Shown piece by piece: positions 1 to 64,000 of a stretch of 64,000 bases of DNA; positions within the stretch are counted from its first letter, which is position 1, and the number at the start of each line of letters is the position of its first letter. Below the pieces are notes generated by a model that was not told the origin of the DNA, ran no database searches, and saw only the letters and a list, made by a program, of their open reading frames with translations. The position numbers and the translations under genes are program-made. The stretch spans positions 13,616,818 through 13,680,817 of the forward strand of contig NC_081384.1 in the NCBI RefSeq assembly GCF_030684315.1, in the 5' to 3' direction. Origin of the DNA: Stegostoma tigrinum. Lineage: Eukaryota.

Positions 1-477
1 TAAAAATCAGCCAACTTCTGTGTTGGAAGCTTAAGTGACTTTTTTAAAGGTGCTGTATGTTCTTTTCAGTACATAAGCTCTTTAGAATTGTTTATGCTCA
101 AAGTGTTTAATACTTTAACTGGCCCCAACTGGAGCTCCGACTCTGTTTTAGTTATGTTGTTTGTTCTGAAATCATCAACTCTGAAATTTGGATTTCTCCC
201 CTCACTGTTCATTCTCTCCAGCTATCTTAGGGTATAGTTCCTTGGCAATGCGTCAGCTATTGTTCAGGTGGCAAGTACTGTTGGCAAAAGATTTTTGTTC
301 AAGGCCCAGATTCAGGCTTGACCACAAAAATCAAGGAGTGTTGCAGAGAGGTTCCATCTGCCTTTTCAGGTAGTTGGAAATGACACCTAGCACTATTTTG
401 AAGACCATCAGCAGAATTGTCTCCTGTATCCTGGCCGATAGCAATCCCACAAAAGAAAGTCCTCAAAAATTGTTTCA

Positions 478-1993
478 CAGATAGTAGGAACTGCAGATGC
501 TGGAGAATGAGATATCAAGGTGTAGAGCTGGATGAACACAGTAAGCCAGGCAGCATCAGAGGAGCAGGAAGGCTAACGTTTTGGGCCTAGACCCTTCTTC
601 AGAAAAGGAGGAGGGGAAGGGCATTCTGAAATAAATAGGGGGAGATGGATTGAGGAGAAGATAGGTGGAGAGGAGACAGACAGGTCAAAGAGGTGGAGAT
701 TGATCCAGTAAAGGCGCATGTAGGTGGGGAGTTAGGGAGGAGATAGTTCAGTCCAGGGAGGACAGACAGGTCAAGGGAGTGCGATGAGGTTAGTAGGTAG
801 GAGATGGGGGTGGGTCTTGAAGTGGGAGGAAGGACAGATTAGGGAGGCAGAGACGAGCTGGGCTGGTTTTGGGACGTAGTAGAGGGAAGGGAGATTTTGA
901 AGCTTGTGAAGTCCATAACGATACCATTGGCTGCAAGGTTCCCGAGTGGAATATGAGGTGCTGTTCCTGCAGCCTTCGTGTGGCATCGTTGTGGCACTGC
1001 AGGAGGCCCAGGATGGACATGTCATCTGAGGAATAGGAGGGGGAGTTGAAATGGTTCGCGACTGGGAGGTGCAGTTGTTTATTGCGAACTGAGGGTAGGT
1101 GTTCTGCAAAGTGGTTCCCAAGCCTCTGCTTGGTTTCCCTGATGTACAGGAGGCCACAATGGGAACAGTGGATACAGAATACCACATTAGCAGATGTGCA
1201 GGTGAACATCTGCTTGATGTGGGAAATCTTCTTGGGGCCTGGGATAGGGTTGAGGGAGGAGGTGTAGGGGCAGGAATAGCACTTGCTGCAGTTGCGGGGA
1301 AAAGTGCTAGGTGTGGTGGGGCTGGAGGGGAGGGTGGAGTGGACAAGGGAGTCCCTCTGGAAAGCAGGTAAGGGTGGGGAGGGAAAAGTGGTGGTGGGGT
1401 CAGATTGCAGATGGCGGAAGTGTCGGAGGATGATGCTTTGGATCCGGAGGTTGGTGGGGTGGTATGTGAGGATGAGGGGGATTCTGTTTTGGTTTTTATT
1501 GTGGGGAGGGGGTTTGAGGGATGAGTTGCAGGAGACACAGTCGAGGACATTCTCGACCACTGAGTGGGGGAAGTTGCGGTCCTTGAAAAACGAGTACATC
1601 TGAGATGAGGACATCTCCCCTCCCCCTACTGCATCCCAAAATTGGCCCAGCTCATCCCCTCCTACCTAACCTGTCCTTCCTCCCACCTATCTGCTCATCC
1701 CACCTCAGGCCCCACCCCCATCTCCTACCTACCACCCTCATCCCGTCCCCTTGACGTGTTCATCCTCCCTGGACTGACCTATCTCCTCCCTAACTCCCTT
1801 TACTAGCTCCATCCCCGCCTCTTTGACCTGTCTGTCTCCTCTCCACCTATCTTCTCCTCCATCCATCTTCTATCCCTCTCCCCATCTCTCCCCTCCCCCA
1901 TTTCTGAAGAAAGATCTAGGCCCGAAACGTCAGCGTTCCTGCTCCTCTCATGCTGCTTGGCCTGCTGTGTTCAATCAGGTCCACACCTTGTTA
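478..1993 (-). mobile_element. 5'-truncated Penelope-like element (Neptune type) with GIY-YIG endonuclease remnant and inverted pLTR
   Basis: ORF 790-1614(-) has RIPLILTYHP, CxxC, and FTCTSANVVFCIHCSHCGLLYIRETKQRL..HF motifs of PLE GIY-YIG endonucleases. 1615-1993 is an inverted copy of the 3' terminal region. Imperfect TSD tcctcaaaaat..ttca at 460-477 and 1994-2011. Confidence 0.85.
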
Positions 1994-2883
1994 TCCTCAA
2001 AAATAACTTCATTGGACATTATCTTATTTGTTTGAGGGAGTCTGGTGTGAGTAAATATCTGCTGCATTTCCTTTGTTACAATGGAGATGCTTAAAAGTAC
2101 TTGATAAGCTCTAACATGCTTTGAGATATTAGGTAGTTACAACAAGTGCTATAATAATGCAAAGTCCTTGTTTACCTCCACTATCTTCCTCAGAAATCTG
2201 TGAGATAGAACAAAATTCATACACTGAAGTACTTTCACAAGTTAATTCACAGTCCCTTTATCCCCCTTGAGCACAGGCCATGTCGCTTGTTTTACTGCCC
2301 TTGAGATAAAACAAGGTATCATGGTCAATATTTATTTGGATATGAGTGATGCGGGTCTATTTCTGACTTAATGCTAGTCCTCTGCAGTGGAATTAACTGT
2401 CAGATACTAAGTAAAGCCAAATGTTGTCAGGGTGCATTGGTAAATGAATGGAAATGGTTTTGAGTGCTCATGTCAACAGTATTTCTGTACCACATAATTA
2501 TGCAGTTGCATAAGTTTCCAAGGGTCTGGATATGAGATTGGAGAATATAAGAGCTTATTTGTCTTGGTAGTCACATCATTATTAAAGAGAACTTCTTATA
2601 CTACACACATACACTTAAAATTCATGAAGTATATTTACACATAACTTTATTGGAACTTTATTTGACACTTTACTGTCAAATAAATAACAAAGTTATGATT
2701 AATTAATATCACATTACAATGTTAACACATTATCATTGATCCCCATAAAACAGTTGCGACTGGGAAAAGATCATGCCAGAAGTCTCTAAAATATACCAAT
2801 GTGGTATTGAGTCAAGATATTCATGATTAAACTAAGTCATTTATTTTCAGCTCATGTGTGGTAAACCAAGAAAGGTTTAGCTC

Positions 2884-2923
2884 ATTCTGGAAATGTCTGG
2901 ATTCCTGGCAGTAGAATATATAA
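2884..2923 (+). promoter_or_regulatory. Proximal heat-shock element + TATA box, copy 1 (distal HSE eroded)
   Basis: aTTCtgGAAatgTCtgGAt followed by TATATAA 2917-2923. The distal HSE homolog near 2772-2797 is degenerate. Confidence 0.75.
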
Positions 2924-3016
2924 GGTGTGTGGCCTGTGTGCAGCAGCAGATCAGAGGCTGACGACTGGGAGATCACATCAGTCAGTTTGAGAGACGTGAG
3001 AGAAGAAGCAGAGACA

Positions 3017-3673
3017 ATGCTGAGCTTTCGATCTTTCCACCCTTCACGCCTGTGCCAGCAGCCTGTGTACACATTGGGGCCTGTTGAACACAGGCTCTGG
3101 GAGCCGCTTCAATGTAACGTGTGGAAACAGGTGGAAGAAGCGAGAAGGAGCATGAACTTCATGAATCGAGTCCTTGAGTTGACAGCAGAATTTTTCGGGG
3201 AAGTGCCAAAACATCAGGATAACAAGTCCGATGCTAATGGAGAAAGAAAAAGACATTCTGAAGACAAAGATGGAGATGGCTTTTCTGTGTCGCTGAATGT
3301 CCAGGGCTTTCCCCCAGAAGAACTGAGGGTGAACGTATTTGGAAGAAAAGTGCTGGTGACAGGAAAACACAAGAAGAAATGTGATGATGGCAGCGGCTCT
3401 TACAGCTACAAATATGAAGAGTTCAGGAGAGAATTCCAGCTGCCAGAGGGTGTCGATGCTGAAGTTCTTCGATGCTGTTTGTCGCAGGATGGTCGGTTAA
3501 AGGTTCAAGCCCCAAGCCTGGCATTGCCAGCTGTGAATGAACGGACCGTCCCCATCAACATCACCTCAGACACGACAACTACTCCCCGGCTCATTCCTGA
3601 CCAAGAAGCAAAGAAACAGGAGAGTGGGAGGGATGTGGGAAACAAGAAAGATGAAGAACAGATGGACAATTAA
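3017..3673 (+). CDS. hsp30: Small heat shock protein HSP30-like, copy 1 (218 aa, intronless)
   Basis: Alpha-crystallin domain (FSVSLNVQGFPPEELRV..VTGKH..YEEFRREFQLPEGVD..LSQDGRLKVQAP) and C-terminal VPINI motif. ATG in gacaATG context downstream of HSE/TATA. AATAAA at 3839. Confidence 0.92.
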   Translation: MLSFRSFHPSRLCQQPVYTLGPVEHRLWEPLQCNVWKQVEEARRSMNFMNRVLELTAEFFGEVPKHQDNKSDANGERKRHSEDKDGDGFSVSLNVQGFPPEELRVNVFGRKVLVTGKHKKKCDDGSGSYSYKYEEFRREFQLPEGVDAEVLRCCLSQDGRLKVQAPSLALPAVNERTVPINITSDTTTTPRLIPDQEAKKQESGRDVGNKKDEEQMDN

Positions 3674-5506
3674 AACTCAGTCACAATGAAGTTTTTTAGA
3701 TATTAGAATTGTTTTTATACAGTAATGAATTTCTGAGACCACGATGAAAGTATATTGCTGAAAACCAATTGTCTTCAGCTTGTCAGTATGTACTGTCCTA
3801 TTATCATCTGTGTGTTACTTACGTATGTATTTTGGGAAAATAAAGACTTTTTTAAATTTATGACAATGATTCTGCCTTTTAACCTCATAAAATGAAACTG
3901 ATACATCATTGAAGATCTTAACACTGACAGTTTCTCAGTTAAGATAAAAACATAATTTATTGAGATCAATTTAGCACAGAAAAGGATTCAACATGTGAAG
4001 ATCTGCCTAAACTCAATTCTGTCAATGAGATCAAACTGCAGTACACAGCCAGTACAGCAAACTTAAGGAATCTCCCTTCATGTTCACAATGAGCCAGCAA
4101 CAACAGCCTGCTGTCCAACACAGACACTAGTCACTGCACCACTCAGTTACTGGATGGTGGGAACTGATTTCATTGGGGTTAAAAAATCAATATAAATATC
4201 TGGGAAGTAAAGCAACTAATCATAAACAACTTCTGTAAACTTCTGGTTGAATAAAGTTATGGACAATGTTCTCAAACACAAGGAGTAGGAACAGGAGTGA
4301 GCCATTCAGCCCTTGAAGCCTGTGAGGTGATTCACTAATATCACAACTGATATGATGATAGACTTTACTCCAGTTTTCTGTCTATCACAATAACCCATCA
4401 CTCCCAGATTAACAATAATGTTACCCACACAACTGAATATATTCAAAGATGCAACATCCGGTGCTCAGTTGGAAAGAGAATTCAATTTAACGACCCAATA
4501 ACAGAAGCGGTTACTCCTGACATGAAGAGAACTGTTATTTTCAAAGAGTACTCCCTATTTCTAGATTTCCGCAAGAGCTGGTCCATCTTTTCAGCAAGCG
4601 CAATCTCAAGTTCCCTCTGAATGGCATGTTTCAATAAGGGTTCAAAGGTCAATACCAGTCAGCTGTGTAATATTCTCCTTAGCATAAGGCAGTGGCCTTG
4701 TTCCGTCATTAAATTCACTGTGTTACATTGACAAAGAAAAAAACTCATTGTATAGCTGCAAGAAACATCAACTACCATTTCAACAATCATTGATAGAAAG
4801 GAGCAATATCAGAGCAGAATCCAAAAGATGTGTTATATGTGGCACAAATGTCAAATAAACTATAGCTGTTTAGTGATCTAATATATTAAAATATGTTGTT
4901 TGTCTCAATGCAGGTAAAAAAAGGAATTATATATAAACTCGTAAAGGTATAATTTCCAGTAATTAGGATAGTAGTGTGGAGTATGTGTGTACCAGCAAGT
5001 GAGTGAGTAAGTGTGATTGGATAGCGCTTTCATAGACATGACACAGGCCTGATGGAACTAATAGCTTCCCTTTGTGGTGTGTGAGACTAAAGCTACCAGA
5101 GTGTATTATTCACTTTCTATTTTTGGAAATCTCATATCACACCATAGTTGGCCACAGGGTTTGGTAATTTTGAAAGACACAGCAGCTAAATTTCTAAATA
5201 GTCATTTTAAATATATTTTTTCTTTATAAAAAATGAGCAAAAGGCCTAAGAGAAGGAATCAATACATTCGAGAACTTAACCATGACTGTTGTGTATTTCA
5301 CTCCATTGCAAATTGATAAATGTCACTTCAATCTCATCTAAATCATTGAAAACCAAATACTGTCTCTTCTTTATGTCATGCCATGAATTGATACTTCAAT
5401 AAATCAATCCCATCTCTGAGCAATCCTCACTTTCCTGCATTGATTCTGTTTTCCACTCGGCTGTCAATCATTAACGTGTGTGTTCAGTCTGTGCAGTCAC
5501 TGCCAG

Positions 5507-5679
5507 TGAACATTCCAGAAGTCCCTGGAATTCCTCCAGTGAGTGTCACTGAGTCGAGTCATTCCTTTTTAAACGAAGCCAGAGGTGAGACGTCATTTAT
5601 TTTCAGCTCACATGTGATAAACCCAGCAAAGTTTAGCTCATTCTGGAAATGTCTGGATTCCTGGCAGTAGAATATATAA
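5507..5679 (+). promoter_or_regulatory. Distal HSE, CRE-like site, proximal HSE, TATA; copy 2
   Basis: tGAAcaTTCcaGAAgtccctgGAA; gagACGTCA; aTTCtgGAA; TATATAA 5673-5679. Confidence 0.8.
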
Positions 5680-5772
5680 GGTGTGTGTCCTGTGTGCTGC
5701 AGGAGATCAGAGACTGACGACTGGGAGATCACATCAGTCAGTTTGAGAGACGTGAGATAAGAAGCAGAGACA

Positions 5773-6432
5773 ATGCTGAGCTATCGGTCTTTCCATCCTT
5801 CACACCTGTGTCAGCAGCCTGTGTACACATTGGGGTCTGTTGAACACAGGCTCTCGGAGCCGCTTCAATGTAATGTGTGGAAACAGGTGGAAGAAGTGAG
5901 AAAGAGCATGAACTTCATGAATCGAGTCCTTGAGGAGCTGACAGCAGAATTTTTCAGGGAAGTGCCAAAAATTCGGGATAACAAGTCCAATGTTAATGGA
6001 GAAGGAAAAAGACATTCTGAAGACAAAGATGGAGATGGTTTTTCTGTGTCGCTGAATGTCCAGGACTTTCCCCCAGAAGAACTGAAGGTGAAAGTATTTG
6101 GAAGAAAAGTGCTGGTGACAGGAAAACATGAGAAGAAATGTGATGATGGCAGCGGCTCTTACAAATACAAATATGAAATGTTCAGGAGAGAATTCCAGCT
6201 GCCAGAGGATGTCGATGCTGAAGCTCTTCGATGCTGTTTGTCGCAGGATGGTCAGTTAAAGGTTCAAGCCCCAAGCCTGGCATTGCCAGCTGTGAATGAA
6301 CGGATCGTCCCCATCAACATCACCTCAGACACGACAACCACTCCCCGGCTCATTCCTGACCAAGAGGCAAAGAAACAGGAGATTGGGAAGGATGTGGGGA
6401 ACAAGAAAGATGAAGAACAGATGGACAGCTAA
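5773..6432 (+). CDS. hsp30: HSP30-like copy 2 (219 aa)
   Basis: Intact ORF with alpha-crystallin domain; AATAAA at 6611. Confidence 0.92.
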   Translation: MLSYRSFHPSHLCQQPVYTLGSVEHRLSEPLQCNVWKQVEEVRKSMNFMNRVLEELTAEFFREVPKIRDNKSNVNGEGKRHSEDKDGDGFSVSLNVQDFPPEELKVKVFGRKVLVTGKHEKKCDDGSGSYKYKYEMFRREFQLPEDVDAEALRCCLSQDGQLKVQAPSLALPAVNERIVPINITSDTTTTPRLIPDQEAKKQEIGKDVGNKKDEEQMDS

Positions 6433-6804
6433 GACTCTGTTTGAATGAACATTTAAAGATGTAAGAATTGCTGAAAAACTGCAATCAATTTCTGTCAATG
6501 TGCAATGAATATAAAATTTTAATTAAATTAAGTGTTTTGAATGTGGAAAACTGTACTGTGCTATTATCAGCAACCATTTGGATTATTTATATGTGTATGT
6601 ATAGTGAATCAATAAATAGTTTTGAAAGTTAACAATCCTGATTTTACCTTTTACTTGATCAAAACAAAAGTGATACATTACTGCTAGTCTTCACTCAAGA
6701 TCACATTATTCTCAGTTAAGGTAAAGAGAACTTTTCTGTTGAATTAAATTAAAACCCAGGGCACAAAACCACTTGTTCAAGATCTGCTTAAACCTAAACT
6801 CAGG

Positions 6805-7715
6805 TCATATAGTTTTAGAGTCATGAAGTCATGCAGCACAGAAACATACTCTTTGGAACAACTCAACAATGCCCACCAGGTATGCCAAACGTAACCAGTC
6901 CCATTTGTCTGCATTTGGACAATAACTCCACATCTCCAAATACCTTAAAATATAACTCTACCCGCATCAACTACTCTCTCTGCCAGCTCATTCCACAGAC
7001 GCACCACCCGCTGTGTGGAAATGCTGTCCCCCAGTTCCCTTTTAAATATTTCTCCTCTCGCCTTGAACCTATGCTCTCTAGTTTTGGACTCTCCTACCCT
7101 TACAATAATATCTTGACTATTCACCATATCTACACCTCTCATGATTTTATAAATTTTCATCAGGTCATCCCTCAGCGTATTGCATACTGCTCTGGTCACC
7201 ACTCAACCAGAAGAATGTGGATGCTCTGGAGACAGCACAGAAAAGGTTCAGCAGGATGTTGCCTGGTAGGGATGATTTTACCCATGAAGAAATCTTGAAT
7301 AGATGGGCTTGTTGTCACTGGAACATAGGAGGTTAAGGAGTGACCTGATTGAAGTTTATAAGGTTGGGAATGCCATGAACAGAGTGGAAAGTATCAGGAC
7401 TTTTCTCCCTGGATGAAGGGCTCAATTGCTGAGGCGCACAGGTTCAAGGTGGAGAGGCGGAGATTAATAGAGAAGTGTGTTGCGTGTTTTTCATAAAAAG
7501 GGTGGTGAGTGGCTGGAGATGGGTTGCCACAGGAGGTGGTGGAAGTGGACACAATAGCAGCATCGCAGAATGTCCTGGATGAATACAGGGCGAGGAAGGG
7601 AATAGAGGGATACAGACACTGTACGTGAAGACAGTTAGAGTGTGGAAGGGGAAAATACATCAAGGCATGCTTGGAGGTTGAAGGGCCTGTTCCAGTGCTG
7701 TATTGTTCATTGTTC
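6805..7715. mobile_element. Two degenerate CR1-type LINE 3' fragments in opposite orientation (minus ~6805-7200, plus ~7180-7715)
   Basis: Minus ORF LRDDLMKIYKIMRG..TREHRFK..FSTQRVVRLWNEL is typical CR1 ORF2 C-terminus. The plus fragment has the same motifs. Homologous fragments recur in every A/B spacer. Confidence 0.75.
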
Positions 7716-9008
7716 AATCCAAGCGCATGGAAAATAACAGCCAAACCTATCCAGCCTGTCCATACACGTCATCTTGCAATACCGGCAAGAAACTTGTAAC
7801 ATTTTCTGAATACAGGTCAGTCAAGGATATCAAACTATTCTTCAAAGAGCATCCATACAGAGTTCTGCACATGTCAATCTCTTAGACATGGGCTGCAGAT
7901 TCACAGTCATCAGTAACAACAGCTTGTCGTCCAACTCAGACACCAGATTGTACACCACTCAGATAACTGAGGGTGGAAAGCTCATTCATCGTGTGTTAAA
8001 TGGCCTTGTGCCTATTGGGGAGTGTAGGCATTGCTGCTTGCATCAGAAGCAGCTTTTGTGAAGCTTCTTTTTCGATAACGTTAAGGTATTATTCTGGTGA
8101 CCAAAATGAATAGGAACAGGAATAGGCAATTTAGCCAATCACGCTCTCTTCTCTATTCCATAAGGTCAGCAAGAATTTAAATAAAGAATGAAGGAATCCT
8201 GCCTCCTGGATAACTGAACATTAAACCCTAACTTGTACACAGACCTGAATAATTCAATGCTGCAGCTTCCACTGCTCACTGGGGAAAAGATATCAATCCA
8301 ATAACTCTCTGAAAGGAGACAATTCCCCTGATATGAACCATAGATGAGCGAGCCCTAATTTTTAACCTGTGGTCCCGACTCCAGGATTGAACGATGGGAC
8401 ACATACTTTCTGCATCAACAATGTCATGACCCTCTGAAACTAATGTTTTAATTAATGCCCTGATTCCACCGCATCAGGGAGGTGTCTAATACTTCCCTCC
8501 ACAACACCCAGCAGTTTGCTTCCATCAGGACATTTACTGGATCAAGCTGACTGACAAACAAGTGTTTTGCTGTACAGAGAGAAATATTAACAATATCAAT
8601 GGTCCTCGACTGGATGTGGGCAATGCCACATGACATCATTAGACAGTCTTTAAATGCAATGCAAGAGTCACAGAGACTTTCAACTATGTTGAAACTAAAA
8701 TATAGTTGGTTGTTCTTCCTCAGTTGTGCTGTTTCTTTTGAACTAGAAAGGAAGATGTGAATGCAAAGAAGGAACGGATCCAAAGGCTTCTCACAAATTG
8801 GGAATGTACGTATGCAAGCAAAAGGAGAATTTGAAGAGCTTTGGGAGAATATCATAGAAAATGAAAGGAATTGGATAGCGCTTTGAAAAAGACAAATCTG
8901 GCTTTGTGGAATGATTGGCCTCATTTGCTGCTCTGCAGATCTGAAGCAAATGTTGTGCATTCTTTGCATTATAAAGTGGAAACCCGAAATCAAATGCATA
9001 CTTGACAA

Positions 9009-9158
9009 GCAGCATCAGAGGAGCAGGAAAGCTGACGTTTCGGGTCTAGGCCCAAAACGTCAGTCTTCCTGCTCCTCTGATGCTGCTTGGCCTGCTGTGT
9101 TCATCCAGCTCTACACCTTGTTATCTCAGATTCTCCAGCAACTGCAGTTCCTACTATG
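9009..9158. mobile_element. Palindromic mini-Penelope (pLTR-only) insertion
   Basis: Inverted arms centred on gggtctaggccc. 19-bp TSD tcaaa(t/a)gcatacttgacaa at 8990-9008 and 9159-9177. Absent from paralogous spacers. Confidence 0.8.
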
Positions 9159-9553
9159 TCAAAAGCATACTTGACAACAGGGTTTTATAATATTGAAGGA
9201 CACAGGAGTTTCATTTGTCAGTCTTTCACTTTTCAAATAACTTTTTCACTACCACCAATGAGGTACTTGCCTTGGGGACGGATTCAACACTTCATATGAA
9301 TTATATAAAGCAATTTGCATAGCACTCTACCTCAGACTGAAAAACAGCAGTTCAGTCTCAAGGAAGTAATTGTAAAAAGTTATGTAATAAAATACTAATG
9401 ATAACTTATCGTTCTCTCATGACATGATTGACTCTTAAAAGCAATTAGAAAGCTTTATTAATCTAACAATCCTCACATTCCTGCACAGGCTCTGCTTTCA
9501 GCTCAGCTGTCAATCATTAACATTGCTCCTCCCAGCTGTGCAGCCACTGTCTG

Positions 9554-9725
9554 TGAACATTCCAGAAGTCTGTGGAATTCCTCCAGTGGGTGCACTGAGT
9601 CAAGTGATTCTTGTTTCAAGTTAGCCTGAGATGAGACGTCATTTATTTTCAGCTGACATGTGATAAACCCAGCAAAGTTTAGCTCATTCTGGAAATGTCT
9701 GGATTCCTGGCAGTAGAATATTTAA
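9554..9725 (+). promoter_or_regulatory. HSE/CRE-like/HSE/TATA promoter, copy 3
   Basis: GAAcaTTCcaGAA distal, TTCtgGAA proximal, TATTTAA 9719-9725. Confidence 0.8.
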
Positions 9726-9818
9726 GGTGTGTGTCCTGTGTGCTGCAGGAGGTCAGAGACTGACGACTGGGAGATCACATCAGTCAGTTTGAGAGACGTG
9801 AGAGAAGAAGCAGAGACA

Positions 9819-10478
9819 ATGCTGAGCTATCGGTCTTTCCACCCTTCACACCTGTGTCAGCAGCCTGTGTACACATTGGGGTCTGTTGAACACAGGCTCT
9901 GGGAGCCGCTTCAATGTCATGTGTGGAAACAGGTGGAAGAACGGAGAAAGAGCATGAACTTCATGAATCGAGTCCTTGAGGAGCTGACAGCAGAATTTTT
10001 CAGGGAAGTACCAAGAAGTCAGGATAAGAAACCTGACACTATCGGAGAAGGTAAAGTACAATCCGAGGAGAAGGATGGCGATGGGTTTTCTGTGTCCCTG
10101 AATGTGCAGCGCTTCTCTCCAGAAGAACTGAGGGTGAAAGTATTTGGAAGAAAAGTGCTGGTGACAGGAAAACACGAGGCGAAATGTGATGATGGCAGCA
10201 GCTCTTACAGCTACAAATATGAAGAGTTCAGGAGAGAATTCCAGCTGCCAGAGGATGTCGATGCTGAAGCTCTTCAATGCTGTTTGTCACAGGATGGTCG
10301 GTTAAAGGTTCAAGCCCCAAGCCTGGCATTGCCAGCTGTGAATGAACGGACCGTCCCCATCAACATCACCTCAGACACGACAACCACTCCCCGGCTCATT
10401 CCTGACCAAGAGGCAAAGAAACAGGAGAGTGGGAGGGATGTGGGGATCAAGAAAGATGGAGAACATATGGACAGTTAA
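9819..10478 (+). CDS. hsp30: HSP30-like copy 3 (219 aa)
   Basis: Intact ORF with alpha-crystallin domain. Confidence 0.92.
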   Translation: MLSYRSFHPSHLCQQPVYTLGSVEHRLWEPLQCHVWKQVEERRKSMNFMNRVLEELTAEFFREVPRSQDKKPDTIGEGKVQSEEKDGDGFSVSLNVQRFSPEELRVKVFGRKVLVTGKHEAKCDDGSSSYSYKYEEFRREFQLPEDVDAEALQCCLSQDGRLKVQAPSLALPAVNERTVPINITSDTTTTPRLIPDQEAKKQESGRDVGIKKDGEHMDS

Positions 10479-11667
10479 GAATTTGTCTGAATGAATGTCG
10501 AAACATGTAGTAATTGTTGCAACGCAGCAAACAATGTCTGTCAATGTACACTGAAAATAAAAATTTTGTTGTGTTAACTGTCTTGAGCATGAATAATGGT
10601 ACTGTGCTATTATAAACAATTCATGTGGATTATTTATACATGTTTGCATATTGAATCAATAAATAGTTTTGAAAGTTAACAATCCTGATTTTGCCTTCTT
10701 ATTTGATCAAAACAAAAGTACTACAATACTACAAAGAATCTTCACTCAAACTTACATTATTTTCAGTTAAGGTAAAGAGACCTTTTATGTGGGATTAAAT
10801 TAAAACAGAGAGCAGAAAATCAGTTGGTCAAGATTGGCCCTGATCTAAACTCAGATTATGACTAAATATAGTCATAGAGTCATGAAGTTATGCAGCACAG
10901 AAACATACCCTTTGTTCTAACTCAACCATGACCAGCAGGTATGCCAAACGTAACTCGTCCCATTTGCCTGTGTTTGGTCCATATCTTGCTCAAATTTTCC
11001 TATTCATGCACATTTCCAAATATCTTTAAATATTCTAACTGTACCTGCACCTACCACGTTCTCTGGCAGCTCATTCCATTCTCACACTACCCGCTGTGTG
11101 GAAAAATTGTCCCTCAGGTCCCTTTTAAAAAGTTCCTGTTGCCCCTTGAACCAATGCTCTCGAGCTTTGGACTCCCCAACCATTGGAATAAGATCTTGAT
11201 GATTCACCTTTTCTATGCCTCTCATGATTTTAGAAAACTTCGTAAGGTCACCCCTCAGCATATTGCGTACAGTTCTTGTCACCACACCAGCAGAAGGACT
11301 CAGATGCTTTGGAGAGGATACAGAAAGGCTTTTCCAGGAAACTGCCTTGTATGGGCAATTTTAGCCCAGAGTGGAAGGACAAAATATGTCAGCACAGGTT
11401 TGGAGAGCTGAGGGGCCAGGTCCTGTGCTGTATTGAGCATTGTTTGTCAGGAGCTCCTGGAAACAAAAAGTCCTCGCCTATCGAGCCTCTCCCTACAACT
11501 CAATCCTCTCGTGTTAGTAACATCCTCATAAATTGTTTGTGTATCTAGGTCAGTCAAAGATATTAAATTCATGTTGAGGGACCATCATTGAAGAGCTTTG
11601 TGCACCTCAATCGCACAGATGTTTGCAGATTTACAAATCATCAGCAACAAGGGCTTGTCATCCAACT

Positions 11668-12640
11668 CCCTCAGGGTATGTCTTCAGCCCAACCATCATC
11701 AGCTGCTTCATCAATGACCTTCCCCGCCATTGTCAGGTCAGAAGTGGGAATGCTCACCTACGATTGTGCAGTTTTCAGCACCGTTTGCGATTTCTCAGAT
11801 ACTGAAGCAGGCACATTCAAATGCAGCAAGATCTGGACAATCTGGCTTGGCCTGTCAAATGGCAAGTGACATTTGTGCAACACAAATGCCAGCCTATCAC
11901 CATCACCAATAAGAGCCATTGTAACCACTGCTCCTTAACATTCAATGGTGGTGCCATGACCTATACCTCACTATCAACATCCTGAGCCTTATCATTGACC
12001 AGAAACTCAACTCGATTCATCACATAAACACAGTGGCTACAAGAGCAGTCCAGAAGCTGGGAATGCTATGGCAGGAAACTCTCTCCTGACTCCTCAAAGC
12101 CTGTCCACCATCTACAAGGCATGTGTCAGGGCTGTGACGGAATGCCCTCCACTTGCCTGGATGAGTTCGGCTCCAACAACACATGAGAAGTTTGACACCA
12201 TCCAGCACAAAGCAGCGCACTCGATTCGCACCACATCCATAAGCACCCACTCTGTCCAACCCCCACGCTCAGTACCAGCAGTGTCTAATATCTGCAGGAT
12301 GTGCTGCAGAAATTCACTAAAGATCCTCAGACAGCACTTTCCAAACACACATCCACTTCCATCCAAGGGCAGCAGACAAATGGGAACACCACCACCTTCA
12401 ACTTCCCCTCCCAGCCCCTCATCATCCTGACTTGGAAATATATCGGTGTTCCTTCACTGTCATTGGATCAAAATCCCAGAATTGTCTCCCAATTGGTCAT
12501 GTGGGTGAATCCACGGCAGGTGGAGCGCAGATGTTCAAGAAGGCATCTCACCACCACCTTCTCAAGGGAAACCAGGTACGGGCAAGAAATGCTGGCCAGA
12601 CTGCCACTCCCACAGCCCACAAAAGAGTGGAAAATATAAC
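11668..12640 (+). mobile_element. Degenerate CR1/L2-group LINE 3' fragment (RT C-terminus + 3' tail), spacer A3
   Basis: PQG..SCFINDLP..QQDLDNI..KWQV..HLLTPQSLSTIYKA.VR..MEY.PLAW RT motifs, frameshifted. Empty site seen at ~7937. Confidence 0.8.
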
Positions 12641-14056
12641 TGAGGCACCAGGCTGTATACCACTTCTTTACTGGATGGTGGAAAGTACGTTTACTGTGGG
12701 TTAAATGATCTTGTGCCTCTCGGGGAGTGTGAGGAAAGCTGACTGCATCAAAAGCAGCTTTTATCAAGTTTCTGTTCCCGTAATATTAATCATACTATTC
12801 AATAGGAATAAACAATAGGAACAGCAGCAGGCAATTTAAACAACAAACTCACTTCTCTATTTCATGTGATCACCAATGATTTAACCATAGACTGAAGAAA
12901 TCCTGCCTCCCTCTAAACAATCACTCCCCTTTTCAACCAGAACCTGTATATGGGGAAGAGGTAACTAACTTGTAATTCTCTAAAAAGAGACAATTGCCCG
13001 GATAAGAACCTCAGATGGGCAAGACCTTAATTTAAAACTGTGTTCCCGACACCAGGACTTCTGACCGATGTGACACATCCTTCCAGCATCAACCATGTCA
13101 AGACCCTCTGTCTCTAATGTTTCAATTAACAACCCTGATTCCACAGCATCAGGAAGGTGTCTAATACTTCCTTCCACATCACTCAGCAGTTTGCTTCCAC
13201 CAGAACATTTACTGCATCACACTGACTGACAAACAAGTGTTTGCTGTACAGAGAGAAATATTTACAATATCAATGGTCCTCAATTGGATGTGGGCAATGC
13301 CACATGACATCCATTAGACATTCTTTAAATGCAACGCAAGAGTCACAGAGACTTTCAATGATGTTGAAACTAAAATAGAATTAGTTATTCTTCTGTTGTG
13401 CTGTTTCTTGTGGACTTGGATGTATGTTGTGAATGCAAAGAGGGAGAAGATCCAAGGACTTCTCACAAACTGGAATTGGACATGTACTTGCAAAAGAAGA
13501 ATTTGCAGAGCTTCGGGGAAAAAACATTGGAGGTGCAAGGAATTGGACTGCGCTTTGAAAGAGCTGAATCTGGCCTGGTGGACTGATTGGCCTCATCTGT
13601 TGCTCTGCAGATCTAAAGCTGTTGTTGAGCATTCTTCGTTTTATAAAGTGCAGATCCTACATCAAACACCTTATCAGCAACAGGGTTTTATAACATTGAA
13701 GGACACAACAACTTCATGTTTAAGTCTTTCGCTTTTCAAACTCATTCTTCATCATCAGCAGGGAGGTGTTCTCCTTCAGGACAGATTCAACAGTTTGTTC
13801 AAAAAGTACAAATCTAGTTGTATTTCATTCCACCTGAAGCTGAAAAGTAGCACTTCAATCTCAAGGAAGTAATTGGAAACAGTAATGTTACAAAACACAA
13901 ACACTGCATCTTCATTCTGTATTGACATGATTGACTCTTAAAAGAAATTAAAAATCTTTTGTCATCTAACAATCCTCACTTTCCTGCCCAGACTCTGCTC
14001 TCCGCTCAGCTGTCATTCATTAACATTGCTCCTCCCAGCTGTGCAGTCACTGCCTG

Positions 14057-14229
14057 TGAACATTCCGGAAATCCCTGGAAATCCTCCAGTCGGTATCACT
14101 GTGTCGTGTCATTCCTATTTAAAGGAAGCCTGAGATGAGACGTCATTTATTTTCAGCTCACATGTGATAAACCCAGCAAAGTTTAGCTCATTCTGGAAAT
14201 GTCTGGATTCCTGGCAGTAGAATATATAA
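14057..14229 (+). promoter_or_regulatory. HSE/HSE/TATA promoter, copy 4
   Basis: GAAcaTTCcgGAA distal, TTCtgGAA proximal, TATATAA. Confidence 0.8.
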
Positions 14230-14322
14230 CGTGTGTGTCCTGTGTGCTGCAGGAGATCAGAGACTGACGACTGGGAGATCACATCAGTCAGTCTGAGAGA
14301 CGTGAGAGAAGAAGCAGAGACA

Positions 14323-14994
14323 ATGCTGAGCTATCGGTCTTTCCACCCTTCACGCCTGTGCCAGCAGCCTGTGTACACATTGGGGTCTGTTGAACACAGG
14401 CTCTGGGAGCCGCTTCAATGTAATGTGTGGAAACAGGTGGAAGAAGCGAGAAAGAGCATGAACTTCATGAATCGAGTCCTTGAGGAGCTGACAGCAGAAC
14501 TTTTCGAGGGAATTCCAAGAAGTCAGGATAACAAACCTGACAGTATCGGAGAAGGTAAAGTACAATCCTTGGAGAAGGATGGAGATGGGTTTTCTGTGTC
14601 CCTGAATGTGCAGCACTTCTCTCCAGAAGAACTGAGGGTGAAAGTATTTGGAAGAAAAGTGCTGGTGACAGGAAAACACGAGGCGAAATGTGATGATGGC
14701 AGCGGCTCTTACAGCTACAAATATGAAGAGTTCAGGAGAGAATTCCAGCTGCCAGAGGATGTCGATGCTGAAGCTCTTCAATGCTGTTTGTCGCAGGATG
14801 GTCGGTTAAAGGTTCAAGCCCCAAGCCTGGCATTGCCAGCTGTGAATGAACGGACCGTCCCCATCAACATCATCTCAGACACGACAACCACTCCCCGGCT
14901 CATTCCTGACCAAGAGGCAAAGAAACAGGAGAGTGGGAGGGATGTGGGGAACAAGAAAGATGGAGAACATATGGACAACAAAGACTTTGATTGA
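14323..14994 (+). CDS. hsp30: HSP30-like copy 4 (223 aa)
   Basis: Intact ORF ending ..EHMDNKDFD. Confidence 0.92.
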   Translation: MLSYRSFHPSRLCQQPVYTLGSVEHRLWEPLQCNVWKQVEEARKSMNFMNRVLEELTAELFEGIPRSQDNKPDSIGEGKVQSLEKDGDGFSVSLNVQHFSPEELRVKVFGRKVLVTGKHEAKCDDGSGSYSYKYEEFRREFQLPEDVDAEALQCCLSQDGRLKVQAPSLALPAVNERTVPINIISDTTTTPRLIPDQEAKKQESGRDVGNKKDGEHMDNKDFD

Positions 14995-16162
14995 ATGAAC
15001 GTTTTAATGTATAGGAATTATTGCAACGCAGCAATCAATATCTGTCAATGTACACTGAAAATAAAAATTTTGTTGTATTAATTGTCTTGAGCATAGATAA
15101 GGGTACTGTGCTATTATAAACATTCATGTGGAGTATTTATAAAGAAGTATGCATATTGGATCAATAAATAGTTTTGAAAGTTAATAATCCTGATTGTGCC
15201 CTCTTATTTGATCAAAACAAAAGTAATACATTACTGATAATCTTCATTCAAAATTACATTATTTTCAGTTAAGGTAAAGAGACCTCCTATGTGGGATTAA
15301 ATTAAAACACAGGGCAGAAAATCAGGTGGTCGAGATTTGCCTCAATCTAAACTCCGACTCATATAGTCATCGAGTCATGAAGTTATGCAGCACAGAAACA
15401 TATCCTTTGGTCCAACCTGACCGTGCCCACCAGGTATGCCAAACGTAACTCGTCCCATTTGCCTGCGTTTGGTACATATCTCGCTCACCTTTTCCTATTC
15501 ATGCACATCTCCAAATATCTTTAAATATTCTAACTGTACCTGCACCTACCACGCTCTCTGGCAGCTCATTCATTTCTCACAATACCCGCTGTGTGGAAAC
15601 ATTGTCCTTCAGGTCTCTTTTAAAAAGTTCCGGTTGCTGCTTGAACCTATGCTCTCTAGCTTTGGGCTCCCAAACCCTTGGAATAAGATCTTGGCGATCC
15701 ACCTTTTCTGTGCCTCTCATGATTTTATAAACTTCCGTAAGGTCACCCCTCAGCATATTGCATACAGTTCGTGTCACCACACCTGCAGAAGGACTCAGAT
15801 ACTTTGGAGAGGATACAGAAAGGTTTTACCAGGATTTTACCTTGGATGGGCAATTTTAGCCCAGAGTGGAAGGACAAAATGTGTCAGCACAGGTTTGGAG
15901 AGCTGAGGGGCAGGGTCATGTGCTGCATTATGCGATGTTCATACGGAGCTGGTGGAAACAAAAAGTCCTCGCCTATCGAGCCTCTCCCTACAACTCAATC
16001 CTCTCATGTAAGCAACATTCTTCCAAATTTTTTCTGTCTCTAGTACAGTCGAAGATATTAAATTCATGTTGAGGGACCATCATTGAAGTGCTTTGTGCAC
16101 ATCAATCGATCAGATGTTTGCAGATTTACAAATCATCAGCAACAAGGGCTTGTCATCCAACA

Positions 16163-17135
16163 CCCTCAGGGTATGTCTTCAGCCCAACCATCTTCAGCTG
16201 CTTCAACAATGACCTTCCCCGCCATTGTCAGGTCAAAAGTGGGAATGTTCACCTACGATTGCGCAGTTTTCAGCACGGTTTGCGATTTCTCAAATACTGA
16301 AGCAGGCATATTCAAATGCAGCAAGATCTGGACAATCTGGCTTGGCCTGTCAAATGGCAAGTGGCATTTGTGCAACACAAATGCCAGCCTATCACCATCA
16401 CCAATAAGAGCCATTGTAACCACTGCTCCTTAACATTCAATGGTGGTGCCATGACCTATACCTCACGATCAACATCCTGAGCCTTATCATTGACCAGAAA
16501 CTCAACTTGATTCACCACATAAACACAGTGGCTACAAGAGCAGGCCAGGAGCTGGGAATACTACGGCAGGAAACTCTCTCCTGACTCCTCAAAGCCTGTC
16601 CACCATCAACAAGGCACGAGTCAGGGCTGTGACGGAATACCCTCCACTTGCCTGGATGAGTCCGGCTCCAACAACACATGAGAATTTTGACACCATTCAG
16701 CACAAAGCAGAGCACTCGATTCGCACCACATCCATAAGCACCCACTCCGTCCAACCCCCACGCTCAGTACCAGCAGTGTCTAATATCTGCAGGATGTGCT
16801 GCAGAAATTCACTAAAGATCCTCAGACAGCACTTTCCAAACACACATCCACTTCCATCCAAGGGCAGCAGACAAATGGGAACACCACCACCTTCAACTTC
16901 CCCTCCAAGCCCCTCATCACCCTGACTTGGAAATATATCGGTGTTCCTTCACTGTCATTGGATCAAAATCCCAGAATTGTCTCCCAAGTGGTCGTGTGGG
17001 TGAATCCACGGCAGGTGGTGCGCAGACGTTCAAGAAGGCATCTCACCACCACCTTCTCAAGGGAAATGAGGTACGGGCAAGAAATGCTGGCCAGACTGCC
17101 ACTCCCACAGCCCACAAAAGAGTGGAAAATATAAC
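16163..17135 (+). mobile_element. Same CR1/L2-group LINE fragment, spacer A4
   Basis: Paralog of 11668-12640. Confidence 0.8.
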
Positions 17136-18544
17136 TGAGGCACCAGGTTGTATACCACTTCTTTACAGGATGGTGGAAAGCACGTTTACTGTGCGTTAAA
17201 TGATCTTGTGCCTCTCGGGGAGTGTGAGGAAAGCTGACTGCATCAAAAGCAGCTTTTATCAAGTTTCTGTTCCCATAACATTAATCATACTATTCAATAG
17301 GAATAAACAATAGAAACAGCAGCAGGCAATTTAAACAACAAACTCACTTCTCTATTTCATGTGATCACCAATGATTTAACCATAGACTGAAGAAATCCTG
17401 CCTCCCTCTAAACAATCACTCCCCTTTTCAACCAGAACCTGTATATGGGGAAGAGATAACTAACTTGTAATTCTCTAAAAAGAGACAATTGCCCGGATAA
17501 GAACCTCAGATGGGCAAGACCTTAATTTAAAACTGTGTTCCCGACACCAGGACTTCTGACCGATGTGACACATCCTTCCAGCATCAACCATGTCAAGACC
17601 CTCTGTCTCTAATGTTTCAATTAACAACCCTGATTCCACAGCATCAGGAAGGTGTCTAATACTTCCTTCCACATCACTCAGCAATTTGCTTCCATCAGAA
17701 CATTTACTGCATCACACTGACATTCATACAAGTGTTTGGCTGTACAGAGAGAAATATTTACAATATCAATGGTCCGCAATTGGATGTGGGCATTGCCACA
17801 TGACATCCATTAGACATTCTTTAAATGCAACGCAAGAGTCACAGAGACTTTCAACGATGTTGAAACTAAAATATAATGAGTTATTCTTCTTCTGTTGTGC
17901 TGTTTCTTGTGGACTGGGATGTATGTTGTGAATGCAAAGAGGGAGAAGATCCAAAGGCTTCTCACAAACTGGAATTGGACATGTACTTGCAAAAGAAGAA
18001 TTTGCAGAGCTTCGGGGAAAAAACATTGGAGGTGCAAGGAATTGGACAGCACTTTGAAAGAGCTGAATCTGGCCTGGTGGACTGATTGGCCTCATCTGTT
18101 GCTCTGCAGATCTAAAGCTGTTGTTGAGCATTCTTTGTTTTATAAAGTGCAGATCCTACATCAAACACCTTATCAGCAACAGGGTTTTATAACATTGAAG
18201 GACACAACAACTTCATGTTTAAGTCTTTCGCTTTTCAAACTCTTTCTTCATCATCAGCAAGGAGGTATTCTCCTTCGGACAGATTCAACAGTTTGTTCAA
18301 AAAGTACAAATCTAGTTGCATTTCACTCCACCTCAAGCTGAAAAGTAGCACTTCAATCTCAAGGAAGTAATTGGAAACAGTAACGTTGCAAAACACAAAA
18401 ACTGCATCTTCATTCTGTATTGACATGATTGACTCTTTTACATATTTAAAAACGTTTCTCTTTTCACTTTCCTGCACAGACTCTGCTTTCCGCTCAGCTG
18501 TCAATCATTAACATTGCTCCTCCCAGCTGTGCAGTCACTGCCTG

Positions 18545-18717
18545 TGAACATTCCGGAAATCCCTGGAAATCCTCCAGTCGGTATCACTGTGTCAATTCAT
18601 TCCTGTTTCAAGTTAGCCTGAGATGAGACGTCATTTATTTGCAGCTGACATGTGATAAACCCAGCAAAGTTTAGCTCATTCTGGAAATGTCTGGATTCCT
18701 GGCAGTAGAATATTTAA
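18545..18717 (+). promoter_or_regulatory. HSE/HSE/TATA promoter, copy 5
   Basis: Same motifs; TATTTAA. Confidence 0.8.
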
Positions 18718-18810
18718 GGTGTGTGTCCTGTGTGCTGCAGGAGATCAGAGACTGACGACTGGGAGATCACATCAGTCAGTTTGAGAGACGTGAGAGAAGA
18801 AGCAGAGACA

Positions 18811-19482
18811 ATGCTGAGCTATCGGTCTTTCCACCCTTCACGCCTGTGCCAGCAGCCTGTGTACACATTGGGGTCTGTTGAACACAGGCTCTCGGAGCCG
18901 CTTCAATGTCATGTGTGGAAACAGGTGGAAGAAGCGAGAAAGAGCATGAACTTCATGAATCGAATCCTTGAGGAGCTGATAGCAGAATTTTTCAGGGAAG
19001 TACCAAGAAGTCAGGATAACAAACCTGACACTATCGGAGAAGGTAAAGGACAACCCGAGGAGAAGGATGTCGATGGGTTTTCTGTGTCCCTGAATGTGCA
19101 GCACTTCTCTCCAGAAGAACTGAGGGTGAAAGTATTTGGAAGAAAAGTGCTGGTGACAGGAAAACATGAGGCGAAATGTGATGATGGCAGCGGCTCTTAC
19201 AGCTACAAATATGAAGAGTTCAGGAGAAAATTCCAGCTGCCAGAGGATGTCGATGCTGAAGCTCTTCAATGCTGTTTGTCACAGGATGGTCGGTTAAAGG
19301 TTCAAGCCCCAAGCCTGGCATTGCCAGCTGTGAATGAACGGACAGTCCCCATCAGCATCACCTCAGACACGACAACCTCTCCACGGCTCATCCCTGACCA
19401 GGAGGCAAAGAAACAGGAGAGTGGGAGGGATGTGGGGAACAAGAAAGAAGGAGAACCTACGGACAGCAAAGTCTTTGTTTGA
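18811..19482 (+). CDS. hsp30: HSP30-like copy 5 (223 aa)
   Basis: Intact ORF ending ..EPTDSKVFV. Confidence 0.92.
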   Translation: MLSYRSFHPSRLCQQPVYTLGSVEHRLSEPLQCHVWKQVEEARKSMNFMNRILEELIAEFFREVPRSQDNKPDTIGEGKGQPEEKDVDGFSVSLNVQHFSPEELRVKVFGRKVLVTGKHEAKCDDGSGSYSYKYEEFRRKFQLPEDVDAEALQCCLSQDGRLKVQAPSLALPAVNERTVPISITSDTTTSPRLIPDQEAKKQESGRDVGNKKEGEPTDSKVFV

Positions 19483-21125
19483 ATGAACTTTTGAAGATGT
19501 AAGAATTGTTCAAAAGCAACAACGAATTATTGTCAATGTGTGATAAAAATAAAAATTTTGTTAAATTAATTGCTTCAAACTTAGAAAACAGTACCGTGCA
19601 ATTATCGGAAATGGAGTGGATTATTTATATATGTATGTGTATTGGATCAATAAATAATTTTGTAAGTTAACAATCCTGATTTTGCCATCTTCCTTGATGG
19701 AAACAAAAGTGAAACATGACTGATAATCTTCACGCAAACTTACATTATTCTCAGTTAAAGGGAATAGACCTTTTATGTGGGATTAAATTAATACACAGGG
19801 CATAAAATCACACTGTCCAGATCTGCCTAAATGAAAATTAATAGACAATAGGTGCTGGGGTAGGCCTTTCGGCCCATCGCGCCAGCACCACCATTCATTA
19901 TGATCATGGCTGATCATCCACAAACAGTTTCCTAACATAGACAATAGACAATTGGTGCTGGAGTAGGCCATTCAGCCCTTAAGTAGATATAGTAACAGAG
20001 TCATGAAGGTATGCAGCACAGAAACATACCCTTCAGTCCAACTTGACCGTGCCCACCAGGTATGCCAAATGTAACTTGTCCCATTTGCCTGCGTTTGGTC
20101 CATATCTCGCTCACCTTTTCCTATTCATGCACATTTCCAAATATCTTTAAATATTGTAACTGTACCTGCACCTACCACTCTCTCTGGCAGCTCATTCCAT
20201 TCTCACACTACCCGCTGTGTGGAAACATTGTCCCTCAGGCCTCCTTTAAATACTTAGCATCTCCCCTTGAACTTATGCCCTCTAGCTTTGCACGCCCCTA
20301 CCCTTGCACTAAGATCTTTGCGATTCACCGTACCTCTGCCTCTCATGGTATTATAAACCTTCATAAGTTCACCCCTCAGCTTATTAAGTATAGTTCTGGT
20401 CAACACACAAGCAGAATGATTTTCGTGCTTTGGAGAGGGTACAGAAAAGTTTTATCAGGATGCTGCTTTATATGGGGGATATTAGCCATGAGGAAAAGTT
20501 GGATCTATTAGGTTTGTTTTCAGTGGAATACAGGTAGTTGAGGTTTATATGATTGTGAATGCCATGAATAGAATGTAAAGTTTGAGAATGTTTTCACAGA
20601 GTGGAGGCACGAATTAACTGGGGATACAGGTTCAAGATGAGAGGGCGGATGTTTATAAGATTTGTGCGATGCAGGTTTATCACGCAAATGGTGTGGAGTG
20701 CCCAGAACATGCTGCCAGAGGATGTGGTGGATGCAGACACAACAGCAGCATTCGAGAAACACCTGAACGAGTACATGCATAGGACATGAATAGAGGATAC
20801 AGATCCTGTCAGTAACGAGACCGAGAGTGTGGAAGGGCAAAAGGTGTAGCACAGGCTTGGAGGGGTGAGGGGCAGGGTCCTGTGCTGCATTGTCCGATGT
20901 TCATCCAAAGCTCCTGGAAAAAAATGTCCTCGCCTATTGAACATCTCTCTACAACTCAAGCCTCCTGTGAAAGCAACATCTTGTAAATTTTTCCTGCATC
21001 CAGGTCAGTTAAAGATATCAATCTAATGTTCAGGGACCATCATTGAAGAGCTTTGTTCACCTTGATTGCAGAGATATTCCCCATAGATTGACAAATCATC
21101 AGCAACAAGGGCTTGACTTCCAACT

Positions 21126-22115
21126 TCCTCAGGGTAGTGTGCTGAACCCAAGCATCTTCAGCTGCTTCATCAATGTCCTTCCCTCCATTGTCAGGTCAGA
21201 AGTGGGAATGTTCACCAACACATTGGTTGCACAATGTTCAGCACCACTCGCGACTCCTCAGGTACTGAAACAGTCCATGTTCAAACGCAACAAGATCTGG
21301 ACAATATCCAGGCTTGGCTTGTCAAATGGCAAGTGATAATCGCGCCACACAAATGCCAGCCTATCACCATCACCAATAAGAGACAATCTATCCACTGGGC
21401 CTTTACATTAATGGTGTTACCATGGCTTATCCCCCACTATCAATAACCTGGGGCTTATCATTGACCAGAAACTCAACTAGACTCACCACATAAACACAAT
21501 GGCTACAAGAGTATGTCAGAAGCTAGGAACTCCATGGCGAAAAACTCACCTCCTGACTCGTCAAAGCCTGTCCACCATCGACAAGGCACGAGTCAGGAGT
21601 GTGATGGAATACTCGCCACTTGCCTGGTTGAATGCAGCTCCAACAACACACGGGAAGCCTGACACCCTCCAGGACAAAGCAGCCCACTTGATTGGTACCA
21701 CATCCACAAGCATCCATTCCCTCCAAACCCCACACTCAGTCCCAGCAGTGTGTAATATCTGCAAGATCTACTGCAGAATTCCACCAAAGATCCTTAGGCA
21801 GCACCTTCCAAATGCATGATCACTTCCATCTAGAAGGACACGGGCAGCAGACATATGGGGATACCATCATCAGCAAGTTCCCCTCCTAGTCACTTACCAT
21901 CCTGACTTGGAACTATATTGGTGTTCCTTCACTGTCAGTGGGCCACAATCCCAGAATTGTCTCCCAATTGGCACAGTGGGTGAATTCACAGCAGGTGGTG
22001 CACAGATGTTCACGAAGGCAGCTCACCACCACCTTCTGAAGGGAAATGAGGTACAGGCAAGAAATGCTGACCAGACCGCCATTCCCAACGCCCACAAAAG
22101 AGTGGAAAAAATAAC
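21126..22115 (+). mobile_element. CR1/L2-group LINE fragment, spacer B5
   Basis: PQGSVLNPSIFSCFIN.LPSIVRSEVGMF; QQDLDNIQAW..KWQV RT motifs. Confidence 0.8.
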
Positions 22116-23500
22116 TGAGGCACCAGGCTCTACACCACCTGGTTACTGGATGGTGGAAAGCACATTCATCGCGGGGTAAATGGCCGTGTGCCTATCCTGG
22201 TGTGTGTGCAAAACTGATTGCATCAAAAACAGCTTTTATCAAGTTTCTGTTTCGATAATACTAACTGTCCAATTCTAGTGATCGTCAAGAACAGGACTGA
22301 GGATAATGGACTGAAGAAATCCTGCCTCCTGGATAACTGACACTCCCTGTTTAAGCCCTAACCTGGACACAGACCTGAATAATTCAATGTTGCAGCTTCC
22401 TTTGCTCATTGCAGGAGAAACAGCAAACTGATAGCCCTCTGAAAGGAGACAAAACCCTGATCTGACCCTTAAATGCCTGAGCCCTTAGTATTAAACTGTG
22501 CTCCTGATGCCAAGATTTCTGAGCGATGTGACACATCCTTTCAGCATTGAGAATGACACGACCCTCTGAATCTAATGTATCAATGGACAGCCATCATTCC
22601 CAAGCATCAGGAAGGTGTCTCATGCTTCCCTCCACGTCTCCCAGCAGTTTGCTTCCATCAGTACATTTACTGCATCACACTGACTGCAAATAAGTGGTTT
22701 GCTGAACAGTGAGAAATATTAAAAATGTCCCCAAACTGATGTGAGCAATGCAACAAGACATCCGTTAGAAATTCATTAAATGCTGCGCACAAGTCACAGA
22801 GGCTGAACTTATGTTGAACCTAAAATATAGTTGGTTATTCTTCTACTTGTGAACTGAAAAGGAAGCTGTAAATGCAAAGAGGGAGCAGTTCCAAAGGCAT
22901 CTCACAAACTGGAATTTGTCATTGTACTTGCAAAAGGAGAATTCGCAAAGCTTTGGGAAAAGAGCACGGGAGATGCACGGGAGCATTGGAAGAGAGTAAT
23001 CTGGCCTGGTGGACGGATTGGCCTCATTTGCTGCTCTGCAGATCTAAAGCAATTGTTGCGCATTCTGCATTTTATGAAGTGTAAATCCCAAATCAAACAC
23101 ATTATGGGCAAATTGGGTTTTGAAGATTTGAAGAACAATGGAAGAACGCAGCAGCTTCATTTCTAAATGTTTAATTTTCGAATTTACTTTTTATTTATCA
23201 GCAAAGAGCTACTTGCCTTGAGGACGGATTGAACACTTTACTGAAGTGAAATAAACCTATTTTCGTTTTAATCCATCTCAAAATGATAAATAATATATCA
23301 ATCGCAAGGATGCCACTGAGAACAGGAATGATAGAAAAACCAAACACAGTCTTTTCATTCTGACAGGACATGAGTTAATGTTTCAAACAATTAAAACCTT
23401 TTCTCTGTTTCAACAATCCTCACTTTCCTGCACAGACTCTGCTTTCCGCTCAGCTGTCAATCATTAACATTGCTCCTCCCAGCTGTGCAGCCACTGCCTG

Positions 23501-23673
23501 TGAACATTCCGGAAATCCCTGGAAATCCTCCAGTGGGAATCACTGAGTCGAGTCATTCCTGTTTAAAGGAAGCCTGAGATGAGACGTCATTTATTTTCAG
23601 CTCACATGTGATAAACCCAGCAAAGTTTAGCTCATTCTGGAAATGTCTGGATTCCTGGCAGTAGAATATATAA
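23501..23673 (+). promoter_or_regulatory. HSE/HSE/TATA promoter, copy 6
   Basis: Same motifs; TATATAA. Confidence 0.8.
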
Positions 23674-23766
23674 CGTGTGTGTCCTGTGTGCTGCAGGAGG
23701 TCAGAGACTGACGACTGGGAGATCACATCAGTCAGTTTGAGAGACGTGAGAGAAGAAGCAGAGACA

Positions 23767-24351
23767 ATGCTGAGCTATCGGTCTTTCCACCCTTCACACC
23801 TGTGTCAGCAGCCTGTGTACACATTGGGGTCTGTTGAACACAGGCTCTGGGAGCCACTTCAATGTAATGTGTGGAAACAGGTGGAAGAAGCGAGAAAGAG
23901 CATGAACTTCATGAATCGAGTCCTTGAGGAGCTGACAGCAGAACTTTTCGAGGGAATTCCAAGAAGTCAGGATAACAAACCTGACAGTGTCAGAGAAGGT
24001 AAAGGACAATCCTTGGAGAAGGATGGAGATGGGTTTTCTGTGTCCCTGAATGTGCAGCACTTCTCCCCAGAAGAACTGAGGGTGAAAGTATTTGGAAGAA
24101 AAGTGCTGGTGACAGGAAAACACGAGGCGAAATTTGATGATGGCAGCGGCTCTTACAGCTACAAATATGAAGAGTTCAGGAGAGAATTCCAGCTGCCAGA
24201 GGATGTCGATGCTGAAGCTCTTCAATGCTGTTTGTCACAGGATGGTCGGTTAAATGTTCAAGCCCCAAGCCTGGCATTGCCAGCTGTGAATGAATGGACC
24301 GTCCCCATCAACATCACCTCAGACAGCAACCACTCCCCGGCTCATTCCTGA
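23767..24351 (+). CDS. hsp30: HSP30-like copy 6, C-terminally frameshifted (194 aa)
   Basis: Net 2-bp deletion (gacacgacaacc to gacagcaacc) after VPINITSD gives the tail SNHSPAHS*. Confidence 0.8.
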   Translation: MLSYRSFHPSHLCQQPVYTLGSVEHRLWEPLQCNVWKQVEEARKSMNFMNRVLEELTAELFEGIPRSQDNKPDSVREGKGQSLEKDGDGFSVSLNVQHFSPEELRVKVFGRKVLVTGKHEAKFDDGSGSYSYKYEEFRREFQLPEDVDAEALQCCLSQDGRLNVQAPSLALPAVNEWTVPINITSDSNHSPAHS

Positions 24352-25603
24352 CCAGGAGGCAAAGAAACAGGAGAGTGGGAGGGATGTGGGGAACAAGAAA
24401 GATGGAGAACATATGGACAACAAAGACGTTGATTGAATGAACGTTTTAACGTATAGGAATTATTGCAACGCAGCAATCAATATCTGTCAATGTACACTGA
24501 AAATAAAAATTTTGTTGTATTAATTGTCTTGAGCATAGATAAGGGTACTGTGCTATTATAAACATTCATGTGGAGTATTTATAAAGAAGTATGCATATTG
24601 GATCAATAAATAGTTTTGAAAGTTAATAATCCTGATTGTGCCCTCTTATTTGATCAAAACAAAAGTAATACATTACTGATAATCTTCATTCAAAATTACA
24701 TTATTTTCAGTTACGGTAAAGAGACCTTCTATGTGGGATTAAATTAAAACACAGGGCAGAAAATCAGTTGGTCGAGATTTGCCTCAATCGAAACTCAGAC
24801 TCATATAGTCATCGGGTCATGAAGTTCTGCAGCACAGAAACATATCCTTTGGTCCAACCTGACCGTGCCCACCAGGTATGCCAAACGTAACTCGTCCCGT
24901 TTGCCTGCGTTTGGTCCATATCTCGCTCGCCTTTTCCTGTTCACGCACATCTCCAAATATCTTTAAATATTCTAACTGTACCTGCACCTACACGTTCTCT
25001 GGCAGCTCATTCCATTCTCACACTACCCGCTGTGTGGAAACATTGTCCCTCAGGTCCCTTTTAAAAAGTTCCGGTTGCCGCTTGAACCTATGCTCTCTAG
25101 CTTTGGGCTCCCCAACCCTTGGAATAAGATCTTGGCGATCCACCTTTTCTATGCCTGTCATGATTTTATAAACCTTCGTAAGGTCATCCCTCAGCATATT
25201 GCGTACAGTTCTTGTCACCACACCTGCAGAAGGACTCAGATACTTTGGAGAGGATACAGAAAGGTTTTACCAGGATTTTACCTTGGATGGGCAATTTTAG
25301 CCCAGAGTGGAAGGACAAAATGTGTCAGCACAGGTTTGGAGAGCTGAGGGGCAGGGTCCTGTGCTGCATTATGCGCTGTTCATACGGAGCTCGTGGAAAC
25401 AAAAAGTCCTCGCCTATCGAGCCTCGCCCTACAACTCAATCCTCTCATGTTAGCAACATACTTCCAAATTTTTTCTGTCTCGAGTTCAGTCAAAGATATT
25501 AAATTCATGTTGAGGGACCATCATTGAAGAGCTTTGTGCACTTCAATCGCACAGATGTTTGCAGATTTACAAATCATCAGCAACAAGGGCTTGTCATCCA
25601 ACT

Positions 25604-26576
25604 CCCTCAGGGTATGTCTTCAGCCCAACCATCATCAGCTGCTTCATCAATGACCTTCCCCGCCATTGTCAGGTCAGAAGTGGGAATGTTCACCTACGAT
25701 TGCGCAGTTTTCAGCACGGTTTGCGATTTCTCAGATACTGAAGCAGGCACATTCAAATGCAGCAAGATCTGGACAATCTGGCTTGGCCTGTCAAATGGCA
25801 AGTGACATTTGTGCAACACAAATGCCAGCCTATCACCATCACCAATAAGAGCCATTGTAACCACTGCTCCTTAACATTCAATGGTGGTGCCATGACCTAT
25901 ACCTCACTATCAACACCCTGAGACTTATCATTGACCAGAAACTCAACTTGATTCACCACATAAACACAGTGGTTACAACAGCAAGCCAGAAGCTGGGAAT
26001 GCTATGGCAGGAAACTCTCTCCTGACTCCTCAAAGCCTGTCCACCATCTACAAGGCACGAGTCAGGGTTGTGATGGAATGCCCTCCACTTGCCTGGATGA
26101 GTCCGGCTCCAACAACACATGAGAAGTTTGACACCATCCAGCACAAAGCAGCGCACTCGATTCGCACCACATCCATAAGCACCCACTCTGTCCAACCCCC
26201 ACGCTCAGTACCAGCAGTGTCTAATATCTGCAGGATGTGCTGCAGAAATTCACTAAAGATCCTCAGACAGCACTTTCCAAACACACATCCACTTCCATCC
26301 AAGGGCAGCAGACAAATGGGAACACCACCACCTTCAACTTCCCCTCCCAGCCCCTCATCATCCTGACTTGGAAATATATCGGTGTTCCTTCACTGTCATT
26401 GGATCAAAATCCCAGAATTGTCTCCCAATTGGTCATGTGGGTGAATCCACGGCAGGTGGAGCGCAGAGGTTCAAGAAGGCATCTCACCACCACCTTCTCA
26501 AGGGAAATGAGGTACGGGCAAGAAATGCTGGCCAGACTGCCACTCCCACAGCCCACAAAAGAGTGGAAAATATAAC
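25604..26576 (+). mobile_element. CR1/L2-group LINE fragment, spacer A6
   Basis: Paralog of 11668-12640. Confidence 0.8.
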
Positions 26577-27994
26577 TGAGGCACCAGGCTGTATACCACT
26601 TCTTTACTGGATGGTGGAAAGTACGTTTACTGTGGGTTAAATGATCTTGTGCCTCTCGGGGAGTGTGAGGAAAGCTGACTGCATCAAAAGCAGCTTTTAT
26701 CAAGTTTCTGTTCCCATAATATTAATCATACTGTTCAATAGGAATAAACAATAGGAACAGCAGCAGGCAATTTAAACAACAAACTCACTTCTCTATTTCA
26801 TGTGATCACCAATGATTTAACCATAGACTGAAGAAATCCTGCCTCCCTCTAAACAATCACTCCCCTTTTCAACCAGAACCTGTATATGGGGAAGAGATAA
26901 CTAACTTGTAATTCTCTAAAAAGAGACAATTGCCCGGATATGAACCTCAGATGGGCAAGACCTTAATTTAAAACTGTGTTCCCGTCACCAGGACTTCTGA
27001 CCGATGTGACACATCCTTCCAGCATCAACCATGTCAAGACCCTCTGTCTCTAATGTTTCAATTAACAACCCTGATTCCACAGCATCAGGAAGGTGTCTAA
27101 TACTTGCTTCCACATCACTCAGCAATTTGCTTCCATCAGAACATTTACTGCATCACACTGACATTCATACAAGTGTTTGGCTGTACAGAGAGAAATATTT
27201 ACAATATCAATGGTCCGCAATTGGATGTGGGCATTGCCACATGACATCCATTAGACATTCTTTAAATGCAACGCAAGAGTCACAGAGACTTTCAACGATG
27301 TTGAAACTAAAATATAATGAGTTATTCTTCTTCTGTTGTGCTGTTTCTTGTGGACTGGGATGTATGTTGTGAATGCAAAGAGGGAGAAGATCCAAAGGCT
27401 TCTCACAAACTGGAATTGGACATGTACTTGCAAAAGAAGAATTTGCAGAGCTTCGGGGAAAAAACATTGGAGGTGCAAGGAATTGGTCAGCGCTTTGAAA
27501 GAGCTGAATTTGGCCTGGTGGACTGATTGGCCTCATCTGTTGCTCTGCAGATCTAAAGCTGTTGTTGAGCATTCTTTGTTTTATAAAGTGCAGATCCTAC
27601 ATCAAACACCTTATCAGCAACAGGGTTTTATAACATTGAAGGACACAACAACTTCATGTTTAAGTCTTTCGCTTTTCAAACTCTTTCTTCATCATCAGCA
27701 AGGAGGTATTCTCCTTCGGACAGATTCAACAGTTTGTTCAAAAAGTACAAATCTAGTTGCATTTCACTCCACCTCAAGCTGAAAAGTAGCACTTCAATCT
27801 CAAGGAAGTAATTGGAAACAGTAATGTTGCAAAACACAAACACTGCATCTTCATTCTGTATTGACATGATTGACTCTTTTACATATTTAAAAACGTTTCT
27901 CTTTTCACAATCCTCACTTTCCTGCACAGACTCTGCTTTCCGCTCAGCTGTCATTCATTAACATTGCTCCTCCCAGCTGTGCAGTCACTGCCTG

Positions 27995-28167
27995 TGAACA
28001 TTCCGGAAATCCCTGGAAATCCTCCAGTCAGTATCACTGTGTCAATTCATTCCTGTTTCAAGTTAGCCTGAGATGAGACGTCATTTATTTTCAGCTGACA
28101 TGTGATAAACCCAGCAAAGTTTAGCTCATTCTGGAAATGTCTGGATTCCTGGCAGTGGAATATTTAA
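27995..28167 (+). promoter_or_regulatory. HSE/HSE/TATA promoter, copy 7
   Basis: Same motifs; TATTTAA. Confidence 0.8.
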
Positions 28168-28260
28168 GGTGTGTGTCCTGTGTGCTGCAGGAGGTCAGAG
28201 ATTGACGACTGGGAGATCACATCAGTCAGTTTGAGAGACGTGAGAGAAGAAGCAGAGACA

Positions 28261-28845
28261 ATGCTGAGCTATCGGTCTTTCCACCCTTCACACCTGTGTC
28301 AGCAGCCTGTGTACACATTGGGGTCTGTTGAACACAGGCTCTGGGTGCCGCTTCAATGTCATGTGTGGAAAGAGGTGGAAGAAGCGAGAAAGAGCATCAA
28401 CTTCATGAATCGAGTCCTTGAGGAGCTGACAGCAGAATTTTTCAGGGAAGTACCAAGAAGTCAGGATAACAAACCTGACACTATCGGAGAAGGTAAAGGA
28501 CAATCCTTGGAGAAGGATGGAGATGGGTTTTCTGTGTCCCTGAATGTGCAGCACTTCTCTCCAGAAGAACTGAGGGTGAAAGTATTTGGAAGAAAAGTGC
28601 TGGTGACAGGAAAACACGAGGCGAAATGTGATGATGGCAGCGGCTCTTACAGCTACAAATATGAAGAGTTCAGGAGAGAATTCCAGCTGCCAGAGGATGT
28701 CGATGCTGAAGCTCTTCAATGCTGTTTGTCACAGGATGGTCGGTTAAATGTTCAAGCCCCAAGCCTGGCATTGCCAGCTGTGAATGAACGGACCGTCCCC
28801 ATCAACATCACCTCAGACAGCAACCACTCCCCGGCTCATTCCTGA
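28261..28845 (+). CDS. hsp30: HSP30-like copy 7, C-terminally frameshifted (194 aa)
   Basis: Same 2-bp deletion as copy 6. Confidence 0.8.
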   Translation: MLSYRSFHPSHLCQQPVYTLGSVEHRLWVPLQCHVWKEVEEARKSINFMNRVLEELTAEFFREVPRSQDNKPDTIGEGKGQSLEKDGDGFSVSLNVQHFSPEELRVKVFGRKVLVTGKHEAKCDDGSGSYSYKYEEFRREFQLPEDVDAEALQCCLSQDGRLNVQAPSLALPAVNERTVPINITSDSNHSPAHS

Positions 28846-30097
28846 CCAAGAGGCAAAGAAACAGGAGAGTGGGAGGGATGTGGGGAACAAGAAAGATGGA
28901 GAACATATGGACAACAAAGACGTTGATTGAATGAACGTTTTAACGTATAGGAATTATTGCAACGCAGCAATCAATATCTGTCAATGTACACTGAAAATAA
29001 AAATTTTGTTGTATTAATTGTCTTGAGCATAGATAAGGGTACTGTGCTATTATAAACATTCATGTGGAGTATTTATAAAGAAGTATTCATATTGGATCAA
29101 TAAATAGTTTTGAAAGTTAATAATCCTGATTGTGCCCTCTTATTTGATCAAAACAAAAGTAATACATTACTGATAATCTTCATTCAAAATTACATTATTT
29201 TCAGTTACGGTAAAGAGACCTTCTATGTGGGATTAAATTAAAACACAGGGCAGAAAATCAGTTGGTCGAGATTTGCCTCAATCTAAACTCAGACTCATAT
29301 AGTCATCGGGTCATGAAGTTATGCAGCACAGAAACATATCCTTTGGTCCAACCTGACCGTGCCCACCAGGTATGCCAAACGTAACTCGTCCCATTTGCCT
29401 GCGTTTGGTCCATATCTCGCTCGCCTTTTCCTATTCACGCACATCTCCAAATATCTTTAAATATTCTAACTGTACCTGCACCTACACGTTCTCTGGCAGC
29501 TCATTCCATTCTCACACTACCCACTGTGTGGAAACATTGTCCCTCAGGTCCCTTTTAAAAAGTTCCGGTTGCCGCTTGAACCTATGCTCTCTAGCTTTGG
29601 GCTCCCCAACCCTTGGAATAAGATCTTGGCGATCCACCTTTTCTATGCCTGTAATGATTTTATAAACCTTCGTAAGGTCATCCCTCAGCATATTGCGTAC
29701 AGTTCTTGTCACCACACCTGCAGAAGGACTCAGATACTATGGAGAGGATACTGAAAGGTTTTACCAGGATTTTACCTTGGATGGGCAATTTTAGCCCAGA
29801 GTGGAAGGACAAAATGTGTCAGCACAGGTTTGGAGAGCTGAGGGGCAGGGTCCTGTGCTGCATTATGCGCTGTTCATACGGAGCTCGTGGAAACAAAAAG
29901 TCCTCGCCTATCGAGCCTCGCCCTACAACTCAATCCTCTCATGTTAGCAACATACTTGCAAATTTTTTCTGTCTCTAGTTCAATCAAAGATATTAAATTC
30001 ATGTTGAGGGACCATCATTGAAGAGCTTTGTGCACTTCAATCGCACAGATGTTTGCAGATTTACAAATCATCAGCAACAAGGGCTTGTCATCCAACT

Positions 30098-31070
30098 CCC
30101 TCAGGGTATGTCTTCAGCCCAACCATCATCAGCTGCTTCATCAATGACCTTCCCCGCCATTGTCAGGTCAGAAGTGGGAATGTTCACCTACGATTGCGCA
30201 GTTTTCAGCACGGTTTGCGATTTCTCAGATACTGAAGCAGGCACATTCAAATGCAGCAAGATCTGGATAATCTGGCTTGGCCTGTCCAATGGCAAGTGAC
30301 ATTTGTGCAACACAAATGCCAGCGTATCACCATCACCAATAAAAGCCATTGTAACCACTGCTCCTTAACATTCAATTGTGGTGCCATGAACTATACCTCA
30401 CTATCAACATCCTGAGACTTATCATTGACCAGAAACTCAACTTGATTCACCACATAAACACAGTGGTTACAACAGCAAGCCAGAAGCTGGGAATGCTATG
30501 GCAGGAAACTCTCTCCTGACTCCTCAAAGCCTGTCCACCATCTACAAGGCACGAGTCAGGGTTGTGATGGAATGCCCTCCACTTGCCTGGATGAGTCCGG
30601 CTCCCACAACACATGAGAAGTTTGACACCATCCAGCACAAAGCAGCGCACTCGATTCGCTCCACATCCATAAGCACCCACTCCATCCAACCCCCACGCTC
30701 AGTACCAGCAGTGTCTAATATCTGCAGGATGTGCTGCAGAAATTCACTAAAGATCCTCAGACAGCACTTTCCAAACACACATCCACTTCCATCCAAGGGC
30801 AGCAGACAAATGGGAACACCACCAACTTCAACTTCCCCTCCCAGCCCCTCATCATCCTGACTTGGAAATATATCGGTGTTCCTTCACTGTCATTGGATCA
30901 AAATCCCAGAATTGTCTCCCAAGTGGTCATGTGGGTGAAACCACGGCAGGTGGTGCGCAGACGTTCAAGAATGCATTTCACCACCACCTTCTCAAGGGAA
31001 ATGAGGTACGGGCAAGAAATGCTGGCCAGACTGCCACTCCCACAGCCCACAAAAGAGTGGAAAATATAAC
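30098..31070 (+). mobile_element. CR1/L2-group LINE fragment, spacer A7
   Basis: Paralog of 11668-12640. Confidence 0.8.
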
Positions 31071-32489
31071 TGAGGCACCAGGCTGTATACCACTTCTTTA
31101 CAGGATGGTGGAAAGTACGTTTACTGTGCGTTAAATGATCTTGTGCCTCTCGGGGAGTGTGAGGAAAGCTGACTGCATCAAAAGCAGCTTTTATCAAGTT
31201 TCTGTTCCCATAATATTAATCATACTGTTCAATAGGAATAAACAATAGGAACAGCAGCAGGCAATTTAAACAACAAACTCACTTCTCTATTTCATGTGAT
31301 CACCAATGATTTAACCATAGACTGAAGAAATCCTGCCTCCCTCTAAACAATCACTCCACTTTTCAACCAGAACCTGTATATGGGGAAGAGATAACTAACT
31401 TGTAATTCTCTAAAAAGAGACAATTGCCCGGATATGAACCTCAGATGGGCAAGACCTTAATTTAAAACTGTGTTCCCGACACCAGGACTTCTGACCGATG
31501 TGACACATCCTTCCAGCGTCAACCATGTCAAGACCCTCTGTCTCTAATGTTTCAATTAACGACCCTGATTCCACAGCATCAGGAAGGTGTCTAATACTTC
31601 CTTCCACATCACTCAGCAATTTGCTTCCATCAGAACATTTACTGCATCACACTGACATTCATACAACTGTTTGGCTGTACAGAGAGAAATATTTACAATA
31701 TGAATGGTCCGCAATTGGATGTGGGCATTGCCACATGACATCCATTAGATATTCTTTAAATGCAACGCAAGAGTCACAGAGGCTTTCAACGATGTTGAAA
31801 CTAAAATATAATGAGTTATTCTTCTTCTGTTGTGCTGTTTCTTGTGGACTGGGATGTATGTTGTGAATGCAAAGAGGGAGAAAATCCAAAGGCTTCTCAC
31901 AAACTGGAATTGGACATGTACTTGCAAAAGAAGAATTTGCAGAGCTTCGGGGAAAAAACATTGGAGGTGCAAGGAATTGGTCAGCGCTTTGAAAGAGCTG
32001 AATCTGGCCTGGTGGACTGATTGGCCTCATCTGTTGCTCTGCAGATCTAAAGCTGTTGTTGAGCAGTCTTCGTTTTATAAAGTGCAGATCCTACATCAAA
32101 CACCTTATCAGCAACAGGGTTTTATAACATTGAAGGACACAACAACTTCATGTTTAAGTCTTTCGCTTTTCAAACTCTTTCTTCATCATCAGCAGGGAGG
32201 TATTCTCCTTCAGGACAGATTCAACAGTTTGTTCAAAAAGTACAAATCTGGTTGCATTTCACTCCACCTCAAGCTGAAAAGTAGCACTTCAATCTCAAGG
32301 AAGTAATTGGAAACAGTAATGTTGCAAAACACAAACACTCCATCTTCATTCTGTATTGACATGATTGACTCTTTTAAATATTTAAAACCTTTTCTCTTTT
32401 CACAATCCTCACTTTCCTGCACAGACTCTGCTTTCCGCTCAGCTGTCAATCATTAACATTGCTCCTCCCAGCTGTGCAGTCACTGCCTG

Positions 32490-32662
32490 TGAACATTCCG
32501 GAAATCCCTGGAAATCCTCCAGTCGGTATCACTGTGTCGATTCATTCCTGTTTCAAGTTAGCCTGAGATGAGACGTCATTTATTTTCAGCTGACATGTGA
32601 TAAACCCAGCAAAGTTTAGCTCATTCTGGAAATGTCTGGATTCCTGGCAGTAGAATATTTAA
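32490..32662 (+). promoter_or_regulatory. HSE/HSE/TATA promoter, copy 8
   Basis: Same motifs; TATTTAA. Confidence 0.8.
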
Positions 32663-32755
32663 GGTGTGTGTCCTGTGTGCTGCAGGAGGTCAGAGACTGA
32701 CGACTGGGAGATCACTTCAGTCAGTTTGAGAGACGTGAGAGAAGAAGCAGAGACA

Positions 32756-33427
32756 ATGCTGAGCTATCGGTCTTTCCACCCTTCACACCTGTGTCAGCAG
32801 CCTGTGTACACATTGGGGTCTGTTGAACACAGGCTCTGGGAGCCGCTTCAATGTCATGTGTGGAAACAGGTGGAAGCAGCGAGAAAGAGCATGAACTTCA
32901 TGAATCGAGTCCTTGAGGAGCTGACAGCAGGACTATTCGAGGGAATTCCAAGAAGTCAGGATAACAAACCTGACAGTGTCAGAGAAGGTAAAGGACAATC
33001 CTTGGAGAAGGATGGAGATGGGTTTTCTGTGTCCCTGAATGTGCAGCACTTCTCTCCAGAAGAACTGAGGGTGAAAGTATTTGGAAGAAAAGTGCTGGTG
33101 ACAGGAAAACACGAGAAGAAATGTGATGATGGCAGCGGCTCTTACAGCTACAAATATGAAGAGTTCAGGAGAGAATTCCAGCTGCCAGAGGATGTCGATG
33201 CTGAAGCTCTTCAATGCTGTTTGTCACAGGATGGTCGGTTGAAGGTTCAAGCCCCAAGCCTGGCATTGCCAGCTGTGAATGAACGGACAGTCCCCATCAA
33301 CATCACCTCAGACATGACAACCACTCCACGGCTCATCCCTGACCAGGAGGCAAAGAAACAGGAGAGTGGGAGGGATGTGGGGAACAAGAAAGAAGGAGAA
33401 CCTACGGACAGCAAAGTCTTTGTTTGA
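32756..33427 (+). CDS. hsp30: HSP30-like copy 8 (223 aa)
   Basis: Intact ORF ending ..EPTDSKVFV. Confidence 0.92.
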   Translation: MLSYRSFHPSHLCQQPVYTLGSVEHRLWEPLQCHVWKQVEAARKSMNFMNRVLEELTAGLFEGIPRSQDNKPDSVREGKGQSLEKDGDGFSVSLNVQHFSPEELRVKVFGRKVLVTGKHEKKCDDGSGSYSYKYEEFRREFQLPEDVDAEALQCCLSQDGRLKVQAPSLALPAVNERTVPINITSDMTTTPRLIPDQEAKKQESGRDVGNKKEGEPTDSKVFV

Positions 33428-35071
33428 ATGAACTTTTGAAGATGGAAGAATTGTTCAAAAGCAACAATGAATTATTGTCAATGTGTGATAAAAATAAAAA
33501 TTTTGTTAAATTAGTTGCTTCAAACTTAGACAACAGTACCGTGCAATTATCAGAAATGGTGTGGATTATTTATATATGTATGTGTATTGGACCAATAAAT
33601 AATTTTGTAAGTTAACAATCCTGATTTTGCCATCTTCCTTGATGGAAACAAAAGTGAAACATTACTGATAATCTTCACGCAAACTTACATTATTCTCAGT
33701 TAAGGGGAAGAGACCTTTTATGTGGGATTAAATTAATACACAGGGCATAAAATCACACTGTCCAGATCTGCCTAAATGAAAATTAAAAGACAATAGGTGC
33801 TGGGGTAGGCCTTTCGGCCCATCGAGCCAGCACCACCATTCATTATGATCATGGCTGATCATCCACAAGCAGTATCCTAACATAGACAACAGACAATTGG
33901 TGCTGGAGTAGGCCATTCAGCCCTTAAGTAGATATAGTAACAGAGTCATGAAGGTATGCAGCACAGAAACATACCCTTCAGTCCAACTTGACCGTGCCCA
34001 CCAGGTATGCCAAATGTAACTTGTCCCATTTGCCTGCGTTTGGTCCATATCTCGCTCACCTTTTCCTATTCATGCACATTTCCAAATATCTTTAAATATT
34101 GTAACTGTACCTGCACCTACCACTCTCTCTGGCAGCTCATTCCATTCTCACACTACCCGCTGTGTGGAAACATTGTCCCTCAGGCCTCCTTTAAATACTT
34201 AGCATCTCCCCTTGAACTTATGCCCTCTAGCTTTGCACGCCCCTACCCTTGCACTAAGACCTTTGCGATTCACCGTACCTATGCCTCTCATGGTATTATA
34301 AACCTTCATAAGTTCACCCCTCAGCTTATTAAGTATAGTTCTGGTCAACACACAAGCAGAATGATTTTCGTCCTTTGGAGAGGGTCCAGAAAAGTTTTAT
34401 CAGGATGCTGCTTTATATGGGGGATATTAGCCATGAGGAAAAGTTGGATCTATTAGGTTTGTTTTCAGTGGAATACAGGTAGTTGAGGTTTATATGATTG
34501 TGAATGCCATGAATAGAATGTAAAGTTTGAGAATGTTTTCACAGAGTGGAGGCACGAATTAACTGGGGATACAGGTTCAAGATGAGAGGGCGGATGTTTA
34601 TAAGATTTGTGCGATGCAGGTTTATCACATAAATGGTGGGGAGTGCCCAGAACATGCTGCCACAGGAGGTGGTGGATGCGGACACAACAGCAGCATTCGA
34701 GAAACACCTGAACGAGTACATGCATAGGACATGAATAGAGGATACAGATCCTGTCAGTAACGAGACCGAGAGTGTGGAAGGGCAAAAGGTGTCAGCACAT
34801 GCTTGGAGGGGTGAGGGGCAGGGTCCTGTGCTGCATTGTCCGATGTTCATCCAAAGCTCCTGGAAAAAAATGTCCTCGCCTATTGAACATCTCTCTCCAA
34901 CTCAAGCCTCCTGTGAAAGCAACATCTTGTAAATTTTTCCTGCATCCAGGTCAGTTAAAGATATCAATCTAATGTTCAGGGACCATCATTGAAGAGCTTT
35001 GTTCACCTTGATTGCAGAGATATTCCCCATAGATTGACAAATCATCAGCAACAAGGGCTTGACTTCCAACT

Positions 35072-36061
35072 TCCTCAGGGTAGTGTGCTGAACCCAAGCA
35101 TCTTCAGCTGCTTCATCAATGACCTTCCCTCCATTGTCAGGTCAGAAGTGGGAATGTTCGCCAACACGTTGGTTGCACAATGTTCAGCACCACTCGCGAC
35201 TCCTCAGGTACTGAAACAGTCCATGTTCAAACGCAACAAGATCTGGACAATATCCAGGCTTGGCTTGTCAAATGGCAAGTGATAATCGTGCCACACAAAT
35301 GCCAGCCTATCACCATCACCAATGAGAGACAATCTATCCACGGGGCCTTTATATTAATGGTGTTACCGTGGCTTATCCCCCACTATCAATAACCTGGGGC
35401 TTATCATTGACCAGAAACTCAACTAGACTCACCACATAAACACAATGGCGACAAGAGTATGTCAGAAGCTAGGAACTCCATGGCGAAAAACTCACCTCCT
35501 GACTCGTCAAAGCCTGTCCACCATCGACAAGGCACGAGTCAGGAGTGTGATGGAATACTCGCCACTTGCCTGGTTGAATGCAGCTCCAACAACACACGGG
35601 AAGTCTGACACCCTCCAGGACAAATCAACCCACTTGATTGGTACCACATCCACAAGCATCCATTCCCTCCAAACCCCACACTCAGTACCAGCAGTGTATA
35701 ATATCTGCAAGATCTACTGCAGAATTCCACCAAAGATCCTTAGGCAGCACCTTCCAAATGCATGATCACTTCCATCTAGAAGGACACGGGCAGCAGACAT
35801 ACGGGGATACCATCATCAGCAAGTTCCCCTCCTAGTCACTTACCATCCTGACTTGAAACTATATTGGTGTTCCTTCACTGTCAGTGGGCCACAATCCCAG
35901 AATTGTCTCCCAATTGGCACAGTGGGTGAATCCACAGCAGGTCGTGCACAGAGGTTCACGAAGGCAGCTCACCACCACCTTCTGAAGGGAAACGAGGTAC
36001 AGGCAAGAAATGCTGACCAGACCGCCATTCCCAACGCCCACAAAAGAGTGGAAAAAATAAC
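35072..36061 (+). mobile_element. CR1/L2-group LINE fragment, spacer B8
   Basis: Paralog of 21126-22115. Confidence 0.8.
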
Positions 36062-37447
36062 TGAGGCACCAGGCTGTACTCCACCTGGTTACTGGATGGG
36101 GGAAAGCACATTCATCGCGGGGTAAATGGCCGTGTGCCTATCCTGGTGTGTGTGCAAAACTGATTGCATCAAAAACAGCTTTTATCAAGTTTCTGTTTCG
36201 ATAATACTAACTGTCCAATTCTAGTGATCGTCAAGAACAGGACTGAGGATAATGGACTGAAGACATCCTGCCTCCCGGATAACTGACACTCCCTGTTTAA
36301 GCCCTAACCTGGACACGGACCTGAATAATTCAATGTTGCAGCTTCCTTTGCTCATTGCAGGAGAAACAGCAAACTGATAGCCCTCTGAAAGGAGACAAAA
36401 CCCCTGATCTGACCCTTAAATGCCTGAGCCCTTAGTATTAAACTGTGCTCCTGATGCCAAGATTTCTGAGCGATGTGACACATCCTTTCAGCATTGACAA
36501 TGACAAGACCCTCTGAATCTAATGTATCAATAGACAGCCATTATTCCCAAGCATCAGGAAGGTGTCTCATGCTTCCCTCCACGTCACCCAGCAGTTTGCT
36601 TCCATCAGTACATTTACTGCATCACACTGACTGCAGATAAGTGGTTTGCTGAACAGTGAGAAATATTAAAAATGTCCCCAAACTGATGTGAGCAATGCAA
36701 CAAGACATCCGTTAGAAATTCATTAAATGCTGCGCACAAGTCACAGAGGCTGAACTTATGTTGAACCTAAAATATAGTTGGTTATTCTTCTACTTGTGAA
36801 CTGAAAAGGAAGCTGGAAATGCAAAGAGGGAGCAGATCCAAAGGCATCTCACCAACTGGAATTTGTCATTGTACTTGCAAAAGGAGAATTCGCAAAGCTT
36901 TGGGAAAAGAGCACGGGAGGTGCACGGGAGCATTGGAAGAGAGTAATCTGGCCTGGTGGACGGATTGGCCTCATTTGCTGCTCTGCAGATCTAAAGCAAT
37001 TGTTGCGCATTCTGCATTTTATGAAGTGTAAATCCCAAATCAAACACATTATGGGCAAATTGGGTTTTGAAGATTTGAAGAACAATGGAAGAACGCAGCA
37101 GCTTCATTTCTAAATATTTAATTTTCGAATTTACTTTTTATTTATCAGCAAAGAGCTACTTGCCTTGAGGACGGATTGAACACTTTACTGAAGTGAAATA
37201 AACCTATTTTCGTTTTAATCCATCTCAAAATGATAAATAGTATATCAATCTCAAGGATGCCACTGAGAACAGGAATGATAGAAAAGCCAAACACAGTCTT
37301 TTCATTCTGACAGGACATGAGTTAATGTTTCAAACAATTAAAACCTTTTCTCTGTTTCAACAATCCTCACTTTCCTGCACAGACTCTGCTTTCCGCTCAG
37401 CTGTCAATCATTAACATTGCTCCTCCCAGCTGTGCAGCCACTGCCTG

Positions 37448-37620
37448 TGAACATTCCGGAAATCCCTGGAAATCCTCCAGTGGGAATCACTGAGTCGAGT
37501 CATTCCTGTTTAAAGGAAGCCTGAGATGAGACGTCATTTATTTTCAGCTCACATGTGATAAACCCAGCAAAGTTTAGCTCATTCTGGAAATGTCTGGATT
37601 CCTGGCAATAGAATATATAA
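37448..37620 (+). promoter_or_regulatory. HSE/HSE/TATA promoter, copy 9
   Basis: Same motifs; TATATAA. Confidence 0.8.
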
Positions 37621-37713
37621 CGTGTGTGTCCTGTGTGCTGCAGGAGGTCAGAGACTGACGACTGGGAGATCACATCAGTCAGTTTGAGAGACGTGAGAGA
37701 AGAAGCAGAGACA

Positions 37714-38298
37714 ATGCTGAGCTATCGGTCTTTCCACCCTTCACGCCTGTGTCAGCAGCCTGTGTACACTTTGGGGTCTGTTGAACACAGGCTCTGGGAG
37801 CCGCTTCAATGTCATGTGTGGAAACAGGTGGAAGAAGCGAGAAGGAGCATGAACTTCATGAATCGAGTCCTTGAGGAGCTGACAGCAGAACTTTTCGAGG
37901 GAATTCCAAGAAGTCAGGATAACAAACCTGACAGTGTCAGAAAAGGTAAAGGACAATCCTTGGAGAAGGATGTCGATGGGTTTTCTGTGTCCCTGAATGT
38001 GCAGCACTTCTCTCCAGAAGAACTGAGGGTGAAAGTATTTGGAAGAAAAGTGCTGGTGACAGGAAAACACGAGAAGAAATGTGATGATGGCAGCGGCTCT
38101 TACAGCTACAAATATGAAGAGTTCAGGAGAGAATTCCAGCTGCCAGCGGATGTCGATGCTGAAGCTCTTCAATGCTGTTTGTCACAGGATGGTCGGTTAA
38201 ATGTTCAAGCCCCAAGCCTGGCATTGCCAGCTGTGAATGAACGGACCGTCCCCATCAACATCACCTCAGACAGCAACCACTCCCCGGCTCATTCCTGA
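37714..38298 (+). CDS. hsp30: HSP30-like copy 9, C-terminally frameshifted (194 aa)
   Basis: Same 2-bp deletion as copies 6 and 7. Confidence 0.8.
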   Translation: MLSYRSFHPSRLCQQPVYTLGSVEHRLWEPLQCHVWKQVEEARRSMNFMNRVLEELTAELFEGIPRSQDNKPDSVRKGKGQSLEKDVDGFSVSLNVQHFSPEELRVKVFGRKVLVTGKHEKKCDDGSGSYSYKYEEFRREFQLPADVDAEALQCCLSQDGRLNVQAPSLALPAVNERTVPINITSDSNHSPAHS

Positions 38299-39550
38299 CC
38301 AAGAGGCAAAGAAACAGGAGAGTGGGAGGGATGTGGGGAACAAGAAAGATGGAGAACATATGGACAACAAAGACTTTGATTGAATGAACGTTTTAATGTA
38401 TAGGAATTATTGCAACGCAGCAATCAATATCTGTCAATGTACACTGAAAATAAAAATTTTGTTGTATTAATTGTCTTGAGCATAGATAAGGGTACTGTGC
38501 TATTATAAACATTCATGTGGAGTATTTATAAAGAAGTATGCATATTGGATCAATAAATAGTTTTGAAAGTTAATAATCCTGATTGTGCCCTCTTATTTGA
38601 TCAAAACAAAAGTAATACATTACTGATAATCTTCATTCAAAATTACATTATTTTCAGTTACGGTAAAGAGACCTTCTATGTGGGATTAAATTAAAACACA
38701 GGGCAGAAAATCAGTTGGTCGAGATTTGCCTCAATCGAAACTCAGACTCATATAGTCATCGGGTCATGAAGTTATGCAGCACAGAAACATATCCTTTGGT
38801 CCAACCTGACCGTGCCCACCAGGTATGCCAAACGTAACTCGTCCCATTTGCCTGCGTTTGGTCCATATCTCGCTCGCCTTTTCCTATTCACGCACATCTC
38901 CAAATATCTTTAAATATTCTAACTGTACCTGCACCTACACGTTCTCTGGCAGCTCATTCCATTCTCACACTACCCGCTGTGTGGAAACATTGTCCCTCAG
39001 GTCCCTTTTAAAAAGTTCCGGTTGCCGCTTGAACCTATGCTCTCTAGCTTTGGGCTCCCCAACCCTTGGAATAAGATCTTGGCGATCCACCTTTTCTATG
39101 CCTGTCATGATTTTATAAACCTTCGTAAGGTCATCCCTCAGCATATTGCGTACAGTTCTTGTCACCACACCTGCAGAAGGACTCAGATACTATGGAGAGG
39201 ATACAGAAAGGTTTTACCAGGATTTTACCTTGGATGGGCAATTTTAGCCCAGAGTGGAAGGACAAAATGTGTCAGCACAGGTTTGGAGAGCTGAGGGGCA
39301 GGGTCCTGTGCTGCATTATGCGCTGTTCATACGGAGCTCGTGGAAACAAAAAGTCCTCGCCTATCGAGCCTCGCCCTACAACTCAATCCTCTCATGTTAG
39401 CAACATACTTCCAAATTTTTTCTGTCTCGAGTTCAGTCAAAGATATTAAATTCATGTTGAGGGACCATCATTGAAGAGCTTTGTGCACTTCAATCGCACA
39501 GATGTTTGCAGATTTACAAATCATCAGCAACAAGGGCTTGTCATCCAACT

Positions 39551-40523
39551 CCCTCAGGGTATGTCTTCAGCCCAACCATCATCAGCTGCTTCATCAATGA
39601 CCTTCCCCGCCATTGTCAGATCAGAAGTGGGAATGTTCACCTACGATTGCGCAGTTTTCAGCACGGTTTGCGATTTCTCAGATACTGAAGCAGGCACATT
39701 CAAATGCAGCAAGATCTGGACAATCTGGCTTGGCCTGTCAAATGGCAAGTGACATTTGTGCAACACAAATGCCAGCCTATCACCATCACCAATAAGAGCC
39801 ATTGTAACCACTGCTCCTTAACATTCAATGGTGGTGCCATGACCTATACCTCACTATCAACATCCTGAGACTTATCATTGACCAGAAACTCAACTTGATT
39901 CACCACATAAACACAGTGGTTACAACAGCAAGCCAGAAGCTGGGAATGCTATGGCAGGAAACTCTCTCCTGACTCCTCAAAGCCTGTCCACCATCTACAA
40001 GGCACGAGTCAGGGTTGTGATGGAATGCCCTCCACTTGCCTGGATGAGTCCGGCTCCAAAAACACATGAGAAGTTTGACACCATCCAGCACAAAGCAGCG
40101 CACTCGATTCGCTCCACATCCATAAGCACCCACTCCATCCAACCCCCACGCTCAGTACCAGCAGTGTCTAATATCTGCAGGATGTGCTGCAGAAATTCAC
40201 CAGAGATCCTCAGACAGCACTTTTCAAACACACATCCACTTCCATCCAAGGGCAGCAGACAAATGGGAACACCACCAACTTCAACTTCCCCTCCCAGCCC
40301 CTCATCATCCTGACTTGGAAATATATCGGTGTTCCTTCACTGTCATTGGATCAAAATCCCAGAATTGTCTCCCAAGTGGTCGTGTGGGGGAAACCATGGC
40401 AGGTGGTGCGCAGACGTTCAAGAAGGCATCCCACCACCACCTTCTCAACTGAAACCAGGTACGGGCAAGAAATGCTGGCCAGACTGCCACTCCCACAGCC
40501 CACAAAAGAGTGGAAAATATAAC
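39551..40523 (+). mobile_element. CR1/L2-group LINE fragment, spacer A9
   Basis: Paralog of 11668-12640. Confidence 0.8.
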
Positions 40524-41941
40524 TGAGGCACCAGGCTGTATACCACTTCTTTACTGGATGGTGGAAAGTACGTTTACTGTGCGTTAAATGATCTTGTGCC
40601 TCTCGGGGAGTGTGAGGAAAGCTGACTGCATCAAAAGCAGCTTTTATCAAGTTTCTGTTCCCATAATATTAATCATACTATTCAATAGGAATAAACAATA
40701 GGAACAGCAGCAGGCAATTTAAACAACAAACTCACTTCTCTATTTCATGTGATCACCAATGATTTAACCATAGACTGAAGAAATCCTGCCTCCCTCTAAA
40801 CAATCACTCCCCTTTTCAACCAGAACCTGTATATGGGGAAGAGATAACTAACTTGTAATTCTCTAAAAAGAGACAATTGCCCGGATAAGAACCTCAGATG
40901 GGCAAGACCTTAATTTAAAACTGTGTTCCTGACACCAGGACTTCTGACCGATGTGACACATCCTTCCAGCATCAACCATGTCAAGACCCTCTGTCTCTAA
41001 TGTTTCAATTAACAACCCTGATTCCACAGCATCAGGAAGGTGTCTAATACTTCCTTCCACATCACTCAGCAATTTGCTTCCATCAGAACATTTACTGCAT
41101 CACACTGACATTCATACAAGTGTTTGGCTGTACAGAGAGAAATATTTACAATATGAATGGTCCGCAATTGGATGTGGGCATTGCCACATGACATCCATTA
41201 GACATTCTTTAAATGCAACGCAAGAGTCACAGAGACTTTCAACGATGTTGAAACTAAAATATAATGAGGAATTCTTCTTCTGTTGTGCTGTTTCTTGTGG
41301 ACTGGGATGTATGTTGTGAATGCAAAGAGGGAGACGATCCAAAGGCTTCTCACAAACTGGAATTGGACATGTACTTGCAAAAGAAGAATTTGCAGAGCTT
41401 CGGGGAAAAAACATTGGAGGTGCAAGGAATTGGACAGCGCTTTGAAAGAGCTGAATCTGGTCTGGTGGACTGATTGGCCTCATCTGTTGCTCTGCAGATC
41501 TAAAGCTGTTGTTGAGCATTCTTCGTTTTATAAAGTGCAGATCCTACATCAAACACCTTATCACAACAGGGTTTTATAACATTGAAGGACACAACAACTT
41601 CATGTTTAAGTCTTTCGCTTTTCAAACTCTTTCTTCATCATCAGCAGGGAGGTATTCTCCTTCAGGACAGATTCAACAGTTTGTTCAAAAAGTACAAATC
41701 TAGTTGCATTTCACTCCACCTCAAGCTGAAAAGTAGCACTTCAATCTCAAGGAAGTAATTGGAAAGAGTAATGTTGCAAAACACAAACACTGCATCTTCA
41801 TTCTGTATTGACATGATTGACTCTTTTACATATTTAAAAACGTTTCGCTTTTCACAATCCTCACTTTCCTGCACAGACTCTGCTTTCCGCTCAGCTGTCA
41901 TTCATTAACATTGCTCCTCCCAGCTGTGCAGTCACTGCCTG

Positions 41942-42114
41942 TGAACATTCCGGAAATCCCTGGAAATCCTCCAGTCGGTATCACTGTGTCGATTCATTCC
42001 TGTTTCAAGTTAGCCTGAGATGAGACGTCATTTATTTTCAGCTGACATGTGATAAACCCAGCAAAGTTTAGCTCATTCTGGAAATGTCTGGATTCCTGGC
42101 AGTAGAATATTTAA
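41942..42114 (+). promoter_or_regulatory. HSE/HSE/TATA promoter, copy 10
   Basis: Same motifs; TATTTAA. Confidence 0.8.
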
Positions 42115-42207
42115 GGTGTTTGTCCTGTGTGCTGCAGGAGGTCAGAGACTGACGACTGGGAGATCACTTCAGTCAGTTTGAGAGACGTGAGAGAAGAAGC
42201 AGAGACA

Positions 42208-42879
42208 ATGCTGAGCTATCGGTCTTTCCACCCTTCACACCTGTGTCAGCAGCCTGTGTACACATTGGGGTCTGTTGAACACAGGCTCTGGGAGCCGCTT
42301 CAATGTCATGTGTGGAAAGAGGTGGAAGAAGCGAGAAAGAGCATGAACTTCATGAATCGAGTCCTTGAGGAGCTGACAGCAGAACTTTTCGAGGGAATTC
42401 CAAGAAGTCAGGATAACAAACCTGACAGTGTCAGAGAAGGTAAAGGACAATCCTTGGAGAAGGATGGAGATGGGTTTTCTGTGTCCCTGAATGTGCAGCA
42501 CTTCTCTCCAGAAGAACTGAGGGTGAAAGTATTTGGAAGAAAAGTGCTGGTGACAGGAAAACACGAGAAGAAATGTGATGATGGCAGCAGCTCTTACAGC
42601 TACAAATATGAAGTGTTCAGGAGAGAATTCCAGCTGCCAGAGGATGTCGATGCTGAAGCTCTTCAATGCTGTTTGTCACAGGATGGTCGGTTAAAGGTTC
42701 AAGCCCCAAGCCTGGCATTGCCAGCTGTGAATGAACGGACCGTGCCCATCAACATCACCTCAGACACGACAACCTCTCCCCGGCTCATCCCTGACCAGGA
42801 GGCAAAGAAACAGGAGAGTGGGAGGGATGTGGGGAACAAGAAAGAAGGAGAACCTACGGACAGCAAAGTCTTTGTTTGA
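42208..42879 (+). CDS. hsp30: HSP30-like copy 10 (223 aa)
   Basis: Intact ORF ending ..EPTDSKVFV. Confidence 0.92.
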   Translation: MLSYRSFHPSHLCQQPVYTLGSVEHRLWEPLQCHVWKEVEEARKSMNFMNRVLEELTAELFEGIPRSQDNKPDSVREGKGQSLEKDGDGFSVSLNVQHFSPEELRVKVFGRKVLVTGKHEKKCDDGSSSYSYKYEVFRREFQLPEDVDAEALQCCLSQDGRLKVQAPSLALPAVNERTVPINITSDTTTSPRLIPDQEAKKQESGRDVGNKKEGEPTDSKVFV

Positions 42880-44524
42880 ATGAACTTTTGAAGATGTAAG
42901 AATTGTTCAAAAGCAACAATGAATTATTGTCAATGTGTGATAAAAATAAAAATTTTGTTAAATTCGTTGCTTCAAACTTAGAAAACAGTACCGTGCAATT
43001 ATCGGAAATGGAGTGGATTATTTATATATGTGTGTGCATTGGACCAATAAATAATTTTGTAAGTTAACAATCCTGATTTTGCCATCTTCCTTGATGGAAA
43101 CAAAAGTGAAACATTACTGATAATCTTCACGCAAACTTACATTATTCTCAGTTAAGGGGAAGAGACCTTTTATGTGGGATTAAATTAATACACAGGGCAT
43201 AAAATCACACTGTCCAGATCTGCCTAAATGAAAATTAATAGACAATAGGTGCTGGGGTAGGCCTTTCGGCCCATCGAGCCAGCACCACCATTCATTATGA
43301 TCATGGCTGATCATCCACAAACAGTATCCTAACATAGACAATAGACAATTGGTGCTGGAGTAGGCCATTCAGCCCTTAAGTAGATATAGTAACAGAGTCA
43401 TGAAGGTATGCGGCACAGAAACATACCCTTCAGTCCAACTTGACCGTGCCCACCAGGTATGCCAAATGTAACTTGCCCCATTTGCCTGCGTTTGGTCCAT
43501 ATCTCGCTCACCTTTTCCTATTCATGCACATTTCCAAATATCTTTAAATATTGTAACTGTACCTGCACCTACCACTCTCTCTGGCAGCTCATTCCATTCT
43601 CACACTACCCGCTGTGTGGAAACATTGTCCCTCAGGCCTCCTTTAAATACTTAGCATCTCCCCTTGAACTTATGCCCTCTAGCTTTGCACGCCCCTACCC
43701 TTGCACTAAGATCTTTGCGATTCACCGTACCTATGCCTCTCATGATTTTATAAACCTTCATAAGTTCACCCCTCAGCTTATTAAATATAGTTCTGGTCAC
43801 CACACAAGCAGAATGATTTTCGTGCTTTGGAGAGGGTCCAGAAAAGTTTTATCAGGATGCTGCTTTATATGGGGGATATTAGCCATGAGGAAAAGTTGGA
43901 TCTATTAGGTTTGTTTTCAGTAGAATACAGGTAGTTGAGGTTTATATGATTGTGAATGCCATGAATAGAATGTAAAGTTTGAGAATGTTTTCACAGAGTG
44001 GAGGCACGAATTAACTGGGGATACAGGTTCAAGATGAGAGGGCGGATGTTTATAAGATTTGTGCGATGCAGGTTTATCACATAAATGGTGGGGAATGCCC
44101 AGAACATGCTGCCACAGGAGGTGGTGGATGCAGACACAACAGCAGCATTCGAGAAACACCTGAACGAGTACATGCATAGGACATGAATAGAGGATACAGA
44201 TCCTGTCAGTAACGAGACCGAGAGTGTGGAAGGGCAAAAGGTGTCAGCACATGCTTGGAGGGGTGAGGGGCAGGGTCCTGTGCTGCATTGTCCGATGTTC
44301 ATCCAAAGCTCCTGGATAAAAAATGTCCTCGCCTATTGAACATCTCTCTACAACTCAAGCCTCCTGTGAAAGCAACATCTTGTAAATTTTTCCTGCATCC
44401 AGGTCAGTTAAAGATATCAATCTAATGTTCAGGGACCATCATTGAAGAGCTTTGTTCACCTTGATTGCAGAGATATTCCCCATAGATTGACAAATCATCA
44501 GCAACAAGGGCTTGACTTCCAACT

Positions 44525-45514
44525 TCCTCAGGGTAGTGTGCTGAACCCAAGCATCTTCAGTTGCTTCATCAATGACCTTCCCTCCATTGTCAGGTCAGAA
44601 GTGGGAATGTACGCCAACACATTGGTTGCACAATGTTCAGCACCACTCGCGACTCCTCAGGTACTGAAACAGTCCATGTTCAAACGCAACAAGATCTGGA
44701 CAATATCCAGGCTTGGCTTGTCAAATGGCAAGTGATAATCGCGCCACAAAAATGCCAGCCTATCACCATCACCAATAAGAGACAATCTATCCACTGGGCC
44801 TTTATATTAATGGTGTTACCATGGCTTATCCCCCACTATCAATAACCTGGGGCTTATCATTGACCAGAAACTCAACTAGACTCACCACATAAACACAATG
44901 GCTACAAGAGTATGTCAGAAGCTAGGAACTCCATGGCGAAAAACTCACCTCCTGACTCGTCAAAGCCTGTCCACCATCGACAAGGCACGAGTCAGGAGTG
45001 TGATGGAATACTCGCCACTTGCCTGGTTGAATGCAGCTCCAACAACACACGGGAAGTCTGACACCCTCCAGGACAAAGCAGCCCACTTGATTGGTACCAC
45101 ATCCACAAGCATCCATTGCCTCCAAATCCCACACTCAGTACCAGCAGTGTGTAATATCTGCAAGATCTACTGCAGAATTCCACCAAAGATCCTTAGGCAG
45201 CACCTTCCAAATGCATGATCACTTCCACCTAGAAGGACACGGGCAGCAGACATACGGGGATACCATCATCAGCAAGTTCCCCTCCTAGTCACTTACCATC
45301 CTGACTTGGAACTATATTGGTGTTCCTTCACTGTCAGTGGGCCACAATCCCAGAATTGTCTCCCAATTGGCACTGGGGGTGAATTCACAGCAGGTGGTGC
45401 ACAGAGGTTCACGAAGGCAGCTCACCACCACCTTCTGAAGGGAAATGAGGTACAGGCAAGAAATGCTGACCAGACCGCCATTCCCAACGCCCACAAAAGA
45501 GTGGAAAAAATAAC
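44525..45514 (+). mobile_element. CR1/L2-group LINE fragment, spacer B10
   Basis: Paralog of 21126-22115. Confidence 0.8.
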
Positions 45515-46456
45515 TGAGGCACCAGGCTCTACACCACCTGGTTACTGGATTGTGGAAAGCACATTCATCACGGGGTAAATGGCCTTGTGCCTATCCTGGT
45601 GTGTGTGCAAAACTGATTGCATCAAAAACAGCTTTTATCAAGTTTCTGTTTCGATAATACTAACTGTCCAATTCTAGTGATCGTAAAGAACAGGACTGAG
45701 GATAATGGACTGAAGAAATCCTGCCTCCCGGATAACTGACACTCCCTGTTTAAGCCCTAACCTGGACATGGACCTGAATAATTCAATGTTGCAGCTTCCT
45801 TTGCTCATTACAGGAGAAACAGCAAACTGATAGCCCTCTGAAAGGAGACAAAACACCTGATCTGATCCTTAGATGCCTGAGCCCTTAGTATTAAACTGTG
45901 CTCCTGATGCCAAGATTTCTGAGCGATGTGACACATCCTTTCAACATTGACAATGACAGGTGCCTCATGCTTCCCTCCACGTCAACCAGCACTTTGCTGC
46001 CATCAGTACATTTACTGCATCACACTGACTGCAAATAAGTGGTTTGCTGAACAGTGAGAAATATTAAAAATGTCCCCAAACAGATGTGAGCAATGCAACA
46101 AGACATCCGTTAGAAATTCATTAAATGCTGCGCACAAGTCGCAGAGGCTGAACTTATGTTGAACCTAAAATATAGTTGGTTATTCTTCTACTTGTGAACT
46201 GAAAAGGAAGCTGGAAATGCAAAGAGGGAGCAGATCCAAAGGCATCTCACCAACTGGAATTTGTCATTGTACTTGCAAAAGGAGAATTCGCAAAGCTTTG
46301 GGGAAAGAGCACGGGAGGTGCACGGGAGCATTGGAAGAGAGTAATCTGGCCTGGTAGACAGATTGGCCTCATTTGCTGCTCTGCAGATCTAAAGCAATTG
46401 TTGCGCATTCTGCATTTTATGAAGTGGAAATCCCAAATCAAACACATTATGGGCAA

Positions 46457-46655
46457 GATAATAAAATGTGAGGCTGGATGAACACAGCAGGCCAAGTAGC
46501 ATCTCAGGAGCACAAAAGCTGACGTTTCGGGCCTAGACCCTTCATCAGGGTCCTGATGTTGTGCTCCTGAGATGCTGCTTGGCCTGCTGTGTTCATCCAG
46601 CCTCACATTTTATTATCTTGGAATTCTCCAGCATCTACAGTTCCCATTATCTCTG
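46457..46655. mobile_element. Young palindromic mini-Penelope (pLTR-only) insertion
   Basis: Near-perfect inverted arms (~46454-46515 and 46559-46620). 13-bp TSD acattatggg(c/a)aa at 46444-46456 and 46656-46668. Empty sites in B5 (~23100) and B8 (~37050). Confidence 0.85.
46521..46548 (-). ncRNA. Minimal hammerhead ribozyme core motif of Penelope pLTR
   Basis: Minus strand reads CUGAUGA-aGGG-ucuagg-CCC-GAAAC-GUC: conserved core boxes, stem II and GUC cleavage triplet. Stem I pairing is not established. Confidence 0.6.
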
Positions 46656-47057
46656 ACATTATGGGAAAATTGGGTTTTGAAGATTTGAAGAACAATTGAA
46701 GAACGCAGCAGCTTCACTTCTAAATGTTTAATTTTAGAATTTACTTTTTATTTATCAGCAAAGAGCTACTTGCCTTGAGGACGGATTGAACACTTTACTG
46801 AAGTGAAATAAACCTATTTTCGTTTTAATCCATCTCAAAATGATAAATAGTATATCAATCTCAAGGATGCCACTGAGAACAGGAATGATAGAAAAACCAA
46901 ACACAGTCTTTTCATTCTGACAGGACATGAGTTAATGTTTCAAACAATTAAAACCTTTTCTCTGTTTTAACAATCCTCACTTTCCTGCACAGACTCTACT
47001 TTCCGCTCAGCTGTCAATCATTAACATTGCTCCTCCCAGCTGTGCAGCCACTGCCTG

Positions 47058-47230
47058 TGAGCATTCCGGAAACCTCTGGAATTCCTCCAGTCGGGATCAC
47101 TGAGTTGAGTCATTCCTGTTTAAAGGAAGCCTGAGATGAGGTGTCATTTATTTTCAGCTCACATGTGATCAACCCAGCAAAGTTTAGCTCATTCTGGAAA
47201 TGTCTGGATTCCTGGCAGTAGAATATATAA
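47058..47230 (+). promoter_or_regulatory. Promoter of copy 11, partly mutated
   Basis: Distal HSE GAA to GAG; gagacgtca to gaggtgtca; proximal HSE and TATATAA intact. Confidence 0.7.
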
Positions 47231-47323
47231 GGTGTGTGTCCTGTGTGCTGCAGGAGATCAGAGACTGACGACTGGGAGATCACATCAGTCAGTTTGAGAG
47301 ACGTGAGAGAAGAAGCAGAGACA

Positions 47324-48007
47324 ATGCTGAGCTATCGGTCTTTCCACCCTTCACACCTGTGTCAGCAGCCTGTGTACACATTGGGGTCTGTTGAACACAG
47401 GCTCTGGGAGCCGCTTCAATGTCATGTGTGGAAACAAGTGGAAGAAGCGAGAAAGAGCATGAACTTCATGAATCAAGTCCTTGAGGAGCTGACAGCAGAA
47501 TTTTTCAGGGAAGTACCAAAAATTCAAGATAACAAACCTGACACCCTCGGAGAAGGTAAAGTATGATCCTTGGAGAAGGATGGAGATGGGTTTTCTGTGT
47601 CCCTGAATGTGCAGCACTTCTCCCCAGAAGAACTGAGGGTGAACGTATTTGGAAGAAAAGTGCTGGTGACAGGAAAACACAAGAAGAAATGTGATGATGA
47701 CAGCGGCTCTTACAGCTTCAAATATGAAGAGTTCAGGAGAGAATTCCAGCTGCCAGAGGATGTCGATGCTGAAGCTCTTCAATGCTGTTTGTCGCAGGAT
47801 GGTCGGTTAAAGGTTCAAGCCCCAAGCCTGGCATTGCCAGCTGTGAATGAACGGACCGTCCCCATCAACATCACCTCAGACACGACAGCCACTCCCCGGC
47901 TCATTCCTGACCAAGAGGCAAAGAAACAGGAGAGTGGGAGGGATGTGGGGAACAAGAAAGAAGGAGAACCTACGGACAGCAAAGTCTTTGTTTCAATGAA
48001 TGTTTGA
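47324..48007 (+). pseudogene. hsp30: HSP30-like copy 11 with premature stop
   Basis: In-frame TGA at 47564-47566 before the alpha-crystallin domain; normal stop also changed to TCA. Confidence 0.85.
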
Positions 48008-48356
48008 AGATGTAAGATTAGTTGAAAAGCAGCAGTGTATTTCTGTCAATGTGTGATGACAATAAATTTTTTGTTGAAATAATTGGAAACCTGTACTATG
48101 CTATTTTGAGCATTCATGTGAATTATTTAAATGCCAATTGGTTCAATAAATACTTTGGAAGTTAACCATCCCAGTTTTGCCGTCCTACTTGATCAAAACT
48201 GAAGTGATACATTACTGATAATCTTCACTCGAACTTTTATTATTCTCAGTTAAGGTAAAGAGATCTTTTCGGTTGAATTAAATTAAACATAGAGCACAAA
48301 ATCAGCCGGTCAAGATCTGCCTAAATGTAAATTCAAGTGATATAGAGTCATGAAGC

Positions 48357-48441
48357 CACAATAACCACCCTCCGGCTTATTTCTGACCAAGAGGCAAAGA
48401 GACAGGAGAGTGGGAAGGATGTGGGGAACAAGAAAGATGGA
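48357..48441 (+). pseudogene. hsp30: Orphan 3' fragment of another hsp30 copy
   Basis: ccggcttatttctgaccaagaggcaaagagacaggagagtgggaaggatgtggggaacaagaaagatgga matches the CDS tail. A diverged 3' UTR and flank follow to ~49310. Confidence 0.8.
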
Positions 48442-48524
48442 TGTTTATCACTAATGTATTTTGAACCATTTAAAATATTAGAATTGCTCATATGGAGACT
48501 GAAATTGCTGATCATCTGAATTTT

Positions 48525-48873
48525 TTTTAACTTTATTCATTCACAGGATGATGGTGTTGCTGGCCAGGCAGCATTTAATGCCTATGCCTAATTGTTAAGA
48601 GTCAACCACATTGCTGTGGGCCTGGAGTCACATGTAGGCCAGACCAGGCAAGCATGGCAGCTTTCTTCCCTAAAGGACATTAGTGAACGAGATGGGTTTT
48701 CCCAACAATCAACAATGGGCCTATGGTCATCATTAGATTCTTAAATCCAGATATTTTATTAAATTCAATTCCACCATCTGCCAAGGTGGGATCTGAACCC
48801 GGGTCCCCAGGACATTATCTGGGTCTGCTGGATTAACAGTTCAGCAATAATACCGCTACACCATTGCCTCCCT
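48525..48873 (-). mobile_element. tRNA-derived SINE
   Basis: Minus strand head gggaggcaaTGGTGTAGCGG (A box) and GGTTCAGATCCC (B box); second copy at 52975-53333. Confidence 0.75.
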
Positions 48874-51569
48874 CAGTATATTGCCAAATTTTAACTGTTT
48901 TTTACTTGTAAATATGTTATATATATATATATTCTGTTCTTAGCATTCACGTGAATTAGTTTTGTATGAATATGGGGCAATAAATAGCCTTGAAAATTAA
49001 CAATGATGATTCTGCCCTCTTACTTGACAAAAACAGAACTGACACATTACTGAAAAGCTGAATTTATTATTTTCAGGTTCAAAGATCAATAAATTTACAA
49101 TCTAGATCATTAATTCAGTGGGTCAATACCAAACAAAGTCGGATTCAGTCCTGGCAGTTATCAAACTCTGTTAAAAGAGTCAGTGCAGCACATTTAAGGA
49201 CCTCTGTCTGTGCACAGATAGGTCCTACAGGTTCGCAATGAGCAGCAACAACGGCTTGTCCAACACAGACTCCAGCCTGCTCACCAATCAGTAACTTGAT
49301 GGTGGGAATCATTGTTTTGGATCACAGATTGTATCCAAGTTGTTCTTTTCAGATTCGGTTAAACGTAGTTGAGAAGGTTCAAAGACAGCAATTTGCATAA
49401 ATATGAACATTTATTGAATAATAACAAAAAATGAAAAAAGAAAGGAAAATTTATCAAGTAAATAAGAATTAAAAAGAGAGGAAAATAGCAACATTAAGGC
49501 CCATGCCCTTCTGCCTGTCAGGGACCTCTCGATCAATGGTTGGTCTTGAGGCTGAGGTTGCTCATGGCACTGTTCACAATACGGGTCCAAGATGATGTCC
49601 AGTGACTAGGAATGAAACTCTCTCTCTTATATAGTGGAATAAACAGCAAGGCACAGAAAAAAAAACATCTACAGAAAAACACATTGCTTGTGCCAGCTTC
49701 GGCCCGTGCAGGAATGTTCACAGGACTCGTTCAAGGTCATGCAGCTGTCGACTATTATCAACGAGTTTATCCCTTCGGCCCACCCTTTACAATCCATCCC
49801 TGGTGATATTTGACGGTGCCTATTGCAATTGCAGATGCAGATGCAAATCAGCAACAACTGCACGAAAACGTATAATAAGAGTATTTAACTTACAGTAGAA
49901 GATTAAAATAAAACTACAATGAAAATAACTACTATCAATACAAACAATATCATGATAGGGTGTATCATCAAATTAATGACTGCAGTGGACCTTGGGGATC
50001 AACCCTGAAATATATATCCCACCTATTGTGTACAGTCAAGGCTGTGTTGGGACCAGCAAGTTGTGTCACCTGACTGAGGTGACCATCTACATTTTTTTTC
50101 AGTTAGTCTATTTATGTGATTAGCTTTAAAATTCTGTATATTCCAGCATATTTCATTTTATTCAATCCTCCAGTTCCCTGTCCACAGATCACCTCACGCA
50201 GCAACAGTAAAATAATACCATGCATAGGTTTAACATTTCTACAGCTCTCTTCACCTGTATCTGCCTTGAGATGCTTCTTCAATATGTTTCCATCCTTGTC
50301 AATTTTATGAATGATTGTATCATTGAGTGGTAACTGTCTCCATACGCAGGTACAATCTTTGAGCTGCAATATACATGGGATCAAACAGTACAGCTCTAAT
50401 GGTCATCAGACTTTACCTTCAACTTATGCTTCTCACTTTTTATTTCTTTCGGGGTTCTCTTACCACAGACTCCTACAGCACCTGAGTCTAAGCTCAGCCT
50501 TTTTTCACATACACTAATTGTCCCAACACATTACAATGTCACCTACTGGTTTAAACTATTATATAAATGCTCAGGATGGGGTTTCCATCCGTCATCTGAT
50601 GGGCCCTTTCACTCAGTCTACCACTACCACTCCCAGAGTCGATATTCATTCATTTCTGTAACATTTTGACATAATAGCTTATCACACTTTTTATTTCGAT
50701 TGTAATTCTTTTAACATCCCTTTGACTTATATTATGGTCATTGTTTTAAAGTCAGTTTCTGAATGGATTTTGTGTCAGTATCTTATCATTTGAACTATGT
50801 TTTTGTGCTCTTCAAGGCCACACCAATCCTTTTGCCAGGTAGGTGTACGTGTCCGAGATCCATTCTTCAGCGCATGTTTTTGTATCATCTCATTTTTGTT
50901 ACCTCTGAGGTAATACTCACTGTTGTACACCTACATCAGTGTCCCAAGACCATGTCACACATTCTTGACTCCAACATGATCTCAAATTATCTTTGAGGTT
51001 TTAGTTGCCTCTCTATGCATGGTTCTGATGCCTTAAATAGTGGCTTGATGACCAAATTCAATCTCTTTTTAAAGTAAAAAGATAAAGACACAAACATTGC
51101 CAAGAGAAAGCTGTCAGTTTGGTGCTCTCATTGAAACCCCCTTTTCACTACTGCAACATTTTAACCTGAATTGCAACTTCAACCCATCATTCCAATATTT
51201 TTTCTCTTCTGCCACCAGTCTCTACCCTTAATTATTTTGTTTCATCCAATTTTGCAATTTAACTATTGCTACCATATCTAATTCCAGGGATCTGTAAAGA
51301 TTTGTAGTCCATGGAATGTAACCTTTTACTATTTTAAAATTGAAGTCAAACATTTCTGTTTGATTCAAGCACGACAGAAGTTGCTGGAAAAGCTCAGCAG
51401 CAACTGCAATTCGTAGACACAGTCAGTCAATGGGGCATTTTATAAATTTCTGCTTTGATAATAATACTAGTCTGACTCCAGGTTAAAACATAGGCAGATT
51501 CTAAACAAGGCCTCACACCTAAAATGCATTGTCTGACCTGAGATGTCACCTCTTGCATACACTGATAAA

Positions 51570-52190
51570 ACAGTGAGCTACCTCGAGGCAGTGGGCTGAA
51601 AGAAATGCGGGGATTTGCATTTTGATCAACTGAAACCTGCATTTCCTTTCTAACCAGTTAAAGATTTAACAGGAGGGAATCAGCCAGCCAGTTTAGGTTT
51701 ATTCAATACATTCGCATCAGTTGTATGATCCTTTAGTCTGTTACTTATAAATTCTGTGTCCTGATACCTCCTCTCTCACTACAGCTGAGGAAGGAGCCAC
51801 GCCCCATAAGCCAGCATTTTCAAATAAACCTGTTGGACTATAACCTGGCGTCATAACCTGGTGTTGTGCGATTTTTGACCTAAACCATTGTCAGCCATTA
51901 ATGGTCCCCATTAGTAGCTATTGATTCTCCCAGGCTGGTCTTTACCCATTGCCCAACATTTTATTTCCTCTCTCTGGGGTCCATCTCCACCTATCATTTA
52001 CTCCTCCTCCCTCCTACCACGCCTTCTCTAGCATATATATGTCCCTTTCCTGGCTACAATCAGTGCTGAAGAAATATCACTGGATTTGAAACATTAACTC
52101 TACTTTCTCTCCACACGTACTGCCCAACCTGCTGCGTTTTTCAAATAGTTTCTGATATTGTTTCTGATTTCCAGCATCTGTAGTTCTTTT
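51570..52190 (+). mobile_element. Old degenerate Penelope pLTR remnants (two families)
   Basis: Decayed hammerhead-like motifs ctgaggaaggagc.. (51785) and ctgaagaa..gaaacatt (52066); 3' end ttccagcatctgtagtt resembles the PLE terminus. Confidence 0.45.
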
Positions 52191-52199
52191 TTATATACC

Positions 52200-52505
52200 A
52201 TTTACATGTTGCACAAAATAAATCCACCAACATTCCTTAAATAGCACCTTTCGAACTCACAACCACGTCAATCTCGAAGGACACGGGCAGAAGATACTTG
52301 GGAACACCCTCACCTGCAAGTTCCCCTCCAAGCCACTCACCATCCTGGGTCAAAATCTTGGAATTCCCTCGAAGTTATTGTGGGTCTTCCTATAGCACAT
52401 GGACTGCAGTGGCTCAAGAAAGCAGCTCACCACCACATTCTCAAGAGCAAATACAGATGGGCAATAAAGGCTGGCCCAGCCTGTGATGCCCACATCCAGT
52501 GAAAA
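52200..52505 (+). mobile_element. 3' end of CR1/L2-group LINE
   Basis: Similar to the tail of the spacer LINE (aagttcccctccaagccactcaccatcctg..gcagctcaccaccac). Confidence 0.6.
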
Positions 52506-52974
52506 AATGTGGGAAAAAGCAAGAATTGTTTTTGGGGCTTTTTTTCTTTACTTCAATAGAAAATGTCAAATTATCGAGGTGATTCAAAGGCATCTTTTGA
52601 AAGGCTGTTGGGTAAGTGTCTGCAAAGAAATACTCTGTTCCACTTTGGCATAAGATCAGAGATCTGGTATGAATGGGATTGGTTTTTTCAAAATATTAAT
52701 CTTGGGTGCCCCAGTGGGCATGGTGTTCTCCTGCCTGATACCACATCGCCAGAGGAAGCAGCAGAGACAAGTGTAATTACAGCATTTAAACATTTGGATG
52801 AATACATGAACAGGAAAAGGTTTGGAGGGATATGGGCCAAACGCAGGCAAGTGGGACCAATTTAGCTTGGGAAGTACGGTCAGTGTAAACTAGTTGGACC
52901 GAAGGTTCCGTTTCTGTGCTGAATGACTCTATGGCATTATGTCAGTAGTTTATTGGTCAATTTCTATATTTTAA

Positions 52975-53333
52975 AAATTTGTTCACCGAATGAGGGCATT
53001 GCTGGCCAGGCCAGCATTTATTGCCCATCCTTAATTGCTCAGAGGGGAGTTAAGAGTTAACTACATTGCTGAGGGTTTGGAGTCACATGTAGGCCAGAGC
53101 AGGTCAGGTTGTCAGCTTCTTTCCCTAAAGGACATTGGTGAACTGGAGGGATATCCCCAAAAATTAACAATGGCTTCATGGTCATCATTAGATTTTTAAT
53201 ATAAGGGTTTTTTTTTTTGCCTTGAATTCAAATTCTACCACTTGCCATGGCAGGATTCGAACCTGGGTTTCCAGAACATTACCTGGGTCTCTGCATTAAT
53301 AGTCCACCAATAAGAGCACGAGACCATTGCTCC
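52975..53333 (-). mobile_element. tRNA-derived SINE, same family as 48525-48873
   Basis: B box ggttcgaatcc on the minus strand; collinear with the other copy. Confidence 0.75.
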
Positions 53334-53842
53334 CTCTATAAATTGTCTATAGACTTTAACTGTGTTGAAGAGCACAGCAGCTTAAACTGGAAACATATCT
53401 TCATGCATATAATTTATTTTGAAGATGAGGGGACATACTTTTCAGGTGAGAGGAGAAAGATTTAAAAGGATATGAGGGGCACTTTTTTCTACACACATTG
53501 TGTTCGTGTGTGGAATGTTGAGGCAAATGGGTCAAGTGCAGGCAGGTGAGACTAGTTTAGTTTAAGATTATAGGTTGAAGTGGATTGATCGGGCCAAAGA
53601 GTATGTTTCCATACTGTGTGATTCTTTGACTCAAGTGGTTGAGTTACATCACATTGAGCCCTCTTTCTAAGAGTAAAAGGAAGCAAGTGCTGAAATTTTG
53701 CATTTCATAATATTTTTGTTTTATTTAGTGGACAAACTGAATCGGGGATATTACTGCCTCAAAATGTTTATTTTCATCATGCATTTGTTTTAATTTTATG
53801 TATTTTTATCACACATGCAAATAACATGACAGTGATCAATTC

Positions 53843-53932
53843 AAGATAATAAAATGTGAGGCTGGATGAACACAGCAGGCCAAGCAGCATCTTAGGAGCA
53901 CAAAAGCTGACGTTTCGGGCCTAGACCCTTCA
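53843..53932 (-). mobile_element. Penelope pLTR fragment
   Basis: Nearly identical to the left arm of 46457-46655. Confidence 0.75.
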
Positions 53933-54056
53933 ATTCCCTAAGATTAGGAAAACAAGATTCGGCATTACAATATCCATAAATTTTCTAAATTCACAATAAA
54001 TTGGTATTCAATGTCTATTTTCCCTTTCCTGTTCCCCACTTCCTTCCCACTGTCCT

Positions 54057-54167
54057 CACAGACAGTAAGAACTTTCTGACGTAGGTCCTGACCCAAAACA
54101 TCAAATTTCCTGTTCCACTGATGCTGCCTGAGCTGCTGTGTGCCTCCAGCTCCACACTGTGTTATTT
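54057..54167 (+). mobile_element. Old Penelope pLTR fragment inserted into the 3' end of hsp30 copy 12
   Basis: TSD cttcccact(g/c)tcct at 54043-54056 and 54168-54181. It supplies the stop codon of copy 12. Confidence 0.75.
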
Positions 54168-54785
54168 CTTCCCACTCTCCTGTTTCTTTGTCTCTTGGTC
54201 AGGAATGAGCCGAGGAGTGGCTGTCGTGTCTGAGGTGATGTTGATGGGCACGGTCTGTTCATTCACAGCTGGCAATGCCAGGCTTGGGGCTTGAACCTTT
54301 AACCGACCATCCTGTGACAAACAGCATCGAAGAGCTTCAGCATCGACATCCTCTGGCAGCTGGAATTCTCTCCTGAACTCTTCATATTTGTAGCTGGAAG
54401 AGCCACTGCCATCATCACATTTCTTCTTGTGTTTTCCTGTCACCAGCACTTTTCTTCCAAATACTTTCACCCTCAGTTCTTCTGGGGAGAAGTGCTGCAC
54501 ATTCAGGAACACAGAAAACCCATCTCCATCCTTCTCCAAGGATTGTCCTTTACCTTCTCCGATACTGTCAGGTTTGTTATCCTGAATTTTTGGTACTTCC
54601 CTGAAAAATTCTGCTGTCAGCTCCTCAAGGACTTGATTCATGAAGTCCATGCTCTTTCTCGCTTCTTCCACCTGTTTCCACACATGACATTGAAGCGGCT
54701 CCCAGAGCCTGTGTTCAACAGACCCCAATGTGTACACAGGCTGCTGACACAGGTGTGAAGGATGGAAAGACCGATAGCTCAGCAT
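54162..54785 (-). CDS. hsp30: Inverted HSP30-like copy 12 (207 aa, tail shortened by TE insertion)
   Basis: Open frame with complete alpha-crystallin domain, ending QESGKK* inside the TE. Confidence 0.8.
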   Translation of the reverse strand: MLSYRSFHPSHLCQQPVYTLGSVEHRLWEPLQCHVWKQVEEARKSMDFMNQVLEELTAEFFREVPKIQDNKPDSIGEGKGQSLEKDGDGFSVFLNVQHFSPEELRVKVFGRKVLVTGKHKKKCDDGSGSSSYKYEEFRREFQLPEDVDAEALRCCLSQDGRLKVQAPSLALPAVNEQTVPINITSDTTATPRLIPDQETKKQESGKK

Positions 54786-54878
54786 TGTCTCTGCTTCTTC
54801 TCTCACGTCTCTCAAACTGACTGATGTGATCTCCCAGTCGTCAGTCTCTGATCTGCTGCAGCACACAGGACACACACC

Positions 54879-54918
54879 TTATATATTCTACTGCCAGGAA
54901 TCCAGACATTTCCAGAAT
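54879..54918 (-). promoter_or_regulatory. TATA + proximal HSE of copy 12
   Basis: Reverse complement of the array core promoter; near-identity stops at ~54926. Confidence 0.75.
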
Positions 54919-54926
54919 GAGCTAAA

Positions 54927-55635
54927 GCATTTTTTGATTTAGTTTGTTTTGTTATTGTCACATATACCTAGGTACACTGAAGAGTTTTGCTTTGCGTACA
55001 ATACAGGCAGATCATACTATACAAAGTGCATTAGGGTAATAGAACACAGCCAGAAATACCATGTTACAGCTGCAGAGTTGGTGTACAGGTAGTAAGATCA
55101 GCATTAAGTTTGAAATTTGAGAGGCCCATTCAAGAACCTAATAACAACAGGGAAGAAGCTGTTCTGAATCTGTTGGCATATGTTTAAGCAGTTGTGATTT
55201 CTTCCCAATGGAAGAGGTTGGAAGAGATTATAAATAGGCAGGGAGGGAACATTGATGATGTTGGCTGCCTTCTCAAAGCAGCAAGAAGTATGGATGGGGT
55301 CAATGGACAGAAGGTTGGCTTGTGTGACGGACTGGGCTGTGTTCACAATTCTCTGAAGTTTCTTACAGTTCTGGGCAAAGCAGTCGCCGTACCAACACAT
55401 GGTGCATCCTGGTAGAATGTTTTGTACGAAGCTTCTATAAAAATTAGTAAAAGTCTTTACGACGTGCTGAAATTCCTTCATCTCTTGTGGAAGTAGAGGC
55501 GTTGTGCTTTCTTGACAATAGCGTAAAGGTGGGTGGTGCAGGAAAGATTGTTGGTAATCTTCACTCCTAGGAGCTTTACAGTCTCAACCATCTGCCTCAG
55601 CACCACTGATGAAGACAGGGGCAGGCCCTCCTCCT
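54927..55635 (-). mobile_element. Rex1/Babar LINE 3' fragment inserted in the promoter of copy 12
   Basis: ORFs LGVKITNNLS..KKAQRLYF and TNFYRS..CWYG.C....KKLQRIVNTAQ..LPLGR..NSFFP..IRFLN are typical of the Rex1/Babar C-terminus. Confidence 0.75.
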
Positions 55636-56748
55636 TGCTTCCTTTGCTCTGTTTATCATGTCTGTGCTTAAAATAGATGAAATGTCTCAGCTTGTTTATT
55701 TTAAACAGGAACAAATTAACTCAGTGACACACACTGTCAGATCCAGCTTTTTCTGGAATCTATTCAGCACAGATGGGAGGAGTGGCATCAACTTTTGAGA
55801 TATCAATTCTTGTAAATTAAGAACTTCGACTGGAAATTGACATTCAGGCCAGTTTGTTGTGAAATCTATTACATTTCCAAAACTATCCCCTACAGAGCCA
55901 TTAATTCATTTGCTTTGAGCACATGTTTCCGTGCAATGTGTTGCCAAAATGGCTCATTATTATACAATTTTACAACCGTGATTACTTTTATTAATGGCTT
56001 CACTTTGCGCACAGTAACTTAGCATTAATTTCCATAAAACATACAAACTTGAAACAGTATTTGTATGGTGGAGGAACTATAACATTCACTTAATTAAATT
56101 CAAGTTAAGACTTCCACACTAGCTGTGGCACTGCTTACTGCTGTCGGTAGATAGTCTATGTAGAAATGGTAGTACTTAAACTGTCCTCAAAATAATCAGG
56201 GAAGGGAATCAGGAAATGAAGAACTGAAACAATCGGAGCACTTAGACTAGCGGATAATGATGACTCCATGTATGTGCCTGTCACAGTTATTTTTAAATAT
56301 TAGACGAGATTAATAAATAGATGCGGAGAGTTCAGAAATCAGAGTTGAGCAAATCTGCAGCGTCACGGTACTACCAATAAAAGTCAAGTCAACTCATTTA
56401 TTGGTTAATTATTAGTGTATGGCATGCTGTCAGCTGTTGGAAAGAGCTGCTGACTCAGGGCATTAAGTTAGAAAGTGCAGACTATAAACTAGGCAGAACA
56501 TTCTGCTTCTGATTGATATCAATACAACTCACAGACCAATATCTGTATTCCTGCTGATGTAATCCGCTGAGACAGCAGTCCCAACAATGAAGACTTCAAA
56601 ATAACAATAATCTAAGGATGATTCTTGAAGACTTTTAATGATAGGGCTGTGACTATTTCGTTTGGCAGCTTGCTCCATTGTGGAATTGTCCTTGGGGGAG
56701 AAGAGAAGAGTTGATACACTGCATTAGAAACAAATTGTGTCCTTGCAG

Positions 56749-56880
56749 AGATAGTAGGAACTGCAGATGCTGGAGAATCTGCGATAACAAGGTGTAGAGC
56801 TGGATGAACAGCAGGCCAAGGGGCACCAGAGGAGCAGGAAGGTTGACAGTTCAGGCCTAGACCCTAGCCTTCCTCTTCCC
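56749..56880 (-). mobile_element. Penelope pLTR fragment
   Basis: Matches 478-600; perfect 14-bp TSD ttgtgtccttgcag at 56735-56748 and 56881-56894. Confidence 0.8.
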
Positions 56881-57847
56881 TTGTGTCCTTGCAGTTTGTG
56901 GGGATGGCTACTTTGTGGTTTTTGACAACTCCTATAAGTCCACACCCTGTTTTAGAGAACATGATCAGAAGACTCTCTCTTTTCAGTGCTATAATAATTC
57001 CTATTCCTAATCTTTGCTCAAGGATGTAACACTGGGACAATGATTCAATCTTATTTATATTCCTCACTGTATAGAGATTCTTCACAGCTTGCATATCCAA
57101 CATCCTGGTGCACTATTTTCCACAGTCAGTTATAAAGTAAGCACATGCAATTTTAGCTGTGCAGTCAATAATCATCTAAAACAATCCATCGCTAATGATT
57201 TTATAATTATTAAACAAAACGTTCAAATATTTTTAGGAAACCATTTTCCTATTGTTGCTGCAGTTACTGTCAGGCAAATTGTCATTTTGCATCTTGATTG
57301 CTTAGGCAGTAATAATCCAGAAGGATTACCTCAGCAAAAAAAAAAAATGCCACACAAGAGCACATCAGCACTTCTAGGCAACAATGAGAGCGAGTGTAAA
57401 ACGTGAATTATTTTCATCTGTCCGTGATACTCACATTTGCAGCATTTACTTCCTATTTAGACCTCTGATTAACCAGCTACTTAATTCATGGACCAACCAT
57501 TGCTACTGTCGGGGTGAGCTCTACCTGTCCATACAAAGTGACCCATACCTGCTTTAATCCAAAGCGGCCCATGTTTGAAAGACATAAAATGGCCAACGAC
57601 CATCAAAACAAAATGGACAACCTGCTCCCACATTTAAGTGAAACTCAATGGTACCTTTGAACAAGACTACGCCAAGATTAGCAAAACTGCCTTTCCAACA
57701 ATCATCCAAGACAGTTTTAATAAGAGAATGTCTAAGAACAGATAAGGGATTAATTCCAGCCTCATTAAAGAAAAGATGATCATCCCAGTAAATGAATAAC
57801 ACCAGGTGCAGTTCTCAACCCTTGAACCAGTCAAGATTAACTCCCTA

Positions 57848-59631
57848 GATAACAGTGTGGAGCTGGATGAACACAGCAGGCCAAGCAGCATCTCAGGAGC
57901 ACAAAAGCTGACATTTCAGGCCTAGACCCTTCATCAGAGAGGGGGATGGGGTGAGGGAACTGGAATAAATAGGGAGAGAGGGGTGGCGGACCGAAGATGG
58001 AGAGAAAAGAAGATAGGTGGAGAGGAGAGTATAGGTGAGGAGGTAGGGAGGGGATAGGTCAGTCCAGGGAAGAGGGACAGGATGAGGTGGTAGGTAAGAA
58101 ATGGAGGTGTGGCTTGAGGTGGGAGCAAGGGATGGGTGAGAGAGAGAACAGGTTAGGGAAGCTGAAACAGGCTGGGCTGGTTTTGGGACGCAGTGGGGAA
58201 AGGGGATGAACTGGGCTGGTTTTGGGATGCAGTGGGGGATGGGGGAGATTTTGAAGCTTGTGAAATCCACATTGATACTATTGGGCTGCAGGGTTCCCAA
58301 GCAGAATATGAGTTGCTGTTCTTGCAACCTTTGGGTGGCATCATTCATGGGCCTCCTGCAGTGCCACATGGACATGTTATCCGAGGAATGGGAGGGGGAG
58401 TTGAAATGGTTCGTGACTGGGAGGTGTAGTTGTTTATTGCGAACCGAGCAGAGGTGTTCTTCAAAGCGGTCCCCAAGCATCCGCTTGGTTTCCCCAATGT
58501 AGAGGAAGCCACACCGGGTGCAATGGATACAATATACCACGTTGGCAGGTGTGCAGGTGAATATCTGCTTAATATGGAAGGTCATCTTGGGGCCTGGGAT
58601 GGGGGTGAGGGAGGAGGTTTGGGGGGAAGAGTAGCACTTCCTGCGGTTGCAGGGGAAGGTGCTGGGTGTGGTGGGGTTGGAGGGGAGTGTGGAGCGGACA
58701 AGGGAGTTGCGGAGAGAGTCTTCTCTCCAGAAGGCAGACAAGGGTGGGGATTGAAATATGGCTTGGGTGGTGGGGTCGGATTGTAGATGGCGGAAGTGTC
58801 AGAGGATGATGCGTTGTATCCGGAGGTTGGTGGGGTGGTATGTGAGAACAAGGGGGATCCTCTGGGGGCGGTTGTGGCGGGAGCAGGGTGTGAGGGATGT
58901 GTTGCAGGAAATGCGGGAGATGTGGTCAAGGGCATCCTCGAACACTGCGGGGGGAAAGTTGCGGCCCTTGAATAACGTGGACATCTGGGATTTGCGGGAG
59001 TGGAATGCCTCATCCTGGGTGCAGATGCGGTGGAGGCGGAGAAATTGGGAATAGGGGATGGAATTTTTGCAGGATGGTGGGTGGGAGGAGGTGTATTCTA
59101 GGTAGCTGTGGGTGTCAGTGGGTTGAAATGGACATCAGTTTCTAGCTGGTTACCTGAGATGGAGACGGAGACTGAGACGGAGACTACTTCCCCCCACTGC
59201 ATCCCAAAACCAGCCCAGCTCGTCCCCTCCCTCCACTGCATCCCAAAACCAGCCCAGCCTGTCTCCGCTTCCCTAACCTGTTCTTCCTCTCACACATCCC
59301 TTCCTCCCACCTCAAGCCACACCTCCATTTCCTACCTATCACCTCATCCTGCCTCCTTGACCTGTCCGTCTTCCCTGGACAGACCTATCCCCTCCCTACC
59401 TCCTCACCTATACTCTCCTCTCCACCTATCTTCTTTACTCTCCATCTTCAGTCTGCCTCCCCCTCTCTCCCTATTTATTCCAGTTCCCTCTCCCCATCCC
59501 CCTCTCTGATGAAGGGTCTAGGCCCAAAACGTCAGCTTTTGTGCTCCTGAGATGCTGCTTTGCCTGCTGTGTTCATCCAGCTTCACACTTTGTTATCTTG
59601 GATTCTCCAGCATCTGCAGTTCCCTTTACCA
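57848..59631 (-). mobile_element. 5'-truncated Penelope-like element (Neptune type) with GIY-YIG domain and inverted pLTR
   Basis: ORF 57893-58741(-) NVVYCIHCTRCGFLYIGETKRMLGDRFEEH (GIY-YIG). Inverted pLTR ~59186-59631. 15-bp TSD aagattaactcccta at 57833-57847 and 59632-59646. Confidence 0.88.
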
Positions 59632-60694
59632 AAGATTAACTCCCTAAGGAGGTGCAAAGACAGCAGCTAAACTTACTTTGTGGTGAATAGTTGCTTCTTT
59701 CAAACTACCTGCAATATTAAATAGACTCTAGTTAAAAATTCCTTAAATCAATAAAGTAGCTTTAACATATAACTAAAGTATAAAAGTATTAGTGGAAAAG
59801 CATTTAAAGTTAATTGCGAAAGTTAGTTAGCCTTAGGAAATGCCTTATCTTATGCCCTGAGCAAGACAGATTGTTTACACCCCGTTAATTACAAAGTGCG
59901 AACAGTAGAAGTAGCTGTACAAATTTACATTTTACAACTAACTTTATAATGGAAATTAATCTTACAGCAATTAGATAAAACTAAACAGTCTTTTGTATTC
60001 TTACAAATATAATTAGGACAGTGGGAAATATTAGCGGAATGGCTAAATTTGATAAAAGAAAGCACACGTAGTACAATGAATAATAGAATTCACACTGGCC
60101 TTAGAGATAAGCAACCCGAGACAGATCCAATGGAATGTAGCCAATAACTTTAGAATGTAAATAAATAGGATGCATAGAAAGATCCCAAATCTTAGAGATT
60201 ACAAGGTCTGTTAAACACCACAAGATCATGGGAGCATGGGGCTGTCCACAGGAATGCCCATAATTGATTAGGTGTCCCACAGGGCTGGGTGTATGGATTA
60301 AGGGGTAAGGATAATGATTACACTATATTTGATTATTATAACAGAAAATGTATTAAATGTTGTATTTTCGTCTGAATTGAGCCAAAAGTTTAGGGAAAAA
60401 TCATTTTCTCATGTCGAGGCTATATTTGAGGAATATCCTTTCGCCCACTCCCTGCATTAACTGATTTCTGCTTGAATAAGCATCTTCCGTTTGCCTGAAC
60501 CCTGCCTGCCTCCTGAGTGTTTGACACTGTTCAGGGTGGTACACTCCACAGGTCACTCCTACAACTGTCTAGAAGAACACCAAGGTTGTTTCCACTCACT
60601 AAGATCTATGCACAAATGCCACAGCTACTGGCAAAGTCAGGGAAGATTAGTTCAGGTCGCGCTACTATAGAAAGTATATTACTAAAGGAGAAAA

Positions 60695-61165
60695 ATGGTG
60701 CAGAAAAGATTTACTAGGATACTACCTAGACTGGAAAGCTTGAGTTAGGAGGAGAGGTTGGATAGGCTGGGACCTTTTCTCCCCTGGATTGTGGGTGGCG
60801 TGGTAGAGGTCTATAAAATCAGAAGAAGCATAGATAAAGGTAGATAGCCAACAGCTTTTCCTCAGGGCAGGGGAGTCAAAAACTAGAGGATAAAGGTTCA
60901 AGGTGAAAGGGAACAGATACAAAAAAGGGTACAGGGGCAATTTTTTCCACAGTGGGTCCAGAATGGGCTGCCAGAAGTAGCGGTGGAAGCGACTACAATT
61001 TTGTCATTTAAGAAACATTTAAACAGGTACATGAATTGGATAGGTATGGTAGGAAATGGACCAAATGCAGGCGAAATGTGATTAGGTTAATTGTGAAAAC
61101 TGGGTGGCATGTGTAAGTTGGCCTGAAGGGCCTGTTTCCATGCTGTAGGCCTCTGACTCTATCCG
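60695..61165 (+). mobile_element. CR1 LINE 3' fragment
   Basis: gtgcagaaaagatttactaggat..gaggttggataggctggg..ggttcaaggtga..gaagggcctgtttccatgctgta..tgactcta, typical CR1 end. Confidence 0.7.
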
Positions 61166-61529
61166 ATGCACAATTAAATGTGGAAATTGGGAAGCTGCTA
61201 CCCAAGACGAATTGCATCATGAGCTTTGGGAAGCAGCATCTTGTTACCTGGCTCTCCATTTAAAAACCTCAGGCAGTGTACAGTTCCTGTGCTTGCACAA
61301 TAAATCCAAAGTACATCCACCACACAATGTGATAAAATTTCATTCCTTATCCAAATATTTTTACATCAACTTGCCTGTAATGGGACTGAAAATTTGCAAT
61401 GTCATTCTTTTGAGTTTGAGATGTTGTTGGATTTCATTTAAATTAGGGCTTTGTTTTGAAACATTTTCTCTCTCAATCTTTCTATGAATGTCTCTATTAC
61501 TTTTCTTATACTTTGGCATCAAGTTCATT

Positions 61530-61920
61530 GCTCTCAAGTGCACTTCAATGCTTGTCTTTGTTAAAACATATTTTTGGAACAGAGACCAAGGAAATCAGGC
61601 CAATAGTCCTGACTGTAATGAGTAGCGTAAAAGACAACTGGAAAACAAGGCCAGAGCTGGTTTATCTCTATATCCGGGCATCCAGTGATTGTGCCTGGAA
61701 GAATTAAAGTTAAAAGTATTTGAAAGAAAAGTACCGACGAGCAGAAAATACAAGAAGCAAAAAGCGTTGGAAGTAGCAAATCTTATAACTACAAATGTGA
61801 ACACTCTGAAGAGAATTCCAGTTGTTAGGAGATGTCAATGATGTAGTGCTGTTTGTCACAGAACAGTCGGTTTATGTTTCAAACCCAATGTTTGGCACTG
61901 CCAGCTGTGAACGAATGACG
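61530..61920 (+). pseudogene. hsp30: Highly decayed hsp30 remnant
   Basis: gaagaattaaagttaaaagtatttgaaagaaaagt..ctacaaat..gagaattccag..tgctgtttgtcaca..ggcactgccagctgtgaacgaa is collinear with the hsp30 CDS, with indels. Confidence 0.75.
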
Positions 61921-62224
61921 AAGAGTGTATTCAGCATCCGATAGCTTTAATATTAAAGCTGATCATCAAAAAGTGATATAGTGATTTTGAGAAGGATGCA
62001 AAGTGAGAGAGAAGATTGGGGAATGGCATTAGGTGCACTGATCATTCAGAAGGCTGGTGTAGCCTTGATTGGCCAAATGTTATAGCACAGAAAGCCAACT
62101 CTTTGAATCATTCCGGCTAGCATCGCGTCTGATCCAGCAGACACCTGCCAATTTAAAATTGGCACAGGGATGTGAGAAAGAATACAATATTAATCCTATT
62201 TAAAAGGAACAGCAGAAATCAGAG

Positions 62225-62505
62225 AATCCCTACAGTACAGAAGTAGGCCATTTGGCCTATTGAGTCCAAACCCTTCGAAGAGCATCCCACCCAGACCCAC
62301 TGCCATATCCTATCCTTGTAACTCTGCAGTTTCCCACAGCTAACCTACCTATCTGCTGGACATGAAAGCATAGCCAATCCATGAAACCTGCACATTTTTG
62401 TTCTGTGGGAGAAAATCAGAACAAACCCACGCAGGCATGGGGAGAACGTGCAAACTCCACACAGGCACCCGACAGTGGAAATGAACTCTGGTCCCTAGCA
62501 CTGAA
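62225..62505 (-). mobile_element. HE1-like V-SINE
   Basis: V-SINE core (aaacccacgcag..ggggagaacgtgcaaactccacacag) and CR1-type tail (gaagtaggccatttggcc). Confidence 0.7.
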
Positions 62506-63344
62506 TGGGAACACTTACAACTGATCAAATGCACACCTGTATCCTGACCCTTGTGTTCACATTTCTAAATCTATATAAATGTTATGTAAGAGTCTAATAA
62601 CCGCTGGATGCTAAATACATTCAATTCAATATTTTTAGTCATTTCCTTCATTGTTCCATATCTTGAAATGAATTGTTTTCACTTTACAGTAAATTGCTCC
62701 ATAGATCTTAACCCTGATCCTAACCTAGCAAAAAGTCACAAACACAATAACCAAGTAATTGAAAGAGACAGGAGTAAAGAAATGATACATTGTTTGAAAT
62801 GCGAAAGTGATATTTAATAAAGAATTCATTAACACAGTGAAACATCCAAGGCTCATCACAGAAGCCTTACCAACACAATTTCTTTTCTAAGGAAATATTA
62901 GGAAAAGTCACCACGAAGCTTAGCCATCCAGCTGGATGTTAGGGTGGATTTTCTGAAAAAAAGGAAGAGGAATGGAAGAGGTTTGAGAAGAAAATTCCAG
63001 ACACTAATACCCAAGCAACTGAAGGCACTGCAACAAATAGGAAAGTGACTAAAACTGGGGATTTGCAAGAGGCTTGAACCAAAGGAACACATGGATCTCA
63101 CAGGAGTGTGTGAATGGAAGACGTTACCGAGATAAGGAGGGAATGAGGTCATACAGGGATAAAATGAGGATGAGAATTTCAAAGTTGAAAGATTGTCAGA
63201 CTGGGTATCAATTTGGCTTGATAAAAGAATCAAGTTTGATTCATTCTTTATATTGTCAAATATTACATTACATACAATACAAAACAAGTTACTCTGGGTT
63301 CAACTTATGTGATGTGCATCAAGAATTCAATGCCTTTAAGGATC

Positions 63345-63845
63345 ATCATAAAAAGCAGGAGGAGGATTAGGCCAGTCAGCCCATTGTCCCTGTCCTGCCA
63401 CTGAACAAATCCATGGTTGACCTGTGTGTCCTTCAATTCATTTTCCAGTCAGCCCATCCATTAACCTTGATGCCCTTATTGGACAGATTTTTGGCCGATG
63501 TAACCTTGAATAAATTCAATGATCCAGTTACCACAGTTCTCTGAAAAAGAGACTTCCAGACATTACTGACCTCACAGGAAAAAAAACTCATTTCCATATT
63601 AAACGTGAGACCCCTTATTTTCAGCATTGACCCTAGCAAGCCTCTATGGCTCTTTTATGTTTCAAATAAAGATCACCTCTCATTCTCCTACATTCCACTA
63701 AGTACAGGCCCAATGTGCTCAACCTTTCCTCAGTCAGAAAACATTTTATTCCTGGAAGCAACCAAGTGGACTTTCTCCAAATTGCCTCCAGTGTAAGATT
63801 ATTCATTCCATTAGAAAACAGACTTAAACTGTACACCGTACTTTC
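63345..63845 (-). mobile_element. CR1 LINE 3' fragment
   Basis: Minus ORFs EERLSTLGLY..RRMRGDL and FF..VSNVWKSL..GIK. Confidence 0.65.
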
Positions 63846-64000
63846 GGATCCGTCATATATGATGTCTGGGAAACATGTTCTATTTCTTTACCATCAAGCT
63901 GTGTGTGCTGTGCAATTTGGCTAACAAAATTGTATTCACAAAGTGTCAAATGGCTTTAGGTTCTTCTGTGTGCCAAGCAGGGACACAAAACATTGCAGCT

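Follow-up and report, generated by a model that had tools for sequence, protein, structure and literature searches.

A tandem array of hsp30-like genes in Stegostoma tigrinum with homogenised coding cores and recently multiplied two-gene units

A 64-kb stretch of the Stegostoma tigrinum genome (64,000 nucleotides, hereafter the window) was found to harbour a series of hsp30-like genes whose coding cores are nearly uniform whilst their tails and spacers have diverged. The series is probably an old elasmobranch array of heat-inducible hsp30 genes, in which gene conversion maintains uniformity and unequal crossing-over drives turnover. BLASTN and TBLASTN searches of the window with one copy as the query retrieved 12 near-complete hsp30/hspb11-like genes, 11 in tandem on the forward strand (ATG starts at positions 3017, 5773, 9819, 14323, 18811, 23767, 28261, 32756, 37714, 42208 and 47324) and one inverted on the reverse strand (54785), along with two remnants (48354-48441 and 61593-61915), the same count as that of the first-pass annotation. 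This count applies to the window only.

The open reading frames were continuous and intronless, with 7 of the 12 genes full-length and the other five disrupted. The intact forward-strand genes comprised the older and divergent g1 (3017-3673, 218 aa) and g2 (5773-6432, 219 aa), followed by g3 (9819-10478, 219 aa), g4 (14323-14994, 223 aa, with an A-type tail free of frameshift) and three 223-aa genes with B-type tails, g5 (18811-19482), g8 (32756-33427) and g10 (42208-42879). A common 2-nt deletion near codon 187 has given g6 (23767-24351), g7 (28261-28845) and g9 (37714-38298), all on the forward strand, a 194-aa product ending at NHSPAHS, the EHMD sequence being present in another frame only; g6 retains the alpha-crystallin domain and the VPI motif. 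The forward-strand g11 (47324-47993) carries a B-type tail and a nonsense TGA at codon 81 (47564-47566). The inverted g12 (54162-54785, reverse strand, 207 aa) is cut at codon 207 by a repeat-derived insertion of 111 nt (54057-54167, within 54043-54181) flanked by 14-nt direct repeats with one mismatch (54168-54181 and 54043-54056), beyond which lies the decayed original gene end. The forward-strand remnant at 48354-48441 is the 3' end of a further copy fused to the start of the spacer downstream of g11, and probably arose by deletion of one spacer and the 5' part of a gene. The older forward-strand remnant at 61593-61915 is decayed (72% over 227 nt), with stops and frameshifts. The nonsense codon, the insertion and the two remnants lie beside young copies, which is a birth-and-death signature.

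All three copies scanned matched the HSP20 family (PF00011; E 4e-18 or better, residues 85-182), and alignment with alpha-B-crystallin (E 1e-17) placed the VPI motif against its IPI. The closest named relatives were whale shark proteins (85-86% identical); all named matches were elasmobranch, and all but two, which bore uninformative or odd labels, were heat shock protein 30-like or beta-11-like, the top Atlas cluster likewise being beta-11-like (0.95). The earlier assignment to hsp30 of a cartilaginous fish is thus borne out. Judging from the alpha-crystallin domain, the absence of introns, the length of about 220 aa and the labels of the homologues, the genes would belong to the HSP30/hspb11-like subfamily of small heat-shock proteins, and from family membership the proteins would be expected to act as ATP-independent holdase chaperones. 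Clustering of hsp30 genes is familiar from Xenopus and teleosts. The genes resemble vertebrate HSP30/hspb11 (Xenopus hsp30C/D, fish hsp30, chicken HSP25, HSP30CL) in their alpha-crystallin domain, intronless reading frame, length of ~220 aa and multigene organization, but the shark array differs by its 12 copies in 52 kb and its two-unit spacer pattern. In the available part of PMC5101479, chicken HSP25 is described as lacking an intron, and the HSP30 subfamily as occurring in frogs, fish and birds; the accessible portion of PMC3511540 describes Xenopus HSP30 as stress-induced through HSF1 and acting as a chaperone.

A perfect distal heat-shock element (HSE) was present at 9 of the 12 promoters and at no site in the 17.2 kb outside the array, and a one-mismatch proximal HSE-like site was present at all 12, with a TATA-like box at -100. 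The promoter of g5 (18546-18717, forward strand) exemplifies the layout, which is repeated at g2-g11: a three-unit perfect HSE at -265, a one-mismatch HSE at -132 and the TATA-like box at -100. The perfect distal HSE of g2 lies at 5508, whilst g1 has the proximal site and TATA box without a distal HSE. These motifs suggest that the genes are heat-inducible, each from its own HSF-type promoter. Separately, one sequencing run whose kind was not recorded (X5) yielded contigs over gene bins and none over several spacer bins, and so resembles an RNA library, a pattern that says nothing on expression level or silence.

Between g3 and g11 lie eight spacers of two types, whose succession A-A-B-A-A-B-A-B is the one proposed earlier from the sequence. 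The A spacers (A3, 10519-14322; A4, 15023-18810; A6, 24467-28260; A7, 28961-32755; A9, 38414-42207) measure 3.79-3.80 kb and are 94.4-98.7% identical within type, the B spacers (B5, 19511-23766; B8, 33456-37713; B10, 42908-47323) measure 4.26-4.42 kb and are 97.9-98.4% identical, and identity between the types is 80.5-81.6%; all are given on the forward strand, and the A+B period is 9.44-9.46 kb. This pattern does not extend to g1, g2 and their spacers, the s2 spacer (6473-9818, forward strand) being an older relative, 74-76% identical to both types. A3 is a mosaic, its first ~1.2 kb differing by ~10% from the other A spacers and its middle by 1-4%; A4 is 97.1-97.6% identical to A6, A7 and A9. 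Relative to B5 and B8, B10 has an extra 212-nt segment and a 55-nt gap; weak RVT_1 matches within it, at 44412-44842, mark retroelement debris. Among 150 stop-free frames of at least 62 aa from one A spacer, one B spacer, s1, s2 and the flanks, no convincing hidden gene was found, the only domain matches being GIY-YIG (E 2e-4, 57.9-58.8 kb), weak RVT_1 (E 0.009 and 0.036) and sub-threshold matches; a search of the window for short tandem repeats gave nothing besides one 16-mer pair.

Each C-terminus type had been tied by the first-pass annotation to the spacer that follows it, EHMD with A and EPTDSKVFV with B. This stands as a pattern, though not for every gene, as EHMD is out of frame in g6, g7 and g9, and g11 has an EPTDSKVFV-type tail yet no B spacer downstream. 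When A genes are compared with B genes, identity is 91-99% over a core of ~0.9 kb (-300 to codon ~200), against 58-88% in tails and spacers. In 100-nt bins, g9 and g10 are 94-99% identical from -300 to +599. Identity drops to 85% in the bin of the tail, is 69-88% over the 3' flank and 58% beyond +1000, and stands at 63-69% above -400. The linkage of tail and spacer is a by-product, showing where the homogenised core stops and not that there are two kinds of gene.

As evidence of recombination, 338 of 595 site pairs (35 informative sites) were incompatible, and neighbouring sites were compatible 25 times against 14.7 expected, a value that none of 10,000 permutations reached. Hybrid genes were also evident: g7 has an A-following 5' side and a g6/g9-type 3' side, resembling g8 upstream (96-99%) and g6/g9 downstream (98-100%), whilst the g4 promoter changes from the A-following to the B-following type near -230. 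The g12 core, which spans roughly -140 to codon 206, is 95.0-97.0% identical to g3-g11 and 91.9-93.1% to g1/g2, its flanks beyond two insertions being mostly 62-79%; since an inverted copy is not homogenisable by simple unequal crossing-over, this high identity counts for gene conversion. The homogenised core, divergent flanks and mosaic sites are those of concerted evolution.

A protein tree of 68 rows, built by a quick method that left many inner forks without resolution and including no frog or teleost sequence, required 23 label changes, against 49.6 for shuffled labels. In this tree 98% branches united g3-g12 of the window and, separately, five of six sevengill rows; 11 of the 12 white shark rows shared a branch with basking shark. 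Four of five short-tailed proteins were nearer to a long-tailed copy of the same species than to any short-tailed protein, the fifth having no same-species row. Paralogues within a lineage thus appear closer than copies between lineages, as would be expected under concerted evolution.

Since the core is the only long stretch common to unlike neighbours, recombination would be located there. Gene conversion would hold the cores alike as tails, 3' UTRs and spacers diverge, and unequal exchanges whose breakpoints fall within the core would duplicate or delete whole gene-spacer units. The latest rounds would have multiplied the two-gene A+B unit (~9.45 kb), with single-unit gains and losses giving rise to the hybrid genes g7 and g4 and to the A-A pairs; damaged copies would be carried along passively, and the fate of extra copies was probably near-neutral. 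B5, B8 and B10 are star-like, so that any order of events is tentative. The unequal crossing-over of an A+B unit, the recent age of the units and the birth-and-death debris, all proposed beforehand, gained support from these data.

Other readings of the array were considered. Tandem arrays are a familiar trap for assemblers and prone to misassembly, and haplotypes or reads may be stacked as false tandem copies; here that explanation is hardly credible, in that the closest two units are 98.7% identical, each unit has private variants, and three B and five A units exceed two haplotypes of one unit. Read depth, suggested earlier as a check for assembly duplication, also agreed in two samples: over all 10 repeat pieces, the ratios of contig depth to that of single-copy contigs were 2.9, 2.9, 3.4, 2.8 and 1.9 in X1 (assembly multiplicity 3.4, 3.3, 3.4, 2.6 and 2.0) and 4.0, 3.9, 2.5, 3.3 and 2.2 in X2 (3.9, 2.9, 2.2, 2.7 and 2.0), these being depths of single contigs and no direct copy number. 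In each run the baseline was set by three contigs (spread 0.76-1.31); 4 of 19 runs were compared, and the assembly itself may derive from X1 or X2. Word depth of the contigs is in line with the assembled multiplicity in both samples, and the array is not an assembly artefact; the same depths, close to the assembly's, gave no sign of the suggested variation in copy number among individuals. The array was read in one assembled haplotype, and the contigs of the runs collapse variants. Block duplication of an A-A-B triplet (13.95 kb) as the higher-order unit is very unlikely, despite a 20-kb alignment at an offset of 13,946 with 96.2% identity and the proximity of A3 to A6 over ~1.6 kb, a trace that a larger duplication could also leave. 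The identities of A3-A6 (95.2%) and A4-A7 (97.1%) are below those of A6-A7, A6-A9 and A7-A9 (98.5-98.7%), the promoter types of g4 and g7 differ, and 15 sites group A3 and A4 against A6, A7 and A9, which the frameshift also unites, whereas only 4 sites group A3 with A6 and 2 group A4 with A7. These shared-site counts largely refute triplet duplication, and the duplicated unit appears to be AB, not AAB.

The first-pass annotation had proposed a lineage-specific expansion, which as a selected response for higher chaperone dose in S. tigrinum we regard as improbable. In its favour, the proximal HSE-like site is kept in 12 of 12 copies, and the six youngest spacers differ by 1.3-2.1%, against ~6.9% divergence in flanking DNA (88 of 1268 letters, four pieces) between S. 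tigrinum and a relative, organism B, which indicates that the units are species-specific. Against it, copy sets are equal or larger in white shark, stingray and others: with arrays elsewhere read from protein rows and one contig's depth, distinct copies numbered 12 in white shark, 9 in the stingray Hemitrygon and 6 in Heptranchias, each with one longest contig, and the window's own proteins yield 6 rows by the same count. The numbers of protein-cluster members filed per species, for example 27 for basking shark and 26 for little skate, may take in sequences of further species and do not serve as copy numbers. In organism B, contig depth at the gene core was 166 against 8-13, about 13-20 times single-copy, and pieces at 88-89% fell on the A spacer and on the B end. 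As far as these data reach, lineage specificity is contradicted; the hsp30 sets of other elasmobranchs, known from database annotations, are similar in having many copies per species on one chromosome-scale contig and in grouping mostly by lineage. Among g3-g12, pN/pS was 0.92 (0.50 against g1/g2), with 57 nonsynonymous and 18 synonymous changes among 75 variants (p 0.58 versus neutral), and 0.60 in the alpha-crystallin domain (20:9, p 0.27), so that weak purifying selection may act on the copies. With only 7 of 12 genes full-length, the tail frameshift in three of the six genes g5-g10 and pN/pS of ~0.9, dosage selection finds no support. Under conversion and unequal crossing-over, the young units would be species-specific and a large array the usual state of sharks and rays, reflecting turnover and no one-off adaptive expansion.

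Marginally less probable still is retention of the A+B unit for two complementary subunits, long-tailed and short-tailed 194-aa forms tuning oligomer size or activity. The frameshift leaves the alpha-crystallin domain and VPI motif and is present in three young copies, the short-tailed g6 and g9 have a TATATAA box where g5, g8 and g10 have TATTTAA, and intronless frameshifted mRNA should escape junction-dependent decay. However, intact copies have tails of 38-42 residues with 14-15 charges, shortened in g12 and lost in g6, g7 and g9, whose replacement tail holds one charged residue among 13 and is absent from all 56 named homologues; g4, of the same type, has no frameshift, and a single mutation copied three times requires no selection. 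The part of PMC2002509 available reports that tail loss impairs alpha-B-crystallin, and, according to a title in its reference list, Xenopus Hsp30C depends on its carboxyl end for stability and for chaperone activity. A wider scheme, doubtful though less so than these, would have a very old array of fixed architecture in sharks and rays, with a tandem block and a positionally conserved short-tailed member (here the inverted g12), the core overwritten by neighbours separately per lineage since the shark orders split, and short-tailed forms (an old type ending NKKG, the g12 form cut by the insertion, which whale shark would share, and the new 194-aa form) repeatedly made and kept as oligomer-size regulators. 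Proteins ending NKKG or NKKA were found in horn shark, white shark, two catsharks and epaulette shark.

A search for a published description of a shark hsp30 cluster, with slight coverage of subscription journals, found none. Neither a new mechanism nor a species-specific adaptation is demonstrated here; the array is a new example of gene-family evolution of a known kind. As described in the available portion of PMC3071340, the hsp70 cluster of Stratiomys singularior likewise combines tandem copies (4.7-5.9 kb apart there) with an inverted one. As in the shark array, gene conversion has homogenised its coding regions, homology in the 5' flank is limited (~200 bp there), the 3' UTRs diverge and the spacers contain transposon debris. 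It differs in gene family, phylum and copy number (five), and in the dominance of silent changes (purifying selection) as opposed to pN/pS near 0.9 in the shark array; a young two-gene unit is not described in that portion. The Drosophila Hsp70 and amylase paralogues, according to the accessible part of PMC3924832, are small inverted pairs, whereas the shark array is a long tandem series whose units turn over.

Sharks are a group with slow sequence change. The array offers a clean vertebrate case of conversion and unequal crossing-over, with tract ends legible at gene tails and transposon insertions. Calls of hsp30 'expansion' from a single shark species are likely wrong, and read or copy counts of hsp30 in shark heat-stress studies would be confounded by 12 near-identical genes, five of them damaged.

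A search with one copy recovered the 12 near-complete hsp30 genes (g1 to g12 in order along the window; g1-g11 on the + strand and g12 on the - strand) and the two remnants (48354-48441 and 61593-61915) claimed in the first-pass annotation. An HSP20 Pfam match was present in all three copies scanned, and the closest named proteins, at 85-86%, were those of whale shark labelled 'heat shock protein 30C-like', followed by those of bamboo and epaulette sharks. The products are small heat-shock proteins, most likely of the HSP30/hspb11 subfamily, which is present in frogs, fish and birds (PMC5101479; PMC3511540). Seven of the 12 copies were full-length (g1-g5, g8 and g10), whilst g6, g7 and g9 have a common 2-nt deletion near codon 187, their proteins ending after 194 amino acids; g11 is interrupted by a stop at codon 81, and an insertion truncates g12 at 207 amino acids.

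The eight spacers of g3-g11, each named by type and preceding gene, fell into two types (94-99% identity within a type, about 81% between A and B), and pairwise identity upheld the A-A-B-A-A-B-A-B order reported previously. Retroelement debris was found inside the spacers, in which Pfam recognised no other genes. A3 (10.4-11.6 kb) and A4 (14.9-17.3 kb) each include older sequence, differing from the other A units by about 10% and 4% respectively, side by side with young sequence, which indicates that exchange breakpoints also lie inside spacers.

An assembly artefact was rejected, since the closest pair of whole spacers was 98.7% alike, every spacer carried private variants, and depth in two same-species samples followed the assembled multiplicity. 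Relative word depths were 2.9, 2.9, 3.4, 2.8 and 1.9 in X1 (3.4, 3.3, 3.4, 2.6 and 2.0 expected from the assembly) and 4.0, 3.9, 2.5, 3.3 and 2.2 in X2 (3.9, 2.9, 2.2, 2.7 and 2.0 expected), against three single-copy contigs per run with a baseline spread of 0.76-1.31. These depths, rough because contig word depth is not strictly copy number and either run may be the source of the assembly, nevertheless fit five A and three B units; the depth check suggested earlier thus did not bear out false duplication. Contig depth gave no clear sign of a copy-number difference between the two samples. As to how the units arose, the simplest history would be multiplication of an A+B pair with gains or losses of single units, in keeping with the unequal crossing-over already proposed. 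On its upstream side g7 is of the g8 type and on its downstream side of the g6/g9 type, as expected of a crossover inside the gene that gains an A unit or loses a B unit. Duplication of an A-A-B triplet as a block, with which 4 sites joining A3 to A6 and 2 joining A4 to A7 agree, was rejected because 15 sites, as well as the frameshift, group A6, A7 and A9 apart from A3 and A4. The B5, B8 and B10 spacers were star-like (33, 32 and 44 private sites), so that more than one order of events fits.

A core of approximately 0.9 kb, running from -300 to about codon 200, was 94-99% identical between g9 and g10, and 91-99% over three pairs of A-tailed and B-tailed genes. Past the core, identity between A-tailed and B-tailed genes dropped to 83-85% within the tail, to 69-88% across the 3' flank and to 58% farther out; upstream of -400 it was 62-69%. 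This profile indicates that the genes share a homogenised core set in flanks of much greater age. Each C-terminal type (EHMD.. with A, EPTDSKVFV with B) represents the opening letters of a downstream flank that has diverged, which accounts for the reported tie between tail type and following spacer. The cores were mosaic, with 338 of 595 site pairs failing the four-gamete test and compatible sites clustered (0 of 10,000 permutations). The linker before the alpha-crystallin domain (codons 60-84) was the most variable part of g3-g12 (pN 0.117, pS 0.078), though its 21 to 4 variants were not significant.

Large array size is apparently not lineage-specific, contrary to what had been proposed: a homologue search returned 12 rows for white shark, 9 for Hemitrygon and 6 for Heptranchias, each set with one longest contig, and six for the window's own proteins. 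A quick-method tree combining the 12 window proteins with 56 named homologues, all elasmobranch (those six rows excluded as duplicates), showed copies clustering mostly by lineage, with 23 label changes versus 49.6 when shuffled. In organism B, a relative whose divergence is 6.9% in four flanking pieces, one gene-core contig of 235 nt had a depth of 166 versus 8-13 in three flank contigs (about 13-20 fold), in a run of guessed kind. In relative terms, the young units (1.3-2.1% apart) thus postdate that split, whereas the A/B difference (about 19%) predates it and the array itself goes back further.

An adaptive, species-specific dosage reading also lacked support: pN/pS over codons 1-184 was 0.92 among g3-g12 (0.50 for g1/g2 versus the rest), half of g5-g10 were frameshifted, and relatives are apparently as rich in copies. 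Of the distinct variants, 57 were nonsynonymous and 18 synonymous (p 0.58 against neutrality); the alpha-crystallin domain had 20 and 9 (p 0.27), both at low power. The 194-residue form retains the alpha-crystallin domain and the VPI motif and may conceivably have a modulating role, yet its tail has one charged residue in 13 versus 14-15 in 38-42, and alpha-B-crystallin is impaired by tail loss (PMC2002509). Most likely, the frameshifted copies are weak or decaying.

At -265, nine promoters (g2-g10) carried a perfect three-unit heat-shock element and g11 one with a single mismatch; the nine count as duplicates of a single element rather than as separate events, and no perfect element occurred in 17.2 kb outside the array. 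A one-mismatch element (-132) and a TATA-like box (-100) were present in all 12 copies, the box reading TATATAA in g1, g2, g4, g6, g9, g11 and g12 and TATTTAA in g3, g5, g7, g8 and g10, which include all three intact B-tailed genes. The distal element was absent from g1 and g12, the latter being parted from its distal promoter by a LINE-like tail (54926-55640, about -147). None of the runs is recorded as RNA; contigs of X5, a run of unrecorded kind, lay on a B-type tail and 3' flank (42817-42935) and, with zero differences, on the g11 3' flank (48164-48321), with loose ends matching only the 3' flanks of g3 and g2; were X5 RNA, this would hint that several copies, including g11, are transcribed.

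The inverted g12 has a 756-nt core 95.0-97.0% like g3-g11 and 91.9-93.1% like g1/g2, whilst its flanks past insertions at codon 206 and near -147 were mostly 62-79% like other copies, except for 26-34-letter pieces at 82-88%. Direct repeats of 14 nt, differing at one position, flank the 111-nt insertion. By its sequence, g12 appears to be an old copy whose core is young and stops at insertions, the pattern left by conversion. Both g12 (54162-54185) and whale shark P0007 end at 207 amino acids just after ESGK (ESGKK versus ESGKG), possibly through the same old insertion; the repeat start reads AGA-TA in two window copies, K and G each being one transition away. With g12 at 93% to g11 but 85% to P0007, itself 89% like its own paralogue, the comparison suggests a cut older than the species split with cores homogenised separately since, although the end of P0007, annotated as an isoform, could stem from a spliced model. 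Five further proteins (P0012, P0027, P0030, P0032 and P0035, from horn shark, white shark, two catsharks and epaulette shark) end in NKKG or NKKA, and decayed sequence behind the g12 insertion (53991-54056, - strand) reads GNRKG. In four of the five, the best value to a long-tailed copy of the same species (86-89%) exceeded that to any other of the five (70-88%), the fifth having no same-species row for comparison; they may represent a single ancient orthologue, conserved in position, that underwent conversion in each lineage. Judged from protein ends, it seems rather improbable that a short-tailed member has kept its position while being overwritten independently in each shark lineage, with functional short-tailed forms recurring.

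The array is real and was well described, and its mode of evolution is already known from other clusters. No account of an hsp30 array in sharks turned up in the literature searched, which lay mostly outside subscription journals. The same mode is described for the Stratiomys hsp70 cluster (PMC3071340), in which four copies stand in tandem and a fifth is inverted, the cores are converted, similarity reaches about 200 bp into the 5' flank and the 3' UTRs diverge, and for Drosophila Hsp70 and amylase (PMC3924832). A short high-copy repeat family, often in inverted pairs, had many copies in the window (509-605, 1901-1994, 9006-9127, 46458-46616, 53846-53927, 56784-56846, 57852-57892 and 59502-59596), and also interrupts g12 and forms an extra segment of B10. 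Two related decayed elements (771-1665 and 57893-59097, - strand), presumably Penelope-like, were 73% alike over 1.1 kb, one with a GIY-YIG match.

Follow-up and report, generated by a model that had tools for sequence, protein, structure and literature searches.

Two small inserts of one Penelope-like element family, A and B, were found at the same aligned nucleotide upstream of two paralogous small heat-shock genes in the window, i.e., the whole 64-kb stretch of DNA analysed here. Judging from the sequences, the two insertions were independent and took place at different times, a conclusion that is well supported because each target duplication bears substitutions specific to its locus, A and B come from different subfamilies, and two sisters of B, 98% identical to it, are empty. 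To explain the shared position, we lean towards two independent retrotransposition events by different subfamilies into a better-than-average target spot, with chance doing the remainder. The features concerned are listed in Table 1. Comparisons with published work refer to excerpts of the papers cited.

Table 1. Positions of the inserts, their targets and neighboring features in the window
Feature	Position	Strand	Comment
AWCCC upstream of target A, candidate half-site	8981..8985	+	ends 4 nt before duplication
Target duplication A, left copy	8990..9008	+	19 bp, 1 mismatch; final CAA also matches element
Insert A, left arm	9009..9044	-	inverted pLTR fragment, 3' end facing left
Insert A, right arm	9042..9158	+	3' part of pLTR, long end (tail); c1/c2/c5 subfamily
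Target duplication A, right copy	9159..9177	+	
Inverted AWCCC downstream of target A	9180..9184	-	
Intact small heat-shock gene downstream of A	9819..10478	+	HSP20 family, PF00011, E 2.5e-18
Empty U-type site, example	13660..13700	+	others near 18179, 27620, 32114, 41561; upstream AWCCC broken
Empty B-type site, sister unit	23085..23119	+	other near 37045; pre-insertion state of B, two-sided motif
AWCCC upstream of target B	46430..46434	+	ends 9 nt before duplication
Target duplication B, left copy	46444..46456	+	13 bp; final CAA also matches element
Insert B, left arm	46457..46550	-	inverted pLTR fragment with short end
Fold-back repeat of 46543-46549 where B arms meet	46552..46558	+	7 bp; sequence shown directly
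Insert B, right arm	46559..46655	+	3' part of pLTR, long end; young c3/c6/c7 subfamily
Target duplication B, right copy	46656..46668	+	1 mismatch
Inverted AWCCC downstream of target B	46672..46676	-	
Small heat-shock paralogue downstream of B	47324..48010	+	in-frame stop at codon 81
Longer inverted-pLTR insertion, same family	57847..59631		15-bp duplication; minus arm encodes GIY-YIG fragment

The two inserts share an aligned left junction

Twelve upstream regions of the array, whose small heat-shock genes we take to be hsp30 genes, were aligned with MAFFT after deletion of both inserts and of one duplication copy each. The results showed that the last target base preceding each insert, 9008 for A and 46456 for B, fell into one column, with no gap between A and B near the junction and no offset of the sites at the left side. 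The junction preceded the ATG by 641 bp in A and by 655 bp in B. Both the common nucleotide and the distance of about 0.65 kb given in the initial annotation were thus reproduced. The coincidence was limited to the left junctions. The right junctions were 4 to 6 nt apart, an offset that becomes 0 if the duplication of A is just its 13-bp perfect core, and the two duplications overlapped in the alignment. The duplication lengths of 19 and 13 bp also agreed with the first description, each with one mismatch; the perfect core of B was 10 bp. As had been noticed, both left junctions share a CAA with the element. Since the empty sisters of B carry this CAA, it is target-derived, and because it also matches the element, it blurs the junction by 3 nt and each nick can be placed only within a 4-position window.

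Seven other spacers were confirmed by the alignment to have no insert at this site. They form only two lineages, five of the U type (97 to 99% mutual identity) and two of the B type (98 to 99%), and therefore do not represent seven independent trials. An eighth, more distant spacer (gene 5773, about 60% identity) was also empty, and genes 3017 and 54785 had no clearly homologous site (35 to 48%).

A and B are inverted-pLTR fragments of a probable Neptune element

A and B are ordinary inverted-pLTR Penelope-like fragments. Four of the seven insertions of the family in the window were inverted-pLTR structures with duplications, the target duplications ranged from 7 to 19 bp, and the element copies were 5'-truncated. 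Direct or inverted pLTRs, an optional tail and a short target duplication are among the features by which Penelope-like elements are defined in PMC8557442. According to the excerpts of PMC8557442 and PMC3846280, EN+ Penelope-like elements likewise have an inverted 5'-truncated pLTR, an optional tail of 30 to 40 bp and short duplications, together with a GIY-YIG fragment in longer copies; they also carry a minimal hammerhead motif, for which insert B has a candidate. The duplications of rotifer elements are 8 to 10 bp, compared with the wider range found here, and, unlike the inverted-pLTR copies described there, A (150 bp) and B (199 bp) are palindromes consisting of pLTR alone.

The arm switch of insert A was located inside the quasi-palindromic stem II of the putative hammerhead (9042-9053; hairpin z -9.5), and its right arm, without the CUGAUGA half of the hammerhead, stopped at a preferred terminus (contig loose ends at 9157). 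This arm differed from c1 at 9 of 116 positions and from the right arm of B at 17 of 94. The right arm of B had 1/60 differences to c3 and 1/62 to its own left arm, which differed from c6 at 7 of 87 positions. In the tree, A grouped with window copies c1, c2 and c5 and B with c3, c6 and c7 (support of the B clade, 0.97). The differences in subfamily and breakpoints reported initially were therefore upheld, arm lengths and internal joins being unlike as well. Aligned contigs gave two preferred element ends, 9126-9128 and 9157, matching the left arm of B and both right arms; the left arm of A terminates at an RNA position absent from the preferred ends listed. Past these ends, the consensus of contig loose ends was T-rich with low agreement (0.36 to 0.47) and no fixed motif. 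A candidate minimal hammerhead core, complete when read by eye, was found at 46548-46521, in the left arm of B, and fits features given in PMC4209133. An Rfam search gave no hit at the gathering score for the hammerhead, and the monomer fold was not significant (z -1.15 and +0.95).

The mini-inserts are tied to an endonuclease-bearing Penelope-like element because the longer insertion of the same family encodes a GIY-YIG fragment (PF01541, E 1.2e-4; score of 22.8 bits, just above the cut-off at 22.6), in an ORF adjoining the c6 pLTR. Upstream of GIY-YIG, a linker of the C-x4-C-x2-C type kept three of four cysteines in each of two decayed copies, with different ones lost. A CX2-5CxxC linker is the criterion for the Neptune and Nematis clades. 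Since the excerpt of a bioRxiv article lists Neptune and Poseidon in vertebrates, Neptune was preferred, and the element is probably a Neptune one. Exact and degenerate element patterns matched 0 loci in metagenome contigs, viral contigs and prokaryote genomes. Three viral loci from a shorter pattern were dropped as chance, the 15 best alignment rows being just an 18-base query match.

The two insertions are independent

Within the aligned 13-mer, the left and right duplication copies differed at no position in A and at one in B, compared with five to six between A and B, and both copies at each locus bore that locus's own substitutions. B was on a terminal branch of 0.02 with its two empty sisters, and A was on a branch of 0.14. 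Such locus-specific substitutions argue against one ancestral insertion that then disappeared from most of the paralogues and was modified through gene conversion by other element copies, as do the different arm lengths, internal joins and duplication lengths and the precise loss that would be required in the U lineage and in both sisters of B. This scenario draws on the identical left junction and orientation of A and B, on the subfamily conversion documented for Alu (PMC8230782) and on the array itself, which is subject to gene conversion (identity between A and B is 98% close to the ATG and 67 to 80% further upstream). It is largely refuted, and we regard it as very improbable. Independent parallel insertion, as first proposed, is retained.

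That an assembly artefact put repeat sequence at one or both sites is hardly credible. The array is highly repetitive, but A and B are each flanked by proper duplications with mismatches of their own, and their internal joins are unique. Contigs from 4 of 13 sequencing runs were aligned to positions 8000 to 13850, a check that takes in the junctions of A. A contig from run X7 spanned 9131-9530 with one difference, across the right junction of A and with 28 letters on the element side, whereas no displayed contig bridged insert A under the 31-letter rule. Among the 15 of 2,659 joints and 24 of 5,752 loose ends listed, mostly repeat-derived, none skipped insert A or fell at the U site. In two runs from a related organism, the flanks of A were covered at about 90% identity; run X1 covered repeats only and does not count as evidence.

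Chance and chromatin as explanations for the shared position

The element family is extremely abundant. In X7, the summed contig depth over the insert was 8.3 million, against 4 to 14 in adjacent bins (depth, not copy number), and seven insertions lie within the window. Given very many copies, numerous paralogous segments and the large scan out of which this pair was picked, independent insertions could coincide by chance alone; an illustrative estimate gave 0.01 to 14 coincident pairs per genome, with densities and amounts of duplicated DNA that were assumed, not measured. However, both of the two array insertions coincide, for which the uniform probability over about 3,050 alignable bases is 0.07% for an exact match at either end, 0.46% for one within 3 nt and 1.0% for duplications that overlap, and the motif and microhomology signals described below recur in held-out insertions. 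We consider chance alone rather unlikely.

The initial annotation had also suggested accessible chromatin upstream of heat-shock promoters. Open chromatin might draw the element as it does P elements in Drosophila hsp promoters, where up to eight populations have P insertions at one promoter position (PMC1592238), and accessibility has been invoked for the roo cluster at CG18446, with 20 insertions (PMC6415491). Both cases resemble ours in being recurrent insertions upstream of stress genes. Those insertions are in promoter regions, whereas our array has two events, both beyond the heat-shock-element region, and shows no regional enrichment. The heat-shock elements are at about -265 and -133 and a TATA-like box is at -102, which places the insertion site about 375 to 390 bp upstream of the distal heat-shock element and about 540 to 550 bp upstream of the TATA-like box. 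No proximal promoter in the window had an insertion. The array received two of the seven insertions on 43.2 of 64 kb (67%), a depletion with P = 0.04, or P = 0.46 once recent duplicates were collapsed. In addition, accessibility would not fix a single nucleotide. In the excerpt of a study of 12 Drosophila genomes, Hsp70 promoters were enriched but single-copy heat-shock promoters were not generally so (PMC2793543). The chromatin idea is therefore unsupported and appears improbable, and sequence preference is the better lead.

A candidate AWCCC motif and junction microhomology

AWCCC was the best of 368 motifs common to the flanks of A and B and was then checked on five held-out insertions; it had been noticed after the other targets were seen, and the family-wise value below corrects for motif choice in a test that was not blind. 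The motif flanks A and B on both sides. It was present on one side in three of the five other window insertions, against a background of 4.4% (nominal P = 0.0008; family-wise P = 0.034), and was lacking in c3 and c4, the former of the same subfamily as B. Its spacing to the duplication edge was 2 to 11 nt. The inverted pair occurred once per A-type and B-type spacer, at the insertion site, and this was the sole two-sided site in the 3,217-bp emptied A spacer; the single empty U-type spacer counted had no two-sided motif. Counted by eye, junction microhomology summed to 16 nt over nine junctions, compared with 6.2 expected (P = 0.004), with 1 to 3 nt at eight of the nine, and to 10 nt over seven junctions when both CAA junctions were left out (P = 0.047).

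These signals suggest, at a weak to moderate level, a target-site preference of the element. The hotspot of the initial annotation thus gained a candidate motif and excess microhomology, but a hotspot is not demonstrated, because there are two events only. A more specific and speculative model, which we think unlikely as it stands, is that the element endonuclease, as a dimer, would recognise AWCCC half-sites, that the inverted pair 25 nt apart would make a sequence-defined hotspot, and that target-RNA pairing would fix the priming nucleotide. The pLTR of the element itself starts with ATCCC, which resembles the motif. If this model is true, a vertebrate Neptune-type element would have a target rule, unlike the ATT preference and homology-free start of the Poseidon element, and its inserts would be prone to homoplasy. 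A real AWCCC signal would more generally yield a target rule open to testing, in a class of elements whose way of integrating is poorly understood so far, and a warning against treating such inserts as homoplasy-free markers, with the U-type spacer, empty and without the half-site, as a natural matched control. If the signal is not real, the pair would be a coincidence among very many copies.

Proposed mechanism and related systems

For the two retrotransposition events that we favor, the GIY-YIG endonuclease would nick the two strands 13 to 19 nt apart, and we infer that both 3' ends primed reverse transcription at internal starts in the pLTR RNA. Microhomology would then join the two short cDNAs into a head-to-head palindrome between the target duplications. 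Reuse of the top-strand nick at the same place might come from the conserved CAA end, able to pair with UUG at the RNA start site, and would probably be guided by the AWCCC half-sites bracketing the spot on both strands. In L1 twin priming, both target strands prime, with microhomology where the second priming takes place and an inversion as the result; the first priming is on the poly(A) tail. The double-strand priming proposed here, the inversion and the microhomology are alike; A and B differ in having no poly(A) and in that both arms begin inside the pLTR.

The anole enzyme PAc, a Poseidon element from Anolis, cuts both strands and extends them using internal RNA starts (PMC11167929), with two preferred ends and AT-rich flanks as further likenesses. 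It belongs to another clade than our probable Neptune element, and it prefers ATT and its RNA starts are not homologous to the cut DNA, in contrast to the AWCCC candidate and 1- to 3-nt microhomology found here. The CAA-UUG pairing is weakened by this lack of homology. Parallel insertion as such has been described before and is rare. Alu elements provide parallel and near-parallel cases, which likewise involve different subfamilies at one homologous locus, are independent and rare, and were read as hotspots (PMC554112, PMC8230782). The Alu cases concern orthologous loci in different primates and the L1 machinery, whereas A and B are at paralogous loci within a single genome and stem from a GIY-YIG element. 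Listings of the open-access literature gave no report of parallel insertion of Penelope-like elements at paralogous sites.

Other properties of the target site

The base composition of the site was just mildly AT-rich (62 to 67%). A hairpin or cruciform target was rejected: the 60-nt site folded no better than the remaining spacer, 38% of windows folding as well in A, 74% in U and 56% in the B sister, where the test window was centred 13 nt too far left. The overall resemblance between the site and the 3' end of the pLTR did not stand out, with 8 to 99% of windows scoring as well. An AAA next to the nick was considered as a further candidate feature, against a background of about 5%.

Inserts A and B share an aligned site

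In the window, small intronless heat-shock genes, which we take to be "hsp30" genes, formed a tandem array with 11 plus-strand members and 1 on the minus strand; PF00011 was present in both full-length genes scanned. Nine spacers were clearly homologous around the insertion site and formed three lineages, 69 to 75% identical to each other: A (one unit, the spacer of gene 9819), U-type (five units, 97 to 99% alike), and B-type (three units, 98 to 99% alike). An alignment stripped of the inserts and one duplication copy placed the target bases that immediately precede A (9008) and B (46456) in the same column; they lay 641 bp (A) and 655 bp (B) upstream of the ATG. The two inserts therefore occupied the same aligned site, as initially annotated, within the ambiguity of the CAA at the left junctions. 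This CAA was target sequence because the empty sisters of B (the B-type spacers without an insert) carry it; because it also matches the element, each nick could be located to no better than a four-position interval. The junctions on the right were offset by 4 to 6 nt, or would coincide if the duplication of A were limited to its perfect core. The seven other spacers were indeed empty at the site, but they represent two lineages, not seven trials.

The left and right copies of the aligned 13-mer differed at 0 (A) and 1 (B) positions, versus 5 to 6 between A and B. Since the copies were alike within a locus and unlike between loci, each duplication postdates the divergence of the flanks. The right arms (the right-hand pLTR pieces) of A and B differed at 17/94 positions; B was 1 to 2 changes from the copy at 53844, and A was nearest to the copy at 473 (9/116 differences). 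B lay on a terminal branch of 0.02 next to two empty sisters, and A lay on a branch of 0.14. These results bear out the proposal of independent parallel insertions. A single ancestral insertion was rejected, as it needs several precise losses and locus-specific rewriting of both duplication copies.

About 3,050 noncoding bases were alignable between the A and B units (3,210 columns, from which about 160 insert columns were subtracted). If insertion were uniform, two insertions would match exactly at either end with a probability of 0.07%, lie within 3 nt of each other with one of 0.46%, and have overlapping duplications with one of 1.0%. For this locus alone, the coincidence is beyond chance. 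However, the pair was singled out in a large scan; across the genome, an illustrative calculation with assumed inputs gave an expectation of 0.01 to 14 coincident pairs. Chance alone is therefore kept as a serious rival explanation, albeit one that we think rather unlikely.

Architecture of the inserts and the element family

In both A and B, two pLTR fragments were arranged head to head as a palindrome, and the 3' ends of the element pointed outward. The fold of A had a z of -9.5, and its arm switch lay inside the quasi-palindromic hammerhead stem II; the arms of B were joined via a 7-bp fold-back. The right arm of B (from 46559; cf. 46521) started 4 to 5 nt downstream of a predicted hammerhead cleavage site, as if the template had been a self-cleaved RNA copied up to its 5' end.

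Five further insertions of the family were found in the window, all outside the array. The two longest kept remnants of the Neptune/Nematis-type cysteine linker, as defined in PMC8557442, and one of their endonuclease fragments matched the Pfam GIY-YIG profile just over the cutoff. Their right arms, at 1616 and about 59190, had nearly identical element start positions, adjoining the ATCCC-A4 motif of the pLTR start. PMC8557442 and PMC3846280 describe inverted pLTRs, a tail, and short duplications as the usual form of Penelope-like elements. Sequencing-run contigs placed on the region of A indicated that the family is extremely abundant, with two preferred element ends (9126 to 9128 and 9157). 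This is consistent with the anole element, which starts internally on both strands in vitro, as described in PMC11167929.

Features of the window
Feature	Position (strand)	Target duplication	Remark
Insert A	9009-9158	19 bp, one mismatch	13-bp perfect core
Insert B	46457-46655	13 bp, one mismatch
Family insertion	473-1995	11 bp	Inverted structure, endonuclease fragment
Family insertion	53844-53932	7 bp	Duplication possibly spurious
Family insertion	54076-54168	14 bp, one mismatch	Older, divergent copy (54043-54181)
Family insertion	56748-56865	14 bp
Family insertion	57847-59631	15 bp	Inverted structure, endonuclease fragment
High-copy sequence (~1 kb)	about 11680-12640		Homologues in other spacers
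Proximal promoter, A unit	9648-9818
Proximal promoter, B unit	47153-47323
Paralogue downstream of B	47324-48010 (+)		In-frame stop at codon 81
Shortened array paralogues	23767-24351, 28261-28845, 37714-38298		194-aa product, altered C terminus
Minus-strand heat-shock gene	54162-54785 (-)		Shortened to 207 aa
Heat-shock-family fragment	61698-61915		Divergent, about 71% identity

Sequence preference and heat-shock chromatin

At distances of 2 to 11 nt outside the duplication edges, the candidate half-site AWCCC flanked A and B on either side and three other insertions on one side. It was first spotted post hoc, with the targets already viewed; all 368 short motifs common to the A and B flanks were then scored on the five insertions outside the array. 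The best-scoring motif was AWCCC (3/5, versus a background of 4.4%; nominal p 0.0008 and, over 20,000 random sets, family-wise p 0.034), which was missing at 53844 and 54076. An inverted AWCCC pair, 25 nt apart, had a single occurrence in each of the A and B-type spacers, located at the insertion site in both, and none in the one U-type spacer counted; the background was 1 in 32 kb. The site held 2/9 motif copies in the A spacer and 2/13 in the B-type spacer; if insertions follow AWCCC, the chance of a shared site, computed from these counts, would rise to roughly 10 to 15%. The element's own pLTR starts with ATCCC, then A's, and two Penelope enzymes cleave element-derived DNA according to PMC11167929. 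Junction microhomology, counted by eye with insertions 53844 and 54076 omitted, came to 16 nt over 9 junctions versus 6.2 expected (p 0.004), and, when the CAA junctions were excluded, to 10 nt over the remaining 7 (p 0.047). Against a preference stand the variable motif-to-edge spacing, the small numbers, the loose-end consensus from the contigs, which gave a weak T bias only, and the anole enzyme, which is described as having an ATT preference and no need for homology. Neither the hairpin potential of the site nor its overall likeness to the pLTR 3' end stood out. The coincidence is genuine; the suggested target-site hotspot gains a lead from AWCCC and the microhomology excess but is not demonstrated. 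The AWCCC lead is worth testing across the whole genome.

The other suggestion, that open chromatin at heat-shock promoters drew the insertions, found no support. Relative to the ATG, heat-shock elements lay near -265 and -133 and a TATA-like box at -102; the insertion site was farther upstream, about 375 to 390 bp from the distal element. The array was not enriched, holding 2/7 insertions on 43.2/64 kb (one-sided depletion p 0.04, or 0.46 once recent duplicates were collapsed). P and roo elements are known to insert recurrently at the promoters of stress genes. The Drosophila cases are of proximal promoters (PMC1592238), and the pattern, Hsp70 excepted, is not general across species (PMC2793543).

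Proposed course of insertion

The alignment, architecture, and independence of A and B are established by the data; the enzymology that we consider most likely is deduced, with modest confidence. Staggered nicks would be made in both target strands, both nicked ends would serve as primers for reverse transcription from start sites inside the pLTR, and the two short cDNAs would be joined through microhomology. The same top-strand end would have been used twice because CAA could pair with UUG in the RNA and putatively favored half-sites bracket the site. Parallel or near-parallel insertion of different subfamilies, like that of A and B, is known, though rare, for Alu (PMC554112 and PMC8230782). 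Among the entries listed by searches of open-access literature, none described a Penelope-like insertion pair at paralogous sites.

Mosaic history of the array

The insertion of ~1 kb of high-copy sequence was present in the spacers of the eight U- and B-type genes and missing from that of A, and a 290-bp block was present in the A and B-type spacers and missing from the U-type; the spacers are thus mosaic. The proximal promoters of the A and B units were 98% identical, versus 67 to 80% for the distal spacers, so concerted evolution ends well short of the insertion site. Gene conversion or unequal crossing-over is suggested by three array paralogues that had a common shortened product despite the different types of spacer in front of them. 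Relaxed constraint on the stop-bearing paralogue may have helped B to persist. The older element copy interrupted the 3' end of the minus-strand gene and shortened the gene to 207 aa, and the divergent heat-shock-family fragment lay downstream of the array.

What the first reader, a model, noticed from the sequence alone, without database searches (positions are those of the whole stretch)
53760..55790. Inverted hsp30 copy whose homogenised segment is fenced exactly by two transposon insertions
Seen: 54168-54926 (CDS, 5' UTR, TATA, proximal HSE) is nearly identical to the array copies and shares variants with copy 11 (NQVLEE, EVPKIQD, KHKKK, TTATP). Directly beyond the pLTR insertion, the rest of the CDS tail (54010-54056) is visibly diverged. 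Directly beyond the Rex/Babar insertion, the distal promoter (55641-55785) is only loosely alignable. The two TSD copies also differ (ctctcc inside, ctgtcc outside). Inference: an old inverted paralog is repeatedly overwritten by gene conversion from the array, with conversion tracts stopped by TE heterology. It keeps an open frame but lacks the distal HSE.
Basis: partly seen in the sequence, partly recalled or inferred. Interest (0 to 1): 0.8.

Follow-up and report, generated by a model that had tools for sequence, protein, structure and literature searches.

The report
Gene-converted inverted shark hsp30 copy
An old, flipped copy of a shark heat-shock gene has been kept almost identical to its neighbouring tandem copies by DNA copying between them, and two transposons sit at the edges of the copied block but explain only a little of where it ends; this is a tidy example of a known process.

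Summary
The observation largely holds. The inverted hsp30 (CDS 54785-54162) is 97% identical to array copy 11 over 54168-54926, between a 5'-truncated LINE and a 111-nt Penelope-type terminal repeat that supplies its stop codon. Its flanks are about 15-30% diverged. Conversion is well supported. A related species holds the orthologous flanks and the outer junctions of both transposons as single-copy contigs (5-8% diverged), so the locus predates that split. Yet the copy nests inside this genome's own array clade (100/98), sister to copy 11 (99/97), and shares 10 derived residues with the array that all 7 whale-shark proteins lack. The 'fenced exactly by transposons' claim is only partly supported. 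Transposon-free copy 1 steps at the same 5' site (-142), and array copies step at +638 to +685, from about 20 nt past the Penelope site (+617). The transposons cut off about 40 nt (5') and 22-36 nt (3') of a block that the whole family homogenises. The distal heat-shock element is displaced and half-decayed, not absent. Repeated events and the direction of transfer are not shown. New member of a known kind; moderate-to-low interest.

The parts
54162..54785 (-). Intronless hsp30-type small heat-shock CDS, 207 aa; the last codon (K207) and the stop lie inside the Penelope-type insert
   Evidence: (PF00011, E=1.8e-18, residues 85-182)
54168..54926 (-). Homogenised block (-141..+617): proximal HSE, TATA, 5' UTR and CDS codons 1-206
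   Evidence: 23/757 differences to copy 11, 21/757 to the array majority
54899..54918 (-). Proximal heat-shock element (nGAAn inverted repeats), the same in the inverted copy and copies 1, 2, 4 and 11; -141..-102 has 0-1 differences of 40 to each copy
   Evidence: the HSE consensus is recalled
54879..54885 (-). TATA-like box
   Evidence: read from the sequence
54057..54167 (-). 111-nt Penelope-type terminal-repeat fragment that supplies the stop codon; 83-91% identical to genomic relatives; outer junction shared with organism B
   Evidence: (X11 record 1); 72-79% similar to repeats beside the GIY-YIG ORF at 57896-58585 and elsewhere in the window
54168..54181 (-). Inner TSD copy (14 nt)
54043..54056 (-). 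Outer TSD copy, 1 difference from the inner copy
54024..54056 (-). Cut-off former CDS tail (+604..+637), 5/33 different from copy 11; homology to the array ends here
54927..55641 (-). 5'-truncated LINE 3' fragment with an (AAATC)n-like tail, Rex1/Babar-like (label recalled); 77-78% identical to 7 genomic relatives; 5' junction shared with organism B
   Evidence: (X11 record 7, X12 record 14)
55642..55759 (-). Displaced distal promoter, about 70% identical to the array; distal HSE remnant at 55758-55751
53842..53932 (+). Second, younger Penelope-type terminal repeat downstream of the gene; 97.8% identical to 46454-46544; absent from organism B
   Evidence: X11 record 1 skips 53836-53929
47183..47987 (+). 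Array copy 11 (ATG 47324), nearest neighbour and closest relative; in-frame TGA at 47564-47566
2836..47987 (+). Tandem array of 11 hsp30 copies (ATG at 3017, 5773, 9819, 14323, 18811, 23767, 28261, 32756, 37714, 42208, 47324)
2755..3735 (+). Copy 1, the transposon-free control: old, diverged distal promoter (27/103) and the same 5' step at -142

Best explanation
The inverted gene is an old paralogue whose flanks have drifted far from the array. SHOWN: it already carried both transposons before this species split from organism B. SHOWN, direction unknown: after that split its interior exchanged sequence with the tandem array by non-allelic gene conversion, most closely with neighbouring copy 11. 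INFERRED: conversion in this family acts on a core of about -141/-181 to about +640 (proximal HSE, TATA, 5' UTR, CDS) in every copy, with or without transposons; selection keeps that core similar enough to pair. The two transposons lie just inside the natural edges, at the nearest tolerated sites (8 nt upstream of the proximal HSE; in the dispensable C-terminal tail). INFERRED: they cut off about 40 nt at the 5' side and 22-36 nt at the 3' side, which then drifted by about as much as the transposons themselves. So they trim the block and do not define it. The gene keeps an open frame, a proximal HSE and a TATA box; whether it is expressed is untested.
For: Organism B single-copy contigs (depth 8-13) bridge the Penelope outer junction (53930-54112) and the LINE 5' junction (55591-56386, 55591-55929). 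Flank divergence is 11/202, 9/183, 62/796, 24/339 and 39/485. Protein tree of 30 rows: the inverted copy lies inside copies 3-11 (100/98), sister to copy 11 (99/97); grouping it with the 207-aa whale-shark proteins is rejected (p-AU 0.00017). Of 15 tagged sites, 10 are shared with the array, absent from 7 of 7 whale-shark proteins and in under 10% of 27 Hemiscylliidae proteins; 0 are shared with whale shark only; 5 are private. At 7 of the 12 listed interior sites where all organism-B depth differs, the inverted copy's letter is shared by 2-11 array copies. The LINE is 22-23% from its relatives, while interior pS is 3.8-8.2% to copies 3-11. Controls: copy 1 changes at -142; array copies change at +638..+685. 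The cut-off pieces match transposon age: 9/40 (JC 0.27) against LINE 0.27, and 5/33 (0.17) against Penelope 0.11. Over the same stretches array copies 2-11 differ from the majority by 0-2/40, and all 11 copies by 8/385.
Against: The core evolves slowly even between species: over 54187-54534 the inverted copy differs from organism B's collapsed contig at 11/348, the same as from its own array majority, so high identity alone proves nothing. pS to copy 11 (8/132, 6.1%) overlaps the A-B flank divergence (5-8%). Organism B's own inverted interior was not seen, and no listed B contig bridges an inner junction. Contigs hide single-copy alleles: in organism A run X4, the inverted copy's private letters at 54256, 54397 and 54405 appear in no contig. 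The whale-shark 207-aa proteins are annotated as isoforms and may be chimeras of tandem copies. The run test found no significant tract. The cut-off pieces are short (33 and 40 nt), and the 3' one also lost coding constraint.
Confidence: 0.7

Rival explanations
1. One reading: the two transposon insertions themselves set both edges; without them conversion would cover the distal promoter and the 3' region.
For: The 5' change-point interval (-148..-143) touches the LINE junction, and the best 3' change point (+616) touches the Penelope junction. Copies 2-11 are homogeneous to about -181 while the inverted copy is not. Divergence of the outer promoter (JC 0.27-0.40) is near the LINE's age (0.27). 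The inner TSD keeps the ancestral-type AAG codon, where 10 of 11 array copies have AGG.
Against: Transposon-free copy 1 steps at -142 and has a similarly old distal promoter (JC 0.32). Transposon-free copies step at +638..+685. Homology of the inverted copy ends at about +637, the array-wide edge, not at the insert.
Confidence: 0.15
2. A single post-split replacement of the interior, or transfer from the inverted copy into the array, rather than repeated overwriting from the array.
For: No significant mosaic tract in 11 of 11 pairs; one well-supported sister, copy 11; 7 private changes have accumulated.
Against: Alleles are shared with different partners: S74 with copies 4, 6, 8-10; a silent site with copy 2; another with copy 10. 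Only 1 of the 7 private changes lies in the first 418 of 759 nt (p=0.035, break chosen after seeing the data).
Confidence: 0.09
3. Purifying selection alone keeps the interior similar, with no conversion.
For: The core is only about 2-5% different between species in conserved parts (2/121, 5/235, 11/348, 5/109). The edges coincide with the HSE and the new stop codon.
Against: Selection cannot give an old locus 10 lineage-specific derived residues shared with the array. pS of 4-8% is far below outer-promoter divergence of about 31% and LINE divergence of 22%.
Confidence: 0.04
4. Assembly artefact: array reads were polished into the inverted locus.
For: Three private interior letters were not seen in contigs of a second organism-A sample.
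Against: The interior has 7 private changes and matches no array copy (best 97%). The listed flank contigs of that sample match at 0 differences (records 16, 20, 23). Contigs drop single-copy variants.
Confidence: 0.02

Closest known systems
Concerted evolution of dipteran hsp70 clusters (PMC3071340; 12 of 18 matched passages read)
   Same: Clustered heat-shock genes with tandem and inverted copies. Conversion homogenises the CDS and 5' UTR, identity decays with distance from the CDS, and 3' UTRs diverge. That paper also reports Mariner fragments near 3' UTRs.
   Different: Here a vertebrate small HSP (hsp30). One transposon lies inside the old CDS and donates the stop. Both insertions are dated against a second species.
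Disruption of paralogue conversion by transposon insertions and large indels (PMC3924837; 4 passages read)
   Same: The review states that conversion continues until pairing is disrupted by substitutions, TE insertions or other large indels; the cut-off pieces here fit that.
   Different: Conversion did not stop: it went on in the 759 nt between the two insertions, and most of the boundary is shared with transposon-free copies.
TE insertions in Drosophila Hsp70 promoters (PMC2793543; abstract only)
   Same: [quoted passage not shown]
   Different: Different gene family and elements; conversion edges are not mentioned in the abstract.
Elasmobranch hsp30C-like / HSPB11-like multigene families
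   Same: Pfam HSP20 domain; several near-identical copies per species; closest named relatives are whale-shark proteins at 85-87%.
   Different: The 207-aa form ends in a transposon-derived stop. Two whale-shark proteins (P0006, P0068) end at the same codon.

Membership tests
HSP20 / hsp30 small heat-shock proteins | Alpha-crystallin domain | tested here: met
   PF00011, 67 bits against cut-off 20.8; 62 homologues at E<=1e-30 among 166 candidates, most named hsp30- or HSPB11-like
HSP20 / hsp30 small heat-shock proteins | Heat-inducible expression of this copy | not testable with these tools
   HSE and TATA motifs present; no RNA holder listed
Concerted evolution by non-allelic gene conversion | Locus older than the species split | tested here: met
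   Single-copy organism-B contigs cover both flanks and the outer transposon junctions
Concerted evolution by non-allelic gene conversion | Interior groups with same-species paralogues and shares their derived alleles | tested here: met
   Tree support 100/98 and 99/97; 10 shared derived residues; p-AU 0.00017
Concerted evolution by non-allelic gene conversion | Silent divergence inside lower than outside | tested here: met
   pS 3.8-8.2% to copies 3-11 against 31% in the outer promoter; not clearly below A-B flank divergence of 5-8%
Concerted evolution by non-allelic gene conversion | Discrete, repeated tracts | tested here: inconclusive
   Longest-run permutation p 0.053-0.76 in 11 of 11 pairs
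Concerted evolution by non-allelic gene conversion | The orthologue in the sister species is converted to its own array | tested here: inconclusive
   Whale-shark P0006 and P0068 suggest it but may be chimeric models; the interior of B's inverted copy was not seen
TE-bounded conversion domain | Identity step at the insertion sites | tested here: met
   -148 (-148..-143) and +616 (+517..+634)
TE-bounded conversion domain | No such step in paralogues without the insertions | tested here: not met
   Copy 1 steps at -142; array copies step at +638..+685
TE-bounded conversion domain | Cut-off pieces diverged about as much as the elements | tested here: inconclusive
   JC 0.27 against 0.27, and 0.17 against 0.11, on only 40 and 33 nt
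Rex1/Babar LINE | ORF2 C-terminal region and short-repeat 3' tail | tested here: inconclusive
   Relative L006 hits PF09004 and aligns to the insert (E=5e-11); (AAATC)n tail in 7 relatives. The insert itself had no Pfam hit. The link between PF09004 and Rex1/Babar is recalled; no clade tree was built.
Penelope-like element | Terminal repeat associated with a GIY-YIG ORF | tested here: inconclusive
   Related repeats flank a GIY-YIG ORF (22.8 bits, cut-off 22.6); the insert is only a 111-nt fragment

The most novel reading that the evidence does not exclude
A two-sided, dated natural experiment. Two retroelements older than a shark species split froze the pieces beyond them to within a few bases, while the 759 nt between them kept converting independently in both species. 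The orthologues then share a transposon-donated stop codon but each carries its own species' array alleles, and the open frame is kept by conversion rather than by selection on this copy.
Probability: 0.35. Interest if true: 0.55.

Novelty: new member of a known kind. Interest (0 to 1): 0.36.

Why it matters
It is a clean vertebrate case of concerted evolution with built-in clocks: two old insertions, one young insertion and a sister species. It shows that a 759-nt block between two insertions is enough for conversion with inverted neighbours, the nearest about 7 kb away. It is also a caution: a transposon at an identity step need not be the cause, because transposon-free paralogues step at nearly the same places. 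In practice, coding-sequence trees or dS would misdate this gene as a recent duplicate of copy 11.

Tried and rejected
(1) The run-length (GENECONV-like) test on 132 polymorphic sites found no significant tract. (2) Expression: no RNA holder listed. Run X5 covers the CDS deeply but is not on record as RNA and consists of contigs, so nothing is concluded from it. (3) Errors of mine: the last block was one base out of register and is discarded (redone); the inner TSD printed was mis-cut (corrected); the +618..640 bin carried one extra base and is superseded. (4) The TSD difference as evidence of conversion: rejected, because one change in the non-coding outer copy needs only drift. (5) The 5 nonsynonymous to 2 silent private changes as a sign of pseudogenisation: this matches neutrality (p=0.65), but array copies show the same skew (copy 2 11:1, copy 5 5:0). 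(6) The similar repeats at 48540-48901 and 52982-53366 as part of an inverted duplication: rejected, they lie in the same genomic orientation. (7) Copy 1's -142..-163 as converted from the LINE tail: by eye it fits the array consensus about as well; undecided. (8) Pfam scans of the LINE fragment: no hit. (9) Earlier scan findings: none. (10) Literature: 8 searches listed no paper on this locus or on a shark hsp30 array. One search gave 2 unrelated papers; one search listed 20 of 1,594, none containing hsp30 or hspb11; one search gave 0. PMC8455134 has 0 hits for heat shock, hsp30, hspb and gene conversion in its main text; its supplements were not read. The library lacks most subscription papers.

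Full report
Positions are counted with the A of the hsp30 ATG = 0; for the inverted copy -141 = 54926 and +617 = 54168.

LAYOUT. The window holds 11 tandem hsp30 copies on the + strand (ATG 3017 to 47324) and one inverted copy (ATG 54785). A search of the own genome found these 12 as the only close matches among 15. The protein has a Pfam HSP20 domain. Its closest named relatives are whale-shark hsp30C-like proteins at 85-87%, then other carpet sharks at 74-85%. Copy 11 has an in-frame stop at codon 81. Copies 6, 7 and 9 share a 2-nt deletion and end at 194 aa.

THE OBSERVATION. 54168-54926 differs from copy 11 at 23/757 and from the other copies at 29-58 sites. At the 3' side a 111-nt insert (54057-54167) lies between two 14-nt TSD copies that differ at one site, and it provides K207 and the stop. 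Its 5' end matches the start of 17 of 17 genomic relatives that I aligned (taken from 49 matches, 40 of 2039 candidates scored, 83-91% identity). At the 5' side a LINE 3' fragment (54927-~55641) is 77.1-77.9% identical to 7 relatives, which are 77.5-83.0% identical to each other (40 of 8384 candidates scored). The labels Penelope and Rex1/Babar rest on a nearby GIY-YIG ORF, a PF09004 hit in a longer relative and recall. The steps are real: 35/112 against 2/148 with change point -148 (-148..-143), and 5/33 against 23/757 (p=0.005). Homology ends at 55759 upstream and about +637 downstream. The distal HSE keeps two perfect units, pushed about 714 nt away.

THE LOCUS IS OLD. Contigs of a related species (organism B, two runs) were laid on 53400-56400. 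One single-copy contig (depth 11) runs from the 3' flank through the cut-off tail 56 nt into the Penelope insert, and it skips the younger repeat at 53836-53929. Two others (depth 12.5 and 8) run from the outer promoter 50 nt into the LINE. Flank divergence is 5-8% (11/202, 9/183, 62/796, 24/339, 39/485). So the paralogue and both insertions predate the split, which agrees with the elements' own divergence (JC 0.27 and 0.11 against 0.07). No listed B contig bridges an inner junction, so in B the link between flanks and CDS is inferred. Two whale-shark proteins stop at the same codon as ours (ESGKG against ESGKK). Relatives of the insert begin with AAA, AGA or GGA before the TAA, which fits a shared insertion. 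A white-shark protein (P0023) also stops there, which I cannot explain.

THE INTERIOR IS YOUNG. In a 30-row protein tree the inverted copy sits inside copies 3-11 (100/98) as sister to copy 11 (99/97); forcing it with the 207-aa whale-shark proteins is rejected (p-AU 0.00017). The tree used 11 of the other shark proteins fetched; the site table used 27 Hemiscylliidae proteins. Ten residues (H11, S22, H34, Q51, K66, I67, I75, L83, K120, A189) are shared with array copies, absent from all 7 whale-shark proteins (one is partial and lacks the first three sites) and rare in the outgroup; none is shared with whale shark alone; five are private. Table 3 lists 14 interior sites (159 rows were hidden). 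At 12 all B depth differs from the inverted copy; at 7 of those the inverted copy's letter is shared with 2-11 array copies, including a silent site 57 nt from the Penelope junction (54225) and a 5' UTR site (54830). By eye the old fragment at 48354 has B's letter at 54225, so that allele looks derived here. An old locus with lineage-specific array alleles needs sequence exchange; direction is unknown.

LIMITS. The core is slow between species: over 54187-54534 the inverted copy is 11/348 from B's collapsed contig and 11/348 from its own array majority. pS to copy 11 is 6.1%, inside the A-B flank range. Contigs hide single-copy alleles; three private letters were not seen even in organism A's run X4. 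So B's inverted interior is unobserved. The whale-shark models may be chimeric isoforms. The run test found no significant tract, so 'repeated' rests on alleles shared with different partners and on the 3' skew of private changes (1 of 7 in the first 418 nt, p=0.035, post hoc).

ARE THE TRANSPOSONS THE FENCES? The control is copies without them. 5': copy 1 changes at -142 (27/103 against 5/142; interval -145..-136 against copy 11), copy 11 at -153, copy 2 at -187 and copy 3 at -196; copies 4-10 show no significant 5' step against the majority. 3': all 11 copies change at +638..+685, and the inverted copy's own homology ends at +637. So the family homogenises about -141/-181..+640 anyway. What can be credited to the insertions is small. 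In -181..-142 the inverted copy has 9/40 differences, against 0-2/40 for copies 2-11 and 6/40 for copy 1. In the 35 nt from the TSD it has 7/35, against 8/385 for the array. These amounts roughly match the elements' ages. But the LINE sits 8 nt from the proximal HSE, and the tail became non-coding when the insert gave a stop, so survivorship and lost constraint predict the same picture. Reading B's listed differences, its 17 nt next to the LINE equal the array majority; the two changes there arose in this lineage (by eye).

COMPARISON. PMC3924837 (4 passages read) states that conversion goes on until substitutions, TE insertions or large indels disrupt pairing. PMC3071340 (12 of 18 passages read) describes hsp70 clusters with inverted pairs, homogenised CDSs and identity that decays away from the CDS. 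PMC2793543 (abstract) reports Hsp70 promoter insertions clustering away from the start site across 12 genomes. Eight searches listed nothing on this locus or on shark hsp30 arrays (listings only).

VERDICT. Real feature; conversion well supported (about 0.9). Transposons as trimmers of a family-wide block 0.7, as its main cause 0.15. New member of a known kind; interest 0.36.

Noticed in passing
window 47564-47566: Copy 11, the inverted copy's closest relative, has an in-frame TGA at codon 81 that the inverted copy lacks.
   Followed up: partly
window, copies 6, 7 and 9 (ATG 23767, 28261, 37714): A shared 2-nt deletion at codon 187 gives 194-aa proteins with a frameshifted tail.
   Followed up: no
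window 61698-61915 (+): Old hsp30 remnant, 70-73% identical to the array, with stops; it has escaped homogenisation.
   Followed up: partly
window 48354-48441 and 48930-49076 (+): Fragment of a twelfth copy: CDS tail at 87% and a 3' piece at 73% to copy 11; the tail homology also ends near +640.
   Followed up: partly
window 2854-2875 (copy 1, -163..-142): Copy 1 has 6 differences packed into these 22 nt, then 18 identical nt and a 14-nt deletion; BLAST extends the LINE tail of the inverted copy 15 nt into it. Unexplained.
   Followed up: partly
window 9192-43229: The array has higher-order repeats (9192-29282 against 23138-43229 at 96%; further 6-10 kb blocks at 92-95%), pointing to unequal crossing-over.
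   Followed up: no
inverted copy codons 59-85 (about 54610-54530) and array equivalents: Hypervariable, mostly nonsynonymous stretch before the alpha-crystallin domain; copies 1 and 2 differ from copy 11 at 30-31 of 100 nt there. Private changes in many copies are mainly nonsynonymous.
   Followed up: no
proteins P0023 and P0075: A white-shark protein ends at the same codon as the inverted copy (ESGKE), and an epaulette-shark protein ends five residues earlier; shared origin or coincidence is unknown.
   Followed up: no
window 46454-46625 and 9006-9127: Head-to-head pairs of Penelope-type terminal repeats; 46454-46544 is 97.8% identical to the young repeat at 53842-53932.
   Followed up: no
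window 487-1995 and 57844-59623: Penelope-like elements with GIY-YIG-type ORF remnants on both sides of the cluster, 73% identical to each other.
   Followed up: partly
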